Below, in pieces: positions 1 to 64,000 of a stretch of DNA of 64,000 nucleotides. The translations under genes and the position numbers were made by a program. The stretch's first letter is position 1; the number at the start of each line of letters is the position of its first letter. Origin of the DNA: Squalus acanthias. Its lineage: Eukaryota. The stretch is taken from the NCBI GenBank assembly GCA_030390025.1, contig CM059436.1, forward strand, positions 93,868,001-93,932,000, in the 5' to 3' direction. The notes beneath the pieces were generated by a model, which was not told the DNA's origin, did no database searches, and saw only the letters and a program-made list of their open reading frames with translations.

Positions 1-584
1 ATCACCTCAGCTGGTTGTAAGCCAGACTCCTGTCTCCGTATGTTCCAAGTTCAACACATAAACAATGTGATTGCTTGGTGCATCTATTGATGTCATATTT
101 ACAAAGACTTTTGTTTGTATCTTTTACAACATGTAAATTTAAACCCACTTCAACCGAGTACATAATTGTTTTCCTAGCTACTTCAATTGGTTGTATTACA
201 GACTTATGTCTCCTGTTTTTCATTTGATATTACTTTTACAAAGGCACATGGTTTTTTAATGTTCTGTGTTTCTGTTCGAAGTGTTAGTTTTATGACACCT
301 TAAACTGGGTATAGCTATTGTGTTGGTTCCAAACTGCAGACTTCTTGGAACCTCCAACCCTCTGTTTCAATGAGGCCAATGTCTCAGTGTCAACAACCAA
401 TTCCCATTTCAAAAGCTTGTATGGTGTTTACAGCTTTGTGTTAACATTCATCTTATCTCAGAAGCCTGTATTTACAGCTTTGTGTCATTGAGGCTTTTAG
501 ATTTTTAAACCCAGTTTGTCATATTTTAATAAAGTCAGAATTCTGTTCATAGGATGGTGTATTTTTCTGAATAGGTATGGCTCA

Positions 585-868
585 TTCCTTTACACGATTT
601 TAATCGCTCCACCATTGCCGGCCGTGCTTTCAGCTGCCTTGGCCTTAAGCTCTGGAATTCCCTCCCTAAACCTCTCCGCCTCTCTATCTCTCTCTCATCC
701 TTTAAGATGCTCCTTAAAACCTACCTCTTTGACCAAGTTTTTGGTCACCTGTCCTGATATCTCCTTCTGTGGCTCACTGTCAAAAGCATTTATTGATAAC
801 GCTCTTGTTAAACGCCTTGGGACATTTTGCTATGTTAAAGGCACTATACAAATGCAAGTTGTTGTTGA
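585..868 (+). mobile_element. L2-clade LINE 3' fragment with (GTT)n tail
   Basis: Near-identical to the 3' part of the L2 copy at 13435-13663 (gattttaatcgctccaccattg...ctttaagatgctccttaaaacctacctctttgaccaag); ends aatgcaagttgttgttg. Confidence 0.8.
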
Positions 869-2020
869 TATGGCCAAGGGGCAGCATGTAGATGAGAAAA
901 AGGCGGGGGTGATACTTGGGGTTTTCCAGAGGTAACTGGAGCGGGAAGAGAAGCCAAAACAAAATAAATATAGTCTGTTCAAAAATATAAACAGTTCACT
1001 GGTGAATGGTCAGTGTTTCTGAAATGAATTTAGAAAATAGTTTTGTTGTTTTTGGAGCACCATTTGATGGAAGTAACAAAGCGAGCAGCTGGTCCATCAT
1101 CTCTTTGAGGCCTGTTCCCTTTGTGTTTAGGTATCTTTCCAATTTAGAGAACCTCCACCCAGCTATTGTTAAGTTCTGGTACAATGGACTTTGTTCCTGG
1201 GCCCAGATAGTACTGAACAGGAATCTTCATTGAGAGAGTAGGTGGTAAGATTGGAGAATATGTGAAGCCAACCAAAGATGGCCTAATTGAGGCATAGAAA
1301 GTCTATTCCCAGAATGCTTAACAACCTTTCATTCGTATGCAAAAAACATAAGTGTGTGCACATAAACTGTATAATGCAGTCTTCATTTAAAAAAAGTATA
1401 TTTCAACAAGATAGGAACATAGGAATAGGAGTAGGCCATTTAGCTGCTCAAGCCTGTTCCACCATTCAATGAGATCATAGCTGATCTGCGACCTAACTCC
1501 ATATACCCGCCTTTGCCCCATATCCCTTAATACCTTTGGTTAACAATAATCTATCAATCTCAAATTTAAAATTAACAATTGACCTAGCATCAATTGCCAT
1601 TTGTAGAAGAGAGTTCCAAACTTCTACCACCCTTTGCATGTAGAAGTGTTTCTTAATTTCACTCCTGAAAGGCCTAGCTCTAATTTTTAGACTATGCCCC
1701 CTAGTCCTAGACCTACCAACCAGCAGAAATAGTTTCTCTCCATCTACCCCATCAGTTCCCCTTAATATCTTGAAAACTTTGATCAAATCACCCCTTAACT
1801 GTCTAAATTCCAGGGAATACAATCCTAGTTTGTGTAATCTCTCCTCGTAATTTAACCCTTGAAGTCCAGGTATCATTCTGGTAAATCTATGTTGCACTCC
1901 CTCCAAGGCCAACATATCCTTCCTAAGGTGTAGTGCCCAGAACTCCTCACAGTACCCTAGGTGTTGTCTAACCAGGGCTTTGTATAGCTGTAGCATAACT
2001 TCTACCCCCTTGTATTCTAG

Positions 2021-3017
2021 ACATAGAAACATAGAAGATAGGAGCAGGAGTAGGCCATTCGGCCCCTCGAGCCTGCTCCGCCATTCGATGAGATCATGGC
2101 TGATCATCCAAACTCAGTACCCTGTACCTGCCTTCTCCCCATATCCCTTGATACCTTTAGCTTTAAGAAATATATCTAACTCATTCTTGAATATATTTAA
2201 TGACTTGGCCTCAACTACCTTCTGTGGTAGAGAATTCCACAGGTTCACCACTCTCTGGGTGAAGAAATTCTTCCTCATTTCTGTCCTAAATGGCTTACCC
2301 GTTATCCTTAGATTATGACCCCTGGTTCTGGACTCTCCGACCATCGGGAACATTCTTCCTGCATCTAGTTTGTCCAGACCTGTCAGAATTTTATATGTTT
2401 CGATGAGATCCCCTCTCATTCTTCTATACTCCAGCGAGTATAAGCCCAATCGACCCAATCTCTCCTCATATGTCATTCCTGCCATCCCAGGTATCAGCCT
2501 TGTGAATCTTCGCTGAACTCCTTCCATGGCAAGAACATCCTTCCTCAGATAAGGCGACCAAAACTGCACACAGTATTCAAGGTGTGGTCTCACCAAGGCC
2601 CTGTACAACTGCAGCAGGACATCCCTGTTCCTATACTCAAACCCTTTCGCTATGAAGGCCAACATACCATTTGCCTTCTTCACCGCCTGCTGCACCTGCA
2701 TGCTTACTTTCAGCGACTGGTGCACAAGGACATCCAGGTCTCGTTGCACTTCCCCTTCTCCCAATCTATTGCCATTCAGATAATAGTCTGCCTTTCTGTT
2801 TTTGACACCAAAGTGGATAACCTCGCACTTATCCACGTTATATTGCATCTGCCACGCTTCTGCCCACTCACCCAACCTGTCCAATTCATCCTGGAGTTTC
2901 TCGGTATCCTCCTCGCAGCACACACTCCCACCCAGCTTTGTGTCATCTGCAAACTTGGAGATATTACATTTAGTTCCCTTATCTAGATCATTAATGTATA
3001 TTGTGAATAGCTGGGGG
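2021..3017 (-). mobile_element. CR1 LINE copy B (younger, 5'-truncated), nested in copy A
   Basis: Uninterrupted ORF 2114-2923 (QYNVDKCEVIHFG, LVRPHLEYCVQFWSP, RRMRGDLIETYKI, TRGHNL) preceded by SKFADDTKLGG; 3' tail acatagaaacatagaag at 2021. Copy A reads KANGMLA on one side and LEYKG on the other. Confidence 0.92.
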
Positions 3018-4532
3018 CCAGCATTCCATTAGCCTTTTGGATTATTTTTTGTACCTGTCCATGACATTTTAATGATCTATGTACATGGACCCCCAAGTTT
3101 CTTTGGACCTCCACTATTTAGAAAGTGGATGATCTCACATTTGCCTACATTGAAATTCATTTGCCACAATTTTGCCCATTCACTTGATCTATTAATATCT
3201 CTTTGTAATTTTAAGCTTCCATCTACACTGCTTATAATGCCAGCTATCTTTGTGTCACTGGCAAACTTGGATATGTGATTTTCCATCCCATCATCCAAGT
3301 CGTTAATAAATACGGTGAATAGTTGAGGCCTCAACACAGATCCTTGCGGGACACCACTAGTCACATCCTGCCAATTAGAGTACCTGCCCATTATCCCTGC
3401 TCTCTGTTTCCTACCGCTCAGCCAATTTCCTAATCAGGTCAATAATTTGCCTTCAATTCCATGAGCTTCAACTTTAGCTAACAGACTCTTATGTGGGACT
3501 TTATCAAATGCCTTCTGGAAGTCCATATAAATAACATCCATAGATATTCCCCTGTCCAGTACTTTAGTCACCTCTTCAAAAAATTCAATCAGGTTCATCA
3601 GGCATGACCTACCTTTACAAATCCATGTTGGCTTTCTCTGATCAGCTGAAAACTTTCAAGATGTTCAGTCACCCTATCCTTACAGACTCTAGTAATTACC
3701 CGACAACAGATGTTAGGCTAACTAGTCTATAATTCGCTGGTTTCTCTCTCTCACCTTTCTTAAATAGTGACATGCGCAGTTTTCCAATCTAAAAGGAATG
3801 GTTTCCGAATCGAGAGAACTTTGGAAGGTTATAGTTAGAACATCTGCAATGCGCTCACCTACTTCCTTTAAAACCCTGAGATGGAAACCATCCTGGGGAT
3901 TTGTCACTCTTTAGTGCCATTATTTTCTTCATTACTGTTATTTTGCTTACATTCATTTTGGTGAGTTCCCGTCCCCGATTCAATATTAGTTTCCTTGGGA
4001 TGTCCGGCATGCTATCCTCTTCCTCTACTGTAAATACTGACACGAAGAAATTATTCAACATATCTGCCATTTCCTTATTTTCATTTACAATATCACCGTT
4101 ATCAGTTCTCAAGGGGCCAACATTGCTCCTGACCACCCTCTTTTTCCTAATATAATTGTAAAATAATCTTGTGTTTATTTTGATATCCCTTGCAACTCCC
4201 TTTTTGTAGCTCTTATTATCTGTTTTGTCACCTTTTGTTGTTCTTTGTATCTCTCCTAGTCGCCAGGATCTGTGCTAGTTTTTGCATTTTTGTAGCTTTT
4301 TTTTCCAGTTTTATGCTGTCACTTACCTCTTCAGTCGTCCATAACTTTTTTTTGGCAAGTAGAGCTCTTGCCCCTTAGGAATATAATCTGGCTCTGTATC
4401 ACATTAAATTCGTTTTTGAACATTTCCCACTGATCTTCTGTCATTTTACCCAATAACAGATTTACCCAGTTTACTGTAGACAGTCTCTGTCTCATTGCAT
4501 TGAAGTCAGCCGTATTTAAATCTAGAATCTTA

Positions 4533-4617
4533 GTAATAAAAACAGAAAATGCTGGAAGTACTCAGCAGGTCAGGCAGCATCTATGGAGAGAGAATCAGAG
4601 TTAATGTTTCAGGTCAT
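4533..4617. mobile_element. Short Penelope-like terminal-repeat fragment inside CR1-A
   Basis: aaaacagaaaatgctggaagtactcagcaggtcaggcagcatctatggagagagaatcagagttaatgtttcaggtc interrupts CR1 sequence. It resembles the abundant shark Penelope-associated repeat (recalled, not searched). Confidence 0.55.
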
Positions 4618-4846
4618 TACTAAATCTAATATGGCCTGCTCCCTTGTTGGTTCTTGGACATATTGTTGCAGAAAACGATCCTGAATACACTCAAGAAATT
4701 CACTACCTTTCTGACATCAGCTAGTCTGCTTATCTCAATCTATATGAAAATTAAAATCCCCCATTAAAACCACTCTGCCTTTACTACATGCTTGTCTAAT
4801 CTCTGCATTTATACATTCTACCACTTCACAGCTGCTACCAGGGGGC

Positions 4847-4987
4847 CAATGTTCCCTTCTCTGAACCTTCCATGCAGCCGGCTCGCCGACTTTTCAATGA
4901 GAAAACCGCGCAAGTGCGGTATTTTGAATGGGCCGTGCAGCTCCTTAAAGGGGCCGTGCACCCAAAAAAAAATTAACGGGAACATTG
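4847..4987. mobile_element. MITE with 10-bp TIRs (hAT-like termini) inside the CR1-A endonuclease region
   Basis: caatgttccc (4847-4856) and gggaacattg (4978-4987) are perfect inverted repeats. The 141-bp insert splits the CR1 VVGVV..RPPGS motif. No clear TSD. Confidence 0.7.
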
Positions 4988-5269
4988 CACACAACTCCCA
5001 CTACAGTCTTAAATCCTTTATTATTTCTTAATTCTACCCATAAAGTCTCCACTGCCTGCTTACCTCTCGTTATATCCTTTCTTATTATTGAAGTGATTTC
5101 ATCCTTAATCACTAAGACTACTCCTCCCCCTAACTTTCCTGTAGACCTTATAACCTAGTATATTTAGTTCTCAGTCCTGACCGTCTTGCAGCCATGTCTC
5201 AGTAATGGCTACCATGCCATACCCTCCAACTTGAATTTGCGCCTGCAGTTGATTCAGTTTGTTCTTAAT

Positions 5270-5435
5270 CACAGAATCACAGAATCCCCACAATGCAGAT
5301 AGAGGCCATTTCGGCCCATCGAGCCTGCACCGACACATATCCCACCCTATCCCCGTAACCCCACGTATTTAATCCCCCTAACACTAAGGGTCAATTTATC
5401 ATAGCCAAATCAACCTAACCCGCACATCTTTGGAC
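5270..5435 (-). mobile_element. HE1-like SINE 3' fragment inside CR1-A
   Basis: (CACAGAAT)2 tail, CR1-type 3' end gaggccatttcggcccatcgag, and body ...caacctaacccgcacatctttggac. CR1-A resumes at about 5440. Confidence 0.7.
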
Positions 5436-5731
5436 ATCTTTAATACTCCGTGCATTTGTATAAAGAACACTTATTTGGGCTACACACCCTAACCTGTCCT
5501 TCTGCTCTAATGTTTTACTTTCACATTTCTTATTTCTTTCTCCTGGTTTAATTACTGTACATCTTTTATTTTTCCCTTTACATGTCGAGCCTAAAGTGTC
5601 TGACTATTACTCTACTCTCTTCCCTTTCATTTGTTTTAGAATTATTATTTATACTACTTTTTCCACCTGAGCCCTCCCCTCCATTTACTAGTTTAAAGTC
5701 CTTGTGACCGCCCTATTTATCCTTTCCGCTA

Positions 5732-7005
5732 GTGGTGCCCAGAATTGGACACAGTACTCCAGTTGGAGCCGAACCAGTGTTTTATACAGGTTCATCATAA
5801 TTTCCACACTTTTGTACTCTATACCTCTAATCATGAAGCCCAGGTTCCCGTAAGCCTTTTTAACTGCTTTCTCAATCTGCCCTGTCATCTTCAACGATTT
5901 ATGCACACATACCCCCGGTCTCTCTGTTCATGCACCCCCTTCAGAATTGTACCATTTAGTTTATATGTATATTATTAGTTTATATTTAGTTTAATTTTGA
6001 AATTGTGCCCTATACACCCACGTCCAAGTCATTAATATATATCAAGAAAAGCAGTGGTCCTGGAACCGTCCCCTGGGGAACACCACTGTATACCTTCCTC
6101 CAGTCCGAAAAACAGCTGTTCACCACTACTGTTTGTTTCCTATCACTTCGCCAATTCCGTATCCATGCTGCCACTGTCCCTTTTATTCCATGGGCTTCAA
6201 CTTTGCTGGCAAGCCTATTATGTGGCACTTTGTCTAACGCCTTTTAGAAATCCATGTACACTACATCAACTGCATTACCCTCATCAACCCTCTCTGTTAC
6301 CTCATCAAAGAACTCAATCAAGTTAGTTAAACACGATTTGCCTTTAACAAATCCGTGCTGGCTTTCCTTAATTAATCCACACTTGTCCAAGTGACTGTTA
6401 ATTTTGTCCCTGATTACTGTTTCTAAAAGCTTCCCCACTACCGAGGTCAAACTGACTGGCCTGTAGTTGCTGGGTTTATCTTTAACCCTTTTTTGAACAA
6501 TGGTGTAACATTTGCAATTCTCCAGTCCTCTGGCACCACCCCCATATCTAAGGAGGATTGGAATATTATGGCCAGTACCTCCGCAATTTCCTCCCTCAAC
6601 TTCCTCAGCATCCTAGGATGCATCCCATCCACTCCTGGTGACTTATCTACTTTAAGTACAGCCAGCCTTTCTAATACCGCCTCTTTATCAATTTTTATCC
6701 TATCAAATATCTCCACTACCTCCTCCTTTACTATGTCTATGGCAGCATCCTCTTCCTTGGTGAAGACAGATGCAAAGTACTCGTTTAGTACCTCAGCCAT
6801 ACCCTCTGCCTCCATGCATAGGTCTCCTTTTTGGTCCCTAATTGGCCCCACCCCTCCTCTTACTACCCTTTGACTATTTATATGCTTATAGAAGACTTTT
6901 GGATTACCTTTTATGTTGGCTGCCATTCTATTCTCATACCCTCTCTTTGCCTTGTTATTTTCTTTTTCACTTCTCCTCTGATCTTTCTATATATAGCCTG
7001 ATTCT
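5732..7005 (-). mobile_element. CR1 LINE copy C, internal RT fragment
   Basis: ORFs 6447-6926, 6244-6450, 6010-6228 and 5732-5906 give [57 protein letters not shown] and LEYCVQFWAP. Frameshifted; 3' end missing. Confidence 0.9.
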
Positions 7006-7714
7006 CAGATGTATTTGAAGTGTAGTTACTGTTGTAAGGTAGGAAACGTAAATGTAAAACTAAATTTCATTTTGAGACCTACTCACCCACTACTTACCAG
7101 AGAGTTCCATTCTCACCAAATTCCCAACTTTTACACTCTGTTTACGATGCACTCCATTTATGACAACTCTGTGCGACCACTCTGAGTTTAAGAGAGTTCT
7201 GTAGAAGAGCTATATCCAAGTACTGGGTTACTTAAAAATCAGAAACTATTTGTTTAAAAATGGCCCTGTTTGTAATCATAGTAAAGCTTCCTTTTAGCTG
7301 GAGGATTAATAAGCAGGTTTCAGCATGATAATAATAAACAACATTCCAGAGATGTGACCGAAGTCCAAAGTGCAACCAAATCCTTTAAACAAGTTCTGTT
7401 TTCCAACATAACACACACAGGAGCAATGTTAGCATTCGTAAATAATGGCCAGTTTAGGAATGGGACTTTTTGCCACACATTAATGTCTCAGCAAATTAGG
7501 ATAATGAAAATAAACAATGCATCTGATTAAATATAAACCTTAAGGATATTTAACTATAATCCATTTAATCAGTCAAAAAATTCATTGTTTCAATGGCACT
7601 CTACTTATCTAATATTTATGCTGTGACTGATAAAGATCATAATGTACATTCTGCTGAAGCTGCAGTAAATTCTGATCCAAGGTTGAGAAGTGCTCACGGT
7701 ATGGCATCAATGTT

Positions 7715-8397
7715 TATCGGGGGTGGGGGGGGTGCAGTTGGGAAGGGTGCGGGGGGGGGCGGTTGGGAAGGGTGTGGGGGAGCCCAATAGTGGGTGGCAC
7801 ACCCAGACTTTTCAGGGATGTGGAGGCCCGACTGATCTTAACAGCAGGGCCTCATTTAAATTCAACTTCCTGGAATCCCGCTTGACACTCGGCTAGATTC
7901 ACTACCTGGCTGGCGGGCGAGTGCAGGAATTTGGCCACAGGAGGCCACAGCCGGGGACCCATGGGAACAGTCCCAGGCAGTCAGTGGGAAGAGGGGATTT
8001 CCTTTGCGATCGGGGGGGAGGCCAGGGCTGAGGGTTCCCTCATGATCGGGGGCTGCACTCCTGCTTCTCCTGGCCCACAAGGAGTTCAAACAGAAGGAAA
8101 TTTCTAAGACTTACCTTGGCCTCTTCTGGCCAGTTGGCCCCTCTCGCCCTGGTGCGGGACTCCCCCTGCCTTGACATTAATATTACGTTGCGGCAACAAT
8201 TATGTCCGGGCTGTGACTTTTGCATGTTAGCCCTCTGCCTGCTTTTAGTGGGAGCCTCATCGATGGCCTGAATCGCCAACATTAATACTGTGCCAGCTGG
8301 GAACGCAGCAGGATTTCCATTTTCAAGACTTTAACCCCTTGCCTGACCCTTTCCTGCTTGTCGAGGGGTGTGGGGGGTGGGTTAAAAACAAGGCCTA
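7715..8397. mobile_element. GC-rich island, probable non-autonomous DNA transposon remnant
   Basis: Sharp GC-rich block with G-runs in AT-rich flanks, ending gggttaaaaacaaggcc, a GGCC terminus like the Harbinger-type ends nearby. No matching left TIR found. Confidence 0.35.
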
Positions 8398-9244
8398 TGG
8401 CTCACATCACAAACTCTTGTGGCATATTTATTAGTTTATTTTGTCATTTTTAAAATCAGCTTTTGCCTCAGCTCCCTGGTAATAATGGGTCTCCTGCACC
8501 AGATCCCAGAAAGCAGGTTCGTCAGCAGCGGTTTGATCATCTTCCTACCATCTAACAATCCCTATCAAATCTCAAAATGGTTCTGAAGCAAAACACAGAC
8601 ATCTAGATGCAACGTATCAAGAAAGGTTCTGTATATGACTGAAGTGGTGCCATGGATATTACTTTGCCTTGTTTTACTTTCTGTAAATATGATTTGAGTA
8701 TACATTAATTAAAAACAACAAACCATGTTTCGTATTAAGGTTTTCTTGTTCGTACTTCTTAGACTCCAAGTGAATAGTTTTAAATGTGGCATTAAAAGTG
8801 CAAATTAACTTCCATGTTAGAGGTACGCCATAGACAATGTTCGTGATTGTCTACACACAGTAAGTGTTGTCAGGTTATTCAACTGTGGAGCCTAACTCAA
8901 CCCATACAGACACATCTTCCAGTAGTTTTTTCTTAAATACCATGAGCTAATTTTTCAAATAGCATGGAAATCAGCTTTCCATCTGAAGGCTTTTTGAGGT
9001 AAGGTTTGGAACAGATATGTCATCTCACTGTTTAAATAAGTGTTTGGAGCCTCATGTGCATAGAATTTCATACAATGGCTTGAACCGGTTACACAGAATA
9101 TGTTTGTCCATCTGAGCCACATTATAGGGAGGAACTAAGTAGATTAATAATTTCAGCTTTTGAGGGAATTCTAACTTGCAGACCTCATCAACCCCAGTTT
9201 TCCCCTCTTTTATTAATGGCCTGGATGTTACACAGGACTGGAAG

Positions 9245-9477
9245 GGGGTCGTTCGGCCTGATTGCCTGCCTCTCTTCCGCGGCCATGTTCATGCCCAGGT
9301 GGCCCTGGAGATGGAGCACGCGGTGTCCGCCGGCACGCTTGAGTTTTTCCGCGACCGGTGGGCGCCGCGGGGACTGGAGTGCATCGTCACCCCGGGCTAC
9401 CAAATTTTAATTTAATTTGTTAAGTTTCTTTTAAGGTTTTATTGATTTACAGTTAATTTGTGCCCAATAAAAAAAAG
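9245..9477 (+). mobile_element. 5'-truncated L1-clade (Tx1-like) retrotransposon 3' end with 16-bp TSD
   Basis: Perfect direct repeat tacacaggactggaag at 9229-9244 and 9478-9493. The insert encodes GVVRPDCLPLFRGHVHAQVALEMEHAVSAGTLEFFRDRWAPRGLECIVTPGYQILI*, then a T-rich UTR and aataaaaaaaa. Confidence 0.8.
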
Positions 9478-9913
9478 TACACAGGACTGGAAGATGGGTG
9501 CTTGCTGAAAACTGCGGGCTGTGGACTGGCTGCTGCTGTCAGACAGAACAGTTGCTTGGAGTAGGTGGCTGCTGTTTATGGCTTGCTAACATGTGTAAGA
9601 CAAAATTGGAAGTCCCTTAGGACTGTCTGTTCAAAGGTTCGAAGCTGACTCCATATTGGTAACAGTTATGATTTTATTTAAGCATACGTAGACTTAATAC
9701 ATTACAGTATTTGAGCAGTAGTTTACAAAGTACAATTAAGAATTATATTACCCGTTATAACCGTCCTAACTGTCCTTTGGGTAGTAGGCGTGGGCCATTC
9801 CTCGTTCCTTCTACTCGCAAACGCATTTGCGCCAGTCCGGATCGGTGTTCCTCCTGACCCTTCTACTCTGAGAATGACCAAACTCACTAGGATATATCTC
9901 AAAAAACAAAACT

Positions 9914-10379
9914 GCAGAAAGACTTGCATTTATATAACACCTTTCACAACTACCGGACATCCTAAATGCTTTACAGCCATTGAAGTATTTTTTGAAGTGT
10001 AGTCACGGTTGTAATGTAGGAAACACGGCAGCCAATTTACGCTTAGCAAGCTCCCACAAACAGCAATGTGTTAATGACCAGATAATCTGTTTAGTGATGT
10101 TGATTGAGGGATAAATATTGGTCAGGACACTGGGGATAACTCCCCTGCTCTTCTTCGAAATAGTGCCATGGGATCTTTTAAGTCCACTTGAGAGAGCAGA
10201 CGGGGCCTCGGTTTTAACGCCTCATCCGATAGACGGCACCTCCCACAGTGCAGCACTCCCTCAGCACTGCACTGGAGTGTCAGCCTAGATGTTTGTGCTC
10301 AAGTCTCTGGAGTGGGACTGTGAACTCACAACCTTCTGACTCAGAGGCGAGGGTGCTACCAAATGAGCCACTGGTTGAC
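9914..10379 (-). mobile_element. Full-length tRNA-derived SINE, SacSINE1/LF-SINE-like (DeuSINE group)
   Basis: Minus-strand head has an A box TGGCTCATTTGG and a B-box-like GAGTTCACAGTCCC. The core aatagtgccatgggatcttt...tcagcctagat...gtgctcaagtctctggagtgggac is as in LF-SINE/AmnSINE-type elements. The L2-type 3' tail is tatataaatgcaagtctttct. Confidence 0.85.
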
Positions 10380-11151
10380 GCTATCTATCCAATCTGAAAG
10401 AGCTATTCAATCATGTATCTTCCATACTCCCCATTCTACCCAATCAGGAGCCCAGCAAGGTCTGTGGCCAGCACAGGCCTTGGGTCTCCCTTATCTGCTT
10501 TTTAGCCCTAGCACAAACTTTTTCTGTTTCCATGGTGATGACGTAACCCAGAACCTTGATGACAACGGGTTCTAATTAGAGTCTGGTTTTCAACATGCTT
10601 TAACCTAATTCTAACGAATAAGACCAAATTAATAAAACTATACTAACTTAATAAAAACTATAAACTGGCAATCTTAGTATTAAACTACGGTCTAGCAAAG
10701 CTTATACTGAAAATTAGTAAAAGGAATTTAGTTGGTTATGTTTCGATGGCTCACATAAGTTTCACATTCCCACAGACATGAACCAGATAAGAGATGAGAC
10801 TGAGACAGCTCGGAGCCTCCCTTGTTTCTTTCCCTTGCTTTTCTAGAAAAACCAAGTGCAATTTTGCCATACACAAGGCCATTCGTGACGCACCCAACAC
10901 ATGCAGTCTGAAAGCTGTGGAGTTCTGCGGAATAGTAGTTCTAACAAAAAACATGTGGTCATTTAACTTTTGCAATGCCTGATCCCTCAAAATACCCTCA
11001 AAACCCCATATTCTTACACATGTAGGCTGCTGGGCTGACTGTGGGCTTTTCTGGTCTGCTCAGCTGCTCACTGAGTCATTATGGGAGCGTGTTTCGATTG
11101 ATTAATTTTACATATGCTACTTTATGATATGCAACATAAAGTTAATGTAAT

Positions 11152-11920
11152 GGCCCGTAATTTGCAGTCAGCAGCGAAGCAAAGGCGTTCGCCGCTGGCC
11201 CCGAAGTAAGCTTCACACAAAAATCTCACGATCTCTGTGGTGAGAAGTTTGGCTTTTCCAACGTGCAGCTGAAATCAACGTAGTTCAGTGGAAATCCCAT
11301 AGTGCGAGCTGCTGTGACGTCAACAAGCTGTCTAAGCAGCCAATCACAATGCAGAATTTTCACAGACCGAGAACAGGAAATAGAAAGCATTATAATCAAT
11401 CACTTTTTAAAAAATTTACAGAATGAAATAAAGATTGTTTACATACACTGGGTTAAGGTAGAAGCTGAAATATCATGAACAAATTTTTAAAATAAAAATA
11501 ATTTTTTTAAGTTAATTTTAAAATCTAATCATTTTTAACTTAATGGAGAAATTTGACATCCACCAATATAAAATTAGTTTTTCAGGACCAGTACAGTTTA
11601 TCAGTAGTTAATACTCAGATCGCCGTTAAAAACCCAGTTACACCATTTGAATGGGTCTAACTTTTCATGGGGTTTCTAATACTTATTTGGAAAAGGGGAA
11701 GTTTTTGTCAGATCAGTGATTTCACTGATTGCTGGCTTTGGGTGGGGGGTGGGGGGTCCACAGCGCAGCCAGTGTCAGAGCAGTGAATGACAGACCGCAA
11801 CTTCAGGATTTCCGCATTGGGCTACGCATGTGCTAAGTCCTGAAGTTGCGGTCAGTTTCAAAGGCGAAATGACGGCGAATGCTGCCAGTTCACCGTCATC
11901 AGGACTGCAAGTTCCAGGCC
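11152..11920. mobile_element. Harbinger-type MITE (769 bp) with 18-bp imperfect TIRs and 3-bp TSD
   Basis: Left TIR ggcccgtaatttgcagtc; the right end gactgcaagttccaggcc reverse-complements to ggcctggaacttgcagtc (15/18). AAT flanks both sides (11149-11151, 11921-11923). Confidence 0.75.
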
Positions 11921-12039
11921 AATATGTAAAAAAAAGTACTCCAAATAAAGTGCCACAAATCAAAATTGTCTTGAGCGATAAGCCCCAGACAACCGTAAAA
12001 ATAAATTCTTATCAATGATGTACAGTTTACCCACTTTTA

Positions 12040-12575
12040 AAATTGCCACTATAACACTGGTTGTGTATAGTTTGAGGCAATATATAATAGGAAGAGTATA
12101 AAAGCAATAAAAAAATGTGCAGCATAGATTCACTAAAATGTTACCAGGGATGAGGGGTTACAGTTATGAAGAGACTTGAGAAGTTAGGATTTTTTCATTA
12201 GACTAAGGCGCTTCGAGCCATTCAAGATTATGAAGGGTTATGATAAGTAAATAGTGAGGGATTGATCCCAGTCGTCATCAAGATGGTAACGAGAGGGCAC
12301 AAATTTAAAATAATCACAAAAAGAATTAAAGGGGTGATTAGAAAAAAAATCTTCACACATAGGATAGTTAGAATGTGGAATTCACTGACACAAACTGTTG
12401 TTGAAGCAGAGTCCAGAATTATTTTTTATAAAAAGGGAATTAGGTAGTTTCTAAATAGAGAAATAGTAACGGATATGGTGGGGTGAGCAGAAGATTAGCA
12501 TTAAATAAAGTGGCTCATGTTTAGAAAAACATCATTGCAGACTTAATGGACAAATAGCCTGTTTCTGTCCTAAAC
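12040..12575 (+). mobile_element. Old degraded CR1 3' fragment
   Basis: Remnant motifs VQHRFTKMLPGMRGYSYEE and TRGHKFKI..KKIFTHRIVRMWNSL. Confidence 0.75.
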
Positions 12576-12839
12576 ATTATAGGATTCAGTGTGCAAACAC
12601 TACAAAGCTCTACCTATTAATGAATGGTGAAACACCAGCCCAGTGCCAAACCTGCAATTAAATTATTATCCTATAGGTGGCAACACACAATGTTACTGAC
12701 CTTCAGCAGCTCAATATTACATACAACAATGTAACATACAGCAGTGTGGCAAGTTAAAAGGAATCCAGTGTTTTAATGATCTGTTCACATCCAAACTAAC
12801 TTACTACTTATGTAGTTTTGTTGCTTTAGATGCATCCAT

Positions 12840-13664
12840 AGATCTATCCTAGGCCCCCTCCTATCTCTTATCTACATGCTGCCCCTCGGCAACATCATCT
12901 GAAAACACGACGTCAGGTTCCACATGTACAGTGATGACACCCAGCTCTACCTCACCACCACCTCTCTCGACCCCTCCACTGTCTCTGATTTGTCACGTTG
13001 CTTGTCCGACATCCAGTCCTGGATGAGCAGAAATTTCCTCCAACTAAATAATGGGAATACAAATGCCATTGTCTTCGGTCCCCGCCACAAACTCCGTTCC
13101 CTAGCCACTGACTCCATCCCTCTCCCTGGCAACTGTCTGAGGCTAAATGAGACCGTTCGCAACCTTGGTGTCGTATTTGCCCCTGAGATGAGCATCAGAA
13201 CCACATATCCGCTCCATCACTAAGGCCGCCTACTTCCATCTCCGTAACATCGCCCGTCATCACCCCTGTGCTCGCTGACCTACATTGGCTCCTGGCCCGG
13301 CAACACCTTGATTTAAAAATTCTCATCCTTGTTTTCAAATGGCTCGATGACCTCGCCCCTTCCTACCTCTGTAACCTCCTCCAGCCCTATAACCCTCCAA
13401 GAACTCTGCGCATCTCCAATTCTGGCCTCTTGCCGATTTTAATCGCTCCACCATTGGCAGCTGTGCCTTCAGCTTCCTGGGCTCTGGAATTTCCCCCCTA
13501 AACCTCTCCGCCTCTCTCCCTCTCCTCCTTTAAGATGCTCCTTAAAACCTACCTCTTTGACCAAGCTTTGGTCATCTGTCCTAATAGCTCCTAATGTGGC
13601 TCAATGTCAAATTTTGTTTGATAACGCTCCTGTGAAGCGCTTTTGGACGTTTTGCTACATTAAA
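12840..13664 (+). mobile_element. L2-clade LINE, 5'-truncated and internally deleted
   Basis: YSDDTQLYL..CLSDIQSWMSRNFLQLN..VRNLGVVF, then LADLHWL..KILILVFK..LAPSYL; the 3' UTR matches 585-868. Its tail resumes at about 14085-14115. Confidence 0.85.
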
Positions 13665-14078
13665 ACAACAATAACTTGTATTTATATAGCGCCTTTAACG
13701 TAGTAAAACGTTCCAAGGCGCTTCACAGGAGCGTTATCAAACAAAATTTAAAAATTTTTTGACACCGAGCCATATAAGGAGAAATTAGGGCAAATGACCA
13801 AAAGCTTGGTCAAAGAGGTAGGTTTTAAGGAACGTCTTAAAGGAGGATAGTGAGACAGAGAGATTTAGGCAGGAAATTCCAGAGCTTAGGGCCTAGGCAA
13901 CAGAAGGCTCGGCCACCGATGGTTGAGCGATTATAATCAGGGATGTTCAAGAGGGCAGAATTAGAGGAGCGCAGATATCTCTGGGGTGGGGGGGGCGGGT
14001 TTGTGGGGCTGGAGGAGATTACAGAGATAGGGAGGGGCGAGGCCATGGAGGGATTTGAAAACAAGTATGAGAATTTTG
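13665..14078 (-). mobile_element. L2-clade LINE 3' fragment inserted antisense into the tail of the preceding L2
   Basis: Starts with an acaacaataacttgtatttatatagcgcc tail; minus frame gives LRSSNSALLNIPDYNRSTIGGRAF..GPKLWNFLPKSL. Confidence 0.85.
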
Positions 14079-14168
14079 ACATTTTAAAAGCACTATATAA
14101 ATGCAAGTTGTTGTTACTGTTGTATGATTGTCAGCAACTATCTTGATATAAAACCACATTTTATCTTT

Positions 14169-14560
14169 TCAACAATAACAACAACTTGTATTTATATAGA
14201 GCCGTTAACGTAGTCAAATGTCCCAAGGCGCTTCACAGGAGTATAATCAGACAAAAGTTGACACTGAGCCAAAGAAGGAGATATTTGGACGGGTAACTAA
14301 AAGCTTGGTCAAAGAGTTAACTTTTAAGGAGCATCTTAAAGGAGGAGAGAGAGGCGGGGAGGATTAGGGAGGGAATTACAAAGCTTCTGGCTTAGACTCT
14401 AGGGGACTCAAGGGATTTGGAGATCGGGCGGGAAAGTGGAGTTGAGGTCGATGATCAGCTTTGATCTTATTGAATGGCGGAGCAGGCTCGAGGGGCCGTA
14501 TGGCCTACTCCTGCTCTTACTTCTTATGTTCTTATGACACGGCTGCCAATGGTGGGGCAA
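14169..14560 (-). mobile_element. L2 3' fragment interrupted by a CR1 3' end
   Basis: The L2 tail aacaataacaacaacttgtatttatatag runs to about 14397 and resumes at acacggctgccaatggtgggg (14537-14560). Confidence 0.75.
14398..14536 (+). mobile_element. CR1 3'-terminal fragment
   Basis: gatcttattgaatggcggagcaggctcgaggggccgtatggcctactcctgctc followed by (TTCTTATG)2; reverse complement of the CR1-B 3' UTR. Confidence 0.8.
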
Positions 14561-15417
14561 ATAATTGAAGGTGAGAGTGCTGCCACTGAGCCAAGGCTGA
14601 CACTATTTTCCACATTTTTTCCTATGGAAAATACCGGCTTGCTGTTATGATGGCAAAAATGAATCTCCTAACTGCTTAACACAGTTTGGGATTTTGTACC
14701 AATGATGAACATGCAATTCTGCTCCAGACAGTCCTGGTGAGTGAAGACCGGAGCTCCGGTTCTAAACTCCTGGTTGACATCCAGTAGGATACGCCCATCC
14801 AGTGTATGTGCGTGTGTGGTCCCCTTTCATTGTATGGGCTGCGTGAGCCGATAAAACCCTCCTGCTGTATAGGACTAACCACCCTATCAGCTGGTGTAAA
14901 GATGGTTACAGCCATTGAAGGAGTGTTTATGTGACAGTCTGTCAGACTGTCAATCAGCTGGCGAATCCTTCCACTACTTCACACTATTCTCCAAGGGAAG
15001 GGTGTGAAGATACGAAAACAACAACCAGGGAAAGTGTGAACACAGGCTTGTAAAATGCTCATTAAATACTGATAGAGAGCGCCTAAAAGTACTTTGCTGA
15101 TTATACAACCTATAGTTTATGCCCAGATGCTCAGTTTTACTTCTGATTCTTCCTGTAAAAAGCAATTAAAAGGGAAGGGCACCAGATCTGTCACATATGG
15201 AACATAGGCCTAGAAATTCAGGGGTTTAGCGCCACCCGTTATCGCCAGATTTGGGCGGAAAAATGGCTGCCATCACTCTTCCACCTTCTGCTTTCTGCAA
15301 TTCTAGCAGCTTTATTAACTTCTTTCAAGGTTCTAAGGTCACAGGGAGTATTGTTGCAAGTGGAGAACACCTTCATTCTTATTTAAAGGCTTTTGCTCAC
15401 AACACTTGCTCACAGTC

Positions 15418-16562
15418 ATGGGGCTCCACTGGCAGACCCCCTCGCGCTCGAGTATCTTCGGGAGAGGGAACGGAGGCAGCAAAGACGACGAGAAGATGCG
15501 CGCAGAGAGAGGAAGAGGAGGGCCAGGAGGGCTCTCAACAGGAGGCCTTACCCACCTAGGGTCTTCAGAGAGCACTTCCCTTATATCCACTTAAGCGAGG
15601 AGCAGTGTATTAAGAGGCTCCGCTTCACCAAGGAGGTGGTCACAGAACTCTGCCAGCTCCTGCAACTAGACCTGCAGCCTGAGATCAGGACGACCACGGC
15701 TCTCCCAGTGGTAGTCACGGTCACCGTGGCCCTCAATTTCTTCACCAGCGGATCCTTCCAGTCTGCAGCAGGAGGCATAGCTAACATCTCACAGTTTGCC
15801 GTCCATCACTGCATCTGGGAGGTCACTGAGGCTCTGTACACCAGGAGAAGGGACTACGTTTTCTTCACTCTGAGCAGAGAGAAGCAGGAGGAGCGCGCAT
15901 GTGGCATTGCCAGGATAGCGGGCTTCCCCATGGTGCAGGGCGCCATCGACTGCACCCATGTGGCTTTGCGGGCGGCGTATAACAATCCTGAGATCTTCCG
16001 TAACCGCAAAGGCTGCCACTTACTTAATATGCAGTTGGTGTGCGACCACAACCAGTGCTTCCTGATGGTCTATGCCCACTATCCTGGCAGCAGCCATGAT
16101 GCCTTCATCCTGCATCAGCCCGGTGTGCCAGCACTCTTCCAGCCACCACATGAAACTTGAGGGTGGCTGCTCGGAGACAAGGGCTATCCGCTCTCCACCT
16201 GGCTCATGACTCCCCTCCACAATCTCACCACTCGTGCCCAGCACTCATATAATAAGAGCCATGCTGCAACCAGGAACATCATTGAGCAGACCATCGGGCT
16301 ACTGAAGCAACAGTTCTGCTGTCTTGACTGCTCAGGAGGAGCCCTCCAGTACACGCCGGAGCGGGTCTCCCATTTTGTGGTGGTCTGCTGCATGCTTCAC
16401 AACTTGGCCATCAAGAGGGCGCAGCCCTTGCCACCAGGAATTGCGGGACCACCTCAGGAGGAGGACAAGGGAGATGAGGAAGAGGACGAGGAGGGAGGGA
16501 GGAGGCAGGCAGCCAATCCCCCTTCTGGATGGGTCGTCCATGAACGCCTCATCAGACTCTGA
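15418..16562 (+). pseudogene. Harbinger (HARBI1-like) DDE transposase, lightly disrupted
   Basis: LRFTKE, VALNFFTSGSFQ, GFPMVQGAIDCTHV (D1), [25 protein letters not shown] (D2), [27 protein letters not shown] (E), CCMLHNLA. One in-frame TGA at 16158-16160, and the ATG at 15418 is one base out of frame. Confidence 0.92.
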
Positions 16563-16769
16563 TTCCAATGAATGAAACCCCAGATCCTCGTTGCTCACCA
16601 CATCCCCATCATACCATCCCTCTGTCATGGAATATCACAAGATTTTCCTGGGCACAAACTGAAATGAGAGCCACCACAAAAGATTCCAAATAAAATGAAT
16701 AAATTTATCCAAAATCAATTGACACATATTTACACTTACAATATGAACTAATCATCCTTGTGCAATCCC

Positions 16770-17967
16770 TTAGTGCCTATCGTTCGGCTTCACTTTCCTG
16801 ATCTAGTGCTCCTACGATGTGCTCCCCCAGTGGCTGCAGCATGGCAGGTGGAAGGCTGCTGAGTTTCCATGAGGGAGACTTCAGATGGCCTGGCAGGACG
16901 ACCTCGAGCAGCTCTGGCCCTAGAAGGCCTGGCTGTAGACTGCACCATCTCGGCATGGGCGGCAGCAGTCTGGGCTGGCTGGCTGGCTGACAGGCAGCGG
17001 CAAGGGCAATGGCGGAGTCACAGTGGTGGGAACAGGAATGCTGTCATCCTGAGAGAGGACAGCAAGGTCCTGCTCCACTGACCCACTGCCACTCCCTTGG
17101 GCGGTGCCTCAGCAATCCTAGCAATCTGTTGGAGCACAGATTGCTGGGCTGCTGCGGCACCCTGCAAGCCTTGGTCAACACTGGTAAACCCAGCCTCGAT
17201 GACAGCAGTCTGAACTTGGGTGGCACAAAGCTGAGACTGCGTGACAGCGGTCTGAGCATGGGTGGCATCAAGCTGAGACTGCATGAGAGCAGTCTGAGCT
17301 AGGGTGGCACAAAGCTGAGACCGCATGACAGCGGTCTGAGCTTGGGTGGCATCAAGCTAAGACTTCATGAGAGCGGTCTGTGCTTCCGCTGCAGCACTAA
17401 GATGTTGGGTCGCTTCCGCCTGTGCTGCAATGGCAGCCGCAACATCGCCCATCACATGCAGCATCATGTATGGGTCGACACGGTCTCTTCGGGAGTTTTC
17501 CATCATTTCCAGCCTGGATATCCTGGACTCCAAGCTCTGCACAAAGCCCTGTGCAATGTTGGAGGCGGACTCCTCCATGCTCCTTGACATTGCCAAGAGG
17601 CTCTCTGGCAGGCTTGCCATTGCACCTAGCAATTCGGTGTGCATACCCATCAGCCTTCTTCTGAAGGCTGCCCCATCGAGGTCCTCATCTGAGTCCTGTG
17701 CAGCAGAACTCGCCCGCGAACTCGCCCTCCTGGGAGCTGGTTCCCGAGCTACCCTTTCCCCCTTGCCTTGCTGCAGCCCACTCGTGCCCGGTGCCTCACC
17801 CTGTGCAGATCCCGCTTCTACAGTAGCCTCTAAAGTACGCGCAGTGCCAGTTTCTGAGCTGGTGTCTGCGAGTGACAGATGCAGTGACGCTGTGTCTTCT
17901 TCTTCTCCCCCCTCGCTCTCCTGCATCGCCTCGGGGACAGGCTGCTCGGGTGCTTAGTCTTGATTAG
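16770..17967 (-). pseudogene. Last exon of the Harbinger second ORF (Myb/SANT-type partner protein, inferred)
   Basis: ORFs 17357-17926 and 17018-17326 are in the same frame, separated by a TAG. The sequence is acidic, Ala-rich and coiled-coil-like. A pyrimidine-rich acceptor TTTTCTGCTTTCAG ends at 17968. The Myb domain itself is not in the window. Confidence 0.65.
17199..17380. repeat. 42-bp coding minisatellite (about 4.3 copies) in Harbinger ORF2
   Basis: Unit tgacagcggtctgagcatgggtggcatcaagctgagactgca; encodes 14-aa repeats such as AQTALMQSQLDATH and AQTAVTQSQLCATQ. Confidence 0.85.
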
Positions 17968-18776
17968 CTGAAAGCAGAAAAGCACAAGAGTCGGGTTATG
18001 GTGAGGGAGCGGGGTGGGAGGGGGGGTGGGAGATATGCATGTATACAGCATCAGCAGCTTGAAAGTGAGAAGAGATTGTGCCTTCATGTCAATGACTTTT
18101 ACTTGAACCTTAAAGACGAGCCATCTGGGATCCCTGAAGAGTGTCAAATTCAATAGTAGCTCCCATATCTGCTGCCCAATGCCTCCAGATCCGTTACATA
18201 TGGCGATGGTTGCAAGCAGTTTAGCAGAGAGTTGCAGACCATGTATTGTTTTCCCCTACACAGGAGCTCCGTAAGTTGAACATGAACTGTGAAAAGGTAG
18301 GTGTTCATTTCCCGTATTTCCTTTGCTTTGCTCAGTAGTGTGCAATACATTGGTTGCAGTTGAAAACTCATAAGAAAAGAGTAGTTTCTGCTTCGTTTCA
18401 GCATCCACGGTATTTTGCATTGAGGAGTGTTGGGTGCTGCTGCTTTGAAGGACAAGGAACTCGGGTAATGCGGTATTTTAAAGCATCTAAGGACGTTGTT
18501 TTCATTATCACAGGCATGCTTACAGAGCTATCAGGGCATGCGAAGGACACTCTCGAGAACATGGGAAAGCGATGGCTCAGCTACCAGAGCAATGAGAAAC
18601 ACACTAGTAAAGCATCCAGAGTGAAAAGAGCTACCAACGTAACGCTATCTACATTCAGCAGCTTTTTTTGGGTCAATTTTGCACTTCTGGAAAGCCTGCC
18701 TGACCGTCCACAAACAATGCTTGAACACTCAAGCCTCTTACAAACAGCAATCAAAGTACTAAGCACTTGACTTCTA

Positions 18777-18791
18777 TCTATTTTTCCACAC
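18777..18791 (-). terminator. snRNA 3' box (copy 1; present in every unit)
   Basis: Minus-strand GTGTGGAAAAATAGA about 10 nt downstream of the U5 3' stem; resembles the consensus GTTYN0-3AAARRYAGA. Confidence 0.75.
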
Positions 18792-18800
18792 TTGATGGCA

Positions 18801-18914
18801 AACCCGACTAATGTCAGGCATTAAAAAAATTCTTTCAATCTCTAAACCAATTCTCTCCACGGAAATCTTTAGTAAAAGGCGAAAGATTTATACGATATGA
18901 GAGAACTTAGAGTT
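18801..18914 (-). ncRNA. RNU5: U5 spliceosomal snRNA, copy 1
   Basis: Minus strand contains AAATCTTTCGCCTTTTACTAAAGATTTCCGTGGAGAG (U5 stem 1c, loop 1 GCCUUUUAC, IL2 CCG), an Sm site and the 3' hairpin GCCTGAC-ATTA-GTCGGGT. One-nt deletion in the 5' stem. Confidence 0.93.
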
Positions 18915-18958
18915 AAATAGGTAGTATCATGGGGTTCCTGGCAAGGTGCGAGAGCTGT

Positions 18959-18976
18959 CTCCTAAAGCCATGGTGA
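18959..18976 (-). promoter_or_regulatory. Proximal sequence element, PSE (copy 1; present in every unit)
   Basis: Minus-strand TCACCATGGCTTTAGGAG at -62 to -45 from the inferred start; vertebrate PSE-like; no TATA box, consistent with Pol II. Confidence 0.85.
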
Positions 18977-19117
18977 CAAATCAACAGCACTCCTATCGAT
19001 TCTGAATACGAAAAGACAGCAACTTGAAGGGCTCTAAATCACCGGAATCGCTGTTGAAACCACCAGAAAATTGAGCGCAACAGGCAGCGCTCGTTTCAAC
19101 TGCAAATCCTGCATGAT

Positions 19118-19153
19118 ATGCAAATTCATAGGTGAACATTGCATTGTGGGCAA
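19118..19153 (-). promoter_or_regulatory. Distal sequence element: octamer plus SPH/ZNF143 site (copy 1; present in every unit)
   Basis: ATGCAAAT at 19118-19125 (about -205 to -210) and minus-strand TTGCCCACAATGCAATG at 19137-19153. Confidence 0.85.
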
Positions 19154-20293
19154 ACTTATTTCCTCCGGGTTAAAGTCGGAGCTCAATGTCTTGCACAGAA
19201 GCTGCGTTGAAATGCTAAAGTCGCAGGCACGCCTGGTCACACTTTGAACTCCAAAACATTTGTGTCAAAATGCTAAATGCTTTTCTATGTTTTAGCTTGG
19301 GATTGGTTGCTTTAATTCAATCACAGTCCAAAAAGAGCTAAAGAACCAGAATCACTGACAGAAATAACACCCTTGCTTAACTGCGTACAATGTTTCGTCG
19401 TTGACGTCGCCTGTCACCAGTCGCCTGTCACTATTTCTTTCTTATGTTCTTAGGCAGCTTGCCTGAGGAAGGAGCGAAGCCGCACAATTCAAAAGGAAAC
19501 ATTTCTTCAGGTTATGTGTGTGATTGGCAGCTAATTTGAATGGAATGGACAATTTTTTATTGAAAACAATAGGCCTTCATGTCAATGACTTTTACTTGGA
19601 ACCTTCAAAGACAATCCATCTGGGATCCCTGAAGAGTGTCAAAATAAAATAGATAGCTCCCATAGCTGTTGAGAAAAGCCAAAGAGATCCGTTACATATG
19701 GCGATGGATTGCAAGCAGTTTAGCAGAGAGTTGCAGACCATGTATTGTTTTCCCTACACAGGGAGCTCGTAAAGTTGAACATGAACTGTGAAAAGGTAGG
19801 TGTTAATTTCCCGTTATTTCCTTGCTTGCTCAGTAGTGTGCAATACATTGGTTTGGCAGTTGAAAACTCATAAGAAAGAGAGTTTTCTGCTTCGTTTCAG
19901 CATCCACGGTATTTTGCATTTGTAGGAGTGTTGTGCTGCTGCTTTGAAGACAAGGAACCTCGGGATAGATGCGGTATTTAAAGCAATCTAAGGACGTTGT
20001 TTCATTATCACAGGCATGCTTACAGAGCTATCAGGCATGCGAAGACACTCTCGAGAACATGGGAAGCGATGGCTCAGCTACCAGAGCAATGAGAAACACA
20101 AGCTAAAAGCATCCAGAGTGAAAAAGAGCTACCAACGTAACGCTATCTACATTCAGCAGCTTTTTTTTGGGTCAATTTTGCACTCTGAAAGCCTGCTGAC
20201 GTCACAACAATGCTTGAACACTCAAGCCTCTTACAAACAGCAATCAAAGTACTAAGCACTTGACTTCTATCTATTTTTCCACACTTGATGGCA

Positions 20294-20408
20294 AACCCGA
20301 CTAATGTCAGGCATTAAAAAAATTCTTTCAATCTCTAAACCAATTCTCTCCACGGAAATCTTTAGTAAAAGGCGAAAGATTTATACGATATGAAGAGAAC
20401 TTAGAGTT
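20294..20408 (-). ncRNA. RNU5: U5 snRNA, copy 2
   Basis: Full U5 with loop 1; Sm AAUUUUUUUAA. Confidence 0.95.
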
Positions 20409-21800
20409 AAATAGGTTAGTATCATGGGGTTCCTGGCAAGGTGCGAGAGCTGTCTCCTAAAGCCATGGTGACAAATCAACAGCACTCCTATCGATTCTGA
20501 ATACGAAAAGACAGCAACTTGAAGGGCTCTAAATCACCCCGGAATCGCTGTTGAAACCACCAGAAAATTGAGCGCAACAGGCAGCGCTCGTTTCAACTGC
20601 AAATCCTGCATGATATGCAAATTCATAGGTGAACATTGCATTGTGGGCAAACTTATTTCCTCCGGGTTAAAGTCGGAGCTCAATGTCTTGCACAGAAGCT
20701 GCGTTGAAATGCTAAAGTCGCAGGCACGCCTGGTCACACTTTGAACTCCAAAACATTTGTGTCAAAATGCTAAATGCTTTTCTATGTTTTAGCTTGGGAT
20801 TGGTTGCTTTAATTCAATCACAGTCCAAAAAGAGCTAAAGAACCAGAATCACTGACAGAAATAACACCCTTGCTTAACTGCGTACAATGTTTCGTCGTTG
20901 ACGTCGCCTGTCACCAGTCGCCTGTCACTATTTCTTTCTTATGTTCTTAGGCAGCTTGCCTGAGGAAGGAGCGAAGCCACACAATTCAAAAGGAAACATT
21001 TCTTCAGGTTATGTGTGTGATTGGCAGCTAAATTTGAATGGAATGGACAATTTTTTAATTGAAAACAATAGGCCTTCATGTCAATGACTTTTACTTGGAA
21101 CCTTCAAAGACAATCCATCTGGGATCCCTGAAGAGTGTCAAATAAAATAGATAGCTCCCATAGCTGTTGAGAAAAGCCAAAGAGATCCGTTACATATGGC
21201 GATGGATTGCAAGCAGTTTAGCAGAGAGTTGCAGACCATGTATTGTTTTCCCCTACACAGGGAGCTCGTAAAGTTGAACATGAACTGTTGAAAAGGTAGG
21301 TGTTAATTTCCCGTTATTTCCTTGCTTGCTCAGTAGTGTGCAATACCATTGGTTTGGCAGTTGAAAACTCATAAGAAAGAGTAGTTTTCTGCTTCGTTTC
21401 AGCATCCACGGTATTTTGCATTTGTAGGAGTGTTGTGCTGCAGCTTTGAAGACAAGGAACTCGGGATAGATGCGGTATTTAAAGCAATCTAAGGGACGTT
21501 GTTTTCCATTATCACAGGCATGCTTACAGAGCTATCAGGGCAATGCGAAGACACTCTCGAGAAACATGGGAAGCGATTGGCTCAGCTACCAGAGCAATGA
21601 GAAACACAAGCTAAAAGCATCCAGAGTGAAAAGAGCTACCAACGTAACGCTTATCTACATTCAGCCGCTTATTTTGGGTCAATTTTGCACTTCTGAAAGC
21701 CTGCTGACGTCACAACAATGCCTGAACACTCAAGCCTCTTACAAACCGCAATCAAAGTACTAAGCACTTGACTTCTATCTATTTTTCACACTTGATGGCA

Positions 21801-21915
21801 AACCCGACTAATGTCAGGCATTAAAAAAATTCTTTCAATCTCTAAACCAATTCTCTCCACGGAAATCTTTAGTAAAAGGCGAAAGATTTATACGATATGA
21901 AGAGAACTTAGAGTT
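21801..21915 (-). ncRNA. RNU5: U5 snRNA, copy 3
   Basis: Full U5; Sm AAUUUUUUUAA. Confidence 0.95.
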
Positions 21916-23302
21916 AAATAGGTAGTATCATGGGGTTCCTGGCAAGGTGCGAGAGCTGTCTCCTAAAGCCATGGTGACAAATCAACAGCACTCCTATCGA
22001 TTCTGAATACGAAAAGACAGCAACTTGAAGGGCTCTAAATCACCGGAATCGCTGTTGAAACCACCAGAAAATGAGCGCAACAGGCAGCGCTCGTTCAACT
22101 GCAAATCCTGCATGATATGCAAATTCATAGGTGAACATTGCATTGTGGGCAAAACTTATTTCCTCCGGGTTAAAGTCGGAGCTCAATGTCATGCACAGAA
22201 GCTGCGTTGAAATGCTAAAGTCGCAGGCACGCCTGGTCACACTTTGAACTCCAAAAACATTTGTGTCAAAATGCTAAATGCTTTTCTATGTTTTAGCTTG
22301 GGATTGGTTGCTTTAATTCAATCACAGTCCAAAAAGAGCTAAAGAACCAGAATCACTACAGAAATAACACCCTTGCTTAACTGCGTACAATGTTTCGTCG
22401 TCTGACCGTCGCCTGTCACCAGTCGCCTGTCACTATTTCTTTCTTATGTTCTTAGGCAGCTTGCCTGAGGAAGGAGCGAAGCCCACAATTCAAAAGGAAA
22501 CATTTCTTCAGGTTATGTGTGTGATTGGCAGCTAAATTTGAATGGAATGGACAATTTTTTAATTGAAAACAATAGCCTTCATGTCAATGACTTTTACTTG
22601 GAACCTCAAAGACAATCCATCTGGGATCCTGAAGAGTGTCAAATAAAATAGATAGCTCCCATAGCTGTTGAGAAAAGCCAAAGAGATCCGTTACATATGG
22701 CGATGGATTGCAAGCAGTTTAGCAGAGAGTTGCAGACCATGTATTGTTTTCCCCCTACACAGGGAGCTCGTTAAGGTTGCACATGAACTGTGAAAAGGTA
22801 GGTGTTAATTTCCCGTTACTTTCCTTGCTTGCTCAGTAGTGTGCAATACATTTGGTTTGGCAGTTGAAAACTCATAAAGAAAGAGTAGTTCTTCTGCTTC
22901 GTTTCAGCATCCACGGTATTTTGCATTTGTAGGAGTGTTGTGCTGCTGCTTTGAAGACAAGGAACTCGGGATAGATGCGGTATTTAAAGCAATCTAAGGA
23001 CGTTGTTTTCATTATCACAGGCATGCCTTACAGAGCTATCAGGGCATGCGAAGACACTCTCGAGAACATGGGAAGCGATGGCTCAGCTACCAGAGCAATG
23101 AGAAACACAAGCTATAAGCATCCAGAGTGAAAAGAGCTACCAACGTAACGCTATCTACATTCAGCAGCTTTTTTTGGTGTCAATTTTGCACTTCTGAAAG
23201 CCTGCTGACATCACAACAATGCTTGAACACTCAAGCCTCTTACAAACAGCAATCAAAGTACTAAGCACTTGACTTCTGTCTATTTTTCCACACTTGATGG
23301 CA

Positions 23303-23416
23303 AACCCGACTAATGTCAGGCATTAAAAAATTCTTTCAATCTCTAAACCAATTCTCTCCACGGAAATCTTTAGTAAAAGGCGAAAGATTTATACGATATG
23401 AAGAGAACTTAGAGTT
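23303..23416 (-). ncRNA. RNU5: U5 snRNA, copy 4
   Basis: U5; Sm U-run one base shorter. Confidence 0.93.
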
Positions 23417-24795
23417 AAATAGGTAGTATCATGGGGTTCCTGGCAAGGTGCGAGAGCAGTCTCCTAAAGCCATGGTGACAAATCACAGCACTCCTATCGA
23501 TTCTGAATACGAAAAGACAGCACCTTGGAAGGGCTCTAAATCAACCGGAATCGCTGTTGAAACCACCAGAAAATTGAGCGCAACAGGCAGCGCTCGTTTC
23601 AACTGCAAATCCTGCATGATATGCAATTCATAGTGAACATTGCATTGTGGGCAAACTATTTCCTCCGGGTTAAAGTCGGAGCTCAATGTCTTGCACAGAA
23701 GCTGCGTTGAATGCTAAAGTCGCAGGCACGCCTGGTCACACTTTGAACTCCAAAACATTTGTGTCAAAATGCTAAATGCTTTTCTATGTTTTAGCTTGGG
23801 GATTGGTTGCTTTAATTCAATCACAGTCCAAAAAGAGCTAAAGAACCAGAACACTGACAGAAATAACACCCTTGCTTAACTGCGTACAATGTTTCGTCGT
23901 TGACCGTCGCCTGTCACCAGTCGCCTGTCACTATTTCTTTCTTATGTTCTTAGCAGCTTGCCTGAGGAAGGAGCGAAGCCGCACCAATTCAAAAGAAACA
24001 TTTCTTCAGGTTATGTGTGTGATTGGCAGCTAAATTCGAATGGACAGGACAATTTTTTAATTGAAAAACAATAGGCCTTCATGTCAATGACTTTTACTTG
24101 GAACCTTCAAAGACAATCCATCTGGGATCCCTGAAGAGTGTCAAATAAATAGATAGCTCCCATAGCTGTTGAGAAAAGCCAAAGAGATCCTTACATATGG
24201 CGATGGATTGCAAGCAGTTTAGCAGAGAGTTGCAGACCATGTATTGTTTTCCCCTACACAGGGAGCTCGTAAAGTTGAACATGAACTGTGAAAAGGAAGG
24301 TGTTAATTTCCCGTTATTTCCTTGCTTGCTCAGTAGTGTGCAATACATTGGTTTGGCAGTTGAAAACTCATAAGAAAGCGTAGTTTTCTGCTTCGTTTCA
24401 GCATCCACGGTATTTTGCATTTGTAGGAGTGTTGTGCTGCTGCTTTGAAGACAAGGAACTCGGGATAGATGCGGTATTTAAAGCAATCTAAGGACTTTGT
24501 TTTCATTATCACAGGCATGCTTTACAGAGCTATCAAGGGCATGCGAAGACTCTCTCGAGAACATGGGAAGCGATGGCTCAGCTACCAGAGCAATGAGAAA
24601 CACAAGCCTAAAAGATCCAGAGTGAAAAGAGCTACCAACGTAACGCTATCTACATTCAGCAGCTTTTTTTGGGTCAATTTTGCACTTCTGAAAGCCTGCT
24701 GACGTCACAACAATGCTTGAACACTCAAGCCTCTTACAAACAGCAATCAAAGTACTAAGCACTTGACTTCTATTATTTTCCACACATGATGGGCA

Positions 24796-24909
24796 AACCC
24801 GACTATGTCAGGCATTAAAAAAATTCTTTCAATCTCTAAACAATTCTCTCCACGGAAATCTTTTCGTAAAAGGCGAAAGATTTATACGATATGAAGAGAA
24901 CTTAGAGTT
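24796..24909 (-). ncRNA. RNU5: U5 snRNA, copy 5
   Basis: U5 with several 1-nt indels; G after loop 1. Confidence 0.9.
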
Positions 24910-26300
24910 AAATAGGTAGTATCATGGGGTTCCTGGCAAGGTGCGAGAGCTGTCTCCTAAAGCCATGGTGACAAATCAACAGCACTCCTATCGATTCTGA
25001 ATACGAAAAGACAGCAACTTGAAGGGCTCTAAATCACCGGAATCGCTGTTGAAACCACCAGAAAATTGAGCGCAACAGGCAGCGCTCGTTTCAACTGCAA
25101 ATCCTGCATGATATGCAAATTCATAGGTGAACATTGCATTGTGGGCAAACTTATTTCCTCCGGGTTAAAGTCGGAGCTCAATGTCTTGCACAGAAGCTGC
25201 GTTGAAATGCTAAAGTCGCAGGGCACGCCTGGTCACACTTTGAACTCAAAAACATTTGTGTCAAAATGCTAATTGCTTTTCTATGTTTTAGCTTGGGATT
25301 GGTTGCTTTAATTCAATCACAGTCCAAAAAGAGCTAAAGAACCAGAATCACTGACAGAAATAACACCCCTTGCTTAACTGCGTACAATGTTTCGTCGTTG
25401 ACGTCGCCTGTCACCAGTCGCCTGTCACTATTTCTTTCTTATGTTCTTAGGCAGCTTGCCTGAGGAAGGAGCGAAGCCGCACAATTCAAAAGGAAACATT
25501 TCTTCAGGTTATGTGTGTGATTGGCAGCTAAATTTGAATGGAATGGACAATTTTTTAATTGAAAACAATAGGCCTTCATGTCAATGACTTTTACTTGGAA
25601 CCTTCAAAGACAATCCATCTGGGATCCCTGAAGGTGTCAAATAAAATAGATTAGCTCCCATAGCTGTTGAGAAAAGCCAAAGAGATCCGTTACATATGGG
25701 CGATGGATTGCAGCAGTTTAGCAGAGAGTTGCAGACCATGTATTGTTTTCCCCCTACACAGGGAGCTCGTAAAGTTGAACATGAACTGTGAAAAGGTAGG
25801 TGTTAATTTCCCGTTATTTCCTTGCTTGCTCAGTAGTGTGCAATACATTGGTTTTGGCAGTTGAAAACTCATAAGAAAGAGTAGTTTTCTGCTTCGTTTC
25901 AGCATCCACGGTATTTTGCATTTGTAGGAGTGTTGTGCTGCTGCTTTGAAGGACAAGGAACTCGGGATAGATGCGGGTATTTATATGCAATCTAGGACGT
26001 TGTTTTCATTATCACAGGCATGCTTACAGAGCTATCAGGGCATGCGAAGACACCTCTCGAGAACATGGGAAGCGATGGCTCAGTACCAGAGCAATGAGAA
26101 ACACAAGCTAAAAGCATCCAGAGTGAAAAGAGCTAACCAACGATAACGCTATCTACATTCAGCAGCTTTTTTTGGGTCAATTTTGCACTTCTGAAAGCCT
26201 GCTGACGTCACAACAATGCTTGAACACTCAAGCCTCTTACAAACAGCAATCAAGTACTAAGCACTTGACTTCAATTCTATTTTTCCACACTTGATGGCAA

Positions 26301-26412
26301 AACCCGACTAATGTCAGGCATTAAAAAAATTCTTCAATCTCTAAACAATTCTCTCCACGGAAATCTTTAGTAAAAGGCGAAAGTTTATACGATATGAAGA
26401 GAACTTAGAGTT
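26301..26412 (-). ncRNA. RNU5: U5 snRNA, copy 6
   Basis: U5 with three 1-nt deletions. Confidence 0.9.
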
Positions 26413-27803
26413 AAATAGGTAGTATCATGGGGTCATCTGGCAAGGTGCGAGAGCTGTCTCCTAAAGCACATGGTGACAAATCAACAGCACTCCTATCGAT
26501 TCTGAATACGAAAAGACAGCAACTTGAAGGGCTCTAAATCACCGGAATCGGCTGTTGAAACCACCAGAAAATTGTGCGCAACAGGCAGCGCTCGTTTCAA
26601 CTGCAAATCCTGCATGATATGCAAATCATAGGTGAACATTGCATTGTGGGCAAACTTATTTCCTCCGGGTTAAAGTCGGAGCTCAATGTCTTGCACAGAA
26701 GCTGCGTTTGAAATGCTAAAGTCGCAGGCACGCCTGGTCACACTTTGAACTCCAAAACATTTGTGTCAAAATGCTAAATGCTTTTCTATGTTTTAGCTTG
26801 GGATTGGTTTGCTTTAATTCAATCACAGTCCAAAAAGAGCTAAAGAACCAGAATCACTGACAGAAATAACACCCTTGCTTAACTGGCGTACAATGTTTCG
26901 TCGTTGACGTCGCCTGTCACCAGTCGCCCTGTCACTATTTCTTTCTTATGTTCTTAGGCAGCTTGCCTGAGGAAGGAGCGAAGCCGCACAATTCAAAAGG
27001 AAACATTTTCTTCAGGTTATGTGTGTGATTGGCAGCCTAAATTTGAATGGAATGGACAATTTTTTAATTGAAACAATAGGCCTTCATGTCAATGACTTTA
27101 CTTGGAACCTTCAAAGACAATCCATCTGGGATCCCTGAAGAGTGTCAAATAAAATAGATAGCTCCCATAGCTGTTGAGAAAAGCCAAAGAGATTCCGTTA
27201 CATATGGCGATGATTGCAAGCAGTTTAGCAGAGAGTTGCAGACCATGTATTGTTTTCCCCTACACAGGGAGCTCGTAAAGTTGAACATGAACTGTGAAAA
27301 GGTAGGTGTTAATTTCCCGTTATTCCTTGCTTGCTCAGTAGTGTGCAATACATTGGTTTGGCAGTTGAAAACTCATAAGAAAAGAGTAGTTTTCTGCTTC
27401 GTTTCAGCATCCACGGTATTTTGCATTTGTAGGAGTGTTGTGCTGCTGCTTTGAAGACAAGGAACTCGGGATAGATGCGGTATTTAAAGCAATCTAAGGA
27501 CGTTGTTTTCATTATCACAGGCATGCTTACAGAGCTATCAGGGCATCGCGAAGACACTCTCGAGAACATGGGAAGCGATGGCTCAGCTACCAGAGCAATG
27601 AGAAACACAAGCTAAAAGCATCCAGAGTGAAAAGAGCTACCAACGTAACGCCTATCTACATTCAGCAGCTTTTTTTGGTCAATTTTGCACTTCTGAAAGC
27701 CTGCTGACGTCACAAACAATGCTTGAAACACTCAAGCCTCTTACAAACAGCAATCAAAGTACTAAGCACTTGACTTCTATCTATTTTTCCACACTTGATG
27801 GCA

Positions 27804-27917
27804 AACCCGACTAATGTCAGGCATTAAAAAATTCTTTCAATCTCTAAACCAATTCTCTCCACGGAAATCTTTAGTAAAAGGCGAAAGATTTATACGATAT
27901 GAAGAGAACTTAGAGTT
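27804..27917 (-). ncRNA. RNU5: U5 snRNA, copy 7
   Basis: U5; Sm U-run one base shorter. Confidence 0.93.
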
Positions 27918-29292
27918 AATAGGTAGTATCATGGGGTTCTGGCAAGGTGCGAGAGCTGTCTCCTAAAGCCATGGTGACAAATCAACAGCACTCCTATCGA
28001 TTCTGAATACGAAAAGACAGCAACTTGAAGGGCTCTAAATCACCGGAATCGCTGTGAAACCACCAGAAAATTGAGCGCAACAGGCAGCGCTCGTTTCAAC
28101 TGCAAATCCTGCATGATATGCAAATTCATAGGTGAACATTGCATTGTGGGCAAACTTATTTCCTCCGGGTTAAAGTCGGAGCTCAATGTCTTGCACAGAA
28201 GCTGCGTGTGAAATGCTAAAGTCGCAGGCACGCCTGGTCACACTTTGAACTCCAAAACATTTGTGTCAAAATGCTAAATGCTTTTCTATGTTTTAGCTTG
28301 GGATTGGTTGCTTTAATTCAATCACAGTCCAAAAAGAGCTAAAGAACCAGAATCACTGACAGAAATAACACCCTTGCTTAACTGCGTACAATGTTTCGTC
28401 GTTGACGTCGCCTGTCACCAGTCGCCTGTCACTATTTCTTTCTTATGTTCTTAGGCAGCTTGCCTGAGGAAGGAGCGAAGCCGCACAATTCAAAAGGAAA
28501 CATTTCTTCAGGTTATGTGTGTGATTGGCAGCTAATTTTGAATGGAATGGACAATTTTTTAATTGAAACAATAGGCTTCATGTCAATGACTTTTACTTGG
28601 AACCTTCAAAGACAATCCATCTGGGATCCCTGAAGAGTGTCAATAAAATAGATAGCTCCCATAGCTGTTGAGAAAAGCCAAAGAGATCCGTTACATATGG
28701 CGATGGATTGCAAGCAGTTTAGCAGAGAGTTGCAGACCATGTATTGTTTTCCCCTACACAGGGAGCTCGTAAAGTTGAACATGAACTGTGAAAAGGTAGG
28801 TGTTAATTTCCCGTTATTTCCTTGCTTGCTCAGTAGTGTGCAATACATTGGTTTGGCAGTGAAAACTCATAAGAAAGAGTAGTTTTCTGCTTCGTTTCAG
28901 CATCCACGGTATTTTGCATTTGTAGGAGTGTTGTGCTGCTGCTTTGAAGGACAAGGAACTCGGGATAGATGCGGTATTTAAGCAATCTAAGGACGTTGTT
29001 TTCATTATCACAGGCATGCTTACAGAGCTATCAGGGCATGCGAAGACACTCTCGAGAACATGGGAAGCGATGGCTCAGCTACCAGAGCAATGAGAAACAC
29101 AAGCTAAAAGCATCCAGAGTGAAAAGAGCTACCAACGTAAGCTATCTACATTCAGCAGCTTTTTTTGGGTCAATTTTGCACTTCTGAAAGCCTGCTGACG
29201 TCACAACAATGCTTGAACACTCAAGCCTCTTACAAACAGCAATCAAAGTACTAAGCACTTGACTTCTGTCTATTTTTCCACACTTGATGGCA

Positions 29293-29406
29293 AACCCGAC
29301 TAATGTCAGGCATTCAAAAAATTCTTTCAATCTCTAAACCAATTCTCTCCACGGAAATCTTTCGTAAAAGGCGAAAGATTTATACGATATGAAGAGAACT
29401 AGAGTT
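29293..29406 (-). ncRNA. RNU5: U5 snRNA, copy 8
   Basis: U5; Sm AAUUUUUUGAA; G after loop 1. Confidence 0.93.
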
Positions 29407-30790
29407 AAATAGGTAGTATCATGGGGTTCCTGGCAAGGTGCGAGAGCTGTCTCCTAAAGCCATGGTGACAAATCAACAGCACTCCTATCGATTCTGAATA
29501 CGAAAAGACAGCAACTTGAAGGGCTCTAAATCACCGGAATCGCTGTTGAAACCACCAGAAAATTGAGCGCAAGAGGCAGCGCTCGTTTCAACTGCAATCC
29601 TGCATGATATGCAAATTCATAGGTGAACATTGCATTGTGGGCAAACTTATTTCCTCCAGGGTTAAAGTCGGGAGCTCAATGTCTTGCACAGAAGCTGCGT
29701 TGAAATGCTAAAGTCGCAGGCACGCCTGGTCACACTTTGAACTCCAAAACATTTGTGTCAAAATGCTAAATGCTTTTCTATGTTTTAGCTTGGGATTGGT
29801 TGCTTTAATTCAATCACAGTCCAAAAAGAGCTAAAGAACCAGAATCACTGACAGAAATAACACCCTTGCTTAACTGCGTACAATGTTTCGTCGTTGACGT
29901 CGCCTGTCACCAGTCGCCTGTCACTATTTCTTTCTTATGTTCTTAGGCAGCTGCCTGAGGAAGGAGCGAAGCCGCCACAATTCAAAAGGAAACATTTCTT
30001 CAGGTTATGTGTGTGATTGGCAGCTAAATTTGAATGGAATGGACAATTTTTTAATGAAAACAATAGGCCTTCATGTCAATGACTTTTACTTGGAACCTTC
30101 AAAGACAATCCATCTGGGATCCCTGAAGAGTGTCAAATAAAATAGATAGCTCCCATAGCTGTTGAGAAAAGCCAAAGAGATCCGTTACATATGGCGATGG
30201 ATTGCAAGCAGTTTAGCAGAGTGTTGCAGACCATGTATTGTTTTCCCCTACACAGGGAGCTCGTAAAGTTGAACATGAACTGTGAAAAGGTAGGTGTTAA
30301 TTTCCCGTTATTTCCTTGCTTGCTCAGTAGTGTGCAATACTTGGTTTGGCAGTTGAAAACTCATAAGAAAGAGTAGTTTTCTGCTTCGTTTCAGCATCCA
30401 CGGTATTTGCATTTGTAGGAGTGTTGTGCTGCTGCTTTGAAGACAAGGAACTCGGGATAGATGCGGTATTTAAAGCAATCTTAAGGACGTTGTTTTTCAT
30501 TATCACAGGCATGCTTACAGAGCTATCAGGGCATGCGAAGACACTCTCGAGAACATGGGAAGCGATGGCTCAGCTACCAGAGCAATGAGAAACACAAGCT
30601 AAAAGCATCCAGAGTGAAAAGAGCTACCAACGTAACGCTATCTACATTCAGCAGCTTTTTTTGGGGTCAATTTTTGCACTTCTGAAAGCCTGCTGACGTC
30701 ACAACAATGCTTGAACACTCAAGCCTCTTACAAACAGCAATCAAAGTACTAAGCACTTGACTTCTGTCTATTTTTCCACACTTGATGGCA

Positions 30791-30905
30791 AACCCGACTA
30801 ATGTCAGGCATTAAAAAAATTCTTTCAATCTCTAAACCAATTCTCTCCACGGAAATCTTTAGTAAAAGGCGAAAGATTTATACGATATGAAGAGAACTTA
30901 GAGTT
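30791..30905 (-). ncRNA. RNU5: U5 snRNA, copy 9
   Basis: Full U5; Sm AAUUUUUUUAA. Confidence 0.95.
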
Positions 30906-32285
30906 AAATAGGTAGTATCATGGGGTTCCTGGCAAGGTGCGAGAGCTGTCTCCTAAAGCCATGGTGACAAATCAACAGCACTCCTATCGATTCTGAATAC
31001 GAAAAGACAGCAACTTGAAGGGCTCTAAATCACCGGAATCGCTGTTGAAACCACCAGAAAATTGAGCGCAACAGGCAGCGCTCGTTTCAACTGCAAATCC
31101 TGCATGATATGCAAATTCATAGGTGAACATTGCATTGTGGGCAAACTTATTTCCTCCGGGTTAAAGTCGGAGCTCAATGTCTTGCACAGAAGCTGCGTTG
31201 AAATGCTAAAGTCGCAGGCACGCCTGGTCACACTTTGAACTCCAAAACATTTGTGTCAAATGCTAAATGCTTTTCTATGTTTTAGCTTGGGATTGGTTGC
31301 TTTAATTCAATCACAGTCCAAAAAGAGCTAAAGAACCAGAATCACTGACAGAAATAACACCCTTGCTTAACTGCGTACAATGTTTCGTCGTTTGACGTCG
31401 CCTGTCACCAGTCGCCTGTCACTATTTCTTTCTTATGTTCTTAGGCAGCTTGCTGAGGAAGGAGCGAAGCCGCACAATTCAAAAGGAAACATTTCTTCAG
31501 GTTATGTGTGTGATTGGCAGCTAAATTTGAATGGAATGGACAATTTTTTAATTGAAAACAATAGGCCTTCATGTCAATGACTTTTACTTGGAACCTTCAA
31601 AGACAATCCATCTGGGATCCCTGAAGAGTGTCAAATAAAATAGATAGCTCCCATAGCTGTTGAGAAAAGCCAAAGAGATCCGTTACATATGGCGATGGAT
31701 TGCAAGCAGTTTAGCAGAGAGTTGCAGACATGTATTGTTTTCCCCTACACAGGGAGCTCGTAAAGTTGCACATGAACTGTGAAAAGGTAGGTGTTAATTT
31801 CCCGTTATTTCCTTGCTTGCTCAGTAGTGTGCAATACATTGGTTTGGCAGTTGAAAACTCATAAGAAAGAGTAGTTTTCTGCTTCGTTTCAGCATCCACG
31901 GTATTTTGCATTTGTAGGAGTGTTGTGCTGCTGCTTTGAAGACAAGGAACTCGGGATAGATGCGGTATTTAAAGCAATCTAAGGACGTTGTTTTCATTAT
32001 CACAGGCCTGCCTACAGAGCTATCAGGGCATGCGAAGACACTCTCGAGAACATGGGAAGCGATGGCTCAGCTACCAGAGCAATGAGAAACACAAGCTAAA
32101 GCATCCAGAGTGAAAAGAGCTACCAACGTAACGCTATCTACATTCAGCAGCTTTTTTTTGGGTCAATTTTGCACTTCTGAAAGCCTGCTGACGTCACAAC
32201 AATGCTTGAACACTCAAGCCTCTTACAAACAGCAATCAAAGTACTAAGCACTTGACTTCTATCTATTTTTCCACACTTGATGGCA

Positions 32286-32399
32286 AACCCGACTAATGTC
32301 AGGCATTAAAAAAATTCTTTCAATCTCTAAACCAATTCTCTCCACGGAAATCTTTCGTAAAAGGCGAAAGATTATACGATATGAAGAGAACTTAGAGTT
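32286..32399 (-). ncRNA. RNU5: U5 snRNA, copy 10
   Basis: U5; Sm AAUUUUUUUAA; G after loop 1. Confidence 0.93.
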
Positions 32400-33782
32400 A
32401 AATAGGTAGTATCATGGGGTTCCTGGCAAGGTGCGAGAGCTGTCTCCTAAAGCCATGGTGACAAATCAACAGCACTCCTATCGATTCTGAATACGAAAGA
32501 CAGCAACTTGAAGGGCTCTAAATCACCGGAATCGCTGTTGAAACCACCAGAAAATTGAGCGCAAGAGGCAGCGCTCGTTTCAACTGCAAATCCCTGCATG
32601 ATATGCAAATTCATAGGTGAACATTGCATTGTGGGCAAACTTATTTCCCTCCGGGTTAAAGTCGGAGCTCAATGTCTTGCACAGAAGCTGCGTTGAAATG
32701 CTAAAGTCGCAGGCACGCCTGGTCACACTTTGAACTCCAAAACATTTGTGTCAAAATGCTAAATGCTTTTCTATGTTTTAGCTTGGGATTGGTTGCTTTA
32801 ATTCAATCACAGTCCAAAAAGAGCTAAAGAACCAGAATCACTGACAGAAATAACACCCTTGCTTAACTGCGTACAATGTTTCGTCGTTGACGTCGCCTGT
32901 CACCAGTCGCCTGTCACTATTTCTTTCTTATGTTCTTAGGCAGCTTGCCTGAGGAAGGAGCGAAGCCGCACAATTCAAAAGGAAACATTTCTTCAGGTTA
33001 TGTGTGTGATTGGCAGCTAAATTTGAATGGAATGGACAATTTTTTATTGAAAACAATAGGCCTTCATGTCAATGACTTTTACTTGGAACCTTCAAGACAA
33101 TCCATCTGGGATCCCTGAAGAGTGTCAAATAAAATAGATAGCTCCCATAGCTGTTGAGAAAAGCCAAAGAGATCCGTTACATATGGCGATGGATTGCAAG
33201 CAGTTTAGCAGAGAGTTGCAGACCATGTATTGTTTTCCCCTACACAGGGAGCTCGTAAAGTTGAACATGAACTGTGAAAAGGTAGGTGTTAATTTCCCGT
33301 TATTTCCCTTGCTTGCTCAGTAGTGTGCAATACATTGGTTTGGCAGTTGAAAAACTCATAAGAAAGAGTAGTTTTCTGCTTCGTTTCAGCATCCACGGTA
33401 TTTTGCATTTGTAGGAGTGTTGTGCTGCTGCTTTGAAGACAAGGAACTCGGGATAGATGCGGTATTTAAAGCAATCTAAGGACGTTGTTTTCATTATCAC
33501 AGGCATGCTTACAGAGCTATCAGGGCATGCGAAGACACTCTCGAGAACATGGGAAGCGATGGTCAGCTACCAGAGCAATGAGAAACACAAGCTAAAAGCA
33601 TCCAGAGTGAAAAGAGCTACCAACGTAACGCTATCTACATTCAGCAGCTTTTTTTGGGTCAATTTTGCACTTCTGAAAGCCTGCTGACGTCACAACAATG
33701 CTTGAACACTCAAGCCTCTTACAAACAGCAATCAAAGTACTAAGCACTTTGACTTCTGTCTATTTTTCCACACTTGATGGCA

Positions 33783-33897
33783 AACCCGACTAATGTCAGG
33801 CATTAAAAAAATTCTTTCAATCTCTAAACCAATTCTCTCCACGGAAATCTTTCGTAAAAGGCGAAAGATTTATACGATATGAAGAGAACTTAGAGTT
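33783..33897 (-). ncRNA. RNU5: U5 snRNA, copy 11
   Basis: U5; Sm AAUUUUUUUAA; G after loop 1. Confidence 0.95.
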
Positions 33898-35279
33898 AAA
33901 TAGGTAGTATCATGGGGTTCCTGGCAAGGTGCGAGAGCTGTCTCCTAAAGCCATGGTGACAAATCAACAGCACTCCTATCGATTCTGAATACGAAAAGAC
34001 AGCAACTTGAAGGGCTCTAAATCACCGGAATCGCTGTTGAAACCACCAGAAAATTGAGCGCAAGAGGCAGCGCTCGTTTCAACTGCAAATCCTGCATGAT
34101 ATGCAAATTCATAGGTGAACATTGCATTGTGGGCAAACTTATTTCCTCCGGGTTAAAGTCGGAGCTCAAATGTCTTGCACAGAAGCTGCGTTGAAATGCT
34201 AAAGTCGCAGGCACGCCTGGTCACACTTTGAACTCCAAAACATTTGTGTCAAAATGCTAAATGCTTTTCTATGTTTTAGCTTGGGATTGGTTGCTTTAAT
34301 TCAATCACAGTCCAAAAAGAGCTAAAGAACCAGAATCACTGACAGAAATAACACCCTTGCTTAACTGCGTACAATGTTTCGTCGTTGACGTCGCCTGTCA
34401 CCAGTCGCCTGTCACTATTTCTTTCTTATGTTCTTAGGCAGCTTGCCTGAGGAAGGAGCGAAGCCACACAATTCAAAAGGAAACATTTCTTCAGGTTATG
34501 TGTGTGATTGGCAGCTAAATTTGAATGGAATGGACAATTTTTTAATTGAAAACAATAGGCCTTCATGTCAATGACTTTTACTTGGAACCTTCAAAGACAA
34601 TCCATCTGGGATCCCTGAAGAGTGTCAAATAAAATAGATAGCTCCCATAGCTGTTGAGAAAAGCCAAAGAGATCCGTTACATATGGCGATGGATTGCAAG
34701 CAGTTTAGCAGAGAGTTGCAGACCATGTATTGTTTTCCCCTACACAGGGAGCTCGTAAAGTTGAACATGAACTGTGAAAAGGTAGGTGTTAATTTCCCGT
34801 TATTTCCTTGCTTGCTCAGTAGTGTGCAATACATTGGTTTGGCAGTTGAAAACTCATAAGAAAGAGTAGTTTTCTGCTTCGTTTCAGCATCCACGGTATT
34901 TTGCATTTGTAGGAGTGTTGTGCTGCTGCTTTGAAGACAAGGAACTCGGGATAGATGCGGTATTTAAAGCAATCTAAGGACGTTGTTTTCATTATCACAG
35001 GCATGCTTACAGAGCTATCAGGGCATGCGAAGACACTCTCGAGAACATGGGAAGCGATGGCTCAGCTACCAGAGCAATGAGAAACACAAGCTAAAAGCAT
35101 CCAGAGTGAAAAGAGCTACCAACGTACGCTATCTACATTCAGCAGCTTTTTTTGGGTCAATTTTGCACTTCTGAAAGCCTGCTGACGTCACAACAATGCT
35201 TGAACACTCAAGCCTCTTACAAACAGCAATCAAAGTACTAAGCACTTGACTTCTGTCTATTTTTCCACACTTGATGGCA

Positions 35280-35394
35280 AACCCGACTAATGTCAGGCAT
35301 TCAAAAAATTCTTTCAATCTCTAAACCAATTCTCTCCACGGAAATCTTTCGTAAAAGGCGAAAGATTTATACGATATGAAGAGAACTTAGAGTT
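35280..35394 (-). ncRNA. RNU5: U5 snRNA, copy 12
   Basis: U5; Sm AAUUUUUUGAA; G after loop 1. Confidence 0.95.
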
Positions 35395-36777
35395 AAATAG
35401 GTAGTATCATGGGGTTCCTGGCAAGGTGCGAGAGCTGTCTCCTAAAGCCATGGTGACAAATCAACAGCACTCCTATCGATTCTGAATACGAAAAGACAGC
35501 AACTTGAAGGGCTCTAAATCACCGGAATCGCTGTTGAAACCACCAGAAAATTGAGCGCAACAGGCAGCGCTCGTTTCAACTGCAAATCCTGCATGATATG
35601 CAAATTCATAGGTGAACATTGCATTGTGGGCAAACTTATTTCCTCCGGGTTTAAAGTCGGAGCTCAATGTCTTGCACAGAAGCTGCGTTGAAATGCTAAA
35701 GTCGCAGGCACGCCTGGTCACACTTTGAACTCCAAAACATTTGTGTCAAAATGCTAAATGCTTTTCTATGTTTTAGCTTGGGATTGGTTGCTTTAATTCA
35801 ATCACAGTCCAAAAAGAGCTAAAGAACCAGAATCACTGACAGAAATAACACCCTTGCTTAACTGCGTACAATGTTTCGTCGTTGACGTCGCCTGTCACCA
35901 GTCGCCTGTCACTATTTCTTTCTTATGTTCTTAGGCAGCTTGCCTGAGGAAGGAGCGAAGCCGCACAATTCAAAAGGAAACATTTCTTCAGGTTATGTGT
36001 GTGATTGGCAGCTAAATTTGAATGGAATGGACAATTTTTTAATTGAAAACAATAGGCCTTCATGTCAATGACTTTTACTTGGAACCTTCAAAGACAATCC
36101 ATCTGGGATCCCTGAAGAGTGTCAAATAAAATAGATAGCTCCCATAGCTGTTGAGAAAAGCCAAAGAGATCCGTTACATATGGCGATGGATTGCAAGCAG
36201 TTTAGCAGAGAGTTGCAGACCATGTATTGTTTTCCCCTACACAGGGAGCTCGTAAAGTTGAACATGAACTGTGAAAAGGTAGGTGTTAATTTCCCGTTAT
36301 TTCCTTGCTTGCTCAGTAGTGTGCAATACATTGGTTTGGCAGTTGAAAACTCATAAGAAAGAGTAGTTTTCTGCTTCGTTTCAGCATCCACGGTATTTTG
36401 CATTTGTAGGAGTGTTGTGCTGCTGCTTTGAAGACAAGGAACTCGGGATAGATGCGGTATTTAAAGCAATCTAAGGACGTTGTTTTCATTATCACAGGCA
36501 TGCTTACAGAGCTATCAGGGCATGCGAAGACACTCTCGAGAACATGGGAAGCGATGGCTCAGCTACCAGAGCAATGAGAAACACAAGCTAAAAGCATCCA
36601 GAGTGAAAAGAGCTACCAACGTAACGCTATCTACATTCAGCAGCTTTTTTTGGGTCAATTTTGCACTTCTGAAAGCCTGCTGACGTCACAACAATGCTTG
36701 AACACTCAAGCCTCTTACAAACAGCAATCAAAGTACTAAGCACTTGACTTCTATCTATTTTTCCACACTTGATGGCA

Positions 36778-36893
36778 AACCCGACTAATGTCAGGCATTA
36801 AAAAAATTCTTTCAATCTCTAAACCAATTCTCTCCACGGAAATCTTTAGTAAAAGGCGAAAGAATTTATACGATATGAAGAGAACTTAGAGTT
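36778..36893 (-). ncRNA. RNU5: U5 snRNA, copy 13
   Basis: U5; 1-nt insertion in stem 1c. Confidence 0.93.
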
Positions 36894-38277
36894 AAATAGG
36901 TAGTATCATGGGGTTCCTGGCAAGGTGCGAGAGCTGTCTCCTAAAGCCATGGTGACAAATCAACAGCACTCCTATCGATTCTGAATACGAAAAGACAGCA
37001 ACTTGAAGGGCTCTAAATCACCGGAATCGCTGTTGAAACCACCAGAAAATTGAGCGCAACAGGCAGCGCTCGTTTCAACTGCAAATCCTGCATGATATGC
37101 CAAATTCATAGGTGAACATTGCATTGTGGGCAAACTTATTTCCTCCGGGTTAAAGTCGGAGCTCAATGTCTTGCACAGAAGCTGCGTTGAAATGCTAAAG
37201 TCGCAGGCACGCCTGGTCACACTTTGAACTCCAAAACATTTGTGTCAAAATGCTAAATGCTTTTCTATGTTTTAGCTTGGGATTGGTTGCTTTAATTCAA
37301 TCACAGTCCAAAAAGAGCTAAAGAACCAGAATCACTGACAGAAATAACACCCTTGCTTAACTGCGTACAATGTTTCGTCGTTGACGTCGCCTGTCACCAG
37401 TCGCCTGTCACTATTTCTTTCTTATGTTCTTAGGCAGCTTGCCTGAGGAAGGAGCGAAGCCACACAATTCAAAAGGAAACATTTCTTCAGGTTATGTGTG
37501 TGATTGGCAGCTAAATTTGAATGGAATGGACAATTTTTTAATTGAAAACAATAGGCCTTCATGTCAATGACTTTTACTTGGAACCTTCAAAGACAATCCA
37601 TCTGGGATCCTGAAGAGTGTCAAATAAAATAGATAGCTCCCATAGCTGTTGAGAAAAGCCAAAGAGATCCGTTACATATGGCGATGGATTGCAAGCAGTT
37701 TTAGCAGAGAGTTGCAGACCATGTATTGTTTTCCCCTACACAGGGAGCTCGTAAAGTTGAACATGAACTGTGAAAAGGTAGGTGTTAATTTCCCGTTATT
37801 TCCTTGCTTGCTCAGTAGTGTGCAATACATTGGTTTGGCAGTTGAAAACTCATAAGAAAGAGTAGTTTTCTGCTTCGTTTCAGCATCCACGGTATTTTGC
37901 ATTTGTAGGAGTGTTGTGCTGCTGCTTTGAAGACAAGGAACTCGGGATAGATGCGGTATTTAAAGCAATCTAAGGACGTTGTTTTCATTATCACAGGCCA
38001 TGCTTACAGAGCTATCAGGGCATGCGAAGACACTCTCGAGAACATGGGAAGCGATGGCTCAGCTACCAGAGCAATGAGAAACACAAGCTAAAAGCATCCA
38101 GAGTGAAAAGAGCTACCAACGTAACGCTATCTACATTCAGCAGCTTTTTTTGGGTCAATTTTGCACTTCTGAAAGCCTGCTGACGTCACAACAATGCTTG
38201 AACACTCAAGCCTCTTACAAACAGCAATCAAAGTACTAAGCACTTGACTTCTATCTATTTTTCCACACTTGATGGCA

Positions 38278-38392
38278 AACCCGACTAATGTCAGGCATTA
38301 AAAAAATTCTTTCAATCTCTAAACCAATTCTCTCCACGGAAATCTTTAGTAAAAGGCGAAAGATTTATACGATATGAAGAGAACTTAGAGTT
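38278..38392 (-). ncRNA. RNU5: U5 snRNA, copy 14
   Basis: Full U5; Sm AAUUUUUUUAA. Confidence 0.95.
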
Positions 38393-39773
38393 AAATAGGT
38401 AGTATCATGGGGTTCCTGGCAAGGTGCGAGAGCTGTCTCCTAAAGCCATGGTGACAAATCAACAGCACTCCTATCGATTCTGAATACGAAAAGACAGCAA
38501 CTTGAAGGGCTCTAAATCACCGGAATCGCTGTTGAAACCACCAGAAAATTGAGCGCAACAGGCAGCGCTCGTTTCAACTGCAAATCCTGCATGATATGCA
38601 AATTCATAGGTGAACATTGCATTGTGGGCAAACTTATTTCCTCCGGGTTAAAGTCGGAGCTCAATGTCTTGCACAGAAGCTGCGTTGAAATGCTAAAGTC
38701 GCAGGCACGCCTGGTCACACTTTGAACTCCAAAACATTTGTGTCAAAATGCTAAATGCTTTTCTATGTTTTAGCTTGGGATTGGTTGCTTTAATTCAATC
38801 ACAGTCCAAAAAGAGCTAAAGAACCAGAATCACTGACAGAAATAACACCCTTGCTTAACTGCGTACAATGTTTCGTCGTTGACGTCGCCTGTCACCAGTC
38901 GCCTGTCACTATTTCTTTCTTATGTTCTTAGGCAGCTTGCCTGAGGAAGGAGCGAAGCCGCACAATTCAAAAGGAAACATTTCTTCAGGTTATGTGTGTG
39001 ATTGGCAGCTAAATTTGAATGAATGGACAATTTTTTAATTGAAAACAATAGGCCCTTCATGTCAATGACTTTTACTTGGAACCTTCAAAGACAATCCATC
39101 TGGGATCCCTGAAGAGTGTCAAATAAAATAGATAGCTCCCATAGCTGTTGAGAAAAGCCAAAGAGATCCGTTACATATGGCGATGGATTGCAAGCAGTTT
39201 AGCAGAGAGTTGCAGACCATGTATTGTTTTCCCCTACACAGGGAGCTCGTAAAGTTGAACATGAACTGTGAAAAGGTAGGTGTTAATTTCCCGTTATTTC
39301 CTTGCTTGCTCAGTAGTGTGCAATACATTGGTTTGGCAGTTGAAAACTCATAAGAAAGAGTAGTTTTCTGCTTCGTTTCAGCATCCACGGTATTTTGCAT
39401 TTGTAGGAGTGTTGTGCTGCTGCTTTGAAGACAAGGAACTCGGGATAGATGCGGTATTTAAAGCAATCTAAGGACGTTGTTTTCATTATCACAGGCATGC
39501 TTACAGAGCTATCAGGGCATGCGAAGACACTCTCGAGAACATGGGAAGCGATGGCTCAGCTACCAGAGCAATGAGAAACACAAGCTAAAAGCATCAGAGT
39601 GAAAAGAGCTACCAACGTAACGCTATCTACATTCAGCAGCTTTTTTTGGGTCAATTTTGCACTTCTGAAAGCCTGCTGACGTCACAACAATGCTTGAACA
39701 CTCAAGCCTCTTACAAACAGCAATCAAAGTACTAAGCACTTGACTTCTATCTATTTTTCCACACTTGATGGCA

Positions 39774-39888
39774 AACCCGACTAATGTCAGGCATTCAAAA
39801 AATTCTTTCAATCTCTAAACCAATTCTCTCCACGGAAATCTTTAGTAAAAGGCGAAAGATTTATACGATATGAAGAGAACTTAGAGTT
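39774..39888 (-). ncRNA. RNU5: U5 snRNA, copy 15
   Basis: Full U5; Sm AAUUUUUUGAA. Confidence 0.95.
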
Positions 39889-41270
39889 AAATAGGTAGTA
39901 TCATGGGGTTCCTGGCAAGGTGCGAGAGCTGTCTCCTAAAGCCATGGTGACAAATCAACAGCACTCCTATCGATTCTGAATACGAAAAGACAGCAACTTG
40001 AAGGGCTCTAAATCACCGGAATCGCTGTTGAAACCACCAGAAAATTGAGCGCAAGAGGCAGCGCTCGTTTCAACTGCAAATCCTGCATGATATGCAAATT
40101 CATAGGTGAACATTGCATTGTGGGCAAACTTATTTCCTCCGGGTTAAAGTCGGAGCTCAATGTCTTGCACAGAAGCTGCGTTGAAATGCTAAAGTCGCAG
40201 GCACGCCTGGTCACACTTTGAACTCCAAAACATTTGTGTCAAAATGCTAAATGCTTTTCTATGTTTTAGCTTGGGATTGGTTGCTTTAATTCAATCACAG
40301 TCCAAAAAGAGCTAAAGAACCAGAATCACTGACAGAAATAACACCCTTGCTTAACTGCGTACAATGTTTCGTCGTTGACGTCGCCTGTCACCAGTCGCCT
40401 GTCACTATTTCTTTCTTATGTTCTTAGGCAGCTTGCCTGAGGAAGGAGCGAAGCCGCACAATTCAAAAGGAAACATTTCTTCAGGTTATGTGTGTGATTG
40501 GCAGCTAAATTTGAATGGAATGGACAATTTTTTAATTGAAAACAATAGGCCTTCATGTCAATGACTTTTACTTGGAACCTTCAAAGACAATCCATCTGGG
40601 ATCCCTGAAGAGTGTCAAATAAAATAGATAGCTCCCATAGCTGTTGAGAAAAGCCAAAGAGATCCGTTACATATGGCGATGGATTGCAAGCAGTTTAGCA
40701 GAGAGTTGCAGACCATGTATTGTTTTCCCCTACACAGGGAGCTCGTAAAGTTGAACATGAACTGTGAAAAGGTAGGTGTTAATTTCCCGTTATTTCCTTG
40801 CTTGCTCAGTAGTGTGCAATACATTGGTTTGGCAGTTGAAAACTCATAAGAAAGAGTAGTTTTCTGCTTCGTTTCAGCATCCACGGTATTTTGCATTTGT
40901 AGGAGTGTTGTGCTGCTGCTTTGAAGACAAGGAACTCGGGATAGATGCGGTATTTAAAGCAATCTAAGGACGTTGTTTTCATTATCACAGGCATGCTTAC
41001 AGAGCTATCAGGGCATGCGAAGACACTCTCGAGAACATGGGAAGCGATGGCTCAGCTACCAGAGCAATGAGAAACACAAGCTAAAAGCATCCAGAGTGAA
41101 AAGAGCTACCAACGTAACGCTATCTACATTCAGCAGCTTTTTTTGGGTCAATTTTGCACTTCTGAAAGCCTGCTGACGTCACAACAATGCTTGAACACTC
41201 AAGCCTCTTACAAACAGCAATCAAAGTACTAAGCACTTGACTTCTGTCTATTTTTCCACACTTGATGGCA

Positions 41271-41385
41271 AACCCGACTAATGTCAGGCATTCAAAAAAT
41301 TCTTTCAATCTCTAAACCAATTCTCTCCACGGAAATCTTTAGTAAAAGGCGAAAGATTTATACGATATGAAGAGAACTTAGAGTT
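41271..41385 (-). ncRNA. RNU5: U5 snRNA, copy 16
   Basis: Full U5; Sm AAUUUUUUGAA. Confidence 0.95.
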
Positions 41386-42764
41386 AAATAGGTAGTATCA
41401 TGGGGTTCCTGGCAAGGTGCGAGAGCTGTCTCCTAAAGCCATGGTGACAAATCAACAGCACTCCTATCGATTCTGAATACGAAAAGACAGCAACTTGAAG
41501 GGCTCTAAATCACCGGAATCGCTGTTGAAACCACCAGAAAATTGAGCGCAACAGGCAGCGCTCGTTTCAACTGCAAATCCTGCATGATATGCAAATTCAT
41601 AGGTGAACATTGCATTGTGGGCAAACTTATTTCCTCCGGGTTAAAGTCGGAGCTCAATGTCTTGCACAGAAGCTGCGTTGAAATGCTAAAGTCGCAGGCA
41701 CGCCTGGTCACACTTTGAACTCCAAACATTTGTGTCAAAATGCTAAATGCTTTTCTATGTTTTAGCTTGGGATTGGTTGCTTTAATTCAATCACAGTCCA
41801 AAAAGAGCTAAAGAACCAGAATCACTGACAGAAATAACACCCTTGCTTACTGCGTACAATGTTTCGTCGTTGACGTCGCCTGTCACCAGTCGCCTGTCAC
41901 TATTTCTTTCTTATGTTCTTAGGCAGCTTGCCTGAGGAAGGAGCGAAGCCACACAATTCAAAAGGAAACATTTCTTCAGGTTATGTGTGTGATTGGCAGC
42001 TAAATTTGAATGGAATGGACAATTTTTAATTGAAAACAATAGGCCTTCATGTCAATGACTTTTACTTGGAACCTTCAAAGACAATCCATCTGGGATCCCT
42101 GAAGAGTGTCAAATAAAATAGATAGCTCCCATAGCTGTTGAGAAAAGCCAAAGAGATCCGTTACATATGGCGATGGATTGCAAGCAGTTTAGCAGAGAGT
42201 TGCAGACCATGTATTGTTTTCCCCTACACAGGGAGCTCGTAAAGTTGAACATGAACTGTGAAAAGGTAGGTGTTAATTTCCCGTTATTTCCTTGCTTGCT
42301 CAGTAGTGTGCAATACATTGGTTTGGCAGTTGAAAACTCATAAGAAAGAGTAGTTTTCTGCTTCGTTTCAGCATCCACGGTATTTTGCATTTGTAGGAGT
42401 GTTGTGCTGCTGCTTTGAAGACAAGGAACTCGGGATAGATGCGGTATTTAAAGCAATCTAAGGACGTTGTTTTCATTATCACAGGCATGCTTACAGAGCT
42501 ATCAGGGCATGCGAAGACACTCTCGAGAACATGGGAAGCGATGGCTCAGCTACCAGAGCAATGAGAAACACAAGCTAAAAGCATCCAGAGTGAAAAGAGC
42601 TACCAACGTAACGCTATCTACATTCAGCAGCTTTTTTTGGGTCAATTTTGCACTTCTGAAAGCCTGCTGACGTCACAACAATGCTTGAACACTCAAGCCT
42701 CTTACAAACAGCAATCAAAGTACTAAGCACTTGACTTCTATCTATTTTTCCACACTTGATGGCA

Positions 42765-42878
42765 AACCCGACTAATGTCAGGCATTAAAAATATATTTCA
42801 ATCTCTAAACCAATTCTCTCCACGGAAATCTTTAGTAAAAGGCGAAAGATTTATACGATATGAAGAGAACTTAGAGTT
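42765..42878 (-). ncRNA. RNU5: U5 snRNA, copy 17 (altered Sm region)
   Basis: U5; the Sm region reads AAAUAUAUUUUUAA. Confidence 0.9.
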
Positions 42879-44260
42879 AAATAGGTAGTATCATGGGGTT
42901 CCTGGCAAGGTGCGAGAGCTGTCTCCTAAAGCCATGGTGACAAATCAACAGCACTCCTATCGATTCTGAATACGAAAAAGACAGCAACTTGAAGGGCTCT
43001 AAATCACCGGAATCGCTGTTGAAACCACCAGAAAATTGAGCGCAACAGGCAGCGCTCGTTTCAACTGCAAATCCTGCATGATATGCAAATTCATAGGTGA
43101 ACATTGCATTGTGGGCAAACTTATTTCCTCCGGGTTAAAGTCGGAGCTCAATGTCTTGCACAGAAGCTGCGTTGAAATGCTAAAGTCGCAGGCACGCCTG
43201 GTCACACTTTGAACTCCAAAACATTTGTGTCAAAATGCTAAATGCTTTTCTATGTTTTAGCTTGGGATTGGTTGCTTTAATTCAATCACAGTCCAAAAGA
43301 GCAAAAGAACCAGAATCACTGACAGAAATAACACCCTTGCTTAACTGCGTACAATGTTTCGTCGTTGACGTCGCCTGTCACCAGTCGCCTGTCACTATTT
43401 CTTTCTTATGTTCTTAGGCAGCTTGCCTGAGGAAGGAGCGAAGCCACACAATTCAAAAGGAAACATTTCTTCAGGTTATGTGTGTGATTGGCAGCTAAAT
43501 TTGAATGGAATGGACAATTTTTTAATTGAAAACAATAGGCCTTCATGTCAATGACTTTTACTTGGAACCTTCAAAGACAATCCATCTGGGATCCCTGAAG
43601 AGTGTCAAATAAAATAGATAGCTCCCATAGCTGTTGAGAAAAGCCAAAGAGATCCGTTACATATGGCGATGGATTGCAAGCAGTTTAGCAGAGAGTTGCA
43701 GACCATGTATTGTTTTCCCCTACACAGGGAGCTCGTAAAGTTGAACATGAACTGTGAAAAGGTAGGTGTTAATTTCCCGTTATTTCCTTGCTTGCTCAGT
43801 AGTGTGCAATACATTGGTTTGGCAGTTGAAAACTCATAAGAAAGAGTAGTTTTCTGCTTCGTTTCAGCATCCACGGTATTTTGCATTTGTAGGAGTGTTG
43901 TGCTGCTGCTTTGAAGACAAGGAACTCGGGATAGATGCGGTATTTAAAGCAATCTAAGGACGTTGTTTTCATTATCACAGGCATGCTTACAGAGCTATCA
44001 GGGCATGCGAAGACACTCTCGAGAACATGGGAAGCGATGGCTCAGCTACCAGAGCAATGAGAAACACAAGCTAAAAGCATCCAGAGTGAAAAGAGCTACC
44101 AACGTAACGCTATCTACATTCAGCAGCTTTTTTTGGGTCAATTTTGCACTTCTGAAAGCCTGCTGACGTCACAACAATGCTTGAACACTCAAGCCTCTTA
44201 CAAACAGCAATCAAAGTACTAAGCACTTGACTTCTATCTATTTTTCCACACTTGATGGCA

Positions 44261-44375
44261 AACCCGACTAATGTCAGGCATTCAAAAAATTCTTTCAATC
44301 TCTAAACCAATTCTCTCCACGGAAATCTTTAGTAAAAGGCGAAAGATTTATACGATATGAAGAGAACTTAGAGTT
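44261..44375 (-). ncRNA. RNU5: U5 snRNA, copy 18
   Basis: Full U5; Sm AAUUUUUUGAA. Confidence 0.95.
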
Positions 44376-45756
44376 AAATAGGTAGTATCATGGGGTTCCT
44401 GGCAAGGTGCGAGAGCTGTCTCCTAAAGCCATGGTGACAAATCAACAGCACTCCTATCGATTCGGAATACGAAAAGACAGCAACTTGAAGGGCTCTAAAT
44501 CACCGGAATCGCTGTTGAAACCACCAGAAAATTGAGCGCAACAGGCAGCGCTCGTTTCAACTGCAAATCCTGCATGATATGCAAATTCATAGGTGAACAT
44601 TGCATTGTGGGCAAACTTATTTCCTCCGGGTTAAAGTCGGAGCTCAATGTCTTGCACAGAAGCTGCGTTGAAATGCTAAAGTCGCAGGCACGCCTGGTCA
44701 CACTTTGAACTCCAAAACATTGTGTCAAAATGCTAAATGCTTTTCTATGTTTTAGCTTGGGATTGGTTGCTTTAATTCAATCACAGTCCAAAAAGAGCAA
44801 AAGAACCAGAATCACTGACAGAAATAACACCCTTGCTTAACTGCGTACAATGTTTCGTCGTTGACGTCGCCTGTCACCAGTCGCCTGTCACTATTTCTTT
44901 CTTATGTTCTTAGGCAGCTTGCCTGAGGAAGGAGCGAAGCCACACAATTCAAAAGGAAACATTTCTTCAGGTTATGTGTGTGATTGGCAGCTAAATTTGA
45001 ATGGAATGGACAATTTTTTAATTGAAAACAATAGGCCTTCATGTCAATGACTTTTACTTGGAACCTTCAAAGACAATCCATCTGGGATCCCTGAAGAGTG
45101 TCAAATAAAATAGATAGCTCCCATAGCTGTTGAGAAAAGCCAAAGAGATCCGTTACATATGGCGATGGATTGCAAGCAGTTTAGCAGAGAGTTGCAGACC
45201 ATGTATTGTTTTCCCCTACACAGGGAGCTCGTAAAGTTGAACATGAACTGTGAAAAGGTAGGTGTTAATTTCCCGTTATTTCCTTGCTTGCTCAGTAGTG
45301 TGCAATACATTGGTTTGGCAGTTGAAAACTCATAAGAAAGAGTAGTTTTCTGCTTCGTTTCAGCATCCACGGTATTTTGCATTTGTAGGAGTGTTGTGCT
45401 GCTGCTTTGAAGACAAGGAACTCGGGATAGATGCGGTATTTAAAGCAATCTAAGGACGTTGTTTTCATTATCACAGGCATGCTTACAGAGCTATCAGGGC
45501 ATGCGAAGACACTCTCGAGAACATGGGAAGCGATGGCTCAGCTACCAGAGCAATGAGAAACACAAGCTAAAAGCATCCAGAGTGAAAAGAGCTACCAACG
45601 TAACGCTATCTACATTCAGCAGCTTTTTTTGGGTCAATTTTGCACTTCTGAAAGCCTGCTGACGTCACAACAATGCTTGAACACTCAAGCCTCTTACAAA
45701 CAGCAATCAAAGTGCTAAGCACTTGACTTCTATCTATTTTTCCACACTTGATGGCA

Positions 45757-45871
45757 AACCCGACTAATGTCAGGCATTCAAAAAATTCTTTCAATCTCTA
45801 AACCAATTCTCTCCACGGAAATCTTTAGTAAAAGGCAAAAGATTTATACGATATGAAGAGAACTTAGAGTT
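45757..45871 (-). ncRNA. RNU5: U5 snRNA, copy 19
   Basis: U5; Sm AAUUUUUUGAA; C>U just 5' of loop 1 GCCUUUUAC. Confidence 0.95.
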
Positions 45872-47253
45872 AAATAGGTAGTATCATGGGGTTCCTGGCA
45901 AGGTGCGAGAGCTGTCTCCTAAAGCCATGGTGACAAATCAACAGCACTCCTATCGATTCTGAATACAAAAAGACAGCAACTTGAAGGGCTCTAAATCACC
46001 GGAATCGCTGTTGAAACCACCAGAAAATTGAGCGCAACAGGCAGCGCTCGTTTCAACTGCAAATCCTGCATGATATGCAAATTCATAGGTGAACATTGCA
46101 TTGTGGGCAAACTTATTTCCTCCGGGTTAAAGTCGGAGCTCAATGTCTTGCACAGAAGCTGCGTTGAAATGCTAAAGTCGCAGGCACGCCTGGTCACACT
46201 TTGAACTCCAAAACATTTGTGTCAAAATGCTAAATGCTTTTCTATGTTTTAGCTTGGGATTGGTTGCTTTAATTCAATCACAGTCCAAAAAGAGCAAAAG
46301 AACCAGAATCACTGACAGAAATAACACCCTTGCTTAACTGCGTACAATGTTTCGTCGTTGACGTCGCCTGTCACCAGTCGCCTGTCACTATTTCTTTCTT
46401 ATGTTCTTAGGCAGCTTGCCTGAGGAAGGAGCGAAGCCACACAATTCAAAAGGAAACATTTCTTCAGGTTATGTGTGTGATTGGCAGCTAAATTTGAATG
46501 GAATGGACAATTTTTTAATTGTAAACAATAGGCCTTCATGTCAATGACTTTTACTTGGAACCTTCAAAGACAATCCATCTGGGATCCCTGAAGAGTGTCA
46601 AATAAAATAGATAGCTCCCATAGCTGTTGAGAAAAGCCAAAGAGATCCGTTACATATGGCGATGGATTGCAAGCAGTTTAGCAGAGAGTTGCAGACCATG
46701 TATTGTTTTCCCCTACACAGGGAGCTCGTAAAGTTGAACATGAACTGTGAAAAGGTAGGTGTTAATTTCCCGTTATTTCCTTGCTTGCTCAGTAGTGTGC
46801 AATACATTGGTTTGGCAGTTGAAAACTCATAAGAAAGAGTAGTTTTCTGCTTCGTTTCAGCATCCACGGTATTTTGCATTTGTAGGAGTGTTGTGCTGCT
46901 GCTTTGAAGACAAGGAACTCGGGATAGATGCGGTATTTAAAGCAATCTAAGGACGTTGTTTTCATTATCACAGGCATGCTTACAGAGCTATCAGGGCATG
47001 CGAAGACACTCTCGAGAACATGGGAAGCGATGGCTCAGCTACCAGAGCAATGAGAAACACAAGCTAAAAGCATCCAGAGTGAAAAGAGCTACCAACGTAA
47101 CGCTATCTACATTCAGCAGCTTTTTTTGGGTCAATTTTGCACTTCTGAAAGCCTGCTGACGTCACAACAATGCTTGAACACTCAAGCCTCTTACAAACAG
47201 CAATCAAAGTACTAAGCACTTGACTTCTATCTATTTTTCCACACTTGATGGCA

Positions 47254-47368
47254 AACCCGACTAATGTCAGGCATTAAAAAAATTCTTTCAATCTCTAAAC
47301 CAATTCTCTCCACGGAAATCTTTAGTAAAAGGCGAAAGATTTATACGATATGAAGAGAACTTAGAGTT
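47254..47368 (-). ncRNA. RNU5: U5 snRNA, copy 20
   Basis: Full U5; Sm AAUUUUUUUAA. Confidence 0.95.
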
Positions 47369-48750
47369 AAATAGGTAGTATCATGGGGTTCCTGGCAAGG
47401 TGCGAGAGCTGTCTCCTAAAGCCATGGTGACAAATCAACAGCACTCCTATCGATTCGGAATACGAAAAGACAGCAACTTGAAGGGCTCTAAATCACCGGA
47501 ATCGCTGTTGAAACCACCAGAAAATTGAGCGCAACAGGCAGCGCTCGTTTCAACTGCAAATCCTGCATGATATGCAAATTCATAGGTGAACATTGCATTG
47601 TGGGCAAACTTATTTCCTCCGGGTTAAAGTCGGAGCTCAATGTCTTGCACAGAAGCTGCGTTGAAATGCTAAAGTCGCAGGCACGCCTGGTCACACTTTG
47701 AACTCCAAAACATTTGTGTCAAAATGCTAAATGCTTTTCTATGTTTTAGCTTGGGATTGGTTGCTTTAATTCAATCACAGTCCAAAAAGAGCTAAAGAAC
47801 CAGAATCACTGACAGAAATAACACCCTTGCTTAACTGCGTACAATGTTTCGTCGTTGACGTCGCCTGTCACCAGTCGCCTGTCACTATTTCTTTCTTATG
47901 TTCTTAGGCAGCTTGCCTGAGGAAGGAGCGAAGCCACACAATTCAAAAGGAAACATTTCTTCAGGTTATGTGTGTGATTGGCAGCTAAATTTGAATGGAA
48001 TGGACAATTTTTTAATTGAAAACAATAGGCCTTCATGTCAATGACTTTTACTTGGAACCTTCAAAGACAATCCATCTGGGATCCCTGAAGAGTGTCAAAT
48101 AAAATAGATAGCTCCCATAGCTGTTGAGAAAAGCCAAAGAGATCCGTTACATATGGCGATGGATTGCAAGCAGTTTAGCAGAGAGTTGCAGACCATGTAT
48201 TGTTTTCCCCTACACAGGGAGCTCGTAAAGTTGAACATGAACTGTGAAAAGGTAGGTGTTAATTTCCCGTTATTTCCTTGCTTGCTCAGTAGTGTGCAAT
48301 ACATTGGTTTGGCAGTTGAAAACTCATAAGAAAGAGTAGTTTTCTGCTTCGTTTCAGCATCCACGGTATTTTGCATTTGTAGGAGTGTTGTGCTGCTGCT
48401 TTGAAGACAAGGAACTCGGGATAGATGCGGTATTTAAAGCAATCTAAGGACGTTGTTTTCATTATCACAGGCATGCTTACAGAGCTATCAGGGCATGCGA
48501 AGACACTCTCGAGAACATGGGAAGCGATGGCTCAGCTACCAGAGCAATGAGAAACACAAGCTAAAAGCATCCAGAGTGAAAAGAGCTACCAACGTAACGC
48601 TATCTACATTCAGCAGCTTTTTTTGGGTCAATTTTGCACTTCTGAAAGCCTGCTGACGTCACAACAATGCTTGAACACTCAAGCCTCTTACAAACAGCAA
48701 TCAAAGTACTAAGCACTTGACTTCTGTCTATTTTTCCACACTTGATGGCA

Positions 48751-48865
48751 AACCCGACTAATGTCAGGCATTCAAAAAATTCTTTCAATCTCTAAACCAA
48801 TTCTCTCCACGGAAATCTTTAGTAAAAGGCGAAAGATTTATACGATATGAAGAGAACTTAGAGTT
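48751..48865 (-). ncRNA. RNU5: U5 snRNA, copy 21
   Basis: Full U5; Sm AAUUUUUUGAA. Confidence 0.95.
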
Positions 48866-50247
48866 AAATAGGTAGTATCATGGGGTTCCTGGCAAGGTGC
48901 GAGAGCTGTCTCCTAAAGCCATGGTGACAAATCAACAGCACTCCTATCGATTCTGAATACGAAAAGACAGCAACTTGAAGGGCTCTAAATCACCGGAATC
49001 GCTGTTGAAACCACCAGAAAATTGAGCGCAAGAGGCAGCGCTCGTTTCAACTGCAAATCCTGCATGATATGCAAATTCATAGGTGAACATTGCATTGTGG
49101 GCAAACTTATTTCCTCCGGGTTAAAGTCGGAGCTCAATGTCTTGCACAGAAGCTGCGTTGAAATGCTAAAGTCGCAGGCACGCCTGGTCACACTTTGAAC
49201 TCCAAAACATTTGTGTCAAAATGCTAAATGCTTTTCTATGTTTTAGCTTGGGATTGGTTGCTTTAATTCAATCACAGTCCAAAAAGAGCTAAAGAACCAG
49301 AATCACTGACAGAAATAACACCCTTGCTTAACTGCGTACAATGTTTCGTCGTTGACGTCGCCTGTCACCAGTCGCCTGTCACTATTTCTTTCTTATGTTC
49401 TTAGGCAGCTTGCCTGAGGAAGGAGCGAAGCCGCACAATTCAAAAGGAAACATTTCTTCAGGTTATGTGTGTGATTGGCAGCTAAATTTGAATGGAATGG
49501 ACAATTTTTTAATTGAAAACAATAGGCCTTCATGTCAATGACTTTTACTTGGAACCTTCAAAGACAATCCATCTGGGATCCCTGAAGAGTGTCAAATAAA
49601 ATAGATAGCTCCCATAGCTGTTGAGAAAAGCCAAAGAGATCCGTTACATATGGCGATGGATTGCAAGCAGTTTAGCAGAGAGTTGCAGACCATGTATTGT
49701 TTTCCCCTACACAGGGAGCTCGTAAAGTTGAACATGAACTGTGAAAAGGTAGGTGTTAATTTCCCGTTATTTCCTTGCTTGCTCAGTAGTGTGCAATACA
49801 TTGGTTTGGCAGTTGAAAACTCATAAGAAAGAGTAGTTTTCTGCTTCGTTTCAGCATCCACGGTATTTTGCATTTGTAGGAGTGTTGTGCTGCTGCTTTG
49901 AAGACAAGGAACTCGGGATAGATGCGGTATTTAAAGCAATCTAAGGACGTTGTTTTCATTATCACAGGCATGCTTACAGAGCTATCAGGGCATGCGAAGA
50001 CACTCTCGAGAACATGGGAAGCGATGGCTCAGCTACCAGAGCAATGAGAAACACAAGCTAAAAGCATCCAGAGTGAAAAGAGCTACCAACGTAACGCTAT
50101 CTACATTCAGCAGCTTTTTTTGGGTCAATTTTGCACTTCTGAAAGCCTGCTGACGTCACAACAATGCTTGAACACTCAAGCCTCTTACAAACAGCAATCA
50201 AAGTACTAAGCACTTGACTTCTATCTATTTTTCCACACGTGATGGCA

Positions 50248-50362
50248 AACCCGACTAATGTCAGGCATTCAAAAAATTCTTTCAATCTCTAAACCAATTC
50301 TCTCCACGGAAATCTTTAGTAAAAGGCGAAAGATTTATACGATATGAAGAGAACTTAGAGTT
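50248..50362 (-). ncRNA. RNU5: U5 snRNA, copy 22
   Basis: Full U5; Sm AAUUUUUUGAA. Confidence 0.95.
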
Positions 50363-51743
50363 AAATAGGTAGTATCATGGGGTTCCTGGCAAGGTGCGAG
50401 AGCTGTCTCCTAAAGCCATGGTGACAAATCAACAGCACTCCTATCGATTCTGAATACGAAAAGACAGCAACTTGAAGGGCTCTAAATCACCGGAATCGCT
50501 GTTGAAACCACCAGAAAATTGAGCGCAAGAGGCAGCGCTCGTTTCAACTGCAAATCCTGCATGATATGCAAATTCATAGGTGAACATTGCATTGTGGGCA
50601 AACTTATTTCCTCCGGGTTAAAGTCGGAGCTCAATGTCTTGCACAGAAGCTGCGTTGAAATGCTAAGTCGCAGGCACGCCTGGTCACACTTTGAACTCCA
50701 AAACATTTGTGTCAAAATGCTAAATGCTTTTCTATGTTTTAGCTTGGGATTGGTTGCTTTAATTCAATCACAGTCCAAAAAGAGCTAAAGAACCAGAATC
50801 ACTGACAGAAATAACACCCTTGCTTAACTGCGTACAATGTTTCGTCGTTGACGTCGCCTGTCACCAGTCGCCTGTCACTATTTCTTTCTTATGTTCTTAG
50901 GCAGCTTGCCTGAGGAAGGAGCGAAGCCACACAATTCAAAAGGAAACATTTCTTCAGGTTATGTGTGTGATTGGCAGCTAAATTTGAATGGAATGGACAA
51001 TTTTTTAATTGAAAACAATAGGCCTTCATGTCAATGACTTTTACTTGGAACCTTCAAAGACAATCCATCTGGGATCCCTGAAGAGTGTCAAATAAAATAG
51101 ATAGCTCCCATAGCTGTTGAGAAAAGCCAAAGAGATCCGTTACATATGGCGATGGATTGCAAGCAGTTTAGCAGAGAGTTGCAGACCATGTATTGTTTTC
51201 CCCTACACAGGGAGCTCGTAAAGTTGAACATGAACTGTGAAAAGGTAGGTGTTAATTTCCCGTTATTTCCTTGCTTGCTCAGTAGTGTGCAATACATTGG
51301 TTTGGCAGTTGAAAACTCATAAGAAAGAGTAGTTTTCTGCTTCGTTTCAGCATCCACGGTATTTTGCATTTGTAGGAGTGTTGTGCTGCTGCTTTGAAGA
51401 CAAGGAACTCGGGATAGATGCGGTATTTAAAGCAATCTAAGGACGTTGTTTTCATTATCACAGGCATGCTTACAGAGCTATCAGGGCATGCGAAGACACT
51501 CTCGAGAACATGGGAAGCGATGGCTCAGCTACCAGAGCAATGAGAAACACAAGCTAAAAGCATCCAGAGTGAAAAGAGCTACCAACGTAACGCTATCTAC
51601 ATTCAGCAGCTTTTTTTGGGTCAATTTTGCACTTCTGAAAGCCTGCTGACGTCACAACAATGCTTGAACACTCAAGCCTCTTACAAACAGCAATCAAAGT
51701 ACTAAGCACTTGACTTCTATCTATTTTTCCACACGTGATGGCA

Positions 51744-51858
51744 AACCCGACTAATGTCAGGCATTCAAAAAATTCTTTCAATCTCTAAACCAATTCTCTC
51801 CACGGAAATCTTTAGTAAAAGGCGAAAGATTTATACGATATGAAGAGAACTTAGAGTT
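51744..51858 (-). ncRNA. RNU5: U5 snRNA, copy 23
   Basis: Full U5; Sm AAUUUUUUGAA. Confidence 0.95.
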
Positions 51859-53240
51859 AAATAGGTAGTATCATGGGGTTCCTGGCAAGGTGCGAGAGCT
51901 GTCTCCTAAAGCCATGGTGACAAATCAACAGCACTCCTATCGATTCTGAATACGAAAAGACAGCAACTTGAAGGGCTCTAAATCACCGGAATCGCTGTTG
52001 AAACCACCAGAAAATTGAGCGCAACAGGCAGCGCTCGTTTCAACTGCAAATCCTGCATGATATGCAAATTCATAGGTGAACATTGCATTGTGGGCAAACT
52101 TATTTCCTCCGGGTTAAAGTCGGAGCTCAATGTCTTGCACAGAAGCTGCGTTGAAATGCTAAAGTCGCAGGCACGCCTGGTCACACTTTGAACTCCAAAA
52201 CATTTGTGTCAAAATGCTAAATGCTTTTCTATGTTTTAGCTTGGGATTGGTTGCTTTAATTCAATCACAGTCCAAAAAGAGCTAAAGAACCAGAATCACT
52301 GACAGAAATAACACCCTTGCTTAACTGCGTACAATGTTTCGTCGTTGACGTCGCCTGTCACCAGTCGCCTGTCACTATTTCTTTCTTATGTTCTTAGGCA
52401 GCTTGCCTGAGGAAGGAGCGAAGCCACACAATTCAAAAGGAAACATTTCTTCAGGTTATGTGTGTGATTGGCAGCTAAATTTGAATGGAATGGACAATTT
52501 TTTAATTGAAAACAATAGGCCTTCATGTCAATGACTTTTACTTGGAACCTTCAAAGACAATCCATCTGGGATCCCTGAAGAGTGTCAAATAAAATAGATA
52601 GCTCCCATAGCTGTTGAGAAAAGCCAAAGAGATCCGTTACATATGGCGATGGATTGCAAGCAGTTTAGCAGAGAGTTGCAGACCATGTATTGTTTTCCCC
52701 TACACAGGGAGCTCGTAAAGTTGAACATGAACTGTGAAAAGGTAGGTGTTAATTTCCCGTTATTTCCTTGCTTGCTCAGTAGTGTGCAATACATTGGTTT
52801 GGCAGTTGAAAACTCATAAGAAAGAGTAGTTTTCTGCTTCGTTTCAGCATCCACGGTATTTTGCATTTGTAGGAGTGTTGTGCTGCTGCTTTGAAGACAA
52901 GGAACTCGGGATAGATGCGGTATTTAAAGCAATCTAAGGACGTTGTTTTCATTATCACAGGCATGCTTACAGAGCTATCAGGGCATGCGAAGACACTCTC
53001 GAGAACATGGGAAGCGATGGCTCAGCTACCAGAGCAATGAGAAACACAAGCTAAAAGCATCCAGAGTGAAAAGAGCTACCAACGTAACGCTATCTACATT
53101 CAGCAGCTTTTTTTGGGTCAATTTTGCACTTCTGAAAGCCTGCTGACGTCACAACAATGCTTGAACACTCAAGCCTCTTACAAACAGCAATCAAAGTACT
53201 AAGCACTTGACTTCTATCTATTTTTCCACACTTGATGGCA

Positions 53241-53353
53241 AACCCGACTAATGTCAGGCTTAAAAAATTCTTTCAATCTCTAAACCAATTCTCTCCACGG
53301 AAATCTTTAGTAAAAGGCGAAAGATTTATACGATATGAAGAGAACTTAGAGTT
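53241..53353 (-). ncRNA. RNU5: U5 snRNA, copy 24
   Basis: U5; two 1-nt deletions near the Sm site. Confidence 0.92.
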
Positions 53354-54735
53354 AAATAGGTAGTATCATGGGGTTCCTGGCAAGGTGCGAGAGCTGTCTC
53401 CTAAAGCCATGGTGACAAATCAACAGCACTCCTATCGATTCTGAATACGAAAAGACAGCAACTTGAAGGGCTCTAAATCACCGGAATCGCTGTTGAAACC
53501 ACCAGAAAATTGAGCGCAAGAGGCAGCGCTCGTTTCAACTGCAAATCCTGCATGATATGCAAATTCATAGGTGAACATTGCATTGTGGGCAAACTTATTT
53601 CCTCCGGGTTAAAGTCGGAGCTCAATGTCTTGCACAGAAGCTGCGTTGAAATGCTAAAGTCGCAGGCACGCCTGGTCACACTTTGAACTCCAAAACATTT
53701 GTGTCAAAATGCTAAATGCTTTTCTATGTTTTAGCTTGGGATTGGTTGCTTTAATTCAATCACAGTCCAAAAAGAGCTAAAGAACCAGAATCACTGACAG
53801 AAATAACACCCTTGCTTAACTGCGTACAATGTTTCGTCGTTGACGTCGCCTGTCACCAGTCGCCTGTCACTATTTCTTTCTTATGTTCTTAGGCAGCTTG
53901 CCTGAGGAAGGAGCGAAGCCGCACAATTCAAAAGGAAACATTTCTTCAGGTTATGTGTGTGATTGGCAGCTAAATTTGAATGGAATGGACAATTTTTTAA
54001 TTGAAAACAATAGGCCTTCATGTCAATGACTTTTACTTGGAACCTTCAAAGACAATCCATCTGGGATCCCTGAAGAGTGTCAAATAAAATAGATAGCTCC
54101 CATAGCTGTTGAGAAAAGCCAAAGAGATCCGTTACATATGGCGATGGATTGCAAGCAGTTTAGCAGAGAGTTGCAGACCATGTATTGTTTTCCCCTACAC
54201 AGGGAGCTCGTAAAGTTGAACATGAACTGTGAAAAGGTAGGTGTTAATTTCCCGTTATTTCCTTGCTTGCTCAGTAGTGTGCAATACATTGGTTTGGCAG
54301 TTGAAAACTCATAAGAAAGAGTAGTTTTCTGCTTCGTTTCAGCATCCACGGTATTTTGCATTTGTAGGAGTGTTGTGCTGCTGCTTTGAAGACAAGGAAC
54401 TCGGGATAGATGCGGTATTTAAAGCAATCTAAGGACGTTGTTTTCATTATCACAGGCATGCTTACAGAGCTATCAGGGCATGCGAAGACACTCTCGAGAA
54501 CATGGGAAGCGATGGCTCAGCTACCAGAGCAATGAGAAACACAAGCTAAAAGCATCCAGAGTGAAAAGAGCTACCAACGTAACGCTATCTACATTCAGCA
54601 GCTTTTTTTGGGTCAATTTTGCACTTCTGAAAGCCTGCTGACGTCACAACAATGCTTGAACACTCAAGCCTCTTACAAACAGCAATCAAAGTACTAAGCA
54701 CTTGACTTCTATCTATTTTTCCACACTTGATGGCA

Positions 54736-54850
54736 AACCCGACTAATGTCAGGCATTAAAAAAATTCTTTCAATCTCTAAACCAATTCTCTCCACGGAAA
54801 TCTTTAGTAAAAGGCGAAAGATTTATACGATATGAAGAGAACTTAGAGTT
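54736..54850 (-). ncRNA. RNU5: U5 snRNA, copy 25
   Basis: Full U5; Sm AAUUUUUUUAA. Confidence 0.95.
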
Positions 54851-56232
54851 AAATAGGTAGTATCATGGGGTTCCTGGCAAGGTGCGAGAGCTGTCTCCTA
54901 AAGCCATGGTGACAAATCAACAGCACTCCTATCGATTCTGAATACGAAAAGACAGCAACTTGAAGGGCTCTAAATCACCGGAATCGCTGTTGAAACCACC
55001 AGAAAATTGAGCGCAACAGGCAGCGCTCGTTTCAACTGCAAATCCTGCATGATATGCAAATTCATAGGTGAACATTGCATTGTGGGCAAACTTATTTCCT
55101 CCGGGTTAAAGTCGGAGCTCAATGTCTTGCACAGAAGCTGCGTTGAAATGCTAAAGTCGCAGGCACGCCTGGTCACACTTTGAACTCCAAAACATTTGTG
55201 TCAAAATGCTAAATGCTTTTCTATGTTTTAGCTTGGGATTGGTTGCTTTAATTCAATCACAGTCCAAAAAGAGCTAAAGAACCAGAATCACTGACAGAAA
55301 TAACACCCTTGCTTAACTGCGTACAATGTTTCGTCGTTGACGTCGCCTGTCACCAGTCGCCTGTCACTATTTCTTTCTTATGTTCTTAGGCAGCTTGCCT
55401 GAGGAAGGAGCGAAGCCGCACAATTCAAAAGGAAACATTTCTTCAGGTTATGTGTGTGATTGGCAGCTAAATTTGAATGGAATGGACAATTTTTTAATTG
55501 AAAACAATAGGCCTTCATGTCAATGACTTTTACTTGGAACCTTCAAAGACAATCCATCTGGGATCCCTGAAGAGTGTCAAATAAAATAGATAGCTCCCAT
55601 AGCTGTTGAGAAAAGCCAAAGAGATCCGTTACATATGGCGATGGATTGCAAGCAGTTTAGCAGAGAGTTGCAGACCATGTATTGTTTTCCCCTACACAGG
55701 GAGCTCGTAAAGTTGAACATGAACTGTGAAAAGGTAGGTGTTAATTTCCCGTTATTTCCTTGCTTGCTCAGTAGTGTGCAATACATTGGTTTGGCAGTTG
55801 AAAACTCATAAGAAAGAGTAGTTTTCTGCTTCGTTTCAGCATCCACGGTATTTTGCATTTGTAGGAGTGTTGTGCTGCTGCTTTGAAGACAAGGAACTCG
55901 GGATAGATGCGGTATTTAAAGCAATCTAAGGACGTTGTTTTCATTATCACAGGCATGCTTACAGAGCTATCAGGGCATGCGAAGACACTCTCGAGAACAT
56001 GGGAAGCGATGGCTCAGCTACCAGAGCAATGAGAAACACAAGCTAAAAGCATCCAGAGTGAAAAGAGCTACCAACGTAACGCTATCTACATTCAGCAGCT
56101 TTTTTTGGGTCAATTTTGCACTTCTGAAAGCCTGCTGACGTCACAACAATGCTTGAACACTCAAGCCTCTTACAAACAGCAATCAAAGTACTAAGCACTT
56201 GACTTCTATCTATTTTTCCACACTTGATGGCA

Positions 56233-56347
56233 AACCCGACTAATGTCAGGCATTCAAAAAATTCTTTCAATCTCTAAACCAATTCTCTCCACGGAAATCT
56301 TTAGTAAAAGGCGAAAGATTTATACGATATGAAGAGAACTTAGAGTT
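56233..56347 (-). ncRNA. RNU5: U5 snRNA, copy 26
   Basis: Full U5; Sm AAUUUUUUGAA. Confidence 0.95.
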
Positions 56348-57729
56348 AAATAGGTAGTATCATGGGGTTCCTGGCAAGGTGCGAGAGCTGTCTCCTAAAG
56401 CCATGGTGACAAATCAACAGCACTCCTATCGATTCTGAATACGAAAAGACAGCAACTTGAAGGGCTCTAAATCACCGGAATCGCTGTTGAAACCACCAGA
56501 AAATTGAGCGCAACAGGCAGCGCTCGTTTCAACTGCAAATCCTGCATGATATGCAAATTCATAGGTGAACATTGCATTGTGGGCAAACTTATTTCCTCCG
56601 GGTTAAAGTCGGAGCTCAATGTCTTGCACAGAAGCTGCGTTGAAATGCTAAAGTCGCAGGCACGCCTGGTCACACTTTGAACTCCAAAACATTTGTGTCA
56701 AAATGCTAAATGCTTTTCTATGTTTTAGCTTGGGATTGGTTGCTTTAATTCAATCACAGTCCAAAAAGAGCTAAAGAACCAGAATCACTGACAGAAATAA
56801 CACCCTTGCTTAACTGCGTACAATGTTTCGTCGTTGACGTCGCCTGTCACCAGTCGCCTGTCACTATTTCTTTCTTATGTTCTTAGGCAGCTTGCCTGAG
56901 GAAGGAGCGAAGCCACACAATTCAAAAGGAAACATTTCTTCAGGTTATGTGTGTGATTGGCAGCTAAATTTGAATTGAATGGACAATTTTTTAATTGAAA
57001 ACAATAGGCCTTCATGTCAATGACTTTTACTTGGAACCTTCAAAGACAATCCATCTGGGATCCCTGAAGAGTGTCAAATAAAATAGATAGCTCCCATAGC
57101 TGTTGAGAAAAGCCAAAGAGATCCGTTACATATGGCGATGGATTGCAAGCAGTTTAGCAGAGAGTTGCAGACCATGTATTGTTTTCCCCTACACAGGGAG
57201 CTCGTAAAGTTGAACATGAACTGTGAAAAGGTAGGTGTTAATTTCCCGTTATTTCCTTGCTTGCTCAGTAGTGTGCAATACATTGGTTTGGCAGTTGAAA
57301 ACTCATAAGAAAGAGTAGTTTTCTGCTTCGTTTCAGCATCCACGGTATTTTGCATTTGTAGGAGTGTTGTGCTGCTGCTTTGAAGACAAGGAACTCGGGA
57401 TAGATGCGGTATTTAAAGCAATCTAAGGACGTTGTTTTCATTATCACAGGCATGCTTACAGAGCTATCAGGGCATGCGAAGACACTCTCGAGAACATGGG
57501 AAGCGATGGCTCAGCTACCAGAGCAATGAGAAACACAAGCTAAAAGCATCCAGAGTGAAAAGAGCTACCAACGTAACGCTATCTACATTCAGCAGCTTTT
57601 TTTGGGTCAATTTTGCACTTCTGAAAGCCTGCTGACGTCACAACAATGCTTGAACACTCAAGCCTCTTACAAACAGCAATCAAAGTACTAAGCACTTGAC
57701 TTCTATCTATTTTTCCACACTTGATGGCA

Positions 57730-57844
57730 AACCCGACTAATGTCAGGCATTCAAAAAATTCTTTCAATCTCTAAACCAATTCTCTCCACGGAAATCTTTC
57801 GTAAAAGGCGAAAGATTTATACGATATGAAGAGAACTTAGAGTT
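57730..57844 (-). ncRNA. RNU5: U5 snRNA, copy 27
   Basis: U5; Sm AAUUUUUUGAA; G after loop 1. Confidence 0.95.
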
Positions 57845-59226
57845 AAATAGGTAGTATCATGGGGTTCCTGGCAAGGTGCGAGAGCTGTCTCCTAAAGCCA
57901 TGGTGACAAATCAACAGCACTCCTATCGATTCTGAATACGAAAAGACAGCAACTTGAAGGGCTCTAAATCACCGGAATCGCTGTTGAAACCACCAGAAAA
58001 TTGAGCGCAAGAGGCAGCGCTCGTTTCAACTGCAAATCCTGCATGATATGCAAATTCATAGGTGAACATTGCATTGTGGGCAAACTTATTTCCTCCGGGT
58101 TAAAGTCGGAGCTCAATGTCTTGCACAGAAGCTGCGTTGAAATGCTAAAGTCGCAGGCACGCCTGGTCACACTTTGAACTCCAAAACATTTGTGTCAAAA
58201 TGCTAAATGCTTTTCTATGTTTTAGCTTGGGATTGGTTGCTTTAATTCAATCACAGTCCAAAAAGAGCTAAAGAACCAGAATCACTGACAGAAATAACAC
58301 CCTTGCTTAACTGCGTACAATGTTTCGTCGTTGACGTCGCCTGTCACCAGTCGCCTGTCACTATTTCTTTCTTATGTTCTTAGGCAGCTTGCCTGAGGAA
58401 GGAGCGAAGCCGCACAATTCAAAAGGAAACATTTCTTCAGGTTATGTGTGTGATTGGCAGCTAAATTTGAATGGAATGGACAATTTTTTAATTGAAAACA
58501 ATAGGCCTTCATGTCAATGACTTTTACTTGGAACCTTCAAAGACAATCCATCTGGGATCCCTGAAGAGTGTCAAATAAAATAGATAGCTCCCATAGCTGT
58601 TGAGAAAAGCCAAAGAGATCCGTTACATATGGCGATGGATTGCAAGCAGTTTAGCAGAGAGTTGCAGACCATGTATTGTTTTCCCCTACACAGGGAGCTC
58701 GTAAAGTTGAACATGAACTGTGAAAAGGTAGGTGTTAATTTCCCGTTATTTCCTTGCTTGCTCAGTAGTGTGCAATACATTGGTTTGGCAGTTGAAAACT
58801 CATAAGAAAGAGTAGTTTTCTGCTTCGTTTCAGCATCCACGGTATTTTGCATTTGTAGGAGTGTTGTGCTGCTGCTTTGAAGACAAGGAACTCGGGATAG
58901 ATGCGGTATTTAAAGCAATCTAAGGACGTTGTTTTCATTATCACAGGCATGCTTACAGAGCTATCAGGGCATGCGAAGACACTCTCGAGAACATGGGAAG
59001 CGATGGCTCAGCTACCAGAGCAATGAGAAACACAAGCTAAAAGCATCCAGAGTGAAAAGAGCTACCAACGTAACGCTATCTACATTCAGCAGCTTTTTTT
59101 GGGTCAATTTTGCACTTCTGAAAGCCTGCTGACGTCACAACAATGCTTGAACACTCAAGCCTCTTACAAACAGCAATCAAAGTACTAAGCACTTGACTTC
59201 TGTCTATTTTTCCACACTTGATGGCA

Positions 59227-59341
59227 AACCCGACTAATGTCAGGCATTAAAAAAATTCTTTCAATCTCTAAACCAATTCTCTCCACGGAAATCTTTAGTA
59301 AAAGGCGAAAGATTTATACGATATGAAGAGAACTTAGAGTT
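59227..59341 (-). ncRNA. RNU5: U5 snRNA, copy 28
   Basis: Full U5; Sm AAUUUUUUUAA. Confidence 0.95.
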
Positions 59342-60723
59342 AAATAGGTAGTATCATGGGGTTCCTGGCAAGGTGCGAGAGCTGTCTCCTAAAGCCATGG
59401 TGACAAATCAACAGCACTCCTATCGATTCTGAATACGAAAAGACAGCAACTTGAAGGGCTCTAAATCACCGGAATCGCTGTTGAAACCACCAGAAAATTG
59501 AGCGCAACAGGCAGCGCTCGTTTCAACTGCAAATCCTGCATGATATGCAAATTCATAGGTGAACATTGCATTGTGGGCAAACTTATTTCCTCCGGGTTAA
59601 AGTCGGAGCTCAATGTCTTGCACAGAAGCTGCGTTGAAATGCTAAAGTCGCAGGCACGCCTGGTCACACTTTGAACTCCAAAACATTTGTGTCAAAATGC
59701 TAAATGCTTTTCTATGTTTTAGCTTGGGATTGGTTGCTTTAATTCAATCACAGTCCAAAAAGAGCTAAAGAACCAGAATCACTGACAGAAATAACACCCT
59801 TGCTTAACTGCGTACAATGTTTCGTCGTTGACGTCGCCTGTCACCAGTCGCCTGTCACTATTTCTTTCTTATGTTCTTAGGCAGCTTGCCTGAGGAAGGA
59901 GCGAAGCCACACAATTCAAAAGGAAACATTTCTTCAGGTTATGTGTGTGATTGGCAGCTAAATTTGAATTGAATGGACAATTTTTTAATTGAAAACAATA
60001 GGCCTTCATGTCAATGACTTTTACTTGGAACCTTCAAAGACAATCCATCTGGGATCCCTGAAGAGTGTCAAATAAAATAGATAGCTCCCATAGCTGTTGA
60101 GAAAAGCCAAAGAGATCCGTTACATATGGCGATGGATTGCAAGCAGTTTAGCAGAGAGTTGCAGACCATGTATTGTTTTCCCCTACACAGGGAGCTCGTA
60201 AAGTTGAACATGAACTGTGAAAAGGTAGGTGTTAATTTCCCGTTATTTCCTTGCTTGCTCAGTAGTGTGCAATACATTGGTTTGGCAGTTGAAAACTCAT
60301 AAGAAAGAGTAGTTTTCTGCTTCGTTTCAGCATCCACGGTATTTTGCATTTGTAGGAGTGTTGTGCTGCTGCTTTGAAGACAAGGAACTCGGGATAGATG
60401 CGGTATTTAAAGCAATCTAAGGACGTTGTTTTCATTATCACAGGCATGCTTACAGAGCTATCAGGGCATGCGAAGACACTCTCGAGAACATGGGAAGCGA
60501 TGGCTCAGCTACCAGAGCAATGAGAAACACAAGCTAAAAGCATCCAGAGTGAAAAGAGCTACCAACGTAACGCTATCTACATTCAGCAGCTTTTTTTGGG
60601 TCAATTTTGCACTTCTGAAAGCCTGCTGACGTCACAACAATGCTTGAACACTCAAGCCTCTTACAAACAGCAATCAAAGTACTAAGCACTTGACTTCTGT
60701 CTATTTTTCCACACTTGATGGCA

Positions 60724-60838
60724 AACCCGACTAATGTCAGGCATTCAAAAAATTCTTTCAATCTCTAAACCAATTCTCTCCACGGAAATCTTTCGTAAAA
60801 GGCGAAAGATTTATACGATATGAAGAGAACTTAGAGTT
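60724..60838 (-). ncRNA. RNU5: U5 snRNA, copy 29
   Basis: U5; Sm AAUUUUUUGAA; G after loop 1. Confidence 0.95.
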
Positions 60839-62220
60839 AAATAGGTAGTATCATGGGGTTCCTGGCAAGGTGCGAGAGCTGTCTCCTAAAGCCATGGTGA
60901 CAAATCAACAGCACTCCTATCGATTCTGAATACGAAAAGACAGCAACTTGAAGGGCTCTAAATCACCGGAATCGCTGTTGAAACCACCAGAAAATTGAGC
61001 GCAAGAGGCAGCGCTCGTTTCAACTGCAAATCCTGCATGATATGCAAATTCATAGGTGAACATTGCATTGTGGGCAAACTTATTTCCTCCGGGTTAAAGT
61101 CGGAGCTCAATGTCTTGCACAGAAGCTGCGTTGAAATGCTAAAGTCGCAGGCACGCCTGGTCACACTTTGAACTCCAAAACATTTGTGTCAAAATGCTAA
61201 ATGCTTTTCTATGTTTTAGCTTGGGATTGGTTGCTTTAATTCAATCACAGTCCAAAAAGAGCTAAAGAACCAGAATCACTGACAGAAATAACACCCTTGC
61301 TTAACTGCGTACAATGTTTCGTCGTTGACGTCGCCTGTCACCAGTCGCCTGTCACTATTTCTTTCTTATGTTCTTAGGCAGCTTGCCTGAGGAAGGAGCG
61401 AAGCCGCACAATTCAAAAGGAAACATTTCTTCAGGTTATGTGTGTGATTGGCAGCTAAATTTGAATGGAATGGACAATTTTTTAATTGAAAACAATAGGC
61501 CTTCATGTCAATGACTTTTACTTGGAACCTTCAAAGACAATCCATCTGGGATCCCTGAAGAGTGTCAAATAAAATAGATAGCTCCCATAGCTGTTGAGAA
61601 AAGCCAAAGAGATCCGTTACATATGGCGATGGATTGCAAGCAGTTTAGCAGAGAGTTGCAGACCATGTATTGTTTTCCCCTACACAGGGAGCTCGTAAAG
61701 TTGAACATGAACTGTGAAAAGGTAGGTGTTAATTTCCCGTTATTTCCTTGCTTGCTCAGTAGTGTGCAATACATTGGTTTGGCAGTTGAAAACTCATAAG
61801 AAAGAGTAGTTTTCTGCTTCGTTTCAGCATCCACGGTATTTTGCATTTGTAGGAGTGTTGTGCTGCTGCTTTGAAGACAAGGAACTCGGGATAGATGCGG
61901 TATTTAAAGCAATCTAAGGACGTTGTTTTCATTATCACAGGCATGCTTACAGAGCTATCAGGGCATGCGAAGACACTCTCGAGAACATGGGAAGCGATGG
62001 CTCAGCTACCAGAGCAATGAGAAACACAAGCTAAAAGCATCCAGAGTGAAAAGAGCTACCAACGTAACGCTATCTACATTCAGCAGCTTTTTTTGGGTCA
62101 ATTTTGCACTTCTGAAAGCCTGCTGACGTCACAACAATGCTTGAACACTCAAGCCTCTTACAAACAGCAATCAAAGTACTAAGCACTTGACTTCTGTCTA
62201 TTTTTCCACACTTGATGGCA

Positions 62221-62335
62221 AACCCGACTAATGTCAGGCATTCAAAAAATTCTTTCAATCTCTAAACCAATTCTCTCCACGGAAATCTTTCGTAAAAGGC
62301 GAAAGATTTATACGATATGAAGAGAACTTAGAGTT
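62221..62335 (-). ncRNA. RNU5: U5 snRNA, copy 30
   Basis: U5; Sm AAUUUUUUGAA; G after loop 1. PSE 62380-62397, octamer 62539-62546, SPH 62558-62574, 3' box 62197-62211. Confidence 0.95.
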
Positions 62336-63717
62336 AAATAGGTAGTATCATGGGGTTCCTGGCAAGGTGCGAGAGCTGTCTCCTAAAGCCATGGTGACAA
62401 ATCAACAGCACTCCTATCGATTCTGAATACGAAAAGACAGCAACTTGAAGGGCTCTAAATCACCGGAATCGCTGTTGAAACCACCAGAAAATTGAGCGCA
62501 ACAGGCAGCGCTCGTTTCAACTGCAAATCCTGCATGATATGCAAATTCATAGGTGAACATTGCATTGTGGGCAAACTTATTTCCTCCGGGTTAAAGTCGG
62601 AGCTCAATGTCTTGCACAGAAGCTGCGTTGAAATGCTAAAGTCGCAGGCACGCCTGGTCACACTTTGAACTCCAAAACATTTGTGTCAAAATGCTAAATG
62701 CTTTTCTATGTTTTAGCTTGGGATTGGTTGCTTTAATTCAATCACAGTCCAAAAAGAGCTAAAGAACCAGAATCACTGACAGAAATAACACCCTTGCTTA
62801 ACTGCGTACAATGTTTCGTCGTTGACGTCGCCTGTCACCAGTCGCCTGTCACTATTTCTTTCTTATGTTCTTAGGCAGCTTGCCTGAGGAAGGAGCGAAG
62901 CCGCACAATTCAAAAGGAAACATTTCTTCAGGTTATGTGTGTGATTGGCAGCTAAATTTGAATGGAATGGACAATTTTTTAATTGAAAACAATAGGCCTT
63001 CATGTCAATGACTTTTACTTGGAACCTTCAAAGACAATCCATCTGGGATCCCTGAAGAGTGTCAAATAAAATAGATAGCTCCCATAGCTGTTGAGAAAAG
63101 CCAAAGAGATCCGTTACATATGGCGATGGATTGCAAGCAGTTTAGCAGAGAGTTGCAGACCATGTATTGTTTTCCCCTACACAGGGAGCTCGTAAAGTTG
63201 AACATGAACTGTGAAAAGGTAGGTGTTAATTTCCCGTTATTTCCTTGCTTGCTCAGTAGTGTGCAATACATTGGTTTGGCAGTTGAAAACTCATAAGAAA
63301 GAGTAGTTTTCTGCTTCGTTTCAGCATCCACGGTATTTTGCATTTGTAGGAGTGTTGTGCTGCTGCTTTGAAGACAAGGAACTCGGGATAGATGCGGTAT
63401 TTAAAGCAATCTAAGGACGTTGTTTTCATTATCACAGGCATGCTTACAGAGCTATCAGGGCATGCGAAGACACTCTCGAGAACATGGGAAGCGATGGCTC
63501 AGCTACCAGAGCAATGAGAAACACAAGCTAAAAGCATCCAGAGTGAAAAGAGCTACCAACGTAACGCTATCTACATTCAGCAGCTTTTTTTGGGTCAATT
63601 TTGCACTTCTGAAAGCCTGCTGACGTCACAACAATGCTTGAACACTCAAGCCTCTTACAAACAGCAATCAAAGTACTAAGCACTTGACTTCTATCTATTT
63701 TTCCACACTTGATGGCA

Positions 63718-63832
63718 AACCCGACTAATGTCAGGCATTAAAAAAATTCTTTCAATCTCTAAACCAATTCTCTCCACGGAAATCTTTAGTAAAAGGCGAA
63801 AGATTTATACGATATGAAGAGAACTTAGAGTT
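63718..63832 (-). ncRNA. RNU5: U5 snRNA, copy 31
   Basis: Full U5; Sm AAUUUUUUUAA; the distal element lies beyond the window edge. Confidence 0.95.
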
Positions 63833-64000
63833 AAATAGGTAGTATCATGGGGTTCCTGGCAAGGTGCGAGAGCTGTCTCCTAAAGCCATGGTGACAAATC
63901 AACAGCACTCCTATCGATTCTGAATACGAAAAGACAGCAACTTGAAGGGCTCTAAATCACCGGAATCGCTGTTGAAACCACCAGAAAATTGAGCGCAAGA

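Follow-up and report, generated by a model that had tools for sequence, protein, structure and literature searches.

A tandem repeat carrying U5 alone was reportedly described in Xenopus laevis by Kazmaier, Tebb and Mattaj in 1987, with a PSE and an octamer and with expression in oocytes, and its unit is said to be about 0.6 kb, far shorter than that of the shark array reported here. The primate RNU2 array resembles the shark array in being composed of concertedly evolving single-gene snRNA units, which are about 6 kb long and carry U2, not U5. In teleosts, U2-U5 tandem arrays occur in Plectorhinchus, Moronidae, Engraulidae and Oreochromis and U1-U2-U5 arrays in Soleidae (PMC3464664), and egg-specific expression has been demonstrated for maternal-type U5 of zebrafish (10.1101/858944). 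Here we describe an array of U5 genes in Squalus acanthias.

Results

The window, i.e. the whole stretch of 64,000 nucleotides analysed, contains a head-to-tail tandem array running from position 18080 to the window edge (about 46 kb), with one minus-strand U5 gene per unit (Table 1). The consensus unit is 1,497 bp, and 31 unit starts follow from 18080 at spacings of 1493–1508 bp, giving 30 whole units and 1,005 bp of unit 31; spacing and consensus thus agree with the preliminary description, which had reported 1,497-bp units head to tail over 46 kb and past the window edge. Its count of at least 31 complete units stood for the U5 genes, of which there are 31, but not for the units, since 30 are whole and the enhancer of unit 31 lies outside the window. 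None of the 31 units was interrupted by a retrotransposon. Tandem Repeats Finder did not report the array because its longest period was 500.

Table 1. Positions of the features in the window (unit numbers count from 18080; cis-element numbering takes the A at 39888 as +1)
Feature	Position	Strand	Basis or remark
Harbinger (HARBI1-like, DDE_Tnp_4) transposase	15420..16553	+	one in-frame stop, no frameshift
Harbinger second (Myb-type) gene, 3' part	17372..18076	-	homology stops at array boundary
U5 array, 30 whole units and partial 31st, continuing beyond window	18080..64000	-	Rfam matches, unit spacing
Array terminus, positions 1-111 of unit 1	18080..18190	.	13 substitutions
Units 1-12, many private 1-bp indels	18080..36055	.	
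Unit 15 (shown as example; loop 1 and Sm site standard)	39053..40548	-	
3' box, unit 15, 9 nt after 3' end	39750..39764	-	one mismatch to PMC2582628 consensus
U5 coding sequence, unit 15	39774..39889	-	93.1 bits
Sm site, AU6G allele, unit 15	39795..39804	-	13/31 copies
Invariant loop-1 9-mer GCCUUUUAC, unit 15	39845..39853	-	31/31 copies
PSE, unit 15, -62 to -45	39933..39950	-	motif position
Octamer of distal element, unit 15, -211 to -204	40092..40099	-	motif position
SPH/ZNF143-like site adjoining octamer, unit 15	40111..40126	-	resemblance only
U5 of unit 25, AU7A Sm site without consensus G	54736..54851	-	allele count
U5 of unit 27, U46G allele at window base 57800	57730..57845	-	predicted 7-nt loop 1
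Partial unit 31	62996..64000	-	includes PSE and 3' box; distal element off window
U5 of unit 31	63718-63833	-	Rfam match

Scanning the whole window with Rfam returned 31 matches at or above the gathering threshold, all of them to U5 (RF00020) on the minus strand, spanning model positions 1–117 and scoring 72.9–93.1 bits against a cut-off of 40. The Rfam U5 check proposed earlier was therefore positive for every copy at full length, and the array genes are confirmed as U5 snRNA at the level of sequence. The loop-1 9-mer GCCUUUUAC, previously noted as invariant in the minus-strand U5, was present in 31/31 copies, and folding of four copies recovered the predicted U5 fold (z −3.2 to −5.0), with loop 1 on its predicted stem and a 7-bp hairpin as predicted 3' terminal stem-loop in all four. 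The best copies agree with Rfam at 29 of 31 upper-case consensus positions and, in the Rfam alignment, retain the CCG of the internal loop, which is protein-binding in U5 (PMC4065371). The colinear first base of U5 is U in all copies, and the transcript of unit 15 likely starts at the A at 39888 or 39892.

A second RNA gene per unit, as in teleosts, was rejected, since no other RNA gene (U1, U2 or 5S) was found in unit 26 (next Rfam match, E 0.17) and no tRNA in the whole window. A coding spacer was likewise rejected: clean units have few long open stretches (two stop-free stretches of at least 80 aa per unit), and the 142-aa frame in unit 1 had no Pfam match. Origin of the spacer from the adjacent Harbinger element or flank repeats found nothing substantial in its favour either, as blastn of one unit against window positions 1–18079 gave short matches alone (best E 0.28) and tblastn of four Harbinger proteins against the array gave no match at E<10.

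The cis-elements largely lay where the preliminary description had placed them. The PSE, reported at −62 to −45, begins at −62 in 28/31 units and at −60 to −64 in the other three. The octamer, reported at about −205 to −210, lies at −211 to −204 in clean units and is exact in 28/31 units (28 of the 30 including it), being altered in units 4 and 13 and off the window in unit 31; the 3' box, reported about 10 nt downstream, follows the U5 3' end by 9–10 nt in 31/31 units. These counts across units used the window's own motifs and show homogeneity only. In unit 26, the published 3' box consensus (PMC2582628, also the source of the expected positions of snRNA gene elements; one mismatch allowed) occurred once, at the expected place (chance 0.0016, 20,000 shuffles), as did the octamer (chance 0.0024, 20,000 shuffles), and a loose PSE pattern, written after the site was seen, gave one gene-strand match, at −62 (chance 0.0095). 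An SPH/Staf pattern did not match unit 26 with up to two mismatches; a lookalike site lies at −238, and the SPH/ZNF143-like site claimed beside the octamer was thus reduced to a resemblance. As PSE, octamer and 3' box all lie at published positions, the motif evidence supports the standard vertebrate Pol II snRNA gene layout, in line with the earlier claim. The observed/expected ratio of CpG fell from 0.78 across promoter and gene to 0.55 in the spacer and to 0.42 in the flank.

The U5 RNAs had been called complete, which held for their length in 31/31 copies but not for their conserved positions, as only 7/31 combine the standard C36 and U46 with a standard Sm site. The bases closing loop 1 were C36/U46 in 22 copies, U36/U46 in one and C36/G46 in 8 (units 5, 8, 10, 11, 12, 27, 29 and 30). 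For C36/G46 the predicted pairing probability was 1.0, so U46G is predicted to close loop 1 to a locked 7-nt form; whether loop 1 of U5 takes a 7-nt or an 11-nt form is under debate (PMC8283771). The Sm site consensus RAU3-6GR (PMC2582628) was found in 13/31 copies, all AU6G, and the consensus G was missing in 18/31 (AU7A, 14; AU6A, 3; AU5A, 1). At the 5' end, where Rfam has a conserved UG at positions 7–8, G8 was absent in all copies, position 8 being A with a deletion there in unit 8, and in the predicted fold the distal internal loop is closed on this side. The missing G8 is one conserved base and alone is not family-defining. The shared alleles are unlikely to be random error because they occur in noisy and clean parts of the array alike.

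Mean pairwise identity was 99.6% in units 13–30, with the spacer as homogeneous as the gene, in agreement with the homogenised tandem array proposed before. Nine shared variant sites combine into many haplotypes, all 30 whole units differ, and all four haplotypes were seen at 13 of 36 variant-site pairs. Clustering of variants in neighbouring units, apparent by eye (1262 in units 17–19, 714 in units 22–23), was not significant, adjacent units showing no significant excess of similarity over randomly paired ones (p 0.058–0.35, 6 tests); the four-haplotype pattern could therefore reflect consensus mosaics instead of conversion, and the interior haplotypes may be such mosaics. The 139-bp stretch that runs from the start of the gene to the 3' box holds three of the nine shared variants (post hoc p 0.044), an excess that weakly fits the raised rate at which expressed snRNA genes mutate (PMC13484765). 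The 115 bp of the gene show no depletion of variation, with 2/9 shared variants vs 0.69 expected.

Regarding the private differences, 172 of 178 indels were 1 bp, 78 of 88 1-bp insertions duplicated an adjacent base, and transitions made up only 10 of 50 substitutions. Private indels fell with distance from the array edge, from 10–30 per unit in units 1–7 to 2 in total in units 20–31, and the adjacent transposase stretch of 1,134 bp had zero frameshifts against about 14 indels expected at the rate of units 1–7. Differences among the first ~12 units are probably uncorrected long-read error, and biological decay of units 2–12 at the edge was rejected since the indel profile and the flank without frameshift mark them as mostly technical. 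Unit 1 carries 13 substitutions in its first 111 positions vs 1 in the remaining 1,386, which represents either garbled reads or an old edge that escaped homogenisation. The gradient of errors suggests that the repeat was collapsed or polished unevenly, and copy number and unit order of the array in the assembly cannot be trusted.

The array adjoins a Harbinger element broken off inside its second gene, whose upstream part is absent from the window; the transposase shares 74% identity with a protein of Pristiophorus japonicus, and the best protein match reached 77%. This flank points to an elasmobranch host, as the preliminary description had supposed in proposing a probable shark genome. No reverse-strand copy of the presumed left end of the element, a 13-mer which we take to be its terminal repeat, was found in the window with up to two mismatches. 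Because the element is cut inside the second gene and has no reverse-strand left end in the window, a junction formed by Harbinger insertion into the array is unlikely, and this candidate was rejected. Transposon sequence lies at the flank junction both in primate RNU2, where it is an LTR, and in the shark array, where it is the cut Harbinger.

Discussion

We favour the reading, at a probability of roughly 0.55, that the array is a real multi-copy elasmobranch U5 locus raising U5 supply by gene dose. The roles of the octamer, PSE, 3' box, Sm site and loop 1 are well established, and each 1.5-kb unit would be a self-contained Pol II snRNA gene, in which the distal element (Oct-1, probably also ZNF143/Staf) and the PSE (SNAPc) would drive the start of a capped precursor, Integrator would cleave it just upstream of the 3' box, the Sm site would load Sm proteins and loop 1 would align exons within the spliceosome. 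Gene and spacer may stay alike through gene conversion together with unequal exchange, and sub-optimal alleles (the Sm site lacking its G, and U46G, which would lock the loop) would drift to intermediate frequency because selection on any single copy is weak. The working U5 pool would then come mainly from standard copies, the variant alleles probably being less active, and use of the array would be general rather than stage-specific.

This gene-dose reading is favoured by the 31 full-length RF00020 matches, the recovered fold with its intact CCG internal loop, the 3' box, octamer and PSE placed as in PMC2582628, each rare by chance, the spacer as homogeneous as the gene together with the four-haplotype pairs, the CpG ratio highest over promoter plus gene, weakly the enrichment of shared variants near the gene, and the precedent of teleost U2-U5 arrays (PMC3464664). 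It is disfavoured by the mere 7 of 31 copies with standard C36, U46 and Sm site, the missing G8 and the U at the colinear +1 in all copies, the gene not being depleted of variation, the lack of significant neighbour similarity and the unmatched SPH pattern.

A tentative alternative, drawn by analogy, is that a divergent U5 was amplified for the large egg and would serve oocyte and early embryo, separate dispersed somatic U5 genes being used in adults. Zebrafish has many maternal-type U1, U5 and U6 genes, most of them arranged in strict repeats, and few of the somatic types; maternal U5 is the most divergent yet keeps loop 1 and stem (10.1101/858944). Xenopus U1 isoforms differ between oocytes or embryos and adults (PMC4291461). 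The array U5 deviates from Rfam at its 5' end through the loss of G8 and retains loop 1 and stem. On this analogy an egg-specific role is plausible, and the narrower proposal that the array stocks the eggs of a cartilaginous fish with maternal-type U5, about a quarter of its copies carrying U46G with a fixed 7-nt loop 1, seems to us rather doubtful. Human U2 genes form a tandem array, which counts against taking tandem order as a mark of maternal use, and the promoter here has the ordinary octamer/PSE layout. Teleost U2-U5 arrays (PMC3464664) similarly indicate that tandem order alone is no sign of such use, and best copies of 93 bits agreeing at 29/31 consensus positions stand against the 41% difference between maternal and somatic U5 in zebrafish (10.1101/858944).

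We regard it as improbable that the array is silent or decaying, i.e. a U5 unit that once functioned, was amplified in the manner of a macrosatellite and has been homogenised by recombination alone. The Sm consensus G missing in 18/31 copies, the conserved U46 altered in 8/31, the fixed loss of G8, the lack of depletion of variants in the gene and the surrounding transposon debris would suit such an array, but the PSE, octamer and 3' box are intact together with loop 1, the stems and the spacing, 7 copies are fully standard and CpG is kept over the promoter. It is very improbable that a few real copies were unrolled by the assembler: the first 12 units each carry their own errors, as expected if long reads cross many units, and the nine shared sites form many haplotypes with 30/30 whole units distinct, although the private differences do look technical (1-bp indels, duplicated bases, few transitions, edge gradient) and the adjacent transposase lacks the frameshifts that ~14 indels at the rate of units 1–7 would bring. 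Such a pattern of errors and haplotypes more often reflects a collapsed, larger array.

The novelty of the locus had been rated too high, as tandem U5 genes were already described in teleosts (PMC3464664) and zebrafish (10.1101/858944). We found no description of an elasmobranch tandem U5 array in the open literature searched, nor any in passages of two shark-genome preprints and of PMC12054243, PMC2288978, PMC5786027, PMC7151599 and PMC8167085; the supplements to these preprints and to the zebrafish study may bear on novelty. Tandem U5 arrays are now extended to elasmobranchs, which would not surprise specialists in snRNA genes, and a 1.5-kb "satellite" liable to repeat-masking bears genes. 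The allele mix is more useful than the array itself: U46G bears on the debate over the 7-nt and 11-nt forms of loop 1 (PMC8283771), the Sm allele without G tests the strictness of core assembly, and both can be read in a single animal as allele ratios in DNA vs snRNP RNA. If the maternal reading were true, the dual maternal/somatic spliceosome of zebrafish would reach the other main branch of jawed vertebrates, and natural U46G would be an in vivo test of the need for an open 11-nt loop in splicing.

Compared with the teleost U2-U5 arrays, the shark array shares a tandem unit in the kilobase range, a U5 of 115 nt that has a PSE and a 3' box of its own, and low inter-copy variation, but its 1.5-kb unit carries U5 alone and no tRNA, and its octamer lies at the expected distance, whereas the teleost study reports none at the range it cites (PMC3464664). 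Like maternal-type U5 of zebrafish, it has many genes in strict repeats with loop 1 and stem unchanged; the zebrafish repeats are broken by retrotransposons, in contrast to 0/31 shark units (10.1101/858944). Human U5 belongs to the same RNA family and also has several variants coexisting, but it is the smallest of the major snRNA families, in which eight variants each exceed 1% of the total (PMC8457000), whereas the shark array repeats one type at least 31-fold.

Identity and organization of the array

When the full 64,000 bases were scanned with Rfam, U5 (RF00020) was the sole family found, with 31 matches on the minus strand covering the full model length at bit scores of 72.9–93.1 (gathering score, 40). 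The U5 identity assigned to the repeat in the preliminary description was thus borne out, and the array is real. Units were delimited by cutting the window at a recurring anchor sequence, which gave 31 unit starts, the first at 18080, with a spacing of 1493–1508 bp and a consensus of 1,497 bp. The loop-1 9-mer was present in 31/31 copies, and a search of the unit found no further RNA gene besides U5. At least 31 complete transcription units had been claimed; this stands for the U5 copies, but only 30 units are whole, the last having 1,005 bp within the window and its distal element beyond it.

Element positions in the unit fit the snRNA gene layout given in PMC2582628 (PSE at about −55, distal element at about −220 and 3′ box some 10 nt downstream). 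Unit 26 has a single occurrence each of the published 3′ box consensus (≤1 mismatch) and the octamer, both at the expected place (chance frequency 0.0016 and 0.0024, respectively, 20,000 shuffles). A lenient PSE pattern, composed after the site was known, matched at −62 (chance 0.0095), and an SPH pattern had no match in this unit. Of the four elements claimed, PSE, octamer and 3′ box were placed as expected; the SPH site remains a candidate by resemblance. The CpG observed/expected ratio was 0.78 over the promoter, against 0.55 for the spacer and 0.42 for the flank.

Coordinates of gene elements in array unit 15 and of the flanking transposon
Feature	Position	Strand
PSE, unit 15	39933–39950	−
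Octamer, unit 15	40092–40099	−
SPH-like site, unit 15	40111–40126	−
3′ box, unit 15	39750–39764	−
Harbinger transposon cut off at array start	15207–18079	

Variation among units

Private differences were counted across all 31 units (u01–u31 in window order) with unit 25 as the reference. There were 178 private indels, 172 of them 1 bp, and 50 private substitutions including 10 transitions; 78 of the 88 1-bp insertions copied the adjacent base. Indels numbered 10–30 per unit in u01–u07 and only 2 in total in u20–u31, and the neighboring transposase had zero frameshifts over 389 aligned residues, where the u01–u07 rate would predict about 14 indels. Since indels fade inward and the transposase next door is frameshift-free, we infer that the array-edge differences are uncorrected long-read error rather than decay. 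In u01, 13 substitutions fell in the first 111 positions and 1 in the other 1,386; this divergent start could be an old edge that homogenisation did not reach or, because 9/13 bunch within 20 bp, read garble. Unit u19 (45035–46531), in an otherwise clean part of the array, carries four private substitutions and zero indels, including C36U beside loop 1 and another between PSE and octamer, and is possibly a genuinely older copy.

Mean pairwise identity was 97.2% in u02–u12, 99.6% in u13–u30 and 99.7% in u20–u30, and all 30 whole units differed, with no identical pair. Nine variant sites were shared between units, a tenth (position 206, in two noisy units) being excluded as probable error. Seven of the nine are transversions, which is unusual for natural polymorphism and possibly a systematic base-calling effect. 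Four haplotypes were seen at 13/36 site pairs in u13–u30, and neighbor similarity was not significant against permuted unit orders (p = 0.058–0.35, six tests). This pattern is compatible with gene conversion but a collapsed consensus would fit too, so neither the order of the units nor their number, 31, can be relied on.

U5 RNA alleles

U5 was numbered from model position 1, colinear with the human loop-1 numbering (C36–U46) in PMC8283771. Seven of the 31 copies combine C36 and U46 with a standard Sm site; the remainder carry G46 with a standard Sm site (5/31), U46 with AU7A (11/31), G46 with AU7A (3/31), AU6A (3/31), AU5A (1/31) or U36 (1/31). The U46G allele thus occurs in 8/31 copies, and 18/31 do not match the Sm consensus RAU3-6GR of PMC2582628. 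Because AU7A (clean units u20, u25, u28 and u31) and G46 (u27, u29 and u30) are present in clean and noisy units alike, both alleles were taken as real, from assembly sequence rather than reads. U46 and the Sm-site G are both upper case in the Rfam consensus.

By folding, U46G is predicted to raise C36–G46 pairing from 0 to 1.0 and G37–C45 pairing from 0.64 to 0.98, lowering the fold energy by 6 kcal/mol and leaving a 7-nt loop. PMC8283771 describes a dispute over the size of loop 1: the 7-nt form predominates in cryo-EM models, and the authors of that paper argue that 3′ exon binding requires 11 nt. U46G (unit position 793, e.g. window position 57800) also makes the loop-1 stem a perfect 10-bp inverted repeat, as would be expected from template-switch mutation. 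The Sm allele shifts predicted accessibility slightly, from 0.58 to 0.50. Conserved G8 is replaced by A in all copies except u08, which has a deletion there, and the colinear +1 is U in all copies. The CCG-bearing internal loop to which U5 proteins bind (IL1 in yeast, IL2 in human; PMC4065371) is intact in aligned copies, and positions n.37–44, where human pathogenic RNU5B-1 variants concentrate (PMC13484765), are unaltered in array copies.

The left flank

The reading frame at 15387–16157 encodes a DDE_Tnp_4 transposase, whose best matches of 69 were HARBI1-like proteins from Pristiophorus (77%), Mobula, Narcine and Heptranchias, which makes an elasmobranch host very likely. The second Harbinger gene is matched by two Pristiophorus proteins, whose Pfam accessions we take to be Myb-type domains. 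Its homology, on the minus strand, reaches 18076 and stops at the array start, and its upstream part was not found within the window; the array therefore adjoins a truncated Harbinger. No matching right end was found within the window, and the element may enclose the array. Within the second-gene frame, a 42-bp tandem repeat (4.5 copies, 17199–17385) encodes a 14-residue repeat.

Farther left, a weak CPEB3 (HDV-like) ribozyme match at 14900–14972 (+; 23.5 bits, E = 0.027, below the gathering score of 35) may reflect a ribozyme linked to a retroelement or may have arisen by chance. A long inverted repeat of about 240–300 bp at 13530–13838, to which several miRNA families match below threshold on each strand (best E = 2e-11), resembles a pair of LINE 3′ tails that face each other. 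At 1490–6990 (−), several fragments of LINE reverse transcriptase, presumably CR1-like, lie stacked (RVT_1 E = 6e-6 at 2117–3028) and account for the strong strand skew at 2–6 kb, and a stretch at about 10000–10370 resembles a shark tRNA-derived SINE, putatively HE1-like.

Interpretation

We favor, with a probability of about 0.55, a transcribed multi-copy locus, in which the gene dose of many copies would supply U5, recombination would homogenise the copies, and variant alleles under weak selection would drift among them. Intact elements, promoter CpG retention and the variant excess from gene start to 3′ box hint weakly at transcription. A silent macrosatellite appears unlikely. The excess from gene start to 3′ box comprises 3/9 shared variants (p = 0.044, post hoc), with 2/9 in the gene alone (p = 0.15), and would loosely agree with expressed snRNA genes having a high mutation rate (PMC13484765).

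An array of the maternal type, i.e. of the egg and early-embryo snRNA class, is a tentative second reading; in zebrafish, the maternal genes for U1, U5 and U6 are likewise numerous and lie in strict repeats (10.1101/858944). Inflation of the array by assembly is very improbable; the true unit number may be larger than 31.

Comparison with known arrays

A Xenopus repeat with U5 only was reportedly described by Kazmaier in 1987. No elasmobranch U5 array was described among the open-literature matches listed, and a term search of two shark-genome preprints found no such array, one giving just a count of 1,221 snRNAs. Automated annotation would very likely label the copies as U5. Tandem U2–U5 arrays are described as usual among the fishes studied (PMC3464664), concerted evolution is described as general for multi-copy snRNA genes (PMC4291461), and of the major snRNA families in human, U5 is the smallest (PMC8457000). 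Tandem U5 is already known in kind and this array adds a member, its interest resting mostly on the alleles that segregate at loop 1 and the Sm site and on the maternal-type possibility.
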